A stretch of DNA of 52,709 nucleotides, from positions 1-52,709 of the forward strand of contig JBGGMM010000209.1 of NCBI GenBank assembly GCA_041288045.1, in the 5' to 3' direction. The notes under the pieces were generated by a model. It saw only the letters and a program-made list of their open reading frames with translations, had not been told where the DNA came from and searched no databases. Within the stretch, counting starts at the first letter, position 1; each line of letters opens with the position of its first letter. Shown here piece by piece: positions 1-52,709 of this stretch. The DNA comes from Pseudobdellovibrionaceae bacterium (lineage in GTDB: Bacteria; Bdellovibrionota; Bdellovibrionia; Bdellovibrionales; Bdellovibrionaceae). Made by a program: the position numbers and the translations under genes.

Positions 1-1
1 C

Positions 2-1570
2 GATGACAAAATTACTGCCCTTCAGCGGCTCGCTGCTCTCAAGCCAGACGTTCCCGCCAAGAGCTTTTGCCAATTGGCGCGAAAGTGCCAATCCCAAACC
101 TGTTCCGCCATACACACGAGTCGTCGAGGTGTCCCCTTGCAAAAAGGGCGCAAAGAGCTTTTCAGCTGTTTCCCGCACAATGCCGATCCCGGTGTCCTGC
201 ACTTCAAGACGTAAAAAGGATTTCCCCTCATCGTCCATCCGATAGCCGCAATCGACTGTGACTTCGCCATCATGAGTGAACTTGATGGCATTTCCGATCA
301 TATTGATCAGAATTTGCCTTAATCTCGTAGAATCTGTCCAAACCCGATCTGGAATTTTATCTTGCACTTGAAATTGCAATCCAATGCCTTTGGCACTGGC
401 TTTGACTCCCAGCAAAGATTTGATATTGTTCAGAAGATCGACCAAATCCGTTTCGACGATTTCAGTTTCCAAACGTCCCGCCTCCACTTTTGAAATATCC
501 AATATTTCATCGACGATTTTAAGAAGTTGATGTCCATTCCTGCGGACAATGGAAAGATGAACTTGTCTTTCCTCTTCCGGCAATTGGGGATCTGCCATCA
601 ATTCCGTAAATCCCATGATGGCACTCAGCGGGGTTCGGATTTCATGGCTCATGTTTGCCAAAAATTGAGTTTTTGCCTGATTGGCGAGCTCTGCCGCCTT
701 TTGTGCAGTTTGAAGATCTTTTTCGGTGTTCTTTCGATCTTGGATGTCCGTGCAAGTCCCTAACCAGGCAATGACTTTGCCTTCAGCATCTTTTTCAGGA
801 ACGGCTTTGATCCAATGCCAGCGATAGACTCCATCATGTCGACGGATCCGGCACTCGCTTTCAAAATTGGCTCCTGTGGCCATCGCATCTTTCCAAGCCT
901 CCAGTAGAAGTTTCAAATCATGGGCGTTGAAACAGTGCTGCCAGTTTGTCTCTTTGTCCTGAGCCAGCTTGAGTCCCGTGTAGGAAGCCCAAATTTGATT
1001 GTAGTACTCGATTTTTCCATCTGGTCCGGCTTTCCAAACCATGTGTGGGATGGCATCTGCTAGATTTTGATAGCGCTTCAATCCTTCCAATTCCAAAGAC
1101 TGAATATAAGTCTTGTGCTCCAAAGCTTCTTTTCGCGAGAGTTCGAGAGCCTGCCAACGCACTCGACGTCTGGCCAAATGCAAATCTGCGAAGACAGCGA
1201 CTTTGGATTTGAGAATGATTGGATCAAAGGGTTTGAAAATATAATCAACAGCACCGGATTCATAGCCCCGGTAAATGTAGCGATCGTCTTTGTTGATCGC
1301 AGTGACGAAAATGATCGGAATTTGTTGGTAAAGAGGGTTTCGACGAATCAGCTCGGCTGTCTGAAATCCATCGATGACAGGCATCTGCACATCCAGAAGA
1401 ATGACGGCAAAGTCATGCTTTTCAAGAAGCTCATAGGCCTCTTGTCCGGATTGCGCCATTGTCAGCCGGTACTTTTTAGACTCTGAAAGCAAAGCTTCCA
1501 GAGCCAAAAGCCCATCCGGCCGATCATCGACCAGCAAAATTTCTATCGTCTCATCCATCTGCTCGATCAT
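2..1570 (-). CDS. Hybrid sensor histidine kinase (REC-PAS-HisKA-HATPase), 3' end runs off the window
   Basis: Absent from the ORF track; translated by hand from ATG at 1570: [20 protein letters not shown]...ILLDVQMP (receiver), PAS (IPHMVW...[10 protein letters not shown]), H-box [14 protein letters not shown]-box [11 protein letters not shown] boxes DTGIGI and GGTGLGL. Overlaps the stop of the upstream kinase. Confidence 0.92.
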
Positions 1571-4500
1571 GCGTTCGTTCCGCTACCCATCCATAGATTG
1601 TTGCCAGAAGAGTTTCTTCATCCACTGGCTTTGTCACATAGTCAGACGCTCCGGCTTCCAAACACTTCTCACGGTCACCTTTCATTGCTTTTGCAGTCAA
1701 AGAGACGATGGGAAGATGATGGAAGAGCTGATTTTCACGAATTTTGCGAATGGCTTCCAAACCATCCATTTCTGGCATCATCGTGTCCATCAAGACAATT
1801 TCCACATCAGGATGTTGCTCAAGGACATCGATTCCATGCTTGCCGTTTTCTGCATGCACCACTTCCATGCCGTGATTTTTCAGAAGACTGGTGATGGCAA
1901 AAATATTTCGAACGTCGTCATCGACAATCAAAACTTTGCGCCCTGTGAAATCAGCATCCGCTGGCAGAATCGGACGTTCAGTCGTCATTTCCCGATTGGA
2001 AATTGGCATTGATGAATCCGGGCCAGAGTATTTTTGTGGCAAGTACAGTCGGAAAGTACTTCCCAGATTGGGTTCACTTTCCACTTCGATGATGCCGCCC
2101 AACAGACGTGCGATCTCTCGACTGATGGTCAGGCCGAGACCTGTTCCGCCGTACCTGCGGCTGGTTGTTCCATCCGCCTGCTGGAAAGCTTCAAAGATGA
2201 GTTTTTGTTTCTCAGTGGGGATTCCGATCCCAGTATCAGTCACTGCAAAGACCACCATGCTTGAATCGGCATTTGGATTTGCCACTGACAATCGCAATTG
2301 CACAAGGCCTTTATCAGTAAACTTAAAGGCGTTAGAGAGCAGATTTTTAAGAATCTGCTGCAATCGGCTTTCATCTGTGAACATGTTTTGAGGAACATGC
2401 GGATCCATTTCGATCTTGAATTCCAGATTCTTATGTTCAGCCACAGGTTTGAAAGTCTGTTCCAAATAACCAATGACATCCTGAATTTCGACTTCTTTCG
2501 GAGCCACCGGCATTTTGCCAGCTTCCACTTTAGAAAGATCCAGAATCTCATTGATCAAGGACAAGAGATCATTTCCGGCAGAGTTCACCGTTTTTGCGTA
2601 CTTCACCTGCTCTGGAGTCAGATTGTTGTCCTTATTATCCGCCAATGTCTTGGAGAGGATCAACAAGCTGTTGAGAGGTGTCCGAAGTTCATGCGACATA
2701 TTCGCCAAAAATTCGGATTTGTACTTGGAAATAAGTGAAAGCTGTTCGGCTTTTTCTTCCAATGAACGAGACGCCAGTTCGACCTCTTGGTTTTTGACCT
2801 CGAGAAGTTTCGCTTTGTCTTCGAGTTCTTTCGCCTGCGCTTCGAGTTCCGCATTGGAACGCTTGAGCTCTTGCAGAAGTTCTTCCGTTCTCATCGAGCT
2901 TGAGATCATGTTCAGGATAACACCGATGGAATCCATCAACTGATCCAAGAAGGCAATGTAGTTCTGGGTGAAGGGGTGTGTGCTGGCAAGCTCGATCACC
3001 GCTTTCAATTCACCTTCGAACAAAATGGGAAGAACGATGATGTTCTTCGGAGTCATCTCAGCCAATGACGAAGAAATTTTGACGTAATCTTCCCCTGGCT
3101 GAGTGATCAGGATGCGCTTTTTCTCAAAAGCACATTGTCCAACCAGGCCTTCTTTGAGTTTGTATTTATTTGAAACTCGCTTTCTTTCTGTGAAAGCGTA
3201 GCTGGCAATCAAGTTCAAAGACGTGTCATCGCCTTCACTTTCTGCCATGAAGAAAGTTCCCTGACGAGCATCCACCAGAGGTGTCAATTCAGACATGATC
3301 AACTGAGCAACCGCTGCAATCGAACGCTGACCTTGCATCATTCCAGAGAATTTTGCGAGATTGGTTTTCAGCCAGTCTTGCTCTTGGTTTTTCTCAGTGG
3401 TGTCTTTCAGATTTGAGATCATTTGATTGATGTTCTCTGAAAGCTCTCCGACTTCCCCTTTGGCCTCAACAGTGATGGATCGAGTGAGATCCCCTTTTGT
3501 CACTGCAGTTGACACTTCGGCGATCGCTCGCACTTGCGAGGTGAGGTTCGATGCCATCCCGTTCACGTTGTCGGTCAAATCTTTCCAAGTTCCAGAAGCA
3601 CCAGGAACTGAAGCCTGACCGCCCAATTTTCCTTCGATACCGACTTCGCGGGCAACTGTTGTCACTTGATCCGCAAAGGTTCGAAGTGTGTCAGTCATCG
3701 AGTTGATGGTTTCAGCAAGTGCTGCCACTTCCCCTTTGGCTTCGATCACGAACTTCTGGCTCAAATCACCGTTTGCAACTGCGGTTACGACCTTCACGAT
3801 CCCTCGCACTTGCTTGGTGAGGTTGGAGGCCATGATATTCACATTGTCTGTCAAATCTTTCCAAGTGCCAGCTGCACCAGGAACACGAGCTTGACCACCC
3901 AATTTTCCTTCGATACCGACTTCGCGGGCAACTGTTGTCACTTGATCGGCAAATGTTCGAAGTGTGTCGGTCATCGAGTTGATGGTTTCAGCAAGTGCTG
4001 CCACTTCCCCTTTGGCTTCGATCACGAACTTCTGGCTCAAATCACCGTTTGCAACTGCGGTTACGACTTTGACGATACCCCGCACCTGCTTGGTCAAATT
4101 AGAGGCCATGAAGTTCACGTTGTCGGTGAGATCTTTCCAAACCCCAGACACACCTCGCACTTCGGCTTGTCCTCCGAGTTTTCCTTCGGTTCCGACTTCT
4201 TTTGCAACACGGGTTACTTCCGCTGCGAATGAATTGAGCTGATCCACCATGGTATTGATGGTGTTCTTGAGCTCAAGGATTTCACCTTTCGCATCCACTG
4301 TAATTTTTTGTGACAAGTCACCAGTTGCAACTGCTGTGGTTACTTTGGCGATGTTACGAACTTGGTCCGTCAAGTTGCCGGCAAGACCGTTCACATTGTC
4401 AGTGAGGTCTTTCCAAACTCCAGACACACCTTTCACATCGGCCTGTCCTCCGAGTTTTCCTTCGGTTCCCACTTCTTTTGCAACACGGGTTACTTCGGCT

Positions 4501-7013
4501 GCGAATGAGTTCAGCTGATCCACCATGATATTGATTGTGTTCTTGAGCTCGAGGATTTCGCCTTTCGCATCGACTGTGATTTTTTGTGACAAGTCGCCTT
4601 TTGCAACCGCGGTCGTTACTTTTGCGATATTACGAACTTGGTCCGTCAAGTTGCCGGCAAGACCGTTCACATTGTCAGTGAGGTCTTTCCAAACTCCAGA
4701 GACACCTCGCACATCGGCCTGACCGCCGAGTTTTCCTTCAGTACCAACTTCTTTCGCCATACGAGTCACTTCGGCAGCGAAGGAGTTCAGTTGGTCCACC
4801 ATTGTATTGATTGTATTTTTCAATTCGAAGATCTCACCGCGGGCATCCACTGTGATCTTCTGAGACAAGTCACCATTCGCAACCGCAGTTGTTACTTTGG
4901 CAATGTTACGAACTTGGGCTGTCAAGTTACCGGCGAGACCATTCACGTTATCGGTGAGGTCTTTCCAAACTCCGGACACCCCTTTAACCTCGGCCTGTCC
5001 TCCGAGTTTTCCTTCGGTACCGACTTCTTTCGCAACCCGAGTGACCTCTGCTGCGAATGAGTTCAGCTGATCCACCATGATATTGATGGTGTTCTTCAAT
5101 TCGAAGATCTCACCACGAGCATCCACTGTGATTTTTTGTGACAAGTCGCCTTTTGCAACCGCAGTTGTTACCTTCGCGATGTTACGAACTTGGTCCGTCA
5201 AATTTCCTGCGAGACCATTCACATTATCTGTGAGGTCTTTCCAAACTCCGGACACCCCTTTGACGTCCGCTTGTCCTCCAAGTTTTCCTTCGGTTCCGAC
5301 TTCTTTCGCCACACGAGTCACTTCGGCAGCGAATGATGAGAGCTGATCCACCATCTTGTTGATCACGTCTTTGATCTGAAGGATTTCACCTTTCACATCG
5401 ACCGTGATCTTTTGTGACAAGTCACCAGTTGCAATCGCTGTTGCAACTTTGGAGACGTCACGAAGCTGGACGGTGAGGTTGGAGGCCATGGCGTTGACGT
5501 TGTCAGTCAAATCTTTCCAAGTACCAGACACACCTTTCACGTCCGCTTGTCCTCCGAGTTTTCCTTCGGTACCCACTTCTTTCGCAACCCGAGTCACCTC
5601 GGCAGCGAATGATCGGAGCGTATCCACCATCGTATTAATGGTGTCTTTGAGCTCGAGGATTTCACCTTTCGCATCCACTGTAATTTTCTGAGACAAGTCA
5701 CCATTCGCAACCGCCGTTGTTACTTTGGCGATGTTACGAACCTGTGCGGTCAAGTTGTTGGCAAGACCGTTCACGTTGTCGGTCAAATCTTTCCAAGTAC
5801 CAGACACACCTTTGACGTCGGCCTGACCACCCAGACGACCTTCGGTTCCTACTTCTTTTGCCACACGAGTCACTTCGGCAGCGAATGATCGGAGCTGATC
5901 CACCATCGTATTGATTGTATTTTTGAGTTCTAAGATTTCACCGCGGGCATCCACTGTGATCTTCTGAGACAAGTCACCGTTTGCTACCGCAGTGGTTACC
6001 TTCGCGATGTTACGAACTTGTGCTGTGAGGTTGTTAGCGAGACCGTTCACGTTGTCGGTCAAATCTTTCCAAGTACCAGAGACACCTTTGACGTTCGCTT
6101 GTCCGCCGAGTTTTCCTTCAGTACCGACGTCTTTTGCAACCCGAGTCACTTCGGCTGCGAATGAAGAGAGCTGATCCACCATCGTGCTGATGGTGCTTTT
6201 CAGTTCCAAGATCTCACCGCGGGCATACACTGTGATTTTTTGTGACAAGTCACCTTTCGCAACCGCAGTCGTTACCTTCGCGATATTACGAACCTGATCC
6301 GTCAAATTGCCGGCAAGACCGTTCACGTTATCAGTGAGGTCTTTCCAAACCCCGGAAACCCCTTTCACGTGGGCCTGACCGCCGAGCTTTCCTTCAGTAC
6401 CAACTTCTTTCGCCACACGAGTTACTTCGGAAGCGAAGGAGTTGAGCTGATCCACCATGTTATTAACCGTCGTACCGATTCGGAGGAATTCCCCTTTCAC
6501 CGGACGTCCATCCATTTCAAGTGACATTTTCTGAGACAAGTCGCCTTTCGCAACGGAGGTGATGACGCGCGCGACTTCGGTTGTCGGCTGCACAAGATCC
6601 CCGATGAGCAGATTCACAGAATCCACGCTCATGGACCAAGCACCCTTCACGGAGCCCAGATTGATACGTTCATTCATTCGCCCTTCGAGACCCACTGTGT
6701 TTCGCACACGGAAGAATTCGGAAGACATGTTGTCGTTCAGTTGGATGATGTCATTGAGAACTTCACCGATCTCAGAAATGATTCCCTCTTCACCGACTGG
6801 CATGCGAACTGAGAAATCACCGTTTCGAACGGATTTCACAGTGTGAAGCAGCTGTCTGAGCTGCGTTCGCATGTCCATCGCAGTGGAGTCGAAGCTGGTT
6901 TCTTTCATCACAGCTTTGGCAGCGAGAAGAGCTTTTTTGTTCTCCATTGCTGGAGACAGACCGCGACTGCGGGCTCTGATCGGTTTTTTTTCAGAAGCAA
7001 AATTTTTCTCCAT
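1551..7013 (-). CDS. Cytoplasmic poly-HAMP hybrid histidine kinase (HAMP array-GAF-HisKA-HATPase-REC)
   Basis: Eleven [19 protein letters not shown] 92-aa units plus a degenerate N-terminal unit, GAF-like region, [31 protein letters not shown]-terminal receiver (LIVDDD...LMDTMMP). No TM helix. SD GGAGG upstream. Confidence 0.95.
3420..6620 (-). repeat. Intragenic tandem repeat, 276-bp period (about 12 units), encoding the HAMP array
   Basis: Motifs such as tctttccaa and tttccttc recur every 276 nt. Boundaries approximate. Confidence 0.9.
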
Positions 7014-7160
7014 GGGTTCACCTCCGTGAACGAAATAGAAAAAGTTTCTTTAAATTAAATTCTTATCAATAATACGAGAATCATTCCTTTACGCCTGACA
7101 GAATTTAAAAAGGATATTGACACGACTTGCAACCGTGAAATTTGGCAGCGCTTTGCAGTT

Positions 7161-7196
7161 GTCATTCTGACCGACTCAAAATCTGGTCATTCTGAC
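7161..7196. promoter_or_regulatory. Twin palindromic sites GTCATTCTGAC, candidate activator (enhancer) sites
   Basis: Identical 11-mers (GTCA-TTC-TGAC dyad) at 7161-7171 and 7186-7196, about 100-130 bp upstream of the sigma54-type motif. Confidence 0.5.
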
Positions 7197-7288
7197 AAGA
7201 AACTCTTATTTTTTGGTAAAACTGCCCGTCAAGTGGGGTTAAATGGGGCCTCGCTCCGACTCCTCCCGAAATTAAACTCTCTTTTAAT

Positions 7289-7305
7289 TTGGCATAATTG
7301 CTGCT
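7289..7305 (+). promoter_or_regulatory. Putative sigma54 (-24/-12) promoter of the BON operon
   Basis: TTGGCATAATTGCTGCT: GG and GC are exactly 10 nt apart. Predicted start near 7316, just before SD GGAGG (7321) and ATG (7333). Confidence 0.65.
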
Positions 7306-7332
7306 CATCAAAGGGGTTTGGGAGGTACTAAA

Positions 7333-8016
7333 ATGAAAAAATCTATACTGACATTCACCCTTTTGCTTGGAGTCTGGGCATTTGCAGCCTGGGAAACGCA
7401 TCATTCAACAACGATGGATTCTGAATCAACAGATTCGATGAACACAAGTCAAGTTTATGACAACTTAGACCAACGAACAAATTCAGCGTCTACGCCAGCA
7501 CAGTATGGAAGACAAGATTCGACTGTCGAATCTCCAACTGATGTTTCAAGTGAAACTGCCGGCTCATCGAAATTTGAAACAACACCAGCAGTTGATGAAG
7601 CTGGAGCACCTCCTGTTTACAGCGGCTCCGGAACTGACACATATGGGGTGGATGCAAATGAAATCGATGCCAATGAAGCTCGAGTTTCTGGATCTGCAAC
7701 AGAAAAAACATCACCATCTGCCGAAGGGACTGGAACTGCAGCGGGTGCTGCGGCTGCAGGTGCTGGCATGACGGCTCAAGATACTGCCACCACAAAAACA
7801 GAGAGTGAAACAGTTCGAAAAATTCGCTCTGATATCACAGGCGATAAGAGCCTCTCCATGGCAGCTCACAATGTGAAAATCATCAATCAAAACGGCCAGA
7901 TTTTTCTCAAAGGGCCTGTGGCCAACTCCAATGAAAAAGCGAAGGTCGAAGAGATTGCCAAACGCACGGCCGGAGCGACCACTGTCGTCAATCAAACCTA
8001 TGTTGAAACTAAATAA
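7333..8016 (+). CDS. Secreted BON-domain (OsmY-like) protein with a long S/T/A-rich disordered N-region
   Basis: SD GGAGG, signal peptide MKKSILTFTLLLGVWAFAA, C-terminal BON pattern IRSDITGDKSLS..AHNVKIINQNGQIFLKGPV...VVNQ. Confidence 0.85.
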   Translation: MKKSILTFTLLLGVWAFAAWETHHSTTMDSESTDSMNTSQVYDNLDQRTNSASTPAQYGRQDSTVESPTDVSSETAGSSKFETTPAVDEAGAPPVYSGSGTDTYGVDANEIDANEARVSGSATEKTSPSAEGTGTAAGAAAAGAGMTAQDTATTKTESETVRKIRSDITGDKSLSMAAHNVKIINQNGQIFLKGPVANSNEKAKVEEIAKRTAGATTVVNQTYVETK

Positions 8017-8033
8017 GAAATAAGGAGGTTCAA

Positions 8034-8606
8034 ATGAAAAAAGGAAACAAAGTCGTTATTGGAATCTATGACAGCCGATCTGAAGTGGAAAGAGCCATTG
8101 AGTCTTTCAAAGCTGAAGGATTCAGAAATTCTGACATTTCAGTTCTGATGCCACACGAAGATCCTACATTCGGTCATGAAAAAGCCACGAAAGCTCCAGA
8201 AGCTTCAACAATCGGCGGCGGCACAGGCGCCATCATCGGTGGAACTCTGGGTTGGCTCGTCGGCCTTGGCGCCATCGCCACTGTTCCCGTGTTGGGACCC
8301 TTGGTGGCAGCAGGCCCAATCATGGCAGCTCTTTCAGGCGCAGCTGTCGGCGGAGCCTTAGGTGGTTTCACAGGCGCCCTTGTCGGATTCGGAATCCCAG
8401 AGTACGAAGCCAAACGCTATGAAACTTTCGTCAAAGAAGGCGGAATCCTAGTTTCTGCCCACGTTGATGACAATGACTGGGCCAAAAAAGCCAAGGACTT
8501 GATGGAAAGAACAGGCGCCCACGACATTTCCACAACGTCAGAAGAAAGCTCTGACGCCAATCGTGGACTCGGCGAAAAAGATCTCGTCAATCGCCCCAAT
8601 CCATAA
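8034..8606 (+). CDS. General-stress-type membrane protein (YflT/17M-like N-terminus plus glycine-zipper helices)
   Basis: VIGIYDSRSEVERAIESFKAEGF..SDISVL, Gly-rich hydrophobic core, GIPEYEAKRYE..VKEGGILVS. SD AAGGAGG. Confidence 0.75.
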   Translation: MKKGNKVVIGIYDSRSEVERAIESFKAEGFRNSDISVLMPHEDPTFGHEKATKAPEASTIGGGTGAIIGGTLGWLVGLGAIATVPVLGPLVAAGPIMAALSGAAVGGALGGFTGALVGFGIPEYEAKRYETFVKEGGILVSAHVDDNDWAKKAKDLMERTGAHDISTTSEESSDANRGLGEKDLVNRPNP

Positions 8607-8634
8607 ATCAAGAGATCAAAAAATTCGAAATGTG

Positions 8635-8667
8635 AAAAAGCCCCGAAAAAACTCGGGGCTTTTTTTT
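8635..8667. terminator. Bidirectional intrinsic terminator
   Basis: AAAAAGCCCCGA-AAAAAC-TCGGGGCTTTTTTTT between convergent transcription units. Confidence 0.85.
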
Positions 8668-8711
8668 AAAAAAAAGTCAAAATCCCACTCTTCAACCACC
8701 CATCCCCTCTC

Positions 8712-8914
8712 CATTTGCCAGACGGCCACGATGGCCGTCTGGAAGCCTTCGCATGGACGGAGGCACTTGCGTTTACCTCCGGCACCGCTGTGCTCGAGAC
8801 CCGCGAAATCATTTGCTGAGGTGGTGTGCAAAGCTTGCGTCTTCGCCTGATCGTGAACATCCATGTCCGTTGCCTCACCCCTTCGGGGCTCGCCTTTGGC
8901 GGAGTTTCCAGAAA
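8712..8914 (+). repeat. Dispersed structured repeat, copy 1 (near full length, one internal deletion and one insertion)
   Basis: Aligns by eye to 15481-15570, 31441-31611 and the reverse complement of 44805-45041. Confidence 0.9.
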
Positions 8915-9029
8915 GCTAGAAGGATTGGGAGGAATATTGAGATTAATGGAAAAATATCGCGTAGCAACACCACGGCGGTGTTGTGGCGTTCCAGCGTTAG
9001 GAGCCTTTTTGACTGCGAACTGAAATGAA

Positions 9030-9671
9030 TCAGTTTTTTTGTGGATCTTTGCTGGATCGGTCGGGTCTTTGGTTGTTGCGGTTTTGGTTTTGACCTTGAT
9101 TGCGGTCCCGATTTCGGTCTCGGCCGCGATTTCCGCGGCGGTTTCGATTGTTGCTTTGTCTTGGGTCGCGACCTTCGGTTTGTTGCAAATGCGGGGCGCC
9201 CTCTTCGGGATGCCCTTGCTGCACATTAGTACCTGGGTGATGACCATGGGGATGATGATGCGGCTCTTTCACTGCGGATTCTTCTAAAACCAAAGTTCCT
9301 TGCTTAGCTTGGGTTTCCACATGGGATCCCTTTTGGCCTGGAGCTCGGAAGCCACGAACTTTTTTGCTTTGGATTTCGCTGCGCTCGATCTGTTCTGTGA
9401 GATCGACTGTGATATCGCCATAACAGTGCACTTGGCAGGACAGGCGCCTTTGATCGATGAAGTAATTGGTGCCAATCAAGCTCATCTCAGCTTTGGAAGG
9501 TGGGACGATGTTGTGCTCCCCTTCGACGATACGAACCCGGCATTCAGCGCAGCTGGGAACACCTTTGCAAATGGATTTGATTTCGATGTTGTTTTCAACA
9601 CAAAGCTGCAAAAGGGTTTTGTTGGGATCGGCTTCAATTTCGCGACCTGTGGGGACGAATTTGATTTTCAT
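9030..9671 (-). CDS. [2Fe-2S] ferredoxin-domain protein with a long His- then Arg/Asn/Gln-rich tail
   Basis: [10 protein letters not shown]...RLSCQ cluster motif; 4-nt overlap with the tyrS stop. Confidence 0.85.
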
Positions 9672-10882
9672 TTGACCACCACTTTCACAAATTTTTTCTT
9701 ACCCGCTTTGATCACGAGGGTAAGACCTGGTTTCAAATCAATTTTCAATTGCTCGTTTTCCACTTTGGATCCGTCAATTTCAACAGCTCGGCCCGCGATC
9801 AAGCGCTTGGCTTCGCTGGTCGAAGGGGCAAGCCCAGCATTTTTCATCAAAGCACAGATCCCGATGGGTTCGGCGCTGGAAGCCACAGAAAATTCTGGCA
9901 CTTCATCCGGCAGACCCTTCTCGACAAAAATTCGATTGAATTCATCTTCAGCGGCTTGTGCAGCTGTTTGCGAGTGAAAACGTGAAATCAAGGTTTTAGC
10001 CAAATTCACTTTCACATCGCGAGGATGCTTTTTTCCGCTCTGCAAATCAGCTTTTAATTGCGACAGCTCCGGGGGCGTGATGTCGGTCAAAAGCTCATAC
10101 CAGCGAATCATCAGCTCATCAGAAACTCGCATTGTCTTTCCGAACATCTCTTTCGGCGAATCGACAATTGAAATGTAATTATCTAGAGACTTGGACATTT
10201 TGTTCACTCCGTCCAGGCCTTCGAGAATGGGAGTGGTGATCACAACCTGCTGTTCGGATTGGCCGTAAGCTTTTTGCAGCTCGCGCCCCACCAGCAAATT
10301 GAATTTTTGATCCGTTCCGCCAAATTCAATATCGGATTTCAAATGAACCGAGTCATAGCCCTGACAAAGAGGATACAAGAGCTCATGAATGGAGATTGGA
10401 GTGTTGCTCTTAAAGCGCTTGGTGAAATCGTCTCTCTCGAGCATTCGAGCCACCGTGTACTGGCCCGTGAGTTTGATAAAATCCCCTGGCGACATTTTCT
10501 GAAACCATTGAGAGTTGTAGACGATTTCTGTTTTCTCTGGGTCTAGAACTTTAAAAATTTGCGCGGCATAGGATTTGGCGTTTTCTTCGATCTGCTCACG
10601 GCTTAAAGGCGGTCGGGTCTCGTTTCGACCGGTGGGATCGCCAATCATGGCTGTGAAATCGCCGATCAGAAACTGCACTTGGTGACCGAATTTTTGAAAC
10701 TGTCTGAGCTTATTGAGAACCACTGTGTGTCCCAGATGCAGATCCGGCCTGGTGGGGTCAGCCCCCAATTTCAATTTGAGAGGCTTTTTCTCTTTTTCAC
10801 TGCGCTCAAGTTTTTTCAGAAGGTCGGCTTCACTGATGAAGTCGACAGTTCCCATTTTGAGCTGTTCGAGAATCTCTCGCAT
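9668..10882 (-). CDS. tyrS: Tyrosine--tRNA ligase
   Basis: [13 protein letters not shown] (HIGH motif), [14 protein letters not shown]-terminal S4 domain. Confidence 0.97.
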
Positions 10883-10888
10883 GAGACT

Positions 10889-12454
10889 TTACCTCGCCAT
10901 TTCAACAGAGCGAGTTTCACGCACCACGGCCACTTTGACCTGACCCAAATGCGGCATCTCACGCTCGATTTTACGAGCGATATCACGAGACAGCATCAGA
11001 GTTTGATCATCGGTGACTTTGGAAGCTTCAACAATCACTCGGACCTCTTTACCAGCTTGCACTGCAAAGGTCTTTAAGACGCCATCAAAGCTATTGCCGA
11101 TGCTCTCAAGGTCCTGCAGACGATTGATGTAATTGTCCATTCCGGGACGCCGAGCTCCTGGTCGAGAGTTGGAAAGAATGTTCGCAGCTTGCACAATGTG
11201 AGCGATCATCGAATTCGGTTGCTCATCATTGTGATGGGCGCGAATGGCATGGCAAACGCCTTCGCTCTCACCAAATTTTTTGGCAAATTCAGCACCGACA
11301 AGGGCGTGATTGCCATCCACTGTGTGGTCGAGGCCTTTACCAATATCATGCAAAAGCCCAGCACGACGGGCGAGCTTGACGTTGCCACCCACTTCGGTGG
11401 CCATGAGACCGGCTAGGTAAGCGACTTCCATCGAGTGATTCAAAAGATTTTGCGTGTGAGTGTGGCGGTATTTCAAGCTTCCCAGGACTTTGACAATTTC
11501 TGGATGCAAATTGGTGATTCCCAATTCCACCAAAACTTTTTCGCCTTCTTCTTTGATGGATTTGGTGAGCTCGACCCGCATTTTTTCCACCACTTCTTCA
11601 ATTCGAGCCGGATGCACGCGGCCGTCTTCCATCAATTTTTCCAAAGTGCGCTTGGCAAGCTCGCGGCGAACTGGATCAAAACCTGAAATCACCACCGCTT
11701 CTGGAGTGTCATCGACGATCAAATCGACGCCGCACAAAGCTTCGAGAGTGCGAATGTTTCGCCCTTCGCGTCCGATGATTTTCCCTTTCATCTCATCGCT
11801 GGGAAGAGACAGGACACTGACAGTGCGCTCGGAAGTGTATTCGCCGGCAAAGCGGGCCAGGGCAATCGATAGAATGCGCTTGGATCTGGTAGTCGCTTCA
11901 GATTCGGCTTGCTTTTCGATTTCATCGATTTTGCGGGCCGCTGCCAATTTGGCGGATTCTTCAAGAGCAGAGAACAGTTCGCGCTTGGCTTCATCCGGGG
12001 TCATTCCACCCACTGAGCCCAGTTTTTGCCGAAGTTCTTGAAGCTCCTGTTCGGCTTTGGTTTCAAGCTCTTTGCTTCGATGCTCAGCAATTGCGATTTT
12101 TTCTTCGCGATCTTTCAGAGTTTGAATGAATCTGTCGTTTTCCTCGAGCTTTTGCTTGAGCTGCTCATCGACTTCTTTCAGTCGGCGCTCGAGTTGAGAC
12201 TCTTGGTTTTTCAATTTGGATTTTTGCTTTTGAATGTCGGATTCGACATTCTTTCGTGCCCGGGATTCGAAATCCTTGGCTCGGGTTTTTGAATCCTTAT
12301 CGATTTTGGCGGCTTCGGATTTGGCGCGATTGACGATTCGATCGGCCTCAACGCGGGCCGATCGCTTTTTGGCTTCATCCTGCATTTTCTTGATGTAGAA
12401 AACACCGAATCCACCGACGATCAAACCCACTAGAACTGAAATCAAGACTTCCAT
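10889..12454 (-). CDS. rny: Ribonuclease Y
   Basis: N-terminal TM helix, coiled coil, KH (KGKIIGREGRNIR), HD (LLHDIGK), RPGAR, typical C-terminus RETRSVEMAR. Confidence 0.95.
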   Translation of the reverse strand: MEVLISVLVGLIVGGFGVFYIKKMQDEAKKRSARVEADRIVNRAKSEAAKIDKDSKTRAKDFESRARKNVESDIQKQKSKLKNQESQLERRLKEVDEQLKQKLEENDRFIQTLKDREEKIAIAEHRSKELETKAEQELQELRQKLGSVGGMTPDEAKRELFSALEESAKLAAARKIDEIEKQAESEATTRSKRILSIALARFAGEYTSERTVSVLSLPSDEMKGKIIGREGRNIRTLEALCGVDLIVDDTPEAVVISGFDPVRRELAKRTLEKLMEDGRVHPARIEEVVEKMRVELTKSIKEEGEKVLVELGITNLHPEIVKVLGSLKYRHTHTQNLLNHSMEVAYLAGLMATEVGGNVKLARRAGLLHDIGKGLDHTVDGNHALVGAEFAKKFGESEGVCHAIRAHHNDEQPNSMIAHIVQAANILSNSRPGARRPGMDNYINRLQDLESIGNSFDGVLKTFAVQAGKEVRVIVEASKVTDDQTLMLSRDIARKIEREMPHLGQVKVAVVRETRSVEMAR

Positions 12455-12467
12455 ATTTTACCTATCT

Positions 12468-13022
12468 TCAAACTTTTCCAATTTTCACAACACCCTTCTC
12501 GGTGGCGAGCCATTTCATTTTCACATCCCAAGCATCCTTGGGGAGCTCATCCACGACCAGAGAAGAGAAACTAATCCCTACGGTTTCACCAGCATAATTG
12601 GCTAAAGCTTGATCGTAATAGCCTTTGCCTTTGCCGATGCGCCCCCCTTTTTGATCAAATCCCAAACCCGGAACCAAGAATCCGGAAATTTCTTTCACAG
12701 AAATTTCTCGGGCTCCCTCAGGCACTGGCTCGAGAATCCCAAAAGCCGCAGTTTCAAATCCGGCTTTGGGCTCAAAAAAGTGAAGCTTGCCATTCATCAC
12801 TCGTGGATAAACCCACAGGATGTTTGGCACTTTTGGCAGAAGTTGGACGAGAGAAATTTCAGAATCGAGGGCCTGGTACAAACACCAGTCCCCGCTTTGG
12901 CTTTTCAGAAACTGACTCAAATGCTCGATGAGCTGATGAGTTTTTTCTTCTTTTTCTTCGAGCTGGGCAAAACGAGTTTTCAGCTCTTTCCGCCACTTGG
13001 CTTTTATGCCTCTTGATTCTAT
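12468..13022 (-). CDS. ygfA: 5-formyltetrahydrofolate cyclo-ligase (start uncertain)
   Basis: FGILEP, LVPGLGFDQKGGRIGKGKGYYD, WDVKM. The frame stays open upstream of the TTG at 12920 and encodes the expected basic N-helix KAKWRKELKTRF; ATA at 13022 is proposed as start. Confidence 0.85.
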   Translation of the reverse strand: MESRGIKAKWRKELKTRFAQLEEKEEKTHQLIEHLSQFLKSQSGDWCLYQALDSEISLVQLLPKVPNILWVYPRVMNGKLHFFEPKAGFETAAFGILEPVPEGAREISVKEISGFLVPGLGFDQKGGRIGKGKGYYDQALANYAGETVGISFSSLVVDELPKDAWDVKMKWLATEKGVVKIGKV

Positions 13023-13336
13023 ACGTTCAATCCCTGCCGGGTGATCTTAGAGTTCTCAAGGCTGTCAGAAAGTTTCAGAGTTTTTTCTTCTAAAATCTCC
13101 AGCTCTCGTTGAGCTTTTCTTTTCAGAAGAATCAGTTCTTCAGCAATATTCAGCGCCGCTAGGACGGCGGCACTTTGAAACGAACCCGATTTTGTCACTG
13201 TGAGCGCTTCTTTGACTTTGCGATCGACGTAATCGACCAGCTCTTGAACAGTGGCTTCGTCATGCAAGGATTTGAGCTTGTATGGCAAACCCGCAATTTG
13301 AAATTCGTAAGTTGTTTTATCTTTCAAATTCGACAT
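13019..13336 (-). CDS. zapA: Cell division protein ZapA
   Basis: YEFQIAGLPYKL...LVDYVDRKV...AVLAALNIAEEL; conserved position before ygfA-rny. Confidence 0.9.
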   Translation of the reverse strand: MSNLKDKTTYEFQIAGLPYKLKSLHDEATVQELVDYVDRKVKEALTVTKSGSFQSAAVLAALNIAEELILLKRKAQRELEILEEKTLKLSDSLENSKITRQGLNV

Positions 13337-13488
13337 GACTCTATATTGGTTGAGGTCATTTCATTAAATCTCTGAAATTCTTCAGCCTTTAAGCCTTAAA
13401 TTCCAACATCACGCTCAACCAGTATAGAGCACAATAACCCTGAATCAAGTCAGATCCATGACTTAGGGCAATAAGCAGCTTTTCAGAA

Positions 13489-13857
13489 TTATCGAATGCG
13501 CGTTTTGACTTTGTAAGCCCCAGTGGATTGGCAAACGGTCTCGGATTGTGCGTTTTTAGAGCAGTTTGGGCTGTTGCAAGTGATGGAGATCACCTGGTTG
13601 CCGTCTTTGTTCATTTCTTTGATCTCTTTTTTCCAATCATCGCATTCTTTTTTCCAAGAAGTGCGCGCCGTCTTGGTTAAAACTTCAGGTTCACCGGCGA
13701 TTTCGGCGGATCCTTCAGTGATTCGCCATTCGTTCTCATTCACCTTTTCTTTCGAGATGGTGATGGTTGTATCAGCTTCCGTTGGAATGTCTTTGATGGC
13801 TGCTGTTTGTGCAAAGACAGATGATGCCATGAACATCATCAAAACGAATGTTTTCAT
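13489..13857 (-). CDS. Small secreted hypothetical protein with four Cys
   Basis: SD GAGG, signal peptide MKTFVLMMFMASSVFA; fills the ftsY-zapA gap. Confidence 0.75.
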   Translation of the reverse strand: MKTFVLMMFMASSVFAQTAAIKDIPTEADTTITISKEKVNENEWRITEGSAEIAGEPEVLTKTARTSWKKECDDWKKEIKEMNKDGNQVISITCNSPNCSKNAQSETVCQSTGAYKVKTRIR

Positions 13858-13865
13858 AGTGGACC

Positions 13866-14987
13866 TCACAGAATGGATTCCACAAATTCTTTCGCAGAAA
13901 AAGGCCGGAGGTCACCAATTTTTTCGCCAACTCCAATAAAACGAATAGGGACCTTGAGCTCGTGTGCCAAGCCCACGGCCACTCCGCCTTTGGCGGTGCC
14001 GTCCATTTTAGTGAGAACCACGCCGGTCAGTTGCAGAGCTTGATTGAATTCTCGTGCTTGCACCAAAGCATTCTGGCCTGAGTTCGCATCCAGCACGATC
14101 AGGACTTCATGCGGCGCATCTGGAATCACTTTGGTGATCACTCGTTTCATTTTTTTCAGCTCTTCCATCAAATTGGCCTGAGTGTGTAGACGGCCTGCTG
14201 TATCAACAATGACCACATCGTAGCCCTTGGCTTTGGCATGTGAGACGGCATCAAAAGCAACAGCAGAGGGGTCGGTCACACCCGGGGGTGAGAAGATTTC
14301 GACTTGGGCTCTTTCGGTCCAAGTTTTCAACTGGCTGCCGGCCGCTGCTCGGAAAGTGTCCCCAGCTGCGACCAAAACTTTGCGGCCCGAGAAGGCCAAG
14401 TGCGCCGCGATTTTTCCAATCGAGGTGGTTTTGCCTGTGCCGTTGACTCCGACAATCATCCAAACCGAGGGATGAGAAGACAAATGCATGTAGGCCATGG
14501 TGTTTTCATCATGCGGTTCTTGGATATGGGCTTTTTCGAAAATTTCTTCGAATTCCGTGCGCAGAGCCGACTTGATGGCTTCGAGATTGTTTTTCTCACC
14601 CCGAGAAAGTTGCTCTTTCACTGCTCCCATCAGGCGATCGACTGTGAGCGGGCCTAGGTCACTGGTGTAGAGGACCTCTTCGATCTCCTCGAAATTTTTT
14701 TTTTGCAAATCACCGGTGAAAATCTCTTTGATCCGACCCAAGAGATTTTTTTCGGTCGGAGCCAGAGCCTGCCGCAAAGTGGTTGAAGGACGCAGCATCT
14801 CTTCTTCATCGAGAGATTCCTTGCGTGCCTCCACATCCATGGCCACTTGCGGACCGGATTCCTCGGCAGGAACTTCGGGGAGTCTTCGTTTTCTGAGACT
14901 GGCGACGAGAACGCCGACCATCACAAAAACCAAAAGACCAATCACAGTGATCATCACCAACATTGCATTAGAACTCTCGGCCGTCAT
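13866..14987 (-). CDS. ftsY: Signal recognition particle receptor FtsY
   Basis: GVNGTGKTTSIGK, DTFRAAA, DTAGRL, TKMDGTAKGG, FIGVGE; hydrophobic N-terminal helix. Confidence 0.96.
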   Translation of the reverse strand: MTAESSNAMLVMITVIGLLVFVMVGVLVASLRKRRLPEVPAEESGPQVAMDVEARKESLDEEEMLRPSTTLRQALAPTEKNLLGRIKEIFTGDLQKKNFEEIEEVLYTSDLGPLTVDRLMGAVKEQLSRGEKNNLEAIKSALRTEFEEIFEKAHIQEPHDENTMAYMHLSSHPSVWMIVGVNGTGKTTSIGKIAAHLAFSGRKVLVAAGDTFRAAAGSQLKTWTERAQVEIFSPPGVTDPSAVAFDAVSHAKAKGYDVVIVDTAGRLHTQANLMEELKKMKRVITKVIPDAPHEVLIVLDANSGQNALVQAREFNQALQLTGVVLTKMDGTAKGGVAVGLAHELKVPIRFIGVGEKIGDLRPFSAKEFVESIL

Positions 14988-15303
14988 CGGGTGCCTCCGG
15001 AATAGAATTTGGTTTTAACACTCGGGACTGGGAATTAGACAAGCAAGTTTCAAATCCCGGCTCGCCTTTTTTGATCATATTATTTTGAGCGTCAATACAA
15101 ACCGTCTTTTGCGGAATCAGATTCGTCGTTTGCCGCTTTCCCGGCGTCGGCACATCCTGGAACTGATTCATGTCGATGTCCCCACGAGACGCCGGCACCT
15201 TCTGCTCCTGACCCTGTGAGTTCTCAGGAGCCGCCCAAGCCGTCATCGCCTGTGGAGTGCATTGAATCAGGAAAAGAAAAAGAACTTCAAATCGTTTGAA
15301 CAT
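14968..15303 (-). CDS. Small hypothetical protein, probably exported
   Basis: SD AAGGAG before ATG 15303; hydrophobic N-terminus ending AWAA; overlaps the ftsY start. Confidence 0.6.
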   Translation of the reverse strand: MFKRFEVLFLFLIQCTPQAMTAWAAPENSQGQEQKVPASRGDIDMNQFQDVPTPGKRQTTNLIPQKTVCIDAQNNMIKKGEPGFETCLSNSQSRVLKPNSIPEAPDDGREF

Positions 15304-15480
15304 TTGAGCTCCTTTCAGCCGGGCCAAAAAGGCCCTCCTCTCTGTGAAACCAAAGCTTGGCAGGAAAGGCAAGGTTTGGGTGAAGAAGCCAAAATTGCCG
15401 CGCATTGCTTGAAGCAAAAAAGGGATTGATTTCCGCGAGGGGCAAAGCCTTGCATTCTGAAGCACCGCCCATCTGAATTT

Positions 15481-15570
15481 CACTTGCCAGACGACCACGA
15501 TGGTCGTCTGGAAGCCTTCACACGGACGGACCCACTCACGCTTACCCTCGTCACAGCTGTGCTCGAGACC
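15481..15570 (+). repeat. Dispersed structured repeat, copy 2 (5' half only)
   Basis: CACTTGCCAGACGACCACGATGGTCGTCTGGAAGCCTTC is identical to copy 4; abuts the stop codon of the ABC permease. Confidence 0.9.
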
Positions 15571-16641
15571 CTAAGCCTCGCGCTGATTCCGATCCAAACT
15601 CACAGCTAGAATAATAATCAAACCCTTGAGCACCATCTGATAAAAACTAGAAACTCCAAGCAGATCCATCCCATTATTCAGCGTCGCCATCATCAACGCT
15701 CCAATCAAACTTCCAAGCACAGATCCAGATCCACCCTTGAGACTTACACCACCGATCACAACCGCAGCAATCGCATCGAGCTCATAGAGCTGACCCGCAT
15801 TCGGATCCGCCCCATTCAATCGACCCGTCAGCAGAAAAGCCGCAAGCCCAGCATAAAGCCCCATCAAAGTGTAAACCGCGATTTTGACTTTCTGAATCGG
15901 CACACCCGCCCAGTAAGCGGCTTTTTCATTGGAGCCCAAAGCATAAATACCCCGGCCCAAAACTGTTTTATTCAGCAAGACCCAAGTCACCACCACAATC
16001 GCCAACAGAAAAAGAGCAAGATAAGGAAATCCGCGGTAAGTGAAAAAGCTATAGCTGAAAATCCCCAAAGCAATCAGTGGGAAAAGCGAATTCCAAAACT
16101 GAGATCTTTGCTGCCACAAATGGCGAAGGAAAAAAAGAAGAACAACTCCAAGCAGCACCCACGTAATGACTTCCGAAAAATACCCACTGGCCAGATTATT
16201 AAGCCCCTCACTCATTGGCGAGATGCTAGACCCGCCTGAGAAAATCAAAGCAAGGCCTCTGGCAATAACCATCATCCCCAGCGTGATCACAAATGGCGCA
16301 AGCCTCAGTGTCGAAATCAAAAGTCCATTGATCAACCCAAGCCCCGTCCCGGCCGCAAGAGCGATGAGAATGGAGACTTCCAGACTATGTCCCCACATCA
16401 CTTGCGACAGGCCTACCAAAATTCCACAGAGCGCCACCACACTGCCAATCGAAAGATCAATCCCACCAGTCAAAATCACCATGGTCATACCAGCAGCCAG
16501 AATCCCGTTCAAAGTCGCTTGTCTGAGAAGATTCGTCAGGTTCCGTGGGGAGAGAAAATCGCCGCCAGTCCAAATGGTCAGCACCACGCCCAAAACAAAA
16601 AATCCGATCCAAGCGCCGTTTTGCCGCCAAAAATTTTTCAT
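15571..16641 (-). CDS. Monosaccharide ABC transporter permease (XylH/RbsC-like)
   Basis: ILTGGIDLSIGS, PFVITLG, ELDAIAAVVIGGVSLKGGSG; multiple TM helices. Confidence 0.93.
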   Translation of the reverse strand: MKNFWRQNGAWIGFFVLGVVLTIWTGGDFLSPRNLTNLLRQATLNGILAAGMTMVILTGGIDLSIGSVVALCGILVGLSQVMWGHSLEVSILIALAAGTGLGLINGLLISTLRLAPFVITLGMMVIARGLALIFSGGSSISPMSEGLNNLASGYFSEVITWVLLGVVLLFFLRHLWQQRSQFWNSLFPLIALGIFSYSFFTYRGFPYLALFLLAIVVVTWVLLNKTVLGRGIYALGSNEKAAYWAGVPIQKVKIAVYTLMGLYAGLAAFLLTGRLNGADPNAGQLYELDAIAAVVIGGVSLKGGSGSVLGSLIGALMMATLNNGMDLLGVSSFYQMVLKGLIIILAVSLDRNQREA

Positions 16642-18155
16642 TTGCTCCCCTGCCCCAAGGCCCACTTCATGATGACCTCTTCGTGAAATTCAGATCGATT
16701 CAGTTCTTTTTGCAGTTTGCCGTGGCTCATCACCAAAATACGATCACTCATGGCCATCAACTCTGGCAAATCCGAGCTCACCAAAAGAATGGATTTCCCT
16801 TGAGCGACCCAAGCCTGCATCATTTGATAAATTTCAAATTTCGCGCCCACATCCACACCCCTGGTGGGCTCATCCAAAATCAGAACTTCCGGTGCATTTT
16901 GCAAAACCCGAGTAAAAATCACTTTCTGCTGATTGCCCCCACTGAGATCAGTGATTTTCTGAGCTTCCGAATGAAATCGGGTTTTCAGCGCTTTCAGATC
17001 CTTTTCCGTACGCTCAGCTTCAGCTTTTTCTTTCACCCAAGAAAAAAGAGATTTCTGCGAAAGCCTGAGGACCCCACAATTCTCTGTGAGCGATCGACTG
17101 GGCAGCAGACTCTGATGTTTCCGATCTTCCGGCACCAATCCCCATCCCTGCTGGTAAGAGCTTCGAAGGTGTTTCCAAGAAGGCATTTGCCCTTGATACT
17201 TGATCGCACCTGATGATTGGTAGAGCGAATCCCCCGCCAGAGCTTGCAGAATTTCACTGCGCCCAGCACCCAGAAGACCACCAAACCCAAGGATCTCACC
17301 TTTTTTGAGATGAAAACTCAGCGGACCCAATTTCAGGTTCGTGGATTTTTGATGAGCGACGAAATCTTTCACTTCCAGCACAGTTTCGTTTTTCACAGCA
17401 CTTTGCTTTTCGGGAAACATATTCTCAAGACTGCGACCCACCATCTGCTGAATCAATTGCGCTTCCGTGATTTTGGAAATCTCGGAGCTTGCCACACTCT
17501 GACCGTCGCGAAGCACGCAGACCCGATCTGCAAGAGCGAAAATCTCTTCCATGCGGTGAGAAATATAAATCAGCCCACAGCCTTTGCTCTTGAGATCTTT
17601 GAGAATCGCAAACAGCTTTTGGCTTTCCCTATTTGTCAGTGAGGAGGTCGGCTCATCCAGTACCAGCACTTTTGAATTTCTCGAAAGTGCTTTGGCAATT
17701 TCCACCACTTGCTGTTGTCCCACACTGAGTGAAGACATTTTCTGCTGCGGAGAAAAATCCGCATCTAACTGCTTGAGCCAATGCTGGGCTTTTTCAAAAA
17801 TTTCTTTCTGCTTCAGCCAGCCCTTTTTGGCAGGCCAGTGTCCCACGACCATGTTTTCAGCTACAGTGAGATCCGGAAAAGTCGAGAGCTCTTGATGAAT
17901 GAGCGAAATCCCCGCCGCTTCTGAATCTTTGGGCGAAGCGAATTGAGCGCTTTGGCCGGAAACTTGGATTGTGCCTTTGAATTCTTTGTGCGGGTAAACG
18001 CCACTGAGAACTTTCATCAAAGTGGATTTCCCGGCACCGTTTTCACCCACCAAAGCCAGGATTTCCCCTGGCTTCAGATTCAGACTGACGTCTTTAAGGG
18101 CTTGAACAGGGCCGAAGGATTTCGATATTCCCTTCAGCTCAATCAATGAGGACAA
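16638..18155 (-). CDS. Monosaccharide ABC transporter ATP-binding protein (XylG-like, two ABC domains)
   Basis: GENGAGKST, LDEPTSSL, YISHRMEE, LSGGNQQK, LDEPTRGVDVGAK. Confidence 0.95.
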   Translation of the reverse strand: MSSLIELKGISKSFGPVQALKDVSLNLKPGEILALVGENGAGKSTLMKVLSGVYPHKEFKGTIQVSGQSAQFASPKDSEAAGISLIHQELSTFPDLTVAENMVVGHWPAKKGWLKQKEIFEKAQHWLKQLDADFSPQQKMSSLSVGQQQVVEIAKALSRNSKVLVLDEPTSSLTNRESQKLFAILKDLKSKGCGLIYISHRMEEIFALADRVCVLRDGQSVASSEISKITEAQLIQQMVGRSLENMFPEKQSAVKNETVLEVKDFVAHQKSTNLKLGPLSFHLKKGEILGFGGLLGAGRSEILQALAGDSLYQSSGAIKYQGQMPSWKHLRSSYQQGWGLVPEDRKHQSLLPSRSLTENCGVLRLSQKSLFSWVKEKAEAERTEKDLKALKTRFHSEAQKITDLSGGNQQKVIFTRVLQNAPEVLILDEPTRGVDVGAKFEIYQMMQAWVAQGKSILLVSSDLPELMAMSDRILVMSHGKLQKELNRSEFHEEVIMKWALGQGSK

Positions 18156-18156
18156 A

Positions 18157-19140
18157 TTATTTCCCCATCACCATTTCTTTGCTGTGAAATTGCGTTTTGA
18201 AAATCCGCTCTTCCAAATTGTCTTTGGTGATTCCATAAACGGGAGTGGAAATGCTCGCCACTTTAAAGGTACCGCTGGTCACAGTTTGAGTGGACTTTGG
18301 TGTTTTGCCTTGAGCCAAATCAAAGGCCACTCGAGCTGCCGTTTGTGCCAGAGGAGCAATTTCTTTGAGAACTTCAAATTGCTGGCGACCGGCCACAATG
18401 TCTTTGATCGCAGCTAAATCCGCATCGGCCCCAGCGACAAAAACCTTACCTGCAAGTCCCTGCTCACTGAGAGCTTGAACTGCTCCTCGAGCCATCCCCG
18501 AATTGTTGGCGATCACAGCCTGAATATTATTTTTAGTTTGAGTCAGAGCATTTTCAACAGTGGCCATCGCTAAGCTTGAGCTCCAACCTTCGTGGCTCTT
18601 TTTCGCCACCACTTTGATATTTGGATATTTGCTCAAAACACTTTCCACACCGCGAGTGATTTCGTTGGCAACCGAGTGTCCGGCTTGACCCAAAAGAAGA
18701 ACGTAATTGCCCTTGCCACCAGTGGCTTTCACAGCCGCTTCCGCTTGAAGAACACCGACCTGGAAAGAATCCATGGTCACATAAAAATCAACCGGAGCAT
18801 TTGAAATCATGCGGTCATAAGCCACCACAGGAACTTTGTCTTCGTGAGCTGCTTTCACCAAATTGGCCGCAGCTTCAGAATTCACCGGCTGAATAATCAA
18901 AGCCTTCACACCTTGAGAGAGAAGATTTTCAACTTTGGCGGATTGAGTCTGCGGATTGTTATCAGCAGAAACCACAATCGGCTCAAATCCCAATTTCTTG
19001 GCTTCTTCGATAAAGTATTTTTGATCTTTCTGGTAGCGCTCTTCTTGCAGAGTGGAAAGCACCAAACCGATTTTTACCGGTCCAGCTGCAACAGCGGCGA
19101 AAGCTGAGAAAAAAGAAATGAGTAACATCAAGGCTTTCAT
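18157..19140 (-). CDS. Monosaccharide ABC transporter substrate-binding protein (XylF/ChvE-like)
   Basis: Signal peptide; IGLVLSTLQEERYQKD, VVAYDRMI, VAGADADLAAIKDI. Confidence 0.9.
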   Translation of the reverse strand: MKALMLLISFFSAFAAVAAGPVKIGLVLSTLQEERYQKDQKYFIEEAKKLGFEPIVVSADNNPQTQSAKVENLLSQGVKALIIQPVNSEAAANLVKAAHEDKVPVVAYDRMISNAPVDFYVTMDSFQVGVLQAEAAVKATGGKGNYVLLLGQAGHSVANEITRGVESVLSKYPNIKVVAKKSHEGWSSSLAMATVENALTQTKNNIQAVIANNSGMARGAVQALSEQGLAGKVFVAGADADLAAIKDIVAGRQQFEVLKEIAPLAQTAARVAFDLAQGKTPKSTQTVTSGTFKVASISTPVYGITKDNLEERIFKTQFHSKEMVMGK

Positions 19141-20507
19141 GGTTGTTCTCCTTTGTTTTCAATGAATTTGATTTTATCAAGAGTCAGTTTTCGGGCCCAA
19201 TGAGCCGTCAGCACGGCCGAGTAATTCCAAGTCAAATCTGCCGCCGAATTCATAAAGCCCGTTTCTCGATTGATTTGTTCGGAAAGAGAACCATCAGGAT
19301 AGCTGTGAAACTGAACTCGCTGAACGAATTGGTCTCCCCGCTTGAGCCAGCGCTGTGTTTTCTGACGATCCTGCCCGGCCCATCTCTCGGCCTGTTTGTA
19401 GCAGTATTCGGCCGCAGCCAGAGTTGTCAGAACCCAAGGATTTCCAGCATTGAAATGCGTGCCGCCATAGAGATCCTCTGGATAACGACCCAGAGCCGGT
19501 CCTAAATTTTCATAATGCGAATTGATGCGATAAAGGCTTGCGAAGCGGGAAACCATTCGTTCGAAAGTGCTTTGCACTTGTGAGTTTCCAACAGTGTAAA
19601 ATGAATCCCATTCACCATGCAAAACACCCAACAAAACAGCTGCGTCCAGAGCTGAGTTTTTGTAATTCACTCCCTCTTTCCAACGAAGAGTGACATCAAT
19701 CTGTTGAGTGTCGGGGTTCCAGTGTTTGCTAATTTCCTGTTCAAGCTCAGAAGCCTGCTCATAATACCAACGAGCCGCCGCTTCATCATGCAACCTCTGA
19801 GCAAGTCTGGCTCCCGCGAGCAGCGCTCTTCGCTGAACCATGCGAGTGTAGAAATGATCGCCTCGGACCTCTTCCCAGAGATCAAAACTGGATTCTCGCC
19901 AATGGTGAGACACATATTCAAGATCCGCTTTGATCACAGTCTGAGCCGGCAATCCTGAAGAGTACAGCCAAGCGTTCACAAACTGAGAATCACCTTGATC
20001 AAGAAGCATCTGTGCCCAGTCACTCAATACAGCGGCGCGAAGGGCTGGGCCGTCATTTTGTGGACGCCCCCAGGGCCCTTGAAAAACATGGCCATTCACT
20101 TCAAAAATCGGCTCGCCCAAGCCAGTGATCGAGGTGGTCAATTGATTTTGACGAGAGAAAAAAGTGAAGTCTTTGAGATGCTTTTCCCAAAGCGCTCTCT
20201 GTCCCTGATTGGGAGCTTGTTGCCAAAGCCGCAAGACCACATCCATCGTCAAAGCGGCGTCGCGCACCCAATGACGAAAGTAATTGGGATTTTCTTTTTG
20301 CGGCGAAGCGATCACCACTCCAGCCACAGTGCCTGCAGGTGAAATATTTTGATTGAGTTTGGATTGCGCCAGTTCCGCTTCTTTTTGCAACCAGTCCGCT
20401 GGTCTGAGTAAAGGCTCACGATAGATGCTTAAAACCGGATCGGCTTCCGAAGCCCAAGCGCCTGACGTCACAAAGAAAATGACAAAAAAACGAAAGAAAA
20501 ATTTCAT
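19137..20507 (-). CDS. Secreted glucoamylase, glycoside hydrolase family 15
   Basis: WVRDAALT, GLGEPIF, WGRPQNDGPALRA, DLWEE, GRYPEDLY, GNPW, LSEQINR, DLTWNY; signal peptide from ATG 20507. Confidence 0.92.
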   Translation of the reverse strand: MKFFFRFFVIFFVTSGAWASEADPVLSIYREPLLRPADWLQKEAELAQSKLNQNISPAGTVAGVVIASPQKENPNYFRHWVRDAALTMDVVLRLWQQAPNQGQRALWEKHLKDFTFFSRQNQLTTSITGLGEPIFEVNGHVFQGPWGRPQNDGPALRAAVLSDWAQMLLDQGDSQFVNAWLYSSGLPAQTVIKADLEYVSHHWRESSFDLWEEVRGDHFYTRMVQRRALLAGARLAQRLHDEAAARWYYEQASELEQEISKHWNPDTQQIDVTLRWKEGVNYKNSALDAAVLLGVLHGEWDSFYTVGNSQVQSTFERMVSRFASLYRINSHYENLGPALGRYPEDLYGGTHFNAGNPWVLTTLAAAEYCYKQAERWAGQDRQKTQRWLKRGDQFVQRVQFHSYPDGSLSEQINRETGFMNSAADLTWNYSAVLTAHWARKLTLDKIKFIENKGEQP

Positions 20508-20626
20508 CCTAATGATGTGCCGGAGGGTGACAGTGAGAGGCAACAAAAATTGCTGAGAACCACAGAGCATCAACTCTAATGAAGCGCTTGAAATTTCAGC
20601 AATGCCGGAAATTGTTCCAAAATTCC

Positions 20627-21319
20627 TCAGTGATCCAGATTCCAAAGCGGATTGAGGGGCAATTGGTTCAGAATGGCGTCCGTGGAAACCAGAGCGTCCT
20701 CGCCCCGCAGATGATGCGCAGTCCAAGTGCCTCGGGCCGCCGAGGCCACCAAAAAAAAGCTGAGAAAAAATTCCACTGCCAGTTTTGTTTTGGAGGGAAG
20801 ATTGTAGTTCTTTTCAAGCTTCAAACCATAAATCGCCAGCACCAGCCCCAGTGAGGAAAATCCCATGGCCAAAGTGACAATCCAAGCTTTGGTCTCACCG
20901 ACAAGATGCCAGCCCTGATCCAAAATGAATTTCAAATCGGCATTGAAAAAATGCGAATCCAAACGCCTGTTGGTAACGGCCGTCCAAAAAAAATCCATCC
21001 AAGAAAAATCAAAAATAATCAGAATTCCCACCACAAAGTAGAGCTTCCAGAAAAAGAAGAGATATCGCGGTGGCATGATCAAACAGACGGCCCAAGTGAG
21101 AAGCACAATCGGAATCCAGAAAAATCCCATGATCAAAAGATCAAAACGAAAGCCAGCCCATAAAGCCGCAGGCAAATCGGGGTGAAAACCAATTTGATGA
21201 TAAAAAAGTGCGACAAAAAGAAGCAAGCGAAGGCCCGTCATCCACAGCAGGATCAGAAGCGTGGGCTTTAAATGGGCTTTTAAAACCTGAAAAGCTTCTG
21301 ATCCGCGGACGACCATCAA
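20627..21319 (-). CDS. Multi-pass membrane protein resembling the N-terminal TM domain of LTA-synthase/sulfatase family proteins
   Basis: About five hydrophobic helices, GFRFDL, ARG...LNQLPLNP; 4-nt overlap with the smc stop. Family call from motif recollection only. Confidence 0.55.
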   Translation of the reverse strand: MMVVRGSEAFQVLKAHLKPTLLILLWMTGLRLLLFVALFYHQIGFHPDLPAALWAGFRFDLLIMGFFWIPIVLLTWAVCLIMPPRYLFFFWKLYFVVGILIIFDFSWMDFFWTAVTNRRLDSHFFNADLKFILDQGWHLVGETKAWIVTLAMGFSSLGLVLAIYGLKLEKNYNLPSKTKLAVEFFLSFFLVASAARGTWTAHHLRGEDALVSTDAILNQLPLNPLWNLDH

Positions 21320-24300
21320 AGATCCTGGAGATTCACGCTCACGAGAGTGGAAACCCCTCGCTCTTGCATTGTCACTCCGTAGAGCTTCTTGGCCACATCC
21401 ATGGTGTGCTTGTTGTGTGTCACAACGATGATCTGTGAACGCTTGGCCATTTCTTTGACCAAGTCATTGAATCGAGACACGTTGGCATCATCCAAAGGCG
21501 CATCCACCTCATCTAGCAAGCAGTAAGGAGAAGGCTTCACCAGGAAAATCGAAAACACGAGAGAAACGGCAGTCAGAGCTTTTTCTCCCCCGGAAAGCAG
21601 AGAAACGTTCTGCATTTTTTTACCCGGAGGCTTGGCAATGATATCAATCCCCATCTCTTGACGTTCCGGATCTTCAACCAATTCCAATCGAGCTTCGCCA
21701 CCGCCAAAAAGCACTGGGAAAACCCGAGTGAATCGGTCATTGACCAGATCAAAGGTCTCTTTAAAGCGACGTGAGCAGATGCGATTGATTCGATCAATCA
21801 CCCGCTTGAGTTGCTCCTTGGCCTCTGTCAGATCGGTCTGCTGCTGAGTGAGAAATTCATAGCGCTTGGCTGTTTCGTCGTACTCTTCAATGGCCGACAG
21901 ATTGACTTCGCCGATTTTACCCAGCTTATCGCGCAGATCTTTGAGCTCAGCCTCGGAATTGGCGGCATCGCCTTCGCGGTGCAAGTGCTGCTCAAAAATA
22001 TCAGGCAGATTCAGCATGTAGCGTTCGCGGATTTGATCAATGAGATACTGCTCTTTCATTTTGGCCTGCTCAAATTTGAGCTGAGCTTCATTCATTTTGT
22101 GCTGCCGCTCGTTGGCCGCTCGCTGGGCATTTTGCACTTGCGATTCGATTTCTCGGGCTTCTGCCGAAATCTGCTCGAATTGATCTTTTGAATGAGAAAG
22201 CAAAGTCTTGAGCTCTTCGACATCATGAACCAAGCGTTCAAATTCGATTTTCTGTTCTTCCAGCTTCAATTGCGATTCACTCATCACCGAAGAGTTCTTT
22301 TCAGATTCTTCGCTCATTCGAGAAAGCTGCAAATTCAACTCATCAACAGATTTTCTGACCATTTCCAGTTGACGAAGAACGCCCTGGTACTCTTGGGTTT
22401 TGGAAGCAGATCGGACTTGCAGATCGGTGACTTCGGCCTGCATTCCATCAAAGCCCATGCGAGTGCTGGTCAGCTCCGACTGCAGTTCTTCGACTTGAGA
22501 TTCGACAGCGACTTTTTTCTCGCGGGTTTCCGTGAGATTTGCTGAAAGCTCATCCATTTTCTCTTCAAGAGTTCGGAGCTGCTCAGAAATTCGCGAAAGT
22601 TCTTTTTCTTGTCTTTCAGAAGCGTAAACGGCGTTTTGCAGTTCGGTTTCGGCTCTTTCCAAATCTTTGCGAAGCTCAGTCACTTTGATTTCTTGTTCGA
22701 TTTTGCGCTTTTGCGCGCCTTCAAAATCAGTGACCACATTGGCGAGTTGCTCGTCCAATTTCTTCAATGCCGCTTGTGAAAGAGCGAGTTTCCCAGCCCA
22801 TTCGGCTTTCTTTTCTGAAAGCTCCTTGATTTCACGGCGACGCTTAAGAACTCCACTTTCGGCACCATCCGAAGCTCCACCCGTGAGAACTCCGTCGGCA
22901 GTGAGAGCATCCCCGTCTGTGGTGACAAATGTCCAGCCCTCAAACTGTGGTCGCAAACGAAGAGCTGTGCGGATTGAATCCACCACGGCCACGCCATCCA
23001 AAAGATAGCTGACGGAATTTTGAAATTGATCCGAAGCTTGCACCACATCTTTCAAAAGCGCTTTCACCCCTTCGCCAGAAGGCGCGCTGCCATTGGTGCG
23101 CATTCCGCGCTCCACATCAGAAGCTCCGGAGGCAAAGAAAGAGCTTCGGCCAGAATTATTCTCTTTCAGATAATCCACGGCTTGCAAAGCCCGATCCGAA
23201 TCCTGGGTCAAAAGCATTTGCAATCGGGAGCCGAGGGCGGCTTCCATGGCGATTTCGTATTCCGATGGGACTTCGACAACTTCGGCCACAGGCTGAAAGC
23301 TGACAGAGCCATCGGCATGGATTTCGGTCTGCTTGGCTTTTTGCCAGAGCATGACATTTTTCACGCCCTCTTCAAAACCTTCGAAATTGCTCTGAAGGTT
23401 TTCTAATCCATAAAGTCTGGAAGTGACCTCGTTCAATTGATCTTTGAACTCTTCCACTTCGTTTCGCTTGGTGGCGATTTGTTCTTGCAAGATTTTTTTA
23501 TTGGCTTCGAAAGATTCGACGTCGCTGGCCAGATCCAGTTGCATTTGGCGCTCTTTATCCAGTTCGACAGTGACTTTCTTTCGGCGCTCTTCAAATTGGA
23601 TCTGCTTTTCTTTCAGCTCATGCACAACCAAGCGCTCATTTTCTTCGCGGCCCCGCACATCCTCAATCTGCGAATGCAAGGATTGAACTTTAGCGTCGAT
23701 GGAAGATTCTGACTGCCCTAAAGCAAACAGCTCACGACGCTTGGTTGTGAGATCTTCATCCACCACTTGGATGCGGGATTGAGATTCTTGGAATGATTCA
23801 TTTTTAGTTGAAAAATCCTTAGTGAGGGATTCAGATTCGGACTTCAGGCTTTCCGCTTGGCTGTCCAACTGGGTGAGATCCCTGACCAAAAGTTCACGCC
23901 GGGCCTGCTGCTCCTGCAGCAAAGTTCCAGTCATGACTTCGTTTCTTCGAGCTTGTTCGATTTCAAACTTGAGCTCTTGGATTTCCATTTCTTTTTTCTG
24001 CACAGTCAGCTGCTTTTCTGAGTGCTTCGCTTGAGTCTCTTCGACTTTTTTCTCTTGCTCGAGAATGGAGAGCTTGAGGGCTTCAAGGTTGGATTGCAGC
24101 TGGGAAAGGTTGGATCCGCCTTCTACTTCCATATTTTGCGCTTCTTGAAAAATTCTTTGCGCTTCGTCGGCCCCTTCTTTGAGGTCTTTGAATTGATTGG
24201 AAGTCATCCAAAGGTCCAAGCTTTCAATTTGATTTTTCAAATTGCGGTAGCGCTCAGCTCTTTGCGCTTGTCTTTGCAGAGAATCGATCTGTCGTTTCAA

Positions 24301-24900
24301 TTCACCGATGATGTCTTGCAAGCGCACTAGGTTTTGCTCTGTGGCCTGCAGCTTTCTTTGCGATTCTTTTTTTCTCGCTTTGAATTTGGTGATTCCGGCC
24401 GCTTCTTCGATCAGACCTTTTCGATCTTCTGGCTTGGCAGTGATGATTTTACCGATCATCCCTTGTTGGATGATGGAAAATCCTTTGGCTCCAGCCCCCG
24501 TGTCCATAAAAATTTCTTGGATGTCTTTCAGACGAGCCGGCTCTTTGTTGATTGCGTATTCGGATTCGCCGTTTCGATGCAGGCGACGAGTGACCATGAC
24601 TTCGGAAAATTTCAGATATTTTGCAGGGAAAGGTCCACCGTCATTTTCAAGAGTCAAAGAGACTTCGGCCATTCCCATGGGTGCGTATCCATCGGCTCCG
24701 GCGAAAATCACATCGGTCATGGTGCTGGCGCGCAGATCCTTTGGAGACATATCCCCCATGACCCAGACAAGAGCATCCACGATATTGGATTTTCCGCAGC
24801 CATTGGGACCCACAATCCCCGTAATGCCGGCGTCAAATTGAATGACCGTTCGATCCTTGAACGACTTAAAACCAATGAGTTCGATCTTTTTGATTCTCAA
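21316..24900 (-). CDS. smc: Chromosome segregation protein SMC
   Basis: GFKSF, GPNGCGKSN, coiled coils with central hinge, LSGGEKAL, LLDEVDAPLD; TTG start with SD GGAG. Confidence 0.97.
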   Translation of the reverse strand: MRIKKIELIGFKSFKDRTVIQFDAGITGIVGPNGCGKSNIVDALVWVMGDMSPKDLRASTMTDVIFAGADGYAPMGMAEVSLTLENDGGPFPAKYLKFSEVMVTRRLHRNGESEYAINKEPARLKDIQEIFMDTGAGAKGFSIIQQGMIGKIITAKPEDRKGLIEEAAGITKFKARKKESQRKLQATEQNLVRLQDIIGELKRQIDSLQRQAQRAERYRNLKNQIESLDLWMTSNQFKDLKEGADEAQRIFQEAQNMEVEGGSNLSQLQSNLEALKLSILEQEKKVEETQAKHSEKQLTVQKKEMEIQELKFEIEQARRNEVMTGTLLQEQQARRELLVRDLTQLDSQAESLKSESESLTKDFSTKNESFQESQSRIQVVDEDLTTKRRELFALGQSESSIDAKVQSLHSQIEDVRGREENERLVVHELKEKQIQFEERRKKVTVELDKERQMQLDLASDVESFEANKKILQEQIATKRNEVEEFKDQLNEVTSRLYGLENLQSNFEGFEEGVKNVMLWQKAKQTEIHADGSVSFQPVAEVVEVPSEYEIAMEAALGSRLQMLLTQDSDRALQAVDYLKENNSGRSSFFASGASDVERGMRTNGSAPSGEGVKALLKDVVQASDQFQNSVSYLLDGVAVVDSIRTALRLRPQFEGWTFVTTDGDALTADGVLTGGASDGAESGVLKRRREIKELSEKKAEWAGKLALSQAALKKLDEQLANVVTDFEGAQKRKIEQEIKVTELRKDLERAETELQNAVYASERQEKELSRISEQLRTLEEKMDELSANLTETREKKVAVESQVEELQSELTSTRMGFDGMQAEVTDLQVRSASKTQEYQGVLRQLEMVRKSVDELNLQLSRMSEESEKNSSVMSESQLKLEEQKIEFERLVHDVEELKTLLSHSKDQFEQISAEAREIESQVQNAQRAANERQHKMNEAQLKFEQAKMKEQYLIDQIRERYMLNLPDIFEQHLHREGDAANSEAELKDLRDKLGKIGEVNLSAIEEYDETAKRYEFLTQQQTDLTEAKEQLKRVIDRINRICSRRFKETFDLVNDRFTRVFPVLFGGGEARLELVEDPERQEMGIDIIAKPPGKKMQNVSLLSGGEKALTAVSLVFSIFLVKPSPYCLLDEVDAPLDDANVSRFNDLVKEMAKRSQIIVVTHNKHTMDVAKKLYGVTMQERGVSTLVSVNLQDL

Positions 24901-25178
24901 AGCGTTGCTCCAAAGCTCATGAAGACGACTGCAGGCATCCCGCCGGCGTCTTCTTTCAAATTTTATGTTTCGTTTTTATCAAATTTTACGCTGACTCGGT
25001 CCATGAGCTCACTCCCCAGACAATTCCTTTGTCCAGTCCCCAGGACTTAAATTTGACTGGGCATTGCTTGGCAAGTCAACTCTCGAATTTCTCGAATGGG
25101 ATTGAAAATTGAGAATCAATGAGAATGCGCGTCAAATGACAGATTTTTCTGCTCACTTCGAAAGCAAAAGTTTTGAGC

Positions 25179-25610
25179 CTAAGGTCGTTTCAGCAAAATA
25201 CATCTGATGCCTGGATGAATGTTTTTATATTCCAAAAGTCGTTCTTGAAGAAAAGCGGGAGCTTCGACATTTCGAATCATGCGAAAGCCGATCTTTTCAT
25301 AAAGATTCTGAAGATAGGCATCAGACAAACAAAAAACGGAGCGAATGCGGTTTTGATTGAGGTGCTTTTCAAATTCGAGCAAAAGCTGTTTGCCGATCCC
25401 TTTTCGCTGGTGCTTTTCATCCACCACCAGACTGCGCAGAAGGGACGCTCCGCTTTCCACGCAGAAGCGGACAGCGCCCAGAATTTCTTGATCTTCTGTG
25501 GCCACGAAAAAAAGGTCACTCTTTCGAGCCTGATGACCTTTGCGATTGCGCTCGTAGAAAGGATCGACGAGCGGTTTTGCTTCCAGGCCGGAAAGAATTC
25601 GAATCTCCAT
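25179..25610 (-). CDS. GNAT family N-acetyltransferase
   Basis: LRSLVVDEKHQRKGIGKQLL (motif A), LYEKIGF. Confidence 0.88.
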   Translation of the reverse strand: MEIRILSGLEAKPLVDPFYERNRKGHQARKSDLFFVATEDQEILGAVRFCVESGASLLRSLVVDEKHQRKGIGKQLLLEFEKHLNQNRIRSVFCLSDAYLQNLYEKIGFRMIRNVEAPAFLQERLLEYKNIHPGIRCILLKRP

Positions 25611-25621
25611 GCCGAGGCCTC

Positions 25622-28333
25622 TTAGTGCTGAGTCTTTCGCGATTGGATGGCTGCTCGCGCCGCCGCCAATCGAGCAATGGGCACTCGGTATGGAGAACAG
25701 CTCACATAATCCAGCCCAACGGAATGAAAGAACTCGATGGACTCAGGATCGCCGCCATGCTCTCCGCAAATCCCCACTTTCAAATTGGGTTTGGTGCGAC
25801 GGCCAAGATCCGTTCCCATTTTCACCAAGACACCCACACCGCCTCGATCAATGCTGACAAAGGGATCTTTTGGCAGAATGCCTTGAGAGACATAGCTGCC
25901 CAAAAAACGACCTGAATCATCCCGTGAAAGACCCAAAGTTGTCTGAGTCAAATCGTTGGTTCCAAAACTAAAGAAATCCGCATGCTCGGCAATCGCATCC
26001 GCAGTCACCGAAGCTCTTGGCAGCTCAATCATGGTGCCTACCAAGTATTCAAATTTCACGGATTTTTCTTTTTGCACTTTTTCAACTGTGGCAATGGCCA
26101 ACTGTCTGAGAGTTTCGAGCTCTTTGTCCATTCCAACCAGCGGGATCATGATTTCGGGAATCAGCTTTTCACCGCTCTTCACCACATCGGCCGCAGCTTC
26201 AGCAATGGCTCTCACTTGCATTTCATAAATTTCAGGGAAAGTGATCGCCAAACGACAGCCGCGATGACCGAGCATGGGATTGAACTCATGCAAGCCGCGA
26301 ACTTTGTTTCGCAATTTCTCAGGGTCATGGTTGATTCGCTTAGAGAGTTCGATGATTTCTTCTTCGGTGTGAGGCACGAATTCATGCAGGGGCGGATCCA
26401 AAAGACGAATGGTCACTGGATAGCCCTTCATGATTCGAAACAGAGCTGAAAAATCAGCTCTTTGCATCGGCAGAAGTTTTGAAAGCGCTTTTTCACGCTC
26501 TTCTTTGTTTTCAGCCAAAATCATTTCACGAACGGAGTCGATTCGGTCCGCACCAAAGAACATATGTTCCGTGCGGCAAAGCCCGATGCCTTCAGCTCCG
26601 AAGTTTTTCGCCGTTTCGGCGTCTTTTGGTGTGTCGGCATTGGTTCGGATTTTCAGTTTTCGAAATTGATCGGCCATTTTCATGATGCGCTCAAAAGTAT
26701 CGTCCAAAACCGGTTCGACGGTTTTGATTTCACCCAGGAAAACTTCGCCCGTGCTGCCGTCCAAAGTGAGAACATCGCCTTTCTTTAAGACATAACCCTT
26801 CACTTTCAGAGTTTCCGTTCGGTAATCGACATCGATTTCTCCACAGCCCGCCACGCAGCATTTGCCCATGCCGCGTGCGACAACGGCCGCGTGCGAAGTC
26901 ATCCCACCGCGAGTGGTGAGAATGCCTTGGGCTGCGACCATTCCGGCAATGTCTTCTGGTGATGTTTCAACTCGGACCAAAATGACTTTTTTGCCTTTTT
27001 CTCTCCATTCGACAGCTTCTTCAGCAGTGAAAACGATCTGTCCGTGCACTCCGCCGGGGCTGGCTGGAAGGCCCTTGGCGAGCAAAGTTTTTTCTGCATT
27101 TGGATCTAGAGTGGGATGCAAGAGCTGATCAAGGCTGGCGGGATCGATTCGCATCAGAGCTTCTTCTTGGCTGATCAATTTTTCATCGATCATGTCGGAA
27201 GCGATGGCCAAAGCGGCCCGCGCTGTGCGTTTGCCGTTTCTTGTTTGCAGCATCCACAAATGATTTTTTTCAATTGTGAATTCAATATCCTGCATGTCGC
27301 GGTAATGTTTTTCGAGCTTTTGATAGATTTCGCAAAGTTGATTGTAAGCTTCCGGCATGGCTTCTTCGAGAGATCGAAGACCTGTGCCTTGAGCTGCCAA
27401 TTTGGTGATGGGCTGCGGAGTTCGAATCCCCGCCACCACGTCTTCACCTTGAGCATTGATCAGAAATTCACCGTAAAATTTCTTTTCCCCTGTGGAGGGA
27501 TCACGAGTGAAGGCCACACCGGTGGCGGAATCTTCACCCATATTTCCAAACACCATGGATTGCACATTCACCGCTGTTCCCCAAGATGCTGGGATGTCGT
27601 GCAATTCGCGATAAGTGATGGCTCGAGCTGTGTTCCAAGAGCGGAAAACGGCAGAGATCGCTCCCCAGAGCTGCTCCCAAGGATCTGTTGGAAACATTTG
27701 ACCTGTGCTTTGACGAACCAACTCTTTGAATTTTTTCACCAAAAGCTTGAGATCATCGACCGTCATATCGGTGTCGAGCTTATAACCTTTTTCATCTTTC
27801 ATGTCCTCAAGAGTGACTTCGAGCATGGAAGAGTTCATCCCCATCACCACATCCGAGTACATTTGAATGAAGCGGCGGTAAGAATCCCAAGCGAATCTTG
27901 GATTGTTTGAGGATTTCGCCAAGCCCTCAACAGTTTGATCATTGAGTCCCAGATTTAAAATCGTGTCCATCATTCCAGGCATGGAGGCGCGAGCTCCCGA
28001 GCGCACAGAAAAAAGCAGAGGATTGGCCACATCGCCAAATTTTTTGCCGATTTTACCCTCGACTCGTTTCATTGCCGCTTCGACTGCTGGCCGAACCCAT
28101 TCAGGCAGTTGGCTGCCGCTTTCATAATAGTGCGTGCAAACTTCGGTTGAGATCGTGAATCCCGGAGGCACTGGCAATCCCAAAGCGGTCATTTCGGCCA
28201 GATTGGCGCCTTTTCCACCAAGGGTGTTTTTCATTCCGGCATTGCCTTCGGCTTCGCCAGCGGCGAAGAAATAAACAAACTGATTGGGAACCTGAGTTTT
28301 CGTTCCCTTGTTTGCTTGTGTGCTCGTTTGCAT
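25622..28333 (-). CDS. ppdK: Pyruvate, phosphate dikinase
   Basis: [39 protein letters not shown] (phospho-His), GICGEHGG. Confidence 0.98.
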
Positions 28334-28387
28334 TTTTCAAGTCTCCTTCAAGTGAAATGCGCAAGTGAAATGCGAATCTTAATAAAC

Positions 28388-29740
28388 TTAGAATTTTTTT
28401 AAACCGTTGCGAATGTAATCATTGACCTGAGTCAGGGCCACTCGGTCCTGCTTCATGGTCTCGCGGTGACGAATGGTCACAGCTTGATCATTGAGAGTGT
28501 CAAAATCCACTGTCAGGCAGAACGGAGTTCCGATTTCGTCCTGGCGGCGGTAGCGCTTACCAATCGAGCCGCTTTCGTCGTACTGGACTTCGAAATCTTC
28601 GGCGATTTGATCGCGCAATTTTTCCGCCACAGATTGCAGTTCTGGTTTTTTTGAAAGCGGCAAGACTGCGGCTTTGATCGGTGCGATTTCTGGATGCAGC
28701 CCCAGAACGACGCGGACATCTTCTTGGCCTTTTTCGTCAGTGAGGACTTCTTCACGGTAAGAATCCACCATGAAGGCCAAAAACAGCCGGTCACAGCCCA
28801 CTGCCGTTTCGATGACAAAGGGAATGTATTTTTCCTTGCTCGCTTCATCGAAATATTCCAGAGATTTTCCGGAAAATTTGGTGTGCTGAGTGAGATCGAA
28901 ATTGGAACGGTTGTGAATTCCTTCAAGCTCGCTCCAGCCCATGGGAAAGAGATACTGAATATCGAAAGCCGCTTTGGCATAGTGAGCAAGCTCTGTCGGA
29001 CCGTGCGGGTGAAAGCGCAGATTTTCCATTTGAAATCCGTAGCGCTTGTAAAAGCCCCAGCGGGTTTCCTTCCAAGTTTCAAACCACTGCTCATCGCTGC
29101 CGGGTTTGACGAAATACTGCATTTCCATCTGTTCAAATTCACGAGTGCGGAAAATAAAATTTCCAGGCGTGATTTCGTTGCGGAAGGATTTTCCGATAGC
29201 TGCAATCCCGAACGGAATTTTGTAGCGGCTGGAAGCTTGGCAGTTCAGGAAATTCACATAGTGTCCCTGCGCGGTTTCCGGTCGCAAATAGACGACGGAG
29301 CCGGAGTCTTCAACTGGACCCATGTGGGTTTTGAACATCAAATTGAAATTTCTCGGCTCTGAGAGATTTTTTGAGCCGCAGTTGGGGCATTTTTTTTCAT
29401 TGATGTAGGATTCGGTGTTGTCGGCGCGAAAGCGAGTTTTACACTCTTTGCAATCCACCAATGGATCGGAAAAACCATCGACATGGCCAGAAGCTTTCCA
29501 CACCGTTGGGTGCATCAGAATGGCGGCATCCAAACCCACCATATCCGCTCGTCGGGTCATGGCATTCCACCAGGCTTTTTTCACATTGAGCTTCATCAGA
29601 GATCCCAAGGGTCCATAATCCCAGCAGCTTCCCAGACCCCCGTAAATTTCTGAGCTTTGAAACACAAAGCCTCGGCGTTTGCTGAGGGAAACCAAGGTGG
29701 CTAAATCCTGAAGCTTTCGAACCTTTGGTGCGGTCGACAT
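28388..29740 (-). CDS. glyQS: Glycine--tRNA ligase, single-subunit alpha2 type
   Basis: [63 protein letters not shown]. Confidence 0.96.
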
Positions 29741-29836
29741 GTTTGGCCTTTCGTTGAAAAAGAGCCCCTCACAGGGATCTTTGCTTGCTGAGCGGTGGTG
29801 ATTGCCCCTAAAATACTCTCATATCAAGAGGTTAGA

Positions 29837-30178
29837 ATGAAGGTTCGACGTCTCGCTTTATGTATTTTCTTTTTTGCTCTGCCCACTTTCGGGCAAACTC
29901 CGGCCAAAGTGAAATCCGATGAGGATCAAATCCGCGAGCTGATGATCACCATGTCTCGGCAACTCGGGGTGACATGCACCACTTGCCACAACACCGAAAA
30001 CTTTCGCTCCGATCAAAAAATCGAGTTCAAAGTGGCCAAAGAGCATATGAAAATCACTCAGCTTTTAATTGACGGCGGAATGGATGGAAAAAAGGGGCCC
30101 AAGGCGACTTGCTACATGTGTCATCGAGGCCAGCTAAAACCCGCTTATCAGGAGCCGGCTTCTCAGCTAAAAAAGTAA
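29837..30178 (+). CDS. Small periplasmic diheme c-type cytochrome (PufC-like half domain)
   Basis: Signal peptide; two CxxCH motifs (LGVTCTTCH, ATCYMCHRG); SD GAGG. Confidence 0.85.
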   Translation: MKVRRLALCIFFFALPTFGQTPAKVKSDEDQIRELMITMSRQLGVTCTTCHNTENFRSDQKIEFKVAKEHMKITQLLIDGGMDGKKGPKATCYMCHRGQLKPAYQEPASQLKK

Positions 30179-30188
30179 TCCTCAGAAT

Positions 30189-30581
30189 TTAAGATTTTTT
30201 CTGAGTGCGCTGAATGGCGAAAAAAGCAGCATCGATAAACTCTCGATCTTCGCCTTTCTTGGCGATGGCAGCTTGGTAGTACTTTTGAACCATCTCAAAA
30301 CTGGCCCCGGCTGGGAGCCCCAGCACTTCGTAAGCATCAAAATTATGCCCATTGTACATGAACAGCACATTGAGGCTTTTTTCGTTTTGCTCATCGAATA
30401 TCTCGGGATCTTGAAATTGCGCGGTTTGATTTGTCGTTTTCACCGGAGTTTTGCCAAAACGAGAGTCTTTTTTAAGATTCAATTTTGAAGGCGCGACAAA
30501 GCCTTTCTTTCCGACTATAAAGATCAGCACGAGAAAAAGACCCAGGCCGACGTTGACCCAGAAAAAAGCTTGGCTAGACAT
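30189..30581 (-). CDS. Membrane-anchored protein with a J-domain-like C-terminus lacking HPD
   Basis: N-terminal TM helix; DAYEVLGLPAGASFEMVQKYYQ resembles J-domain helices I-II. Confidence 0.7.
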   Translation of the reverse strand: MSSQAFFWVNVGLGLFLVLIFIVGKKGFVAPSKLNLKKDSRFGKTPVKTTNQTAQFQDPEIFDEQNEKSLNVLFMYNGHNFDAYEVLGLPAGASFEMVQKYYQAAIAKKGEDREFIDAAFFAIQRTQKKS

Positions 30582-30624
30582 CCTGTTTCCATTATTTGAT
30601 TTTCTCACAAAGGATTCAAGCACT

Positions 30625-31425
30625 ATGGCGTTCACTCCCCCCAATCCCTTCGATCAGCAAAAAGCGATTCCAAACGTGAAGCATATTTTGGCCATTTCTT
30701 CGGGGAAAGGCGGTGTCGGAAAGTCCACAGTGGCCACCAACCTGGCCTTGGCCCTTTCGAAATCCGCCAAAGTCGGACTTCTGGACGCCGATATTTACGG
30801 ACCCAGCATCCCGCGCATGATGGGAGCCATGAACCAAAAACCCGAAATCTCTGCCGACCAAAAGCTTCAACCTCTCACCCGCTTCGGAATGAAGCTGATG
30901 AGCATCGGTTTTATCATCGAAGAAAGTTCGGCGGTGGTCTGGCGGGGCCCGATGCTTTTCAAAGCCATGGATCAGTTTTTAAGAGATGTGCAGTGGGGAG
31001 AACTTGATTACTTACTGGTGGATTTGCCTCCAGGCACTGGCGATATTCAACTTTCGTTGGCGCAAAAAGTTCCAGTCAGTGGCGCGGTTATTGTCAGCAC
31101 TCCACAAAACATTGCGCTGATTGATGCTAAAAAGGCCATCGATATGTGGGGGCGTGTAGCTGTGCCGATTCTGGGTGTGGTTGAAAATATGTCTTACATG
31201 CTGGCACCCGGATCTGGCGAAAAAATCCAGCTCTTTCCAAAAGGCGAAATGGATCAGTACTTGGATTCAAAGAAAATTTCTAAATTGGGCGAAGTGCCCT
31301 TCAATCCGCATGTGAGTCTAGCTGGTGAAGCTGGGATTCCGATTGTCGAGGGATCGCCGAATTCTGATGAAGCGAAGGCTTTCTTTGCGGTGGCGGAGAA
31401 AATTCGCGCGACTTTGCCTTTGTAG
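30625..31425 (+). CDS. mrp: Mrp/ApbC/NBP35-family P-loop ATPase
   Basis: SSGKGGVGKST, LDADIYGPSIP, VWRGPM, DLPPGTGD, VENMS. Confidence 0.93.
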   Translation: MAFTPPNPFDQQKAIPNVKHILAISSGKGGVGKSTVATNLALALSKSAKVGLLDADIYGPSIPRMMGAMNQKPEISADQKLQPLTRFGMKLMSIGFIIEESSAVVWRGPMLFKAMDQFLRDVQWGELDYLLVDLPPGTGDIQLSLAQKVPVSGAVIVSTPQNIALIDAKKAIDMWGRVAVPILGVVENMSYMLAPGSGEKIQLFPKGEMDQYLDSKKISKLGEVPFNPHVSLAGEAGIPIVEGSPNSDEAKAFFAVAEKIRATLPL

Positions 31426-31440
31426 GCGCGGGGTTTGGGG

Positions 31441-31611
31441 CTTCGTCTGATCGTGAACGTCCGTGTCCGTCTTTTCTGGAAATTCGGCCATCCGCCGACA
31501 GTCATCGTCCAGCTTCGCCTCCGCGGCTCCAGGCCTCACCCCTTCGGGGCTCGCCTGCGGCGAGTTTCCAGAAAACCTTAAATGGAAATACAAACACAAA
31601 TGCAGCAGAGC
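31441..31611 (+). repeat. Dispersed structured repeat, copy 3 (3' half, with an insertion in one loop)
   Basis: GTCTGATCGTGAACGTCC...TTTTCTGGAAATTCGGCCATCC...GGCCTCACCCCTTCGGGGCTCGCCTGCGGCGAGTTTCCAGAAAACCT matches copy 4; starts 15 nt after the mrp stop. Confidence 0.9.
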
Positions 31612-31624
31612 TGTTCATGAGATT

Positions 31625-31654
31625 TTGTCGCTCACTTGAGTGTTAAGTTATAAT
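31625..31654 (+). promoter_or_regulatory. Putative sigma70 promoter
   Basis: TTGTCG-N18-TATAAT; the -10 box lies inside a TGAGTGT...ACACTCA inverted repeat. Confidence 0.45.
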
Positions 31655-31721
31655 GCTACACTCATGTCAGTAGTTGAACGAAACCATTGGCAGCGGCGTT
31701 CAGAAAACGCTGCGGCATTTT

Positions 31722-31816
31722 ACTTTCTGTTCCCATCCATTTGAACTGCCGATCACGATGATCGGCAGTCCGGGGGTTCGGGGCAGGCCTGCCCCGATTG
31801 CATGGATGCAGAAAGT
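31722..31816. ncRNA. Multi-branched structured non-coding element of unknown class
   Basis: Closing stems ACTTTCTG/CAGAAAGT and CATCCAT/ATGGATG enclose ACTGCCGATCA-CGA-TGATCGGCAGT and the palindrome CGGGGCAGGCCTGCCCCG. Confidence 0.45.
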
Positions 31817-32088
31817 TCATGACCACCCCCAAACTTCAAAGCCCCCACTCAAATTTGCCGCTAAGAGATATGTTATTTTCCAAAGTCCCGCCTCAGTTCA
31901 AACTCAAACGATTTGATCTCGACCTCAGACGATCTCAGCCAAAGCCCATGTCATTGCTAAAAAAAATCGAAACAACAGGAACTCTGTCTTTTTTGGTGTT
32001 AGGGTGGACGCAATTATCGCTAGTTTCCGAGACTGTGTTCATTCTGTTCATGCCCTCCGAAGTAGCACTCAAGTCCTGAGGAGGTTCT

Positions 32089-32400
32089 ATGAGTAAAAAG
32101 TTATATGTTGGCAATCTTCCCTATTCCGCAACTGATCAAGCGTTGATCACTGCATTCTCTGAATGTGGAGCAGTTGAATCTGCGAAAGTTGTGATTGACC
32201 GTGATTCAGGTCGCAGCAAAGGTTTTGCTTTTGTTGAAATGGGCTCTGAAGCCGATGCAGCCAAAGTGATTGAAAAATACCACGAAGCTGACTGGGATGG
32301 ACGCGCTATGAACGTAGCTATCGCCAAACCAATGGCACCTCGAGAAAACCGCACCGGTGGTGGTGGCGGATTCAATCGCGGCGCTCGCGGCGGCTGGTAG
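32089..32400 (+). CDS. RRM (RNP-1) RNA-binding protein with Gly-rich tail
   Basis: KLYVGNL (RNP2), RSKGFAFVEM (RNP1); SD GGAGG. Confidence 0.95.
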   Translation: MSKKLYVGNLPYSATDQALITAFSECGAVESAKVVIDRDSGRSKGFAFVEMGSEADAAKVIEKYHEADWDGRAMNVAIAKPMAPRENRTGGGGGFNRGARGGW

Positions 32401-32433
32401 TCTTTCATTTCGGAAAATTTTAGAAAAATTTTT

Positions 32434-32462
32434 GGGCTGCTCTGATGAGCGGCCCTTTTTTT
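32434..32462 (+). terminator. Intrinsic terminator of the RRM gene
   Basis: GGGCTGCTC-TGAT-GAGCGGCCC followed by T7. Confidence 0.85.
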
Positions 32463-33606
32463 ATGACTTCGGCAATTCAATGCTAAAAACGGAGCCTTTG
32501 CCCGGTTGTGACTGGGCCGTAACTCGCCCTTTGTGAAGCTCAACAACTCTTTGCACCGTCGCTAAGCCAAGGCCCGCCCCCTGGTATTCATTTTTTCTCA
32601 GTTGCTTGTGAGGCTGAAAAATAATTTCCTTCTCTTTCGGATCAAAGCCAATCCCGTTATCTTGAAATTGGATCACCCATTTTTCATCGTCTGATTTGCA
32701 AAGAATTTTAACTTCGGGCTGGACTCTTTGATTGAATTTAAGGCCATTGGCAATCAAATTTTGAAAGGCCTGAATAAGAAGAGTTGCATCGCCTCGAATG
32801 GTCGGCAATTTTTCATGCTGAACCACGGCTGATCGCTCCTTCATGGTTGCTTGAACATTTTGAATGGCAATATCGGCGATTTCTGAAAGATGGACCTGAG
32901 TGAATTGAGGTTTGTGTCCGCGCAGGCGAGCATACTCGAGCAATCGATCAATCAACGCCAACATTCTTCGAGACTGATTGGCAACGACCTCAAAGAGCTC
33001 ATCCGCTTGCGGGTCCTTGGACACAAACTCTTCTTGTAAAAGTTCAATATAACCTGTCATTGTGGCCAGCGGTGATTTCAAATCATGGGCGGCAATAGCT
33101 GCAAAGTGTTCCAAATCACGATTGGATTTTTCCGACTCTCTCAGAGCCAATTCCACTTGCGCCCGCTGGAAGTTGGAATATTCATTCGCTGCCAGGGAAA
33201 GAACATTGTCAATGGAGTCGTTGATGATACTTATTTCAGTAAAACTGATCTGCCCCCGGCTATCGAGCGCCGCTAAAATCGCTCGGCGCAAAAGACTAAA
33301 CTGCTTGATGAGATCAGGCAGTGAAAAATTTTGCAAGATGGCGTGATGAAGACCTACCTTCTGCCCCAATCGATTTCCCTCGGAGGTTGAATGAAGAGGG
33401 CTTTGGGGATCAAGAACATCAATCAACTGATCGAGCCAGTTGGAAATGTGCTTTCTCACGGCCAGCCGATCGCTCTTGGTACCCTCTTTGATTTCTTCAC
33501 GAACCGAAACTTCCCAAGTCTCAAGAATTTCATGTTTTAAAAACAGAAGCGAGCGACTGGAATCAGGTGAGCTCTTCTCTTTAAGGTGGTCGGACTGAGG
33601 CTCCAT
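32461..33606 (-). CDS. Orphan cytoplasmic sensor histidine kinase
   Basis: FAAIAAHDLKSPL, FQNLIANGLKF, DNGIGF, GAGLGL; soluble helical N-domain, possibly RsbRD_N-like. Confidence 0.9.
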   Translation of the reverse strand: MEPQSDHLKEKSSPDSSRSLLFLKHEILETWEVSVREEIKEGTKSDRLAVRKHISNWLDQLIDVLDPQSPLHSTSEGNRLGQKVGLHHAILQNFSLPDLIKQFSLLRRAILAALDSRGQISFTEISIINDSIDNVLSLAANEYSNFQRAQVELALRESEKSNRDLEHFAAIAAHDLKSPLATMTGYIELLQEEFVSKDPQADELFEVVANQSRRMLALIDRLLEYARLRGHKPQFTQVHLSEIADIAIQNVQATMKERSAVVQHEKLPTIRGDATLLIQAFQNLIANGLKFNQRVQPEVKILCKSDDEKWVIQFQDNGIGFDPKEKEIIFQPHKQLRKNEYQGAGLGLATVQRVVELHKGRVTAQSQPGKGSVFSIELPKS

Positions 33607-33726
33607 AGAACTAAGACTTTACTCCGATTGCGCCTTCGACAACACAGAAAACAGAAATATGCTTTCTCAAATAGACGGAATGCATCCCTCATTGATCTCA
33701 ATTGAGATCACCGACAAATGACATAG

Positions 33727-34311
33727 CTACAAGCTGGTCGCCTTCACCCACTCTTGCCTTTGCTCCACTGTCGTCGGCAGGAGCTTCCCCTCATCCAAAC
33801 CTTCGCGGATCCAGCCGATATTTTTTTTCACAACAGCTTTTTTCTTTGTGGCGCTGATTTCGGCTTCGACGCTGCCTTCGAGTACGCAGAGGACTTCTTT
33901 TTCTTTTGAAGCTGCGAGCACGAATTCGGTGCCTCGCACCCCGGCGACGATCGATGGAATTTTGTATCGGTACTTTTTTGCTTCTGGTGGGTCGACTTGC
34001 AGACGCAGGGTTCCGTTTTGTAAGAACAGAGTCGCTGGATGCGGAACTCCGTCTTTGTAGGGGGACTCTTCGATTTTCACTGTGGAGTTTTCGCCGATCA
34101 CCATAACTGAATGCTGCTCCACCAGCTTCAGCTTGGTGCCGGGACCGGTGATCACTGTGTCGCCAAAAGCTAAAAATTGGCCGACTTTGAGAGGATTTTT
34201 TTCATCCAGAACATTGATCCATTGAGCATTTGGTTTTGTCATGACTATCACGGTCCACGCATTTGCGGAGAGCGCGAAAATCTGCATCAGAATGAAGAGA
34301 TGGAATTTCAT
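33727..34311 (-). CDS. Secreted FecR-domain protein
   Basis: SD GGAGG, signal peptide ending ANA, GDTVITGPGT...IGENSTV...AGVRGTEF...VLEGSV. Confidence 0.82.
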   Translation of the reverse strand: MKFHLFILMQIFALSANAWTVIVMTKPNAQWINVLDEKNPLKVGQFLAFGDTVITGPGTKLKLVEQHSVMVIGENSTVKIEESPYKDGVPHPATLFLQNGTLRLQVDPPEAKKYRYKIPSIVAGVRGTEFVLAASKEKEVLCVLEGSVEAEISATKKKAVVKKNIGWIREGLDEGKLLPTTVEQRQEWVKATSL

Positions 34312-34396
34312 TTGTGAAGCCTCCCTTAAGATTCTCAGATTGAGACAATAAACTGACCAAGACTCTGGCAAATTTTGAGAACTTTCGGTGGGCCAT

Positions 34397-34425
34397 TTGG
34401 CTCTCGATCTTGGTCTTGTTACAAT
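34397..34425 (+). promoter_or_regulatory. Putative sigma70 promoter upstream of the riboswitch
   Basis: TTGGCT-N17-TACAAT with an extended -10 TG. Confidence 0.5.
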
Positions 34426-34592
34426 AAAATAAATGGAGGTTGGAATGCACGTGATTTTCGATCCAAAGCCCAAGTGACGACCCGTCACTAGGATGGCTAC
34501 CGCAAAGAAGCATTCACTTAAAACCAAAAAGAAAACTTAAAAACTGATGAAGGAGGTTCCCGCAGAAATTTAGATAGGATTTTCATCCTTCC

Positions 34593-34690
34593 TTTGCTCA
34601 AGGCAAACTTGTGGAAACGCGAGGGCGCAAAGCTAGAGGGGCTAACAGGTCGAGACTCATGACCTCATGCCAGCCAGACTGCCAGAGGAC
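34593..34690 (+). ncRNA. Cyclic di-GMP-I (GEMM) riboswitch aptamer
   Basis: GGCAAAC-TTGTG-GAAA-CGCGAG-GGCGCAAAG (P2 with GAAA tetraloop), P3 with receptor-like GCTAA...ATGCC, ending CAGCCAGACTGCC. Positions equivalent to Vc2 G20 and C92 are G and C, consistent with c-di-GMP rather than cGAMP. Confidence 0.88.
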
Positions 34691-34734
34691 GAACAAACGG
34701 AAGGAAAAAATATGAAAAAGGTTTCATTCCCCTG

Positions 34735-34782
34735 AGCCCGCTTTGATAATCAAGGTTGATTGCAAAGCGGGTTTCTTAGTTT
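34735..34782 (+). terminator. Long hairpin with T-rich tail downstream of the riboswitch
   Basis: GCCCGCTTTG-A-TAATCAA-GG-TTGATTG-CAAAGCGGGT followed by TTCTTAGTTT. Confidence 0.6.
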
Positions 34783-34855
34783 CTAGCCGCTTTTCTGGCC
34801 CAGACTAGACCCCGCAAATTCAAAGTATTCTCCAATAAAATCCGATGTCTAACCT

Positions 34856-37189
34856 ATGATGCGGAAACGTTTTTCGGATCGCAAATTAGTCATAGGGACG
34901 CTGGTGCTTCTAATTATTGAAGTCACTTGGCTCCTCATGCATTTGCAGATGATCCCGAATCCCTTTCGCACAGCGACTCCACGAATGGAGCAACAACCCG
35001 CCGGCTATGTGGTCAAATCCCAACATGAACTGCGAAAACGCGGGCTGAATTCTTTGGTGTGGGAAAATTCAGAGAGCAACGACACTCTTTATTATTTTGA
35101 TTCGGTTCTTACTTTGTCACAATCTTCAGCTACACTGTATTTGCATGAGCAGACCGAAGTGCATTTGTCTGAAAACACTTTGGTCACCATCGAGCCACAA
35201 ACAATGGCCCAGGATTCGCAAATCCGCTTGAAATTCACTCGCGGTGATTTGCGCGCCAGAAACCCCTACGCTAGCACCAAAATCGAATCCAAAGAGTGGA
35301 GCTTAAGCCTGAACCAAGGCTCCGAAGTTTCATTAAGACAAACAGGCAGCGATGATTTCGAAGTGGAAGTGCTCAAGGGAAATCTGGAATTTCAGAAAGA
35401 CAGCAAAACTTCGGCTTTAGCCGAGAGCCAGGTTTTAAAAATTGAAGACAACAAAATCTCTGAAACTTTGAAAATCGAAAAGGATCTCAAATTTCAAGGC
35501 CCTGATTATCAAAGAATTTACTCTTTCCAAGATGAAGCTAAAATCCCTCTCACTTGGAAGGGACAGGCTGAGAAAATTCAAATCGTCCCTCTGGGTGAAG
35601 AGAAGGTCGTGAAAACTCTCGAGCCCGGCCAAAGCGCCGAAAATCTGGATCTGCGCCCCGGAAAATACACTTTGCGACTTTTAAAAGATGGCAAAGTTTC
35701 AGAAGCCAAAGAAATCGAAGTCTGGAAAGCCCCCACCCTGCATCTTTTGGCCCCTTTTCCGCGCGACCGAGTTCGCACTCAGGAAAACATCTCTTTCATT
35801 TGGTCTTATATGCCAGAAGCTCGTGAGTACAAATTTGTGATCACCGACAACCGCACGGGCCAGATCGTTGAAAAACGAGTCAAGGACAATGCCATTGATT
35901 TCAATTTCCTCGATGAAGCCGATGTGCAGTGGAAAGTCATTGGCATCGATGCCGACGGCTTTGAAATCCCCTCCCCCTACGCCAATCAGATTTTCCCACG
36001 CCATGAAATTTTCTCGGCCCCTAAGCTTCTCGATCCCAAGCTTCGGGCTCCGGCATCCAAGAAAAAGCCCAAGCCGGATTCGTCAAACCTGAGACCACGA
36101 AGCTCGCTTTTCACTTGGATCCTCCACAACTTGATTTCTAGCGCCGAAGCCCAGAGCAAGAAAAATTCTGCCGATTACGAAGCTGTCTTTGCTTGGGAAC
36201 CTGTCTCTGGCGCCGATATTTACACAATCGAAATTTCAGATTCAGCGGATTTTCGCTCTCCAAAACTTTCCAAGCAGGTGAAGCGGACCGAATTTATTTG
36301 GTCGGGATTCAGTTTGGGTACTTATTACTGGCGAGTGGCTGCCGGATCTTCGAAAGGTCGAATGGGACTTTTCTCTGAACCTGCAAAAGTACAATTGGAA
36401 AAATTGCCGGAAACAGCTTCCAACAATGACGGCGTCTTGATCAGAAAAAAACCTGAACTTGAAAAAAAGCGGGATCCGGTTGTGACTAAAACTGAAGTGA
36501 TCTTCAACAACGCTCCGGCCACCCAATTTGATGAAAAACGGTTTGAAGAAAAAACCGTCTTAGCCACCGATGATCAAAGGCAGCTCAAGGACACCTACTT
36601 GCTGTCATGGACCCCGGTTTGGACAGGATGGACCCTCAATGGTGAGAATGAATTAAAAGCCAAACTGAATGGCTCCACTCAAGGCGCCGCCCACTTTCAA
36701 ACCGAGCAGCTTCTCTCTCAAGAGCGCAGCTATTTCGTCGATGTCTTCTATGCGCAGTACAAATGGCAGGCCACGGACGAATTGACCTATCCCTTCCAGG
36801 AAGATCAATCCTACACGGACTTCAAAACCCAGATTCTCTTTGGTGACAACCGAAGCTCCCTTTTGCGAGGGGGAGTTCTGCAAACTCTCCCCTACATTGA
36901 AAGATCTGACCTTGAAAAAGTCGAAATCAAAACGGCCCTTGCCATCGGCCCTTCTGTCTACGTCACTGGAGCCAATTCAGAACGAGCGAAAAGCGGGCAT
37001 TCCCTGGCGGTGGTGGCCGGCTCTCAAGTCTTTGGCCTTTCAACCCAACACCATTGGCGCTTTCTGTTCTACAAAGGAGATTCGACATCGCTCTCCATTG
37101 GTGTCAGGGCCCAAGGGGATTTGGTTTTTCATGACCGAAGCTTTTCCGGCGGCTGGTCCGGAGGCCTGAGTCTTGGATTTGAACACTGA
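34856..37189 (+). CDS. Large envelope protein: N-terminal TM, FecR-like domain, Ig/FN3-like repeats, beta-rich C-terminus
   Basis: DSVLTLSQSSATLYL...LSENTLVTI (FecR-like); FAWEPVSGADIYTIEIS...YYWRVAA (FN3-like). Confidence 0.75.
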   Translation: MMRKRFSDRKLVIGTLVLLIIEVTWLLMHLQMIPNPFRTATPRMEQQPAGYVVKSQHELRKRGLNSLVWENSESNDTLYYFDSVLTLSQSSATLYLHEQTEVHLSENTLVTIEPQTMAQDSQIRLKFTRGDLRARNPYASTKIESKEWSLSLNQGSEVSLRQTGSDDFEVEVLKGNLEFQKDSKTSALAESQVLKIEDNKISETLKIEKDLKFQGPDYQRIYSFQDEAKIPLTWKGQAEKIQIVPLGEEKVVKTLEPGQSAENLDLRPGKYTLRLLKDGKVSEAKEIEVWKAPTLHLLAPFPRDRVRTQENISFIWSYMPEAREYKFVITDNRTGQIVEKRVKDNAIDFNFLDEADVQWKVIGIDADGFEIPSPYANQIFPRHEIFSAPKLLDPKLRAPASKKKPKPDSSNLRPRSSLFTWILHNLISSAEAQSKKNSADYEAVFAWEPVSGADIYTIEISDSADFRSPKLSKQVKRTEFIWSGFSLGTYYWRVAAGSSKGRMGLFSEPAKVQLEKLPETASNNDGVLIRKKPELEKKRDPVVTKTEVIFNNAPATQFDEKRFEEKTVLATDDQRQLKDTYLLSWTPVWTGWTLNGENELKAKLNGSTQGAAHFQTEQLLSQERSYFVDVFYAQYKWQATDELTYPFQEDQSYTDFKTQILFGDNRSSLLRGGVLQTLPYIERSDLEKVEIKTALAIGPSVYVTGANSERAKSGHSLAVVAGSQVFGLSTQHHWRFLFYKGDSTSLSIGVRAQGDLVFHDRSFSGGWSGGLSLGFEH

Positions 37190-37195
37190 TGAAAA

Positions 37196-37726
37196 TCACT
37201 CGACCGAAATCCGCTTGAGAGTTTCTTGAATGGCCCTCTCTGTGGATTTCAAAAGCTCGGAATTCCCTTTTTTCTCGCGAAGAACCCAAGCGGATTGGAA
37301 ACACTTCAGAGCTTGGTCATAATTTTGCTGATCAAAATGAAGCTTCCCCAAATGCTGATGATAGAAATCTTCAAACTGCATCCAGATCGAAGCCTCTTGT
37401 TGAGAAAATTTTTGAAATCGAATCAAAGCTTCGTTGTAATTCCCCATCAAACGATAGGTATCGGCCAAGCGGAGTTCAAGCGCTGCCAAGAGTCCCCCTT
37501 TTGGCGAGGACTGCCGAGCTTTCTCGAAATGTTCGATGGCCTTTTCCCAAAGACCTAAAATTTTAAACCAATTGCCAATTTCGCCAAGGACCTTGGCGAT
37601 TTCCGAGGGAACAATTGTATGCAGAAGATGAATTTGCAGAGCCGCAATATGCTCATGAACCTCGTCGGGGCTCTCGGCTTGCTCTCTTAAGTTGGAATCA
37701 AAAAAAGTTTTTGGCTTCATCGTCAT
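37196..37726 (-). CDS. Tetratricopeptide repeat protein
   Basis: LGEIGNWFKILGLWEKAIEHFEKA, LADTYRLMGNYNEA, HLGKLHFDQQNYDQALKCFQSA. Confidence 0.82.
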   Translation of the reverse strand: MTMKPKTFFDSNLREQAESPDEVHEHIAALQIHLLHTIVPSEIAKVLGEIGNWFKILGLWEKAIEHFEKARQSSPKGGLLAALELRLADTYRLMGNYNEALIRFQKFSQQEASIWMQFEDFYHQHLGKLHFDQQNYDQALKCFQSAWVLREKKGNSELLKSTERAIQETLKRISVE

Positions 37727-37793
37727 AAGAATTTGTTTGCTCTATCTTAACAAATTCAGTTGACTAGCCCAACAAAAACTTAATCTTTCCGTT

Positions 37794-39425
37794 TCAGTTT
37801 GAGACACAAATAGGCTTTAATTTGCGTCTCAAAATGAAAGCTAGCAAAAGCGGAAAGCATAGAAGAGCCAAGCCACTGCCAGCTCCACCACCCGAGGCAT
37901 TGAGATGACCACAGCCAGAGCTTTTGAAATCAAAGTCTTTGCGCTCCCCTGAGGTGTAATCAAAGCTCAGGGAATCCACTGTCGTTGGAGAAGTGGCATT
38001 GGTGTTGGTCAATGTGATCCGAAAGCGCAAGTAGCGCTTGTTGTTCAAAGATGAGATATTGCCTTCACTGACCCATCCTGTGTCGTCGGAAACAAAGCCA
38101 TCATTTGAACCGGCAGCTTCCAGCAGAATATCACTCGCCAAACCATTTTGCGAAAGGCTCACGCCAGTAAAACTGGGCAAAGTGCTGAAAGTGTCAAATG
38201 AACTTGAGGTCACCGTTTGTGCTGAAGTTGAATACTCGAGACTGCCCTCAAAGAAAGCGGCCTCGGCCGATGGGAAAATGGTCCCCGTGGCATTTCCTGG
38301 ATCACTGTCAAAAACACTGCTCACTGTCCAAGTCCGCCCGGCCCATGCCGATCCTCCGTCACCACCTGTGGTTGCATTTCCTCGAGTGCCACTGAATGCT
38401 CGGATTTGGTAATCTGACGGATGCATCATGGACAAAGTCCCAGCCACCCAAGTTTGTACCGAACCACCTGCACCGGACCCACCGGCACCGCCGGCAGAAG
38501 GTGAAGCACCGCCATTTCCGCCGTTGGCGAGAATCAACCCTGTTGTGCCTAAATCCAAATCTTCTCCGACATGCAAAACGACCAGTCCACCGCCGCCGCC
38601 GCCGCCACCACCTGCTTCAGTGTCACAGCCGCTTCCACCGCCACCACCGGCGGATCCCAAGAGTTCAGTGAATGCGGGATCCGAATGATTGGCGCCGCGA
38701 GCTCCGCCTGTTGCCATTGTTCCATTGCTACTATTGGTGTGAGAAAAAACAAAGGCAGTCCAACTGCCGCCGCCGCCACCACCACCGCCTGTGCCAGTCA
38801 CTCCAGTGACAACTCCAGGAGCGCCTCCACCGATCAATCCCGAAGTGGAAACGCCGATTTGTCCATCACCAGTGCCAGCACCTGTGTAGCGGGATCCACC
38901 ATTGCCACCTCGTGCCCCGCCACAGCGACCCTCGCCGCCAGCTCCGGCAGTGGCCGTGGCCCCCGTTCCGGTGGAGCTTGTGCCGTTTTTTCCGCTGCAT
39001 TCAATCGTCCCTAAAAGGATCATATCACCCTGGACATAAATGATCAGCGGATTGGAGCCGACAGGTTCAATTGTCCAGCCAGCAGGCAAAGTAAAAGTCG
39101 TGAATTTAAAAATCGGATAGGTTGTTGTGTCTAAATAAATGGTCTGCGTGCCAGAGTCCACCGAAGTGGCAAATCGCGACCAAGTGCTCGAGTTGAATTC
39201 GCCGTGGGAGCCATCCCCAATTTCCAAGCTTGAACTCTGGTTGGCACCATCATTCCAATCTTTGACAATCAGACTGGGAGTGATCAAGCCTCGAGCCTGA
39301 TTCCAATTGGCAGTCGCTGAAGAAAAATAAGCTCTCGAAGAAAAATTTTCGCTGATTTGGCCGGCAAGAGCCAAAGATGAAAAACTCAAACCGGCAATCA
39401 GCAAAAAAATGTTACGAAGCCTCAT
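37794..39425 (-). CDS. Glycine-rich exported surface protein with a C-terminal sorting-signal-like tail
   Basis: Signal peptide ending ALA; many GGGGG/GGxGG runs; tail SSGCG...GGG + TM helix + RRKLK. Confidence 0.8.
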   Translation of the reverse strand: MRLRNIFLLIAGLSFSSLALAGQISENFSSRAYFSSATANWNQARGLITPSLIVKDWNDGANQSSSLEIGDGSHGEFNSSTWSRFATSVDSGTQTIYLDTTTYPIFKFTTFTLPAGWTIEPVGSNPLIIYVQGDMILLGTIECSGKNGTSSTGTGATATAGAGGEGRCGGARGGNGGSRYTGAGTGDGQIGVSTSGLIGGGAPGVVTGVTGTGGGGGGGGSWTAFVFSHTNSSNGTMATGGARGANHSDPAFTELLGSAGGGGGSGCDTEAGGGGGGGGGLVVLHVGEDLDLGTTGLILANGGNGGASPSAGGAGGSGAGGSVQTWVAGTLSMMHPSDYQIRAFSGTRGNATTGGDGGSAWAGRTWTVSSVFDSDPGNATGTIFPSAEAAFFEGSLEYSTSAQTVTSSSFDTFSTLPSFTGVSLSQNGLASDILLEAAGSNDGFVSDDTGWVSEGNISSLNNKRYLRFRITLTNTNATSPTTVDSLSFDYTSGERKDFDFKSSGCGHLNASGGGAGSGLALLCFPLLLAFILRRKLKPICVSN

Positions 39426-39855
39426 TGCCGCTTTTCTTTCTTCGCTCTTCAGCTGCAAACAGAACTTGAAAAACTTTTTCCCTGAGGGTTTCCCCTCGAA
39501 AGGGCTTGACGATATAAGAATCCACATGGTGCTGCTTGGCGCTTGAAATTTTCTGTCGTTCCTGCGATTGCTGCGAAGTCACCATGATAAAGGGAGTATC
39601 GGCTCGGTGTTTATGAGCTCGGACAGCACGCAGGAAAGTCAACCCGTCAGTCCTCGGCATTTCCCAATCTGAAATGATCAAATCCAGTCTCTGAATCTGA
39701 TCGACCACGAAGCGAAAAGCTTCAGTTCCATCATTGGCTTCGAGAAAATGCTTAAAACCAAAAGACATCAAATGCTCAATGATGATTTTTCGGACCACGT
39801 CATCATCGTCAACGACGAGAATGATCATTCTTTCAAGCTTCATCATGTTTTCCAT
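39412..39855 (-). CDS. Single-domain response regulator (CheY-like)
   Basis: ILVVDDD, LIISDWEMP, FIMVT, YIVKPF; SD AGGAGG. Confidence 0.92.
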   Translation of the reverse strand: MENMMKLERMIILVVDDDDVVRKIIIEHLMSFGFKHFLEANDGTEAFRFVVDQIQRLDLIISDWEMPRTDGLTFLRAVRAHKHRADTPFIMVTSQQSQERQKISSAKQHHVDSYIVKPFRGETLREKVFQVLFAAEERRKKSGNEAS

Positions 39856-41158
39856 GATTCCCCTCCTGCCGTGTGGGCAGGCGCAGTCGCACCAACGCCC
39901 CACCTTGCGGATGATTTTCGATCACAAACTCGCCTCCGTGCTCAATTTCGATAATCTCTTTGCAAATCGCCAAACCCAACCCAGATCCTTGTGAACCCTT
40001 GGTTGTAAACAGAGCCTCCGTCACACGTGGCAAAATCTCTGTTGGGATGCCAGGGCCATGATCGCGAATGCTGATTTCAATGGTGTCCTGATCCAGCTTA
40101 CCAACCGAGAGATCCAATTGACCACCCTGAGGCATGGCGTGAGTGGCGTTGATAAAAACATTCATAAAGACTTGAACGAGAGAGTGACGATTGGCCTCGA
40201 GCAGAATCTGTTCCCACTTTTCTTTCTGCACTTGGATTCTGCATTTTTTAAATTGATAGCCCATCAGATCCAAAGCTTCTTCCAAAGGCTGAAGAATTTG
40301 AACGAGTTTATGCTCGGAACCCGTCACTCCCCCTTGCGCCAATTTCTTGAATCGTCCCAAAACACTGCTGGCTGTATCCGAAGCCTTGAGAATGGTTTCC
40401 AGTGCTTCTTTCATTCGTTGAGGCTCGTTTTTTAAAACGGCTAATTCTGCATGACCGACAATTTGCATGAGCAAATTGCCAAACTCATGAGCAACACTTC
40501 GCCCAACGGCCGCAACCGTGTTGGCTCTTTCGTTTTGCAAAAGCATTCTTTGCGCATCGGCCAGTTGCTCTTCATGCCACTCTTTCATTCTCTGCAAATT
40601 CCAAAGTGAAGTGATGTTTCTGGCTTTTTGAATGATTTCACCATCGGTGAAGGGTTTATTGATATAGTCCCAGCGATCGGATTTGTCCTCGCCCAAATAC
40701 TCGTTGATCGAATCCACACTGCGATCTTGATAGGCTGTTACAAATACTGCGAACAAATTGGAATCCAGGCTCTGCAATTGTTTGACGAGCTCAATCCCAT
40801 CAATATCGGCTCCCATCAACACATCGAAAAATCCCATCGCAAATGGCCGCCCCTCAGCCAGCGACTCCTTCACCGCATCGAGAGCTGCCTGGGGATCATG
40901 GACCACAGTGAGTTCATAATCCGTCGGCGATTTGGAATTGGGCATTGCCGTCGGCGCCGAGGCTGGAGCCGGGGCGCTTCGACTGGATCTGCGGAAAGGA
41001 ACGACATTTGAAACTTCCGGAGACAAAAGTGCTCGAATTCCTTCGGCGATTGCCGGCTCGTCATCGACAATCAGAATGCGGCGATTGAAAACCGGTGCCG
41101 TTTTTGATTTAACAGTTTGTTGCGAATCGGGCTTGAGATTCTTAGCAGCTTCGCTCAC
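39833..41158 (-). CDS. Hybrid REC-HisKA-HATPase kinase
   Basis: ILIVDDEP...FFDVLM...YINKPF, VAHEFGN, NVFINATHAM, DHGPGI, GSGLGL. Confidence 0.9.
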   Translation of the reverse strand: MSEAAKNLKPDSQQTVKSKTAPVFNRRILIVDDEPAIAEGIRALLSPEVSNVVPFRRSSRSAPAPASAPTAMPNSKSPTDYELTVVHDPQAALDAVKESLAEGRPFAMGFFDVLMGADIDGIELVKQLQSLDSNLFAVFVTAYQDRSVDSINEYLGEDKSDRWDYINKPFTDGEIIQKARNITSLWNLQRMKEWHEEQLADAQRMLLQNERANTVAAVGRSVAHEFGNLLMQIVGHAELAVLKNEPQRMKEALETILKASDTASSVLGRFKKLAQGGVTGSEHKLVQILQPLEEALDLMGYQFKKCRIQVQKEKWEQILLEANRHSLVQVFMNVFINATHAMPQGGQLDLSVGKLDQDTIEISIRDHGPGIPTEILPRVTEALFTTKGSQGSGLGLAICKEIIEIEHGGEFVIENHPQGGALVRLRLPTRQEGNHGKHDEA

Positions 41159-43242
41159 GCAGCAGCCCCCTTGTTGTTTGCAATTGCAATTGGCAGATGA
41201 ATTTTGAAAACTGTTTTTTGCAGTGGCTCAGAAGAGACAAATTCAATATCCCCGCCATAGCCTCTGACAAATCGACGGCTGATTCCGAGCCCAAGGCCAG
41301 TGCCCTCGTCCGGGGATTTGGTGGTGAATTGGCTTTCAAACAAGCGGTTTTGGTTCTCCGGAGAAACTCCGACGCCTGAGTCTTCAATGTAAATATGCAG
41401 CTGGCCCTTCACAAGTGCTGTCACCAAACGCAGACTTCCCTTTTTCCCGGACTGAATTTCAGCTTCATGAAGAGCTTGCAGAGAATTTCGCATCATATTG
41501 GTGATCGCTTGCACGAATTCGTCACGGTCCACCATCACAGTGTCTTTTTCGGAATGAAATTCCTGCAGAATTTTGTAATCTCGCTGCTGAAAGAGATCGG
41601 CCATGATATGACAGCAGTCTTTTAAAATCTCGTGTGCGGAGTGGGCTCGTTTGTCAGAGCGGATATTGGAAAGCTTTCTCATTCCATTGATGATCTTATT
41701 GATCCGAGCTCCTTCTTTGATCAAAAACTGAGTGTCCAAATGCAAAGCTGAAAACTGAGTCTGCATCTGGGCTTCAAGGCCATGAATATTTTCAAGATCC
41801 TCTTTCCATAAATTCATTTCTGGATTCACCGTCGAGGGCTTTTTCCAATTCTCAACCAGCAAGTCAAATCCGCCATGAGAAAAATCTTTTTCCCAGGCAT
41901 GAGAAATATCAGTTAGAACCTGCAGTTGCGGAGTCATTTCGGATTTGATCTTTCTCTCCATGATTCCAACCCGAGTCAGCAAGCTGGTGAGAGGATTCAA
42001 AACTTCATGGGCCGCGCGACCGGCAATCTCCCCAGCCGAAGCCAGACGAGTGGTTCGGATCAAAGCCTCTTGCGCTTCTTTGACTTTGTGGTTTTGCTCT
42101 TCCAATTGCTGAGTGCGCTCTTTGACTTTTTGATCCAAATCGCGATTGATTTCTTCAAGCTGATCCCTGGATTGCTTGAGATCGACGATCATTTGGTTGA
42201 AGCTTGAAGCCAAAACCGCCGTTTCGTCTTTGGTAGAAATCGGGATCTGAGTCGTCAAATCCCCTTGTGAAACCAAACTCATGCGCTCAACCAATTGCGC
42301 CAAGGGCTCTGTGAGTGAGCGCGACAGAAGAACCGCAGCCAAGAATGCGGCTGTGATAATCATCAAAGAAAAGATCAAAGACCTTTCCACCAGCTGGCTC
42401 ACCACGAAAAAAGCATCTGCTTCAGAGGCCTGCGCTAAGACCACGGCCTTTCCACCTTTGGTTTTTGAAAAAGCTCCCAGGACTTTTTCCCCTTGCGATT
42501 CAAAATTGATCACTTGGGTTTTAGTCTTGGCGTCCATGGCAGCCAGAAAAAGAGGGTTTGAAATGATCAGGCTTTTTTCTTTCAGAGTTTTCGCGTCCGG
42601 ATGGGCGAGGATCTCGCCTTCACGGTTGGCAATTGTGATTTCGCTGAGCTTCACCAAAGAAAGAGCTTTTAAAATCCGGTCGATTTTCACATAGCCAACG
42701 ACAGCCATTTGATCAATGGCGACACCTTGGCCGTCTTCAACCACCACACTTCGGCCAAAGCCAATCAGCGGCGGTCCCTCTTGGGTTGTGGCATTCCAGA
42801 TGGCATCGCCGTTTTTAAGGATATTCGAGAAAGGAACTGGCCGTTCCTGGCTGATGTCTTTTTCAAAGTACTCGCTCTTGAGACCATAGGTTTCGCGAAA
42901 ATTTTTGCTCTCGTATTTCCGAATGATCTCGGCTCCATTTTTCTTATAAAGAGAAACAAAGACGACGTCTGAATCATTGGCAAATAGGTCACCGATCCAG
43001 CGCGCCTGAGGACCCGAAGAAAGAACCGCAAAGAGTTTGAATTTATCGGAAATCCCCTCAAACTGGGTGTCGAGCTCAGAGGCCAGATTGGACACTTGGC
43101 TTTTGTTCAAATCAAAAACCAATTCTTCTTTGTCAGACTTAAAAACTTTCACAGCAATCAGAAGATAAATGCCCACACAAGCTGCGAGCAACAGACTCAT
43201 GACCACGAGAAACTTATAACGAATTGAGAATCCTACCTTCAT
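41155..43242 (-). CDS. Membrane sensor histidine kinase (periplasmic Cache-like domain, HAMP, HisKA, HATPase)
   Basis: Two TM helices, HAMP (LTEPLAQL...DETAVLASSFNQM), AAHEVLNPL, DSGVGV, GTGLGL. Confidence 0.92.
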   Translation of the reverse strand: MKVGFSIRYKFLVVMSLLLAACVGIYLLIAVKVFKSDKEELVFDLNKSQVSNLASELDTQFEGISDKFKLFAVLSSGPQARWIGDLFANDSDVVFVSLYKKNGAEIIRKYESKNFRETYGLKSEYFEKDISQERPVPFSNILKNGDAIWNATTQEGPPLIGFGRSVVVEDGQGVAIDQMAVVGYVKIDRILKALSLVKLSEITIANREGEILAHPDAKTLKEKSLIISNPLFLAAMDAKTKTQVINFESQGEKVLGAFSKTKGGKAVVLAQASEADAFFVVSQLVERSLIFSLMIITAAFLAAVLLSRSLTEPLAQLVERMSLVSQGDLTTQIPISTKDETAVLASSFNQMIVDLKQSRDQLEEINRDLDQKVKERTQQLEEQNHKVKEAQEALIRTTRLASAGEIAGRAAHEVLNPLTSLLTRVGIMERKIKSEMTPQLQVLTDISHAWEKDFSHGGFDLLVENWKKPSTVNPEMNLWKEDLENIHGLEAQMQTQFSALHLDTQFLIKEGARINKIINGMRKLSNIRSDKRAHSAHEILKDCCHIMADLFQQRDYKILQEFHSEKDTVMVDRDEFVQAITNMMRNSLQALHEAEIQSGKKGSLRLVTALVKGQLHIYIEDSGVGVSPENQNRLFESQFTTKSPDEGTGLGLGISRRFVRGYGGDIEFVSSEPLQKTVFKIHLPIAIANNKGAAA

Positions 43243-43350
43243 TGATAACCTCACGCCAAACGTGTTTGACACGTCCACCTCTTGTCTTCGACAAAAGCTG
43301 GAAAAGACTTAACAAATTGGTAAGGTCTGGGTGGGCTTTTCGCTAAGTCA

Positions 43351-44586
43351 TTAGCGAGGCGTTCTCAGGGCACGTTCATCACTCACAGCCGTTTGTCCAC
43401 CTGAAGAAACCGAAATCCCTTTAAAGGCATAAAGAGTATTGGCCAAAAGTCCAGTCACTGTCACCGTGTGATTCTTGACTCGATTTGGATCCAGAGTCGT
43501 CCTGAAAACGACTCCTGTCCCCACATTGCGAACTTCGACCTGAGAATCCGAATCGACATTGGTCTGCCAATTCAAAGTGACCGAAGTGCGAGTCACACCT
43601 GTCGTCTGAAAGCCAGTGATTGAGAGCGTTTCTTCCGCTGGCACGCAGGGGTTTGAAGCTTGCTCTGGGAAATAATAATTTTCATTCTCAAGCACTTTCC
43701 AATTTCTTGAAAGCAGCTCATAAAAAGGTGACTTCGCCGCAGTCGGAACCACTGTTGAATTGAAGAAGAGCGAGTTGCCAGATTGACCACACCGAGGGTC
43801 ATTCACAGGAAGATCCGGATCGGTGCCATCAGGCAATGGTCTCCACATCACGACTAATGAAATGTGATAACGAGGTCCTTGATAATAATCCAAAGTGAAG
43901 GGCAGCTTCGTGTCCCTTTGCATGTTCACAGTCTGCAGAGGACAAGCCATGCGAGTCGAATGCTCGCCATCATTACTGATAATGGTGGTCTCACCGCCAC
44001 TGCCATTCGAAACTCGCATCACAGCCCCATCATCAGAGAGAATGGCGATCTGATAAAGACCGGGATTTTCATTGGCTGCCAACTGCAATTGACCGGAAAA
44101 ACGCAGAGCAAAGTATTCGTACATGGGCTCGTTGCGATGATTGAGAATCACATCCCCAGTTTCGGTCATAAAGCCCAAATCAAAAGCTCGCGTCGGTACA
44201 AAAAGCCTGTCGAAATAAAGAGTGCTCTCGACAATATTTCCAATTGTAAAATAGTCGGCCACTCTCTGGATAGAAGGCTGACCATTGCGCGGTGGCATCG
44301 TATCATCCAACCACACCATATTCGCAATCACTCCCCGATCCCGAGCTGCCGGAGAATTGGAATTAAAAGGATCACAAATCGTTCTTTCGGGACTCGTTAA
44401 AGGAGGGAGAGGTTGACCTGGTGTTGGCTCATTCACAACAGTTGTGCCAGATTCAGATCCCTGACTTGTCTCATTTGGACATGCTGTCAGAAGCTGTGTC
44501 AGAGCGAGAAGCAGCACAACTATAAAAATCCCCAGACAGCGTTTTTGGGCTAACTGACTCGATTTTAAAACTGTTAATGCTTTCAT
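43351..44586 (-). CDS. Putative lipoprotein with PA14-like and fibronectin type III domains
   Basis: Lipobox LLTAC; FALRFSG, LSDDGA, NDGEH, LDYYQGP (PA14-like); VTLNWQT...HTVTVTGLLANTLY (FN3). Confidence 0.8.
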   Translation of the reverse strand: MKALTVLKSSQLAQKRCLGIFIVVLLLALTQLLTACPNETSQGSESGTTVVNEPTPGQPLPPLTSPERTICDPFNSNSPAARDRGVIANMVWLDDTMPPRNGQPSIQRVADYFTIGNIVESTLYFDRLFVPTRAFDLGFMTETGDVILNHRNEPMYEYFALRFSGQLQLAANENPGLYQIAILSDDGAVMRVSNGSGGETTIISNDGEHSTRMACPLQTVNMQRDTKLPFTLDYYQGPRYHISLVVMWRPLPDGTDPDLPVNDPRCGQSGNSLFFNSTVVPTAAKSPFYELLSRNWKVLENENYYFPEQASNPCVPAEETLSITGFQTTGVTRTSVTLNWQTNVDSDSQVEVRNVGTGVVFRTTLDPNRVKNHTVTVTGLLANTLYAFKGISVSSGGQTAVSDERALRTPR

Positions 44587-44804
44587 AAACCACCAACCAT
44601 CAGCTAAAAATATCAACAATTCCACCTTACATTTTACTCTCCTTAAAAAAAGAAGGTGCGAAATACCTCAAACTGTCCCAAAAGCGATGAAGTTTTGAGC
44701 CGAACCGGGACCATTCCCAAAGCGAGATAATCATTCCAAGATTCGCCCCGGAATGAGATGAAAAACAGAAAAAACTAAAGTTGACGACCAGAACAATAAC
44801 CACC

Positions 44805-45041
44805 GCTTTGCTGTATTTGCCTTTGTATTGTAGGTTTTCTGGAAACTCGCCGCAGGCGAGCCCCAAAGGGGTGAGGCCTGGATGGCCGAATTTCCAGAAA
44901 AGACGGACATGGACGTTCACGATCAGACAAAGACGCGAGCTTCGCACACCTCGTCTCAAGCACAGCGGTGCCGATGATAAACGTGAGTGTGTCCGTCCAT
45001 GCGAAGGCTTCCAGACGACCATCGTGGTCGTCTGGCAAGTG
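44805..45041 (-). repeat. Dispersed structured repeat, copy 4 (most complete, inverted orientation)
   Basis: Its reverse complement contains, in order, all modules shared among copies 1-3. Confidence 0.9.
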
Positions 45042-45171
45042 ATTTAGGACATCAAATTTGAAGTTTTATTTTTTTATGATGCGGATCTGCACTCTGATTA
45101 CCGTCTGCTTTTAGACAGACGATAACTGGAGTGCTGATTTTTGGTGAATCATTTGGCGCCAGCGGATCTGA

Positions 45172-47106
45172 TCAATAGCTGGCGTTGGCTGAGGGGATCA
45201 TCAGCTTGCTGCCGACGAAGAGTTTTCCGCCTTTGGGGAGTTTGTTCCCTTCTTTCAAAGCGGTGAGTGGGATCTGATATTTTTCGGCGATTTGTGTGAG
45301 GTTCTCTCCCCGCTTAACGACGTGAACTCGTGGACGGGGTGATTTCTTTTGAGCGACTTCGTTGTTCTGTGGAGATAACTGCAGCCGAGTTTTATCTTGG
45401 CGACTGTCGCGCTTGGTTTGTGGCATTGGCTCTGGGATCACGAGTTTGGATCCGACTTTTAAAACCGTGCGCTTCGACATGTTGTTTACTTGGCGGATCG
45501 CTTTGATAGTCACTCCATAGCGCTTGGCGATTGTCGTGAGATTTTCACCTGGGCGGACCACGTGAGAGGCTTCCGACTGCGGATCGCGACGGCTGGAAGT
45601 GCGATCTTCAAAAGTGGAAGATGAATCCGCATCTTTATCAGCAATGACTTTGTCTGGTGCTTTGGCTCCTGATGGATCAGCCGGCAGACCTTCATCCTTC
45701 GGAACTCGCAATTTCATTCCAGCTTTCAAGATAGAACCGCGGGACATTTTGTTCATGCGACGAAGCTCTTCGATGCTGGAGTTGTAATCATCAGCGATCT
45801 CAGTCAAAGTGTCGCCCGGCTGAACCACATAGAAGACACCTTTTTTGGTGACGATCTCAGGAGTGATTGTGGCCTTTTCAACGTCTTCTTTTTTATCTAC
45901 TTTTTCAACTTTGGCTACGACTGTTGCCTTCGCTGGTTGAGACTTTTTAGCATAAGTGCGATCAGGAACCTGAAGTCGCTGTCCAATTCGAAGCTTTCGT
46001 CCCTTTTTCAGATCATTGGTGTCGCGAAGCCAAGCCACAGTGGTTCGGTAGCGCCGAGCAATTGTGTAAAGACTATCACCTGAGCGGACTTTGTAGATTT
46101 CGGTTTCACCGGCATCAGCAACAAATTCAACTTTTTCAACAGCAGCTGCTTGAGCGGCCACGAGACCTTTTTCGGTTTGCCCCAGCGGAACTCGCAATTC
46201 AAGCTGCGAACCTTTGAGCGGCGCAATTTCGCCTTTGAATTTGGGATTGAGCTGTTTCAAATCATCGTACTCGAGTCCCATTTGCGCTGCCATCACTTGC
46301 AAGTTGACGGGTCTTGAAACTTTGATGTGTTCAAATTCAATCGGCGTCAGGTAATCCAAATTGGTGAAACCATATTTTTCCGGTTCATTGCCGATCAGCT
46401 TCGCTGCGATGAATTTTGGAATGTAATTGATGGTTTCTTTGGGAAAGCGTCGCTTCCGAGCCAGCTCCCAGAAATCCCGCGTGTAGTGATTCATCACTTC
46501 GCGCTTCACTCGGTTTTCGCCGACATTGTAAGAGGCCATGGCCAGATACCAACTGCCAAACACACTGTAAAGGCCTTTGAAATATTCAGCTGCGGCTTGA
46601 GTGGAAAGAACCGGATCGCGCCGCTCATCGATCAAGGGATTGACCTCAAGTCCGTAGCGTCGACCAGTGCCTTTGATAAATTGCCAGTAACCGACAGCGG
46701 CTGCATGGCTGGTCGCCTTTGAACTAAAACCAGATTCAATCAGAGCAATGTAAACCAAATCTTCTGGCAAACCATTTTCACGCAGGATTTTTTTCATCAG
46801 CTTCATATAGCGAGTGCTGCGAGAAAGATAGCGCTCCATGTGCGGACGGCCCTTACCTTGAAAGTAGGCGATCCACTTTTCAACCATGGGATTGATCTCA
46901 GTTGGAATTTGCTCCAGCTCTTCAACCACCACTTTGGGACCTTCCGGATCCGTCACCCGAAAGGAATCGGGCTCGGTGAGCTTGACCTGAGGAGCATCAG
47001 ATCCCGCACTTTCTGATTGCGAAGATTTGTGAGCACAGGCTGAAAAGAAAACGGCCAAAAGCGCCGCCATCACGACTTTGAAGAGGGATTTTTGAGAGAT
47101 CATCAT
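45172..47106 (-). CDS. MltD-like lytic transglycosylase lipoprotein with four LysM domains
   Basis: Lipobox FFSAC; ALIESGF, AVGYWQF, ASYNVGE; four V..G(D/E)xLxxIAxxY LysM repeats. Confidence 0.93.
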   Translation of the reverse strand: MMISQKSLFKVVMAALLAVFFSACAHKSSQSESAGSDAPQVKLTEPDSFRVTDPEGPKVVVEELEQIPTEINPMVEKWIAYFQGKGRPHMERYLSRSTRYMKLMKKILRENGLPEDLVYIALIESGFSSKATSHAAAVGYWQFIKGTGRRYGLEVNPLIDERRDPVLSTQAAAEYFKGLYSVFGSWYLAMASYNVGENRVKREVMNHYTRDFWELARKRRFPKETINYIPKFIAAKLIGNEPEKYGFTNLDYLTPIEFEHIKVSRPVNLQVMAAQMGLEYDDLKQLNPKFKGEIAPLKGSQLELRVPLGQTEKGLVAAQAAAVEKVEFVADAGETEIYKVRSGDSLYTIARRYRTTVAWLRDTNDLKKGRKLRIGQRLQVPDRTYAKKSQPAKATVVAKVEKVDKKEDVEKATITPEIVTKKGVFYVVQPGDTLTEIADDYNSSIEELRRMNKMSRGSILKAGMKLRVPKDEGLPADPSGAKAPDKVIADKDADSSSTFEDRTSSRRDPQSEASHVVRPGENLTTIAKRYGVTIKAIRQVNNMSKRTVLKVGSKLVIPEPMPQTKRDSRQDKTRLQLSPQNNEVAQKKSPRPRVHVVKRGENLTQIAEKYQIPLTALKEGNKLPKGGKLFVGSKLMIPSANASY

Positions 47107-47161
47107 CTTTTCAGCCTACCGAAAAGGCCCTCCCCTCGCAAATCTTGTTTCCTGAAATTCA

Positions 47162-49411
47162 TTAGGGTTGCAAAACTAGATTGGACCAAAGGACGGAGCC
47201 AAATTGCACACGACGTTGATCCGGCTCTTTGGCCTCCGCTTTCTCTGCCAATTGGTAAAGAAGAGCGTTGCGCAAAATCGCCTTGACGTAAAAACTGGTC
47301 TCATTCCAAGGCACTTCGTCAAACCACATTTCATCCCAAGGATCCGAGGAGGACTTTTTCGTTTGCTCTGAGACTTCACTTCGAGCTTCAACAAAAATTC
47401 GCATTCGAGTCGGACCAGCATTATAAGCTGCCAAGCCCAAAGGAACATTGCCGCCAAATTGTCGAATCATCTTGGCGATATAATAAGTCCCCATCTGGAT
47501 ATTGTTTTCTGGCACATAAACATCATCGGGAATGACCAAACTCTTCAAATTCAGCTCAGAAGAAATTTCTTGCGCTGTCGGACCGATGATCTGCATCAGG
47601 CCATAAGCATTGGAAGTGCTAATGGCCCGAGGTCCGAAAGCACTTTCTTGACGAATCAAACTTCGAACCAAAATTGGGCTGAGCTTCTGCCGGGCCGCCT
47701 GCTCTTGAATGACGTCTTTGTACACTTGCGGAAAGGAGAGATTCACGACATCCAAAGCTCGAAGCTCAGGATTTAAGTCCCCGGCTTCATTGACCAAGCG
47801 AATGACAGGCGGAAAAAGCTGCAGTCGATTGAATTTTTTGGCAAGTAACACTTTGATTTTTGGATCTGTCGGAACCGGAATTTCTGTGAGCTCAAGAAGA
47901 GCTTCTGCAATCCAACCATTTTGAGCCAAGAGCTCGGCTCGAGAAAGAGCTTTTTTCTGGGTTGAGCTGAGTGTGAAATTTCCCTTGAGATCGTTTCCAG
48001 CCTTCAATGGAGTGGGCCATTCCATCAGACCCGAAGTTCTTTCCATGCGAAGCCGCAGTCCATAGTAGGACATGGGATATTTACTGAGTATTTCATCCAC
48101 TTCAGAAAGAGCTCTGGTATTGCTCGTGGCCTGAAAACTGCGAGCCAGCCAGTAACGAGCATTGAGCTCATAGCGATCTGAATTTTTGGATTGCAGCAAT
48201 TTTTCAAAGCTGGCAATTGCACTGGAGGCCTGTCCCAATCGCAAATGCACAAGCCCCAGACGAAAATTAACTTCGCCCGCATCTTCCCCGCCGGCAAACT
48301 GTTCCAAATATTTTTCAAAATGCTTTTTGGCTTTTTTATATTCTCCTGAAAACTGCGCACAGCGACCAGCCATGTAAAGTAGCGAAGCTCCGGTTGAGCT
48401 TCCCGAGAGAGTTTCCAAAGATTTTTCGGCAATTTTCAAGCAACCAAAGAAATCTCCGCGTCGATGCATCTGCCGGGTCCATTCGACCTGTCGAAGTGAA
48501 TCGCTTTTTTCAATGAGGTCCAAAGCGCGATCAAGCAATGACTTGGCCTTTGAATCTTTGTTCTGATCCAAAATCCCAAAATAGATCTCCATGACTTTGT
48601 CTTGCGCCCAACGCGCCCGCCGACCGCCGGGGTATTGACGAAGATAATCAATGCAATCATCCAGCAATGTGACCAGGTCATTTGATTTCGTCGAATTTTG
48701 AAATCGTTCAGCAAAGTTGCCCTCGACTTCAGGGCCTGCATCCGATTTGACTCTCTCTTCTTCTTTCTCTTTCTTCTCATTCAAAGCAAACAGCAAGGAG
48801 TTTAATTTTTCGCGAGTGGATCTGGTTTCTTGCTCGGCCAAGCTTTGCTCATAAAAAAACTGAGCAGCTTTGGCCTGCGCCTTGGCTTGAGAAATTTCAC
48901 CTGCAGCTGAAAGCACTTTGGCTTTTTGAGCTTTATCCAGGTGATCCCTTTGCTCAAGCAAGGTTTCGATTTGCTTCCAGGCTGATTCCGACTTGGTTTT
49001 CAAAAGCAGTTCCAAAAGAGTGAGCCGTGACCGGATGGATTCAGACCACAGGCTGTTGCTCCAGGGCCCAGCAATCAGAAGATCCGTTGAAGAATCCAAA
49101 GCTTTCAAAGCGCTTTGCAGAGGGTCGGCCTGGCTTTTATCCAAAGACAGCTCTCGGGCACAGCGAAGCCAAGAGATCATCACCCAGCCTTTGATGCTGG
49201 CGAATTTGCTGCTGTTGGCCTTTCCCTGATTGGCGCATTCGGCCCACTTCTTTTCAGTCTCGGCCTTTTTTTGTGCTTGCAACTTGCTGGATTTGGCAGC
49301 GCTGGGAGCCTTCGCCAGTGAGTGCCAATCCAGCTTTTCTTCCGTGACCTGAGCAGATGAGATTTGCGTCAAAAAACCAAGTGCCAAAGCCAAGGGGGCG
49401 ATTCTCTTCAT
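47162..49411 (-). CDS. Slt70-like soluble lytic transglycosylase with TPR repeats
   Basis: Signal peptide from ATG 49411; LIRQESAF, AYGLMQI, AAYNAGP, ETSFYVK. Confidence 0.92.
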   Translation of the reverse strand: MKRIAPLALALGFLTQISSAQVTEEKLDWHSLAKAPSAAKSSKLQAQKKAETEKKWAECANQGKANSSKFASIKGWVMISWLRCARELSLDKSQADPLQSALKALDSSTDLLIAGPWSNSLWSESIRSRLTLLELLLKTKSESAWKQIETLLEQRDHLDKAQKAKVLSAAGEISQAKAQAKAAQFFYEQSLAEQETRSTREKLNSLLFALNEKKEKEEERVKSDAGPEVEGNFAERFQNSTKSNDLVTLLDDCIDYLRQYPGGRRARWAQDKVMEIYFGILDQNKDSKAKSLLDRALDLIEKSDSLRQVEWTRQMHRRGDFFGCLKIAEKSLETLSGSSTGASLLYMAGRCAQFSGEYKKAKKHFEKYLEQFAGGEDAGEVNFRLGLVHLRLGQASSAIASFEKLLQSKNSDRYELNARYWLARSFQATSNTRALSEVDEILSKYPMSYYGLRLRMERTSGLMEWPTPLKAGNDLKGNFTLSSTQKKALSRAELLAQNGWIAEALLELTEIPVPTDPKIKVLLAKKFNRLQLFPPVIRLVNEAGDLNPELRALDVVNLSFPQVYKDVIQEQAARQKLSPILVRSLIRQESAFGPRAISTSNAYGLMQIIGPTAQEISSELNLKSLVIPDDVYVPENNIQMGTYYIAKMIRQFGGNVPLGLAAYNAGPTRMRIFVEARSEVSEQTKKSSSDPWDEMWFDEVPWNETSFYVKAILRNALLYQLAEKAEAKEPDQRRVQFGSVLWSNLVLQP

Positions 49412-49482
49412 AGCAACTCCAAAAGGTTTTATTCTGAAATAAATGCTTCCCACATGCAAGTCTCGAAGACTAAGTTCAGGCG

Positions 49483-50172
49483 ATGAAAAAAGTGAGCCTC
49501 ATTGTTCCTCTGCGAAATGAGTCCCCGCTTTTGCAACGGGGCCTGCAAGATCTGGAAAGTTTCATTCAAAAATTTCCTTTGCAATGGGAGCTGATTTTAG
49601 TCATTGACCCCAGCCAAGATGACACGCTCGAAAAAGCCCGCCAGTTGAAGTCAGAAAAAATAAATCTGCAAGTGCTTGAAAATGCAAAGCAACTGGGGCG
49701 AGGACCCAGCGTCAAAAAGGGTCTCCAGGCAGCTCAAGGTGATTTTGCCATGGTGTTTCCATTGGATTTCACGATTCCATTGGCGGATCTCTTTCAGTTC
49801 CTGCAGGAATTGGTGCTCCACCCAGAAATTGATTTGGCTGTGGGAAATCGCCACACGTCGCGAAAAAAACGCGAAGCGCCCCGGCGCAGTCCTTGGCATT
49901 GGACATTGGAAAATATTCTGGCGGAAAAATTGCGAGCCCTTCCTCAGCAAGATCCCATCTGTCCTTACTTGGTCTTTCAAAAAAAAGCTTTGGATCAACT
50001 GCTGCCAGAACTGCAATTAAAAGCTTGGTTTTACACTCCAGAAATTCTGCAGAAAGCGCGTGAAAAAAATCTGCGCATCAGTGAAGTTCCCGTTCTTTCC
50101 AGAGACCATAGAAAAAGTCAGATCCCTCTTTTTAAGGAATATCTTCGCTGGTTTTATTCTCAGCCAGTTTAA
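49483..50172 (+). CDS. GT2 family glycosyltransferase-like protein (polyprenol-phosphate hexosyltransferase-like)
   Basis: VSLIVPLRNE, DPSQDDT, GRGPSVKKGLQAAQGD, DLAVGNR, ISEVPV. Confidence 0.75.
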   Translation: MKKVSLIVPLRNESPLLQRGLQDLESFIQKFPLQWELILVIDPSQDDTLEKARQLKSEKINLQVLENAKQLGRGPSVKKGLQAAQGDFAMVFPLDFTIPLADLFQFLQELVLHPEIDLAVGNRHTSRKKREAPRRSPWHWTLENILAEKLRALPQQDPICPYLVFQKKALDQLLPELQLKAWFYTPEILQKAREKNLRISEVPVLSRDHRKSQIPLFKEYLRWFYSQPV

Positions 50173-52036
50173 GTGCTTTCAAAAGAGTCTTCTCAAGCGC
50201 TTCGGCGTTTTTCTTCAGTTCACTTTTTTCCTTCAGTCGGCCGACCACAGCTTCAGGCGCAAAACTTAAAACTTGGCAGAAATCCACCAAATTTGACAAT
50301 TCTGATCCCAGCTCCCGACGGAGACTGGGCGGAGCTTGATCCAAAAGTTTGCTGAGCTCTTGCGATGCTCCACCTAATCCTGAAACCTGACCGAGAATAT
50401 GATAAATGGAATTGGTCATTTCAGTTCCGGCCTCACGCCATTTTCCCTGATCAATCAAAGCATGGATTTTTTTGGATCGCTTTTGCAATTCTTGCTTGAG
50501 ATCTCTTTGCTTCTGACCCCAACCAAATTCACGGCGAGCTTTCCAGGCGAGAACTGCAAAAATAAACAGATAAACCGCTCCCCACAGCATCCCTTGCACT
50601 TGTTGATCCATCATCGAAGAGTCCCGATCCCAAGAAGCCAAAATATCGGGAAGCTCTTTTTTCTTTTCTGCCGTCGGAGCCGCAGACCCAGCCGGGTTCA
50701 AAGCAGAACCGGGTTGTGACGGAGCCGCGTTCCCATTAGGATTGGCAATGATTTTTAAAGGCAAAGCTTCTGTGGTCTTGGTGACGTATTTTTTTTGAGC
50801 TGGATCAAAAAGACTAAAATTCAGCGGCGGAATCGTCAATTCTCCTTCTTGTCGGGGAATGAGAAGCACTTCAAACTCTTTGTAGCTTCGGCCGTTTTTA
50901 AAAAATTTGGCATCTGATTTGGTGTCATAAATTTCAAGCCCCGCCGGCAATTCCAAATGCGGAAGCTCAATCAATTTGGCGTTTCCACTGCCTTCAAAGC
51001 GAACTCGCAAAGAGAAAGGTTGATTGACTGGAAACTGATTGCCTTCGATCAAAGCTCGGACATCAAACTGACCAACAGCGCCTGAAAAACTGTTGGGTTT
51101 CCCATCCACTGGCAAAGGTTTCACGTTCACTTTGATTCGCTCGCTGGATTTTTGATAAGAGTAAGGCTTGCCGAACCCAAAAGCTCCAAAGGGATTGGTG
51201 GGAAGCTGCACTTGAGCTTTTATTTTGTATTCATCAATCACTGCCACACCAGGCTTGATTGGAAAAAGCGCGTGACTGGCAAGAAGGGCACGTCGGTAAG
51301 GAATGCCATTGATCACTTCTTGTGTGAAATTCAAAGCTGGTACTTCTTCGATGATTTCTTTCCAAAATCCTTTGAGGTCCGGAAATTTCAATCGATCCAA
51401 AGACATCAGATTTCCTCGAGTGTAAATGTACCAACTCACAAGAATCTGCTCACCTTCATAGACATCTGTTTTATCCACTTCGGCCTGAATGAAAAAAGCT
51501 TCATTGGGATTTTTCGGCAAATTGCGGGCTGCTGGCGGCGTCAGACCCCGCCGTTGCAAAAGCTGATTGAACATCTCTTCGGCTTCATCAATATCTTCCA
51601 TGTTCGGAAGCCCCGGAGGTGTCTGAGTCGCCCCACTGCCTTGACCGGACACTCGGATTGCAATTGGCTTGGTATTGTAAGCTTTGCCATCCACGACCAC
51701 TTCAAATCCTGGGATCGTGATCGTGCCCTGCCTTTGTGGTGTCAGCATGTAATTGAAATCCTGGCGTCTCACAGTTTCAAACTGCATCCCACCCTGACCT
51801 TGAACGAGCTTGCTGGAAGAGCTGCTCGAGGTCCAATTGTTCACCAAGGAAAAACCACTCAGCGAAGGGATTCTCGGCTCAGACACTTCGACGGCTTCCG
51901 AAGATTGCACAGAGACGGAAAGGGTCAGAGTGTCCCCCAAGCCCATTTCATTTCGGTCCACAGTTGCTTGCACATTGACATTGGCCAGGGTCGCTTGGCA
52001 GACAAAAGAAAGAATGAATAAAAAAGCCCATTTCAT
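50132..52036 (-). CDS. batD: BatD family protein
   Basis: Signal peptide, VQATVDRNEM, VDKTDVYEGEQ, VKPLP..GKP..FSGAVGQF, C-terminal TM helix; follows a BatC-like gene. Confidence 0.85.
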   Translation of the reverse strand: MKWAFLFILSFVCQATLANVNVQATVDRNEMGLGDTLTLSVSVQSSEAVEVSEPRIPSLSGFSLVNNWTSSSSSSKLVQGQGGMQFETVRRQDFNYMLTPQRQGTITIPGFEVVVDGKAYNTKPIAIRVSGQGSGATQTPPGLPNMEDIDEAEEMFNQLLQRRGLTPPAARNLPKNPNEAFFIQAEVDKTDVYEGEQILVSWYIYTRGNLMSLDRLKFPDLKGFWKEIIEEVPALNFTQEVINGIPYRRALLASHALFPIKPGVAVIDEYKIKAQVQLPTNPFGAFGFGKPYSYQKSSERIKVNVKPLPVDGKPNSFSGAVGQFDVRALIEGNQFPVNQPFSLRVRFEGSGNAKLIELPHLELPAGLEIYDTKSDAKFFKNGRSYKEFEVLLIPRQEGELTIPPLNFSLFDPAQKKYVTKTTEALPLKIIANPNGNAAPSQPGSALNPAGSAAPTAEKKKELPDILASWDRDSSMMDQQVQGMLWGAVYLFIFAVLAWKARREFGWGQKQRDLKQELQKRSKKIHALIDQGKWREAGTEMTNSIYHILGQVSGLGGASQELSKLLDQAPPSLRRELGSELSNLVDFCQVLSFAPEAVVGRLKEKSELKKNAEALEKTLLKALKLAENKTSEDIP

Positions 52037-52044
52037 TTTTGACC

Positions 52045-52707
52045 TCACCAGTCTTTGTCTCGAGGTTGCTCTTTGACTTCTTTTTTATTGAATTCAGAGC
52101 GAATTTTTTGCTCTTGCTGTTTGATTTCACCTAAAATTTTATTCACATCGCCTTGAGAGAGCTGATCGCTTTTAAATTGGCGCGGCTGAGGTTTGTTTTT
52201 TTGAAACTCTTTGGGCTTGTCCTGCTGATTTTGGTCTTTTTTCTCGTCTTGTTTTTTTTGATCTTCAGGCTCTTTGCCTTCGCCTTGACCTTTGCCGCCG
52301 TTCGGATCTTTTTGGTCTTTCTGATCGCCCTCGCCCTTGCCTTTGCCTTGTTGATCCTGAATCAAAAGTTCAATGTTCACTTTCGTCTCTTCCGAGTCAG
52401 GATCAATATTCAGTGCTTCTTGATAATGAGAAAGCGCTTCGTCGACTTTTTTCTCTTTTTGCGCCAGAGCTCCTAAATTGAAGTGAGCGGCAAATTTGGA
52501 AGCTTCGTCAGAAGCGATTTCGAGAGCTGCCTGATAAGAAGCCTTGGCCTTGTCCATTTGCCCCAGCACTTCAAAGGTCAGACCTAAATTGAGGTGCAAA
52601 CGGGGTTCAAAGGGATCCTTCGAAAGAGCTGACAGAAATTTTTCCTGTGCCGCTGAGGGATTGGTTTTTTTCAAATCCTCAATCCCTTGCCGGTTTGTCC
52701 AATAGGT
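52045..52707 (-). CDS. BatC-like TPR protein, 5' end beyond the window
   Basis: TPR motifs, KVNIELL, K/Q/D/E-rich linker, terminal DKDW; frame is open to the window edge. Confidence 0.8.
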   Translation of the reverse strand, partial: TYWTNRQGIEDLKKTNPSAAQEKFLSALSKDPFEPRLHLNLGLTFEVLGQMDKAKASYQAALEIASDEASKFAAHFNLGALAQKEKKVDEALSHYQEALNIDPDSEETKVNIELLIQDQQGKGKGEGDQKDQKDPNGGKGQGEGKEPEDQKKQDEKKDQNQQDKPKEFQKNKPQPRQFKSDQLSQGDVNKILGEIKQQEQKIRSEFNKKEVKEQPRDKDW

Positions 52708-52709
52708 CA

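Follow-up and report, generated by a model that had tools for sequence, protein, structure and literature searches.

A mosaic family of intergenic hairpin repeats in a Bdellovibrio-like soil bacterium, probably spreading in the manner of REP and BIME sequences

Introduction

What are the structured repeats scattered between the genes of contig JBGGMM010000209.1, from a member of the Pseudobdellovibrionaceae (assembly GCA_041288045.1)? The window, i.e. the whole stretch of 52,709 nucleotides analysed here, had been annotated from its sequence as carrying four copies of a modular, mobile structured element, either REPIN/BIME-like or of a new class. The first of these descriptions holds, the second does not. 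The repeats are probably a non-coding mosaic hairpin family that spreads as selfish DNA in the REP/BIME/REPIN manner, although this is a preferred account rather than a secure one. By its conserved AYGGAY motifs, the family appears to be the Bdellovibrio-lineage counterpart of the TwoAYGGAY elements, possibly moved by a neighbouring Y1 transposase.

Copies in the window

The full element spans about 290 nt. Its module A is a covarying hairpin with an invariant CAYGGAYGGA tail, its module B a branched 3' domain, and between them lies M, a long hairpin. The four copies previously annotated at 8712-8914, 15481-15570 and 31441-31611 (+) and at 44805-45041 (-) were all found there. With two additional features, the window contains the following:

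8712..8800, + strand: copy 1, module A (R1 model match 8688-8808, 116.7 bits)
8718-8742, + strand: copy 1, hairpin A, CCAGACGGCCA-CGA-TGGCCGTCTGG
8752-8761, + strand: copy 1, CATGGACGGA in the tail of module A, which also has CACCGCTGTG
8823..8914, + strand: copy 1, module B, short form
8963..8985, no strand assigned: small hairpin GCAACACCACGGCGGTGTTG, with a CCACGRYGG apex as in hairpin A (five in the genome)
15480..15570, + strand: copy 2, solo module A (hairpin 15487-15511; R1 match 15457-15577, 110.9 bits)
31441..31578, + strand: copy 3, solo module B, long form (R2 model match 31472-31577, 87.6 bits)
31715..31831, + strand: fifth copy, divergent variant A-type module (R1 match 27.3 bits, E 1.3e-9)
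44832..44950, - strand: copy 4, module B, long form (R2 match 98.7 bits)
44953..45042, - strand: copy 4, module A (hairpin 45011-45035; R1 match 44945-45065, 117.2 bits)

The compensatory swap described for hairpin A is present, copy 1 reading CCAGACGGCCA-CGA-TGGCCGTCTGG and copies 2 and 4 CCAGACGACCA-CGA-TGGTCGTCTGG. The 3' domain with the three hairpins GGCC..GGCC, CCCC-TTY-GGGG and CGCC-NNN-GGCG is right for copies 3 and 4 but not for copy 1, which has a short form: its module B contains the GTGCAAAGC..GCGTCTTCGC hairpin, GATCGTGAACATCCATGTCCGT, CCCC-TTC-GGGG and CGCC-TTT-GGCG, but neither the left arm of the outer stem nor the inner GGCC hairpin. The two forms of B differ by one clean 25-nt block. 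Copy 1 also has a 22-nt linker (8801-8822) in place of hairpin M. In copy 4, A is joined directly to B without hairpin M, and the branched domain (44833-44901) has an 11-bp outer stem around three hairpins. This stem had been taken as 15 bp with a T.G wobble; its length is about 11 bp, and the G of the supposed wobble pairs instead inside hairpin 3, as indicated by the double change between CTCGCC/GGCGAG and TCCGCC/GGCGGA. The insert of "about 37 nt" in copy 3 is real, but it is a discrete block of 36 nt (31492-31527) within the loop of the inner GGCC hairpin and recurs in 8 copies. The fifth copy is composed of the hairpin GAACTGCCGATCACGATGATCGGCAGTC, an extra hairpin CGGGGCAGGCCTGCCCCG and then GCATGGATGCAGA; the genome has 14 blastn matches to this variant-A subfamily.

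Building blocks and placement in the genome

The host genome (G000; 2.89 Mb, 83% complete) is that of a Bdellovibrio-like soil bacterium. It contains about 65 loci of the non-coding, intergenic, hairpin-forming family by blastn, so that the many copies expected genome-wide from the density in the window do exist. Model searches detect 53 module-A matches (R1) and 47 B-domain matches (R2; some loci counted on both strands), and 47 hairpins combine the conserved apex with a stem of at least 5 bp. The separable building blocks are A, M, B, variant A, the small hairpin and a classical REP. They are arranged as A alone, B alone, A-M-B, A-B and A+REP, and also as A'+REP, REP-rcA'-A''-rcREP and a B end with variant A.

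Crude ORF calls bear out the intergenic placement. Of the 54 loci for which these calls give a downstream gene, 45 have that gene pointing towards the element, and the commonest context, between convergent genes, accounts for 26 of 59 loci. No replication-strand bias was seen for A (11:16), B (15:11) or REP (18:11), counts that give low power.

Folding and covariation

For a full copy, the folding z-score is -8.0 on the + strand and -6.3 on the - strand. In hairpin A, 95.7% of cells are paired, compared with 32-41% in a slid-partner control, and 9 of the 10 pairs show double-sided changes. The B domain behaves likewise (97.0% paired; control, 31-59%), with double changes in 21 of 25 pairs and covariation of all 11 pairs of the outer stem. 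Covariation is above all controls for both structures, and the compensatory change that led the initial annotation to suggest selection for folding is genuine. The loops and AYGGAY motifs stay fixed while the stems of hairpin A and B vary.

Deviations from Watson-Crick pairing favour G.T over A.C: 5:0 in hairpin A, as read from the listed true copies, 12:4 in M and 8:3 in the first B hairpin. This excess suggests that one strand folds.

An outer stem specific to each copy, or insertion at palindromes already present, was considered and rejected: the pairing advantage of cognate over mismatched flanks is marginal (mean -18.9 versus -17.1 kcal/mol; permutation p = 0.052). The flanks are generic pyrimidine/purine tracts and belong to the units.

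Mirror architecture and AYGGAY motifs

Contrary to the earlier view that the element has no terminal inverted repeat, inverted symmetry exists: CATGGACGGAC of A is mirrored by GTCCATGTCCGTC of B, the left flank being pyrimidine-rich and the right flank purine-rich. Modules A and B are related in inverted orientation, and the 290-nt composite is a tail-to-tail doublet. Long-range pairing of CATGGAC (A) with GTCCATG (B) was also considered; by eye, changes in these words are uncompensated in 10 composite copies, and the complementarity is therefore read as inverted homology instead. The 36-nt insert follows the same symmetry. It is found four times in the loop of hairpin A and four times in the inner hairpin of B; with B reverse-complemented, junction and orientation agree. 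Repeated GGA words flank it. Other inverted arrangements are head-to-head A pairs, in G000 and the related genome G006, and inverted B doublets, in G006 and G007.

AYGGAY motifs occur in the elements at 9.5 per kb on the sense and 9.3 per kb on the antisense strand, in mirror layout, against 0.88 genome-wide, an enrichment of about tenfold. The invariant CAYGGAYGGA core of module A consists of two overlapping motifs of this type. In B, the loop of the inner hairpin has the opposite-strand sequence ATGGAT in copies from G006, G007, G033 and G036, and GTGGAG or CTGGAT in G000.

Are the repeats functional RNAs?

These motifs could mean that the repeats are structured RNAs of the TwoAYGGAY kind. 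Transcripts of A (+) and B (-) would present several GGA motifs to CsrA and act on it as a sponge or as 3'-UTR sites, by sequestering or recruiting it, and multiplication would be secondary. We consider this unlikely, though it accounts for several observations. Besides the paired AYGGAY motifs of A and the ATGGAT loop of B, the G.T excess and the GGA-rich motifs suit RNA equally, and the helix CAUGG/CUGUG requires two G.U pairs. The genome has a gene for CsrA (90.7 bits), and a bioRxiv preprint (10.64898/2026.09.22.753630) reports the proposal that AYGGAY loops act as Csr/Rsm sponges. In a composite between convergent genes, moreover, the first unit reached by a transcript from either side would be the one in sense orientation to it.

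Likewise in favour of an RNA, one copy in the genome G036, of another family, matches RF01731 (TwoAYGGAY) over its full length with 35.7 bits, the best match found, against a gathering score of 43 bits. That score was reached in none of the 41 genomes, six sub-threshold matches being distributed over four genomes other than G000. No Rfam family reached its gathering score for the repeats in the 41 genomes, the window or 31 loci. The only match over threshold in the window is an unrelated c-di-GMP-I riboswitch, and permissive scans of the window and the 31 loci added chance miRNA and snoRNA matches plus one TwoAYGGAY. The match to a described family that was to remove the novelty of the element is thus a sub-threshold one.

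Placement and symmetry also weigh against an RNA function. Most hairpin-A loops in G000 read ACGAT and lack GGA. By the crude ORF calls, solo A copies are mostly antisense and abut the stop codon of the converging gene. Copy 1 lies behind a strong intrinsic terminator, and no promoter-like site adjoins the copies in 8500-16000; a consensus scan of the same interval flagged hairpin A as a terminator on neither strand. Finally, mirror symmetry on two strands and the shuffling of modules point to a process at the DNA level.

Distribution and mobility among relatives

Module A is present in 12 of 41 related genomes, with counts of 83, 63, 53, 22 and 8 and then at most 3, and the B domain in 7 of 41. 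The site orthologous to that of copy 1 is empty in the congeners G007 and G003 and occupied by other hairpin repeats in G006. No target-site duplication or exact insertion junction could be defined there, the congeners being too diverged. Contigs from three soil-metagenome DNA runs contained no empty alleles or clean excisions; their joints are repeat-related. These contigs break at the repeats, where depth is 37-49x versus 6-7x. Among the public runs listed as carrying the repeats, none is an RNA run. Among titles and abstracts, publications combining Bdellovibrio with RAYT or with "repetitive extragenic palindromic" were incidental and contained nothing on such repeats, and Bdellovibrio is mentioned 0 times in the available text of PMC6006769, PMC5581495 and PMC3733652.

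Y1/HUH transposases

The initial annotation had noted no transposase in the window. For its contig, this holds for Y1 and TnpB-type genes: the Y1 matches lie on other contigs, and PF07282 (TnpB-type) has 0 matches genome-wide. The genome encodes three families of Y1/HUH transposases and gives 10 Y1_Tnp matches, seven of them above the Pfam cut-off. One family is an IS200-like unit of about 750 nt (a leader of about 250 nt and an ORF of about 480 nt), present in at least six copies.

The suggestion that a Y1 or RAYT gene might lie beside hairpin A proved correct in part. A reverse-oriented module A is found upstream of four of the six near-full IS200-like copies. Where the hairpin end is kept (contigs C25, C234 and C242), it lies about 245-290 nt from the start of the Y1 ORF, and on C86 it is cut short at the edge of the Y1 unit. 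No module A was found at any of the 21 RAYT loci from 8 genomes, G000 included. The RAYT-like gene on C213, whose nearest solved structure is TnpA-REP (4ER8, E 4.9e-7), has a second, different REP on both sides; the same REP is found next to A-type modules as well, at constant spacing.

The Y1 unit and the element have no sequence in common, the repeated segments being confined to the Y1 unit, so that the adjacency could mean that the IS targets the repeats rather than moves them. Among 19 IS200-like Y1 loci sampled in other genomes, there was one weak module-A match only (16.4 bits), and a crude script that may miss imperfect stems detected no recurring perfect hairpins near Y1 genes in 19 genomes other than G000. 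Whether module A and either Y1 family are found in the same genomes is uninformative, as both enzymes are far more widespread (the Y1 family in 26 of 41 genomes versus module A in 12 of 41).

It might be asked whether a dedicated enzyme is needed at all. Replication errors in hairpin-rich intergenic DNA, namely template switching and recombination at short words that the modules share, would fit the junctions between modules, such as that at C4:29410, where A is joined to a B end at CCTCCA, a word that also opens M and recurs in the inner loop of B. The clean 25-nt block between the B forms, the 36-nt insert between GGA words and the failure to find a cognate transposase at the 21 RAYT loci or the 19 IS200-like Y1 loci elsewhere agree with this. 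However, about 65 unlinked sites, together with high counts in other genera and families, are hard to explain without a transposition-like step, and the strict conservation of loop and AYGGAY across genera suggests recognition by a protein. An origin without an enzyme is, in our judgement, improbable. Still less credible, and largely refuted, is a miniature IS200/IS605 derivative (MITE or PATE) that retains IS ends and possibly encodes a TnpB/IscB guide (omega) RNA: the genome has at least six IS200-like Y1 copies and the element is long and highly structured, as omega RNAs are, but PF07282 is missing from a genome 83% complete, neither HEARO nor any other omega-type Rfam family matches, and a Y1 gene was never found between A and B.

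Proposed mode of spread and its implications

Under the selfish-DNA reading preferred here, the hairpins are predicted to form in one DNA strand when replication leaves it single-stranded. They would then be cut and rejoined by a Y1/HUH enzyme that recognises hairpins, the best candidate being the IS200-like Y1 protein whose gene lies directly next to four copies. New combinations of modules would likely come from recombination at short motifs that the modules share.

It is conceivable, if rather doubtful, that AYGGAY-bearing elements as a whole, TwoAYGGAY included, are at root single-stranded DNA mobile elements, their loops and AYGGAY motifs being sites of recognition or cleavage by IS200-like Y1/HUH enzymes and not RNA sponge sites. 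If so, the present family would show the ancestral single-stranded DNA logic openly, in its mirrored AYGGAY motifs, its loop-targeted insertions and a Y1 gene at hairpin A. A relative in a distant phylum offers an independent system in which to ask which of the two, a DNA enzyme or CsrA, reads AYGGAY. Its advantages are a simpler unit (one hairpin with a tandem AYGGAY tail), very clear covariation, the mirror layout and an adjacent candidate Y1. For annotation, the repeats break assemblies of Bdellovibrio-like MAGs, whose contigs end in them; they also create spurious ORFs and could be mistaken for riboswitches or small RNAs.

Comparison with known systems

The REP, BIME and REPIN sequences of E. 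coli and Pseudomonas and their RAYT (TnpA-REP) enzymes are treated in PMC3116915, PMC3333891, PMC3733652, PMC5581495 and PMC6006769. The present family resembles them in its high-copy extragenic hairpins with covarying stems at gene 3' ends, in its inverted doublets, its mosaics with other motifs and its patchy distribution. As in BIMEs, several repeat motifs are combined in fixed orders, and as in REP/REPIN-RAYT systems, Y1/HUH genes are present, one of them (on C213) flanked by its own REP. However, A (about 90 nt) and the branched B domain (about 70 nt) are longer than REPs of 20-40 nt, and module A has an unpaired tail of about 60 nt with tandem AYGGAY, conserved across genera, which is unusual for REPs. 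The REP definition in PMC3733652 includes an unpaired tag, GTAG or CGTC, next to the palindrome on one side; hairpin A is without one, CGTC occurring only in the stem of some subfamilies. Furthermore, none of the 21 RAYT loci is flanked by module A, and the sole adjacent Y1 is a multi-copy IS200-like gene with the module on one side.

The likeness to IS200/IS605 elements is confined to the enzyme. The HUH histidines of the neighbouring Y1 protein align with those of IS608 TnpA (PDB 2A6M), in a weak match (E 0.15; NCBIfam IS200 33 bits versus a cut-off of 55), and the repeat does not derive from IS ends.

TwoAYGGAY has been catalogued since 2010, with its function unknown; the RNA motif was reportedly described by Weinberg in that year (PMC2864571). 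The present family shares with it the AYGGAY motifs, hairpins that rise from a common basal stem (three of them in the B domain), a high and variable copy number, doublets, here head-to-head (divergent) A pairs, and, downstream of some units, a RAYT-type REP whose position is fixed. It differs in that the AYGGAY pair of module A lies in an unpaired tail after one hairpin rather than in two terminal loops, that the B domain of G000 has a YGGA word in one loop only, on the opposite strand, that the host phylum is another and that modules are freely exchanged. According to the preprint mentioned above, extended forms of TwoAYGGAY exist in Pseudomonadota, and the element is mobile-element-like in Pseudomonas, the link between mobility and regulation being left open.

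Repeat copies and their anatomy

The repeats form a REP/BIME/REPIN-like mosaic family that is selected for folding. The interpretation offered in the initial annotation is essentially right, except for its suggestion of a new class. The four copies that it had described lie where it placed them and align with one another, and a covariance model search adds a fifth. They are built from three modules: A (hairpin A and its AYGGAY tail), M (a central hairpin) and B (a branched 3' domain). The small hairpins described for the 3' domain are present in copies 3 and 4, while copy 1 has a shorter form only.

Repeat copies in the window
8712-8914 (+): copy 1, module M absent
15481-15570 (+): copy 2, module A alone
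31441-31611 (+): copy 3, module B alone
31715-31831: fifth copy, divergent
44805-45041 (-): copy 4, module M absent

The expectation of many copies genome-wide was borne out, as blastn with both halves of copy 4 detects 65 loci in the source assembly (G000; 2.89 Mb in 249 contigs, 46.5% G+C, 83% complete), of which the window is contig C209. Alignment of 19 longer copies gives a full-length element of about 290 nt.

Full-length element, from left to right
Left end: pyrimidine-rich flank
Module A, hairpin: 11 bp, apex CCACGATGG or CCCGGAYGG
Module A, tail: about 60 nt, 3' of the hairpin, with invariant CAYGGAYGGA and CACCGCTGTG
Module M: hairpin, near-perfect, about 24 bp long, then a linker
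Module B: small hairpin, then GATCGTGAACRTCCRTGTCCGT, then the branched domain
Right end: purine-rich flank

In at least 10 of the 19 aligned copies, hairpin A is preceded by a short CTGYCY box at a distance of 15-25 nt (for example at window 45046-45060 and at 135-150 of the aligned locus L001); copies of the congener G006 have TGTCCC in its place. The box is loosely similar to the GMTBT repeats reported upstream of TwoAYGGAY elements (Rfam RF01731) in Pseudomonas.

Module B is an inverted relative of module A, as three results indicate. Eight copies carry a 36-nt insert (window 31492-31527 and contigs C181, C234, C25, C189, C217, C64 and C167), divided equally between the hairpin A loop and the inner B hairpin (four copies each), and its orientation and junction (YGGA, insert, GAKGG) are identical in A and in reverse-complemented B. 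The A-tail motif recurs in reverse complement as the 5' part of B, GTCCATGTCCGTC, which in copies of the congener G007 is exactly TCCGTCCATGG. Finally, the left and right flanks of the element mirror each other, so that flank complementarity is general, yet not copy-specific (p = 0.052). Given this insert placement, 5' motif and mirroring of flanks, the composite is a tail-to-tail doublet around hairpin M. Other arrangements occur as well, namely head-to-head A-type pairs in G000 and G006 and inverted B-domain doublets in G006 and G007.

Without exception, the 36-nt insert is flanked by GGA words inside the conserved loop, and its orientation with respect to the hairpin does not vary. In G006, copies have a different insert at this position, small and GC-rich (GGGGGCGCCC). 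DNA may be broken and joined preferentially at this loop.

Folding and covariation

The structure of the repeat family is under selection. On either strand, a single full copy is much more stably folded than its shuffled versions (z = -8.0 and -6.3). The compensatory G-C to A-T change first noticed in hairpin A, which sets copy 1 apart from copies 2 and 4, is confirmed, and it belongs to a wider pattern. In a starting alignment of 43 module A copies from G000 and G006, RNAalifold predicts hairpin A, with compensatory changes at 7 of 10 pairs, together with a short helix, CAUGG/CUGUG, that includes two G.U pairs. The covariance model built from this alignment (R1) yields 52 aligned matches from 31 sources, in which hairpin A is 95.7% paired, against 32-41% with slid partners, and 9 of its 10 pairs show two-sided changes. 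For the B domain (model R2, 32 matches), 97.0% of cells pair against 31-59% in slid controls, and 21 of 25 pairs show two-sided changes, including all 11 of the outer stem. These counts are somewhat inflated, 5 of the 32 R2 rows being the reverse strand of loci already included, and both alignments favour the modelled structure because each was fitted to its own model. Hairpin A stems differ wholly between subfamilies (CCAGACGACC, CAAGACGGCC, ACTTCCGGCC, CCTTCTGGCC, TTTCCCGACC, AATTCTGGCC) around an unchanged apex, and B outer stems differ wholly even among forward rows alone.

The T.G wobble formerly assigned to the outer stem is withdrawn. Its G pairs within hairpin 3, since three copies show the paired change from CTCGCC/GGCGAG to TCCGCC/GGCGGA, and the outer stem is 11 bp long.

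Which strand folds was approached through deviations at positions where the helix consensus pair is Watson-Crick. The G.T to A.C ratio is 5:0 for true hairpin A copies, 12:4 for M and 8:3 for the first hairpin of B. This excess of G.T is what folding of one strand, as RNA or single-stranded DNA alike, would leave, but it is only suggestive because the copies are related. Of the public sequencing runs listed, none is an RNA run with this sequence. No replication-strand bias is detectable in the fragmented G000 assembly.

Genomic context and distribution

Crude ORF calls give a downstream gene at 54 loci, and at 45 of these it converges on the element; the upstream gene is co-oriented with the element in 37 of 55. 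Copy 1 is preceded by a strong terminator. In the congeners G007 and G003 the orthologous site consists of the terminator and a short spacer only, so that the proposed comparison finds it empty there; in G006 it is otherwise filled, with other hairpin repeats. In three metagenomic DNA runs, contigs break at the repeats, and no clean empty allele was seen.

Among 41 related genomes, module A is detected by R1 in 12 (83 matches in G006, whose assembly is 99% complete, 63 in G018 of another genus, 53 in G000, 22 in G007, 8 in G033 of another family, and at most 3 elsewhere) and the B domain by R2 in 7.

Two other features of the window were recorded.

Window 34592-34686 (+): c-di-GMP-I riboswitch aptamer (RF01051), scoring 59.8 bits where the gathering score is 35; a 777-aa ORF (34856-37189) lies about 170 nt downstream
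Window 3985-4648: segment within a 1820-aa ORF (1551-7013, -), where summed contig depth over three metagenome runs from soil reaches 540-750x, compared with about 6x nearby

Metagenome contigs also have many internal joints in the latter segment. Together with the jump in depth, these suggest that this part of the ORF is repetitive or very widely shared.

Y1 transposases

The 10 Y1_Tnp matches of the source genome, 7 of which pass the Pfam cut-off, belong to three families.

Y1 loci in the source genome
C25, C234, C242, C27, C86, C43: family 1, conserved IS200-like unit of roughly 750 nt (leader of about 250 nt and ORF of about 480 nt)
C63, C77, C163, C107, C59, C24: family 1 fragments at contig ends
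C213:12959-13734, outside the window: family 2, a single RAYT-like gene (220 aa) in a complete classical REP-RAYT locus
C108, C100, C71: third family, motifs HIHLLIRIS and FRPFTR, 9 genome matches by blastn depth

Family 1 comprises six near-full copies (protein identity 82-89% to that on C234) with a divergent Y1/HUH ORF of 136-199 aa. It scores over the Pfam Y1_Tnp cut-off and under the NCBIfam cut-offs for IS200 and RAYT, and its HUH histidines align weakly with those of IS608 TnpA (E 0.15). Homologues are present in 26 of the 41 genomes and are multi-copy throughout the order; the highest number, 49 matches, is in G001 (2.9 Mb).

It is this family that is docked at hairpin A in G000. A reverse-oriented module A, variable in spacing and completeness, lies directly upstream of four of the six copies, far beyond chance by our arithmetic (53 A copies in 2.89 Mb), although these adjacencies are not independent since the copies are paralogous units. 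The proposed check for a Y1 or RAYT gene beside hairpin A is positive in part, for family 1. Among 21 RAYT loci from eight genomes, that of G000 included, there is no case of an adjoining module A. This speaks against a simple REP-RAYT reading, as do three other results: 19 family 1 loci in other genomes have no module A match except a single weak one, the Y1 unit and the element have no sequence in common, and no TnpB-type gene was found in G000.

On C86 (9922-10160) the Y1 unit adjoins a truncated module A that stops exactly within its tandem AYGGAY, with GGACGGAC left. Either a deletion end-point or a cleavage site could account for this single case.

The RAYT-like protein on C213 has TnpA-REP as its nearest solved structure (E 4.9e-7). 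On both sides its gene is flanked, in inverted orientation, by GGGTGCCTTTCTCTTTTTCCTTCACCC, a repeat distinct from module A that has about 50 copies, often with TAG just before it and frequently in tight inverted doublets. At four composite loci A-type units have this REP after them, always equally far away. The third Y1 family is not adjacent to the repeats studied.

Relation to known repeats

AYGGAY forms the conserved core of the element. The word is enriched about tenfold, with 9.5 and 9.3 occurrences per kb on the two strands of 16 composite copies against 0.88 genome-wide, in a mirror-symmetric layout. CATGGACGGAC includes ATGGAC and ACGGAC, and the B inner loop ATCCAT reads ATGGAT on the opposite strand. 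The best match to TwoAYGGAY is sub-threshold, a B-domain copy of G036 (another family) aligned over its full length at 35.7 bits (cut-off 43), on the strand expected from the ATGGAT loop. Thirteen further loci gave no RF01731 match, G000 has none at all, and none of the 41 genomes has one over the cut-off, so the family is not formally assigned to TwoAYGGAY.

Literature searches (including PMC6006769, PMC5581495 and PMC3733652, in the parts accessible) retrieved no report of such repeats in the host phylum. For TwoAYGGAY of Pseudomonadota, the accessible part of a 2026 preprint (10.64898/2026.09.22.753630) describes large structural extensions, median copy numbers of 11-23 with a maximum of 202, divergent doublets and REP arrays at a fixed downstream position; it proposes a Csr/Rsm sponge role and leaves a 'mobile-element-like' expansion unexplained. 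A CsrA gene is present in G000. As far as that account goes, the behaviour of those elements is strikingly like that of the present family, which links two known kinds of repeat, the REP/BIME mosaics and the TwoAYGGAY elements.

What the first reader, a model, noticed from the sequence alone, without database searches (positions are those of the whole stretch)
34397..34782. Apparently stand-alone c-di-GMP-I riboswitch RNA gating only a 7-codon ORF
Seen: the aptamer is enclosed by an extended helix in which TTTTCAT-CCTTCC-TTTG (34580-34596) pairs with CAAA-C-GGAAGG...ATGAAAA (34694-34718). This would bury an SD and AUG, but the ORF is only MKKVSFP* (34712-34735), followed by a terminator-like hairpin. 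The upstream promoter would give an RNA of about 350 nt. Established: Bdellovibrio bacteriovorus has an abundant stand-alone c-di-GMP riboswitch RNA (merRNA) proposed to sequester the messenger. Inference: a merRNA-like sponge, a relic left after gene loss, or a leader-peptide attenuator for the downstream FecR-like gene.
Basis: partly seen in the sequence, partly recalled or inferred. Interest (0 to 1): 0.75.

Follow-up and report, generated by a model that had tools for sequence, protein, structure and literature searches.

The report
c-di-GMP switch RNA (merRNA orthologue)
This is the local copy of merRNA, a free-standing RNA of predatory Bdellovibrio-like bacteria that senses the messenger c-di-GMP; comparing relatives shows it is built as a switch that hides or exposes a short conserved tail sequence, which gives concrete ways to test what this long-unexplained RNA does.

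Summary
The feature is real. It is a c-di-GMP-I aptamer (59.8 bits) inside a promoter-to-terminator unit that is collinear with published merRNA. It is single-copy in 23 of 24 family genomes, although the 2013 paper found no wider conservation.

It competes with the ligand-stabilised P1a stem (-74.3 vs -73.4 kcal/mol) and covaries. Its outer extension is unsupported.

Attenuation of the 34856 gene is unlikely: 49 of 74 downstream genes are convergent.

A micro-ORF stopping at the terminator is family-wide, but this copy uses another frame, and its 14-nt motif is conserved as RNA, not as peptide. Folding predicts that ligand hides the motif (56 of 62 loci).

Best reading: a c-di-GMP-gated regulatory RNA whose output is that motif. 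The leading candidate target is three flagellin starts, which is suggestive but not significant.

This scan already reported merRNA orthologues with micro-ORFs and a competitor helix on other genomes.

The parts
34397..34425 (+). sigma70-type promoter, TTGGCT-17-TACAAT with extended TG (predicted)
   Evidence: the -10 region aligns in three same-genus copies; not shown experimentally
34435..34477 (+). SD GGAGG plus upstream micro-ORF MHVIFDPKPK* (34445-34477)
   Evidence: found by script in 27 of 96 loci (an undercount, some loci missed by first-match logic), always ending Lys-TGA; counterpart in the published merRNA
34474..34495 (+). GTGAC/GTCAC hairpin over the uORF stop, followed by AGGAT (possible CsrA site)
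34550..34556 (+). strand a: SD-like AAGGAGG with no start codon behind it
   Evidence: GGAGG in 90 of 98 loci; no ATG/GTG/TTG at SD distance in 77 of 90; pairing with TCCTT no better than shuffles
34586..34596 (+). strand b: TCCTTCCTTTG, shared by P1a and the competitor helix
34592..34688 (+). c-di-GMP-I aptamer; G20=34602, A47=34629, C92=34682; P1a 34591-96 with 34683-88
   Evidence: pocket bases intact in 102 of 102 loci; roles of G20 and C92 from PMC6140456 passages, role of A47 recalled; P1a paired in 99.5% of cells but without two-sided changes
34694..34705 (+). strand c: anti-P1a competitor CAAA-C-GGAAGGA, also the SD of the micro-ORF in this copy
   Evidence: beats the shuffle mean in 94 of 98 loci, p<=0.05 in 47; 5 of 7 pairs with two-sided changes in 33 sequences
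34712..34735 (+). micro-ORF MKKVSFP*, stop at the foot of the terminator; frame differs from the family's ...FHSP*
34720..34733 (+). strand d: nucleotide-conserved motif GGTTTCATTCCCCT, proposed output of the switch
   Evidence: 73 of 102 loci within 3 mismatches; less accessible in the P1a state in 56 of 62 loci
34734..34784 (+). intrinsic-terminator-like hairpin (34734-34774) and U-rich tail
   Evidence: the published merRNA ends at the same element

Best explanation
It is the orthologue of B. bacteriovorus merRNA (identity about 0.97 certain) and works as a strand-swap switch with a trans output.

Without ligand, strand b pairs with strand c. P1a is broken, the micro-ORF's SD is buried in this copy, and the 3' motif d is single-stranded. 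c-di-GMP locks P1a and frees c. Freed c folds onto d and, in copies like this one, lets a ribosome read 7 codons over d. Either way d is hidden.

Free d acts on another molecule, most simply by pairing with translation-start regions. The best candidates are the flagellin mRNAs that begin ATG GGA ATG AGA.

Shown: aptamer, orthology, covarying competitor helix, RNA-level conservation of d, no conserved downstream gene. Computed: near-equal energies and the masking of d. Inferred: ligand binding, translation, action in trans, and the target.
For: Orthology.

Switch. The anti state is lower in free energy in 49 of 62 loci, by 2.6 kcal/mol on average.

d conserved as RNA: TTT in 73 of 73 loci, TCC in 71, CCT in 68. 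It is also kept when read in other frames, in 13 of 68 loci including this one. d is more open without P1a in 56 of 62 loci.

Another class of the phylum shows the same four-strand cascade with no micro-ORF, by eye in 11 of 13 loci.

Flagellin: best conserved start-region match between G000 and G060 among 587 orthologue pairs, 10 bp, -12.8 kcal/mol. The exact GGA ATG AGR form occurs in 64 of 74 MGMR flagellins in this family against 15 of 38 elsewhere in the order (hand count).
Against: No target is significant. One of 12 shuffled motifs did as well. In the wider set of 1168 pairs, a quarter or more of 60 shuffles did as well, and an internal lpxK site ranked first.

The flagellin codon form also occurs in families lacking the motif, and the contrast has one phylogenetic origin. 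The U facing the G of AGA never becomes C (73 of 73). Only 10 of the 14 conserved bases are explained.

No perfect 12-nt complement exists elsewhere in G000, or in 4 of 5 relatives. No Hfq was found in 5 of 5 genomes.

Folding does not show the AUG opening in the P1a state in most loci (17 of 62), so the translation step is weak outside copies like this one. The 81% preference for one frame still needs explaining. The window's own transcript was not examined.
Confidence: 0.45

Rival explanations
1. c-di-GMP reservoir with built-in release. The RNA stores ligand. Strand c is the ejector, and d, the ribosome or RNase E set when P1a is invaded or the RNA is degraded.
For: Proposed as a sponge in PMC3627812 (passages), with about 2 million RPKM in attack phase. 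Depth of 0.4-1.1 million over the RNA against 334 on the next gene in run X2. Intact pocket in 102 of 102 loci. RNase E/G in 5 of 5 genomes. Fragment ends pile up at the end of strand c in one environmental run. Precedent for ligand-dependent stability: Vc2 (abstract of 10.1101/617340).
Against: It does not explain why d is invariant rather than covarying with c (d is unchanged where c reads GGAAGTA). The competitor helix lowers net affinity. The pile-up comes from one run, from a relative, and may be priming bias.
Confidence: 0.25
2. The micro-peptide ending (W/R)FHSP is the effector, made when c-di-GMP is high.
For: 55 of 68 starts are in the FHSP frame; by distinct length classes 13 of 20, binomial p 0.004. 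The stop varies among TAG 30, TAA 30 and TGA 1 of 73.
Against: Almost no synonymous change within the motif. This copy and 12 others use other frames. Other families encode unrelated peptides. The other class has no such ORF (by eye). 64 of 68 stops lie within 15 nt after the motif whatever the frame, so the position is conserved, not the peptide.
Confidence: 0.12
3. CsrA decoy gated by c-di-GMP, relieving repression of flagellin in attack phase.
For: csrA in G000 beside a fliW-like gene (fliW named from gene order and recall) and in 39 of 40 relatives. B. bacteriovorus CsrA represses a hag reporter (PMC13443453 passages). GGA 5.8 against 4.3 expected, above expectation in 66 of 71 loci; GGA inside 35 of 70 terminator hairpins against 3 of 25 shorter control hairpins. 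5' hairpins with GGA loops in the other class (by eye).
Against: This copy has 9 GGA against 8.5 expected and has lost the GGA-loop hairpin behind the aptamer. The family excess includes SD sequences. The A two bases before GGA is kept in only 60 of 90 orphan SDs. csrA is also present where no aptamer was found. It does not explain d.
Confidence: 0.12
4. Leader-peptide attenuator: a ribosome at the Pro-stop blocks the terminator and lets transcription run into the next gene (here 34856).
For: The stop abuts the hairpin. The last residue is Pro in 56 of 68. The 34856 gene is co-oriented and shared by 6 loci, 5 of them same-genus copies.
Against: The first downstream ORF is convergent in 49 of 74 loci and falls into 34 families. 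The 34856 gene has its own FliA-type promoter, TCAAAG-N16-CCGATG, with the CCGAT box in 6 of 6 loci. About a 3000-fold drop after the terminator in run X2, and no reads beyond it in X21 (a relative with a convergent neighbour, contig depth only).
Confidence: 0.04
5. Relic left after loss of the regulated gene.
For: This copy has lost the hairpin between aptamer and strand c and shifted frame.
Against: One copy in 30 of 40 relatives, covariation, an intact pocket and massive expression of the orthologue.
Confidence: 0.02

Closest known systems
merRNA of Bdellovibrio bacteriovorus HD100 (PMC3627812; passages, Fig. S1 text and Table S1 rows seen)
   Same: Same order of elements: uORF ending Lys-TGA, hairpin plus CAGGAT, AAGGAGG, TCCTTCCTTTG, aptamer, GGAAGGA, GGTTTCATTCCCCT, terminator. 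mrp lies upstream.
   Different: About 350 nt against 445 nt. No hairpin between aptamer and strand c. The ORF starts behind GGAAGG and is read as VSFP, not WFHSP. The downstream gene is co-oriented. The paper reported no conserved ORF and no conservation outside Bdellovibrio; both are contradicted here.
c-di-GMP-I (GEMM-I) riboswitches, RF01051, e.g. Vibrio cholerae Vc2
   Same: Aptamer fold and G20/C92 pocket; an expression platform with a competing helix.
   Different: No conserved protein-coding gene in cis. Vc2 lies before tfoY and stabilises upstream RNAs (abstract).
Riboswitch-controlled sRNAs: EutX/Rli55 (B12) and SreA/SreB (SAM); recalled, only the SreA title seen in a reference list
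   Same: A riboswitch inside an RNA whose action is proposed to be in trans.
   Different: Those arise by termination control. Here the terminator looks constitutive, and the ligand would set the accessibility of a motif in the finished RNA.
CsrB/RsmZ-type decoys (recalled)
   Same: Abundant RNA with several GGA motifs; csrA present.
   Different: GGA is not enriched in this copy, and it has an aptamer.

Membership tests
c-di-GMP-I riboswitch (RF01051) | Covariance-model score above the gathering cut-off, full length | tested here: met
   59.8 bits against 35, model positions 1-87
c-di-GMP-I riboswitch (RF01051) | G20 and C92 (and A47, recalled) in the pocket | tested here: met
   34602, 34682, 34629; 102 of 102 loci; roles
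c-di-GMP-I riboswitch (RF01051) | Binds c-di-GMP | not testable with these tools
   needs in-line probing
c-di-GMP-I riboswitch (RF01051) | Controls a conserved protein-coding gene downstream in cis | tested here: not met
   49 of 74 convergent, 34 families; the aptamer is a member, the classical cis role is not met
GEMM-Ib (3',3'-cGAMP) riboswitch | A at position 20 | tested here: not met
   G in 102 of 102; criterion from PMC6140456
merRNA | Collinear sequence elements with the published RNA | tested here: met
merRNA | Locus next to mrp | tested here: met
   mrp ends about 3 kb upstream in the window with three genes between; mrp-like hit in the flank of 38 of 102 loci, flanks of unequal length; Bd1134 beside merRNA
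merRNA | Bounded stand-alone transcript, massively expressed in attack phase | tested here: inconclusive
   seen for the relative L061 in run X2; no reads were laid on the window
Leader-peptide attenuator | Conserved co-oriented target operon behind the terminator | tested here: not met
Base-pairing sRNA | Conserved single-stranded seed with a conserved complementary target | tested here: inconclusive
   motif conserved; flagellin candidate not significant
Hfq-dependent sRNA | Hfq in the genome | tested here: not met
   0 of 5 genomes, four of them at least 97% complete
CsrB/RsmZ decoy | Many GGA motifs in loops, above chance | tested here: inconclusive
   not enriched in this copy, mildly enriched across the family

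The most novel reading that the evidence does not exclude
merRNA is a second-messenger-gated antisense RNA that works without Hfq. c-di-GMP does not switch its synthesis. It switches whether a 10-nt seed is free to pair over codons 1-4 of three flagellin mRNAs (fliC2, fliC5, fliC6), with a 7-14-codon ORF helping to clear or mask the seed. This would tie c-di-GMP directly to the make-up of the predator's flagellum.
Probability: 0.18. Interest if true: 0.85.

Novelty: new member of a known kind. Interest (0 to 1): 0.58.

Why it matters
merRNA is among the most abundant RNAs of attack-phase Bdellovibrio. Its function has rested on one untested sponge proposal since 2013; the four papers found that name it use it as a promoter or a marker, or repeat the proposal.

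The comparison shows an order-wide switch with defined strands, so each idea can be tested by a few point mutations in a tractable laboratory strain.

This copy is a useful natural variant. It keeps the motif and the stop position but changes the reading frame, which separates an RNA function from a peptide function.

Tried and rejected
- Perfect antisense target: none besides the locus itself in G000 or in 4 of 5 relatives; the one extra site in G020 was not followed up.
- Single-genome scan of 2945 predicted start regions: 144 hits at -15 kcal/mol or better, against 24-129 for 10 shuffles, so not informative.
- The lpxK hit is an internal coding site next to a mis-called start.
- Pairing with 23S rRNA, a recalled resemblance: the recalled word was not found in G000 or in G060.
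- Pairing of the orphan AAGGAGG with strand b: p<=0.05 in only 5 of 98 loci.
- STAB-SD protection against RNase J (concept recalled): RNase J not found in 5 of 5 genomes.
- csrA co-distribution: uninformative, 39 of 40 genomes have it.
- Runs X6 (flat contig depth) and X22 (6 reads) were uninformative.
- Paper searches listed no functional study of merRNA; one search was swamped by an unspecific term, and only the top 14-20 titles of each were seen.
- Earlier-findings searches by sequence and for CsrA/flagellin returned nothing.

Full report
1. Observation. Rfam finds one RNA family in the window, c-di-GMP-I at 34592-34686 (59.8 bits, cut-off 35), and it is the only copy in G000, which is 83% complete. 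The 7-codon ORF (34712-34735) and a strong hairpin behind it (34734-34774, z -5.4) are real. A promoter-like site at 34397-34425 would give about 350 nt. The pocket bases are G20, A47 and C92. G20 points to c-di-GMP rather than cGAMP (PMC6140456 passages; the role of A47 is recalled). The 34856 protein has no Pfam match; FecR matches the divergent upstream gene.

2. The helix. The two folds cost -73.4 (P1a) and -74.3 kcal/mol (competitor), and the outer TTTTCAT:ATGAAAA part has probabilities of 0.03-0.13. Across 98 loci the best partner of strand b downstream beats the shuffle mean in 94, with p<=0.05 in 47. In 33 aligned sequences, 5 of 7 pairs of TCCTTCC:GGAAGGA show two-sided changes, and 0 of 500 shuffles reach the covariation score. 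The stretches were trimmed at the predicted partner and are related, so this leans towards the structure. P1a is paired in 99.5% of cells without two-sided change.

3. Identity. Thirty of 40 relatives have exactly one hit, including 23 of 24 in the family. In a phylum sample, 24 of 91 genomes have one. The published merRNA sequence (PMC3627812, Fig. S1 text) is almost identical to L061 and has every element of the window's unit in the same order. merRNA lies beside mrp (Table S1 rows). The window has mrp about 3 kb upstream, and 38 of 102 loci have an mrp-like hit in their flank. The paper's statements that there is no conserved ORF and no conservation outside Bdellovibrio do not hold with today's genomes.

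4. Not a cis switch for the next gene. Of 74 loci with enough flank, 49 have a convergent first ORF. The neighbours fall into 34 families; the commonest (28 loci) is a convergent SLT/LysM transglycosylase. The 34856 family occurs in 6 loci, each with a CCGAT box before the start. In the window this reads TCAAAG-N16-CCGATG, matching the published FliA consensus TTAAG-N16-CCGATA. Reads were laid on L061, not on the window. Run X2 gives contig depth of 0.4-1.1 million over the RNA and 334 on the next gene. Run X21 gives 487 strand-specific reads, none beyond the terminator. X6 and X22 were uninformative.

5. The micro-ORF and the motif. Of 150 loci, 8 were dropped for lack of a recognisable aptamer end, duplicates were collapsed to 104, and 2 were too short. 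Of the 102 left, 73 carry GGTTTCATTCCCCT within 3 mismatches, and 68 of these have an assignable start: 55 in the FHSP frame, 4 in this copy's frame and 9 in the third. By distinct length classes the preference is 13 of 20 (p 0.004), so translation is probably selected. The motif shows almost no synonymous change (TTT 73 of 73, TCC 71, CCT 68) and stays intact in the other frames. In 64 of 68 loci the stop lies within 15 nt after the motif. Other families encode unrelated peptides. What is conserved is an RNA word and a stop position. With P1a enforced, the motif is less accessible than in the competitor state in 56 of 62 loci (0.37 against 0.54), because the freed strand c folds onto it. The AUG is more open in only 17 of 62 loci and the SD zone in 29 of 62; in this copy both open. 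In another class of the phylum, 11 of 13 hits show, by eye, the same cascade of four strands ending in a CCTCTTCA word before a terminator, without a micro-ORF.

6. What the motif might act on. There is no perfect complement. Three of seven flagellin genes in G000 begin ATG GGA ATG AGA, which pairs with 10 contiguous bases of the motif. In a two-genome test (G000 and G060) these were the best conserved start-region match among 587 pairs, equalled by 1 of 12 shuffles. Among 1168 pairs they came second to an internal lpxK site, and a quarter or more of 60 shuffles did as well. The exact codon form is found in 64 of 74 MGMR flagellins of the family and 15 of 38 elsewhere in the order (hand count). 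The family sample is dominated by two genera; in the broader sample my hand count was 48 of 61. The motif pattern hit 27 of 27 family genomes (the listed G060 match is not its merRNA copy) and 9 of 103 others, mostly at unrelated sites. The contrast has a single origin, so the Fisher p value overstates it. By position these genes correspond to Bd0606, Bd3052 and Bd3342, that is fliC2, fliC5 and fliC6 (PMC2791853 passages). This is a lead, not a result. Hfq and RNase J were not found in 5 of 5 genomes, while RNase E/G was found in all 5. CsrA is present and active on a hag reporter (PMC13443453 passages), but this copy is not GGA-rich.

7. Mechanism and odds. A c-di-GMP-gated RNA whose output is the tail motif: 0.45. 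A reservoir with built-in release: 0.25. Peptide effector: 0.12. CsrA decoy: 0.12. Attenuator: 0.04. Relic: 0.02. The first two are not exclusive: anything that captures the motif frees strand c to invade P1a.

8. Literature seen. PMC3627812: passages, supplement 1 in full, rows of supplement 2; its .doc supplement could not be read. Passages only: PMC6140456, PMC13443453, PMC2791853, PMC9140294, PMC7468853, PMC11323537, 10.1101/2025.05.17.654431 and 10.64898/2026.01.30.702909. Abstract only: 10.1101/617340. Searches listed no functional test of merRNA and no report of its ORFs. The library lacks most subscription papers, including Bdellovibrio work cited in these texts, so absence from print is not established. 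Earlier notes of this scan report merRNA orthologues, micro-ORFs and the competitor helix on other genomes. I reached these points before reading the notes. The RNA-level reading of the motif, its predicted masking and the flagellin lead were not in the lines shown to me.

9. Verdict. A real feature and a new member of a known kind. Its value lies in turning merRNA's unknown function into specific mutations to test. Interest 0.58.

Noticed in passing
window 34820-34847: FliA-type promoter about 10 nt before the 34856 start, implying a nearly leaderless mRNA; CCGAT box in all 6 loci with this gene.
   Followed up: partly
window 34445-34480: The upstream micro-ORF is conserved as a peptide type (His/Asp-rich in Bdellovibrio...PKPK here). 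It always ends Lys-TGA, mostly followed by CGA or AGA. Function unexplained.
   Followed up: partly
window 34550-34556: Perfect SD with no start codon, kept in 90 of 98 loci. In short versions of the RNA it sits about 10 nt from the predicted 5' end (by eye). Unexplained.
   Followed up: partly
L158, L159, L160 (G000 flagellin leaders): Hairpins with GGA in the loop, as expected for CsrA sites (by eye).
   Followed up: no
flagellin starts: One flagellin paralogue begins with the same nucleotides, ATGGGCTTAAGA, across most of the order, suggesting a separate RNA-level constraint.
   Followed up: no
L196-L207: Second class of the phylum with the same four-strand cascade.
   Followed up: partly
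L094, L095: Two tandem aptamer copies, each about 50 nt before a 160-170-aa ORF with a signal-peptide-like start: an ordinary cis arrangement.
   Followed up: no
L061 2425-2428: Fragment ends in run X21 pile up at the end of strand c, a possible 3'-trimmed form lacking the motif. One run; may be priming bias.
   Followed up: partly
PMC3627812 Fig. S1: APsRNA2, APsRNA5, APsRNA6 and APsRNA7 also appear to carry an SD and an ORF, so some may be small mRNAs.
   Followed up: no
L050, L068, L093: Records labelled Pseudomonadota, Streptomyces and Yersinia carry the full element; probably mislabelled or mis-binned contigs.
   Followed up: no
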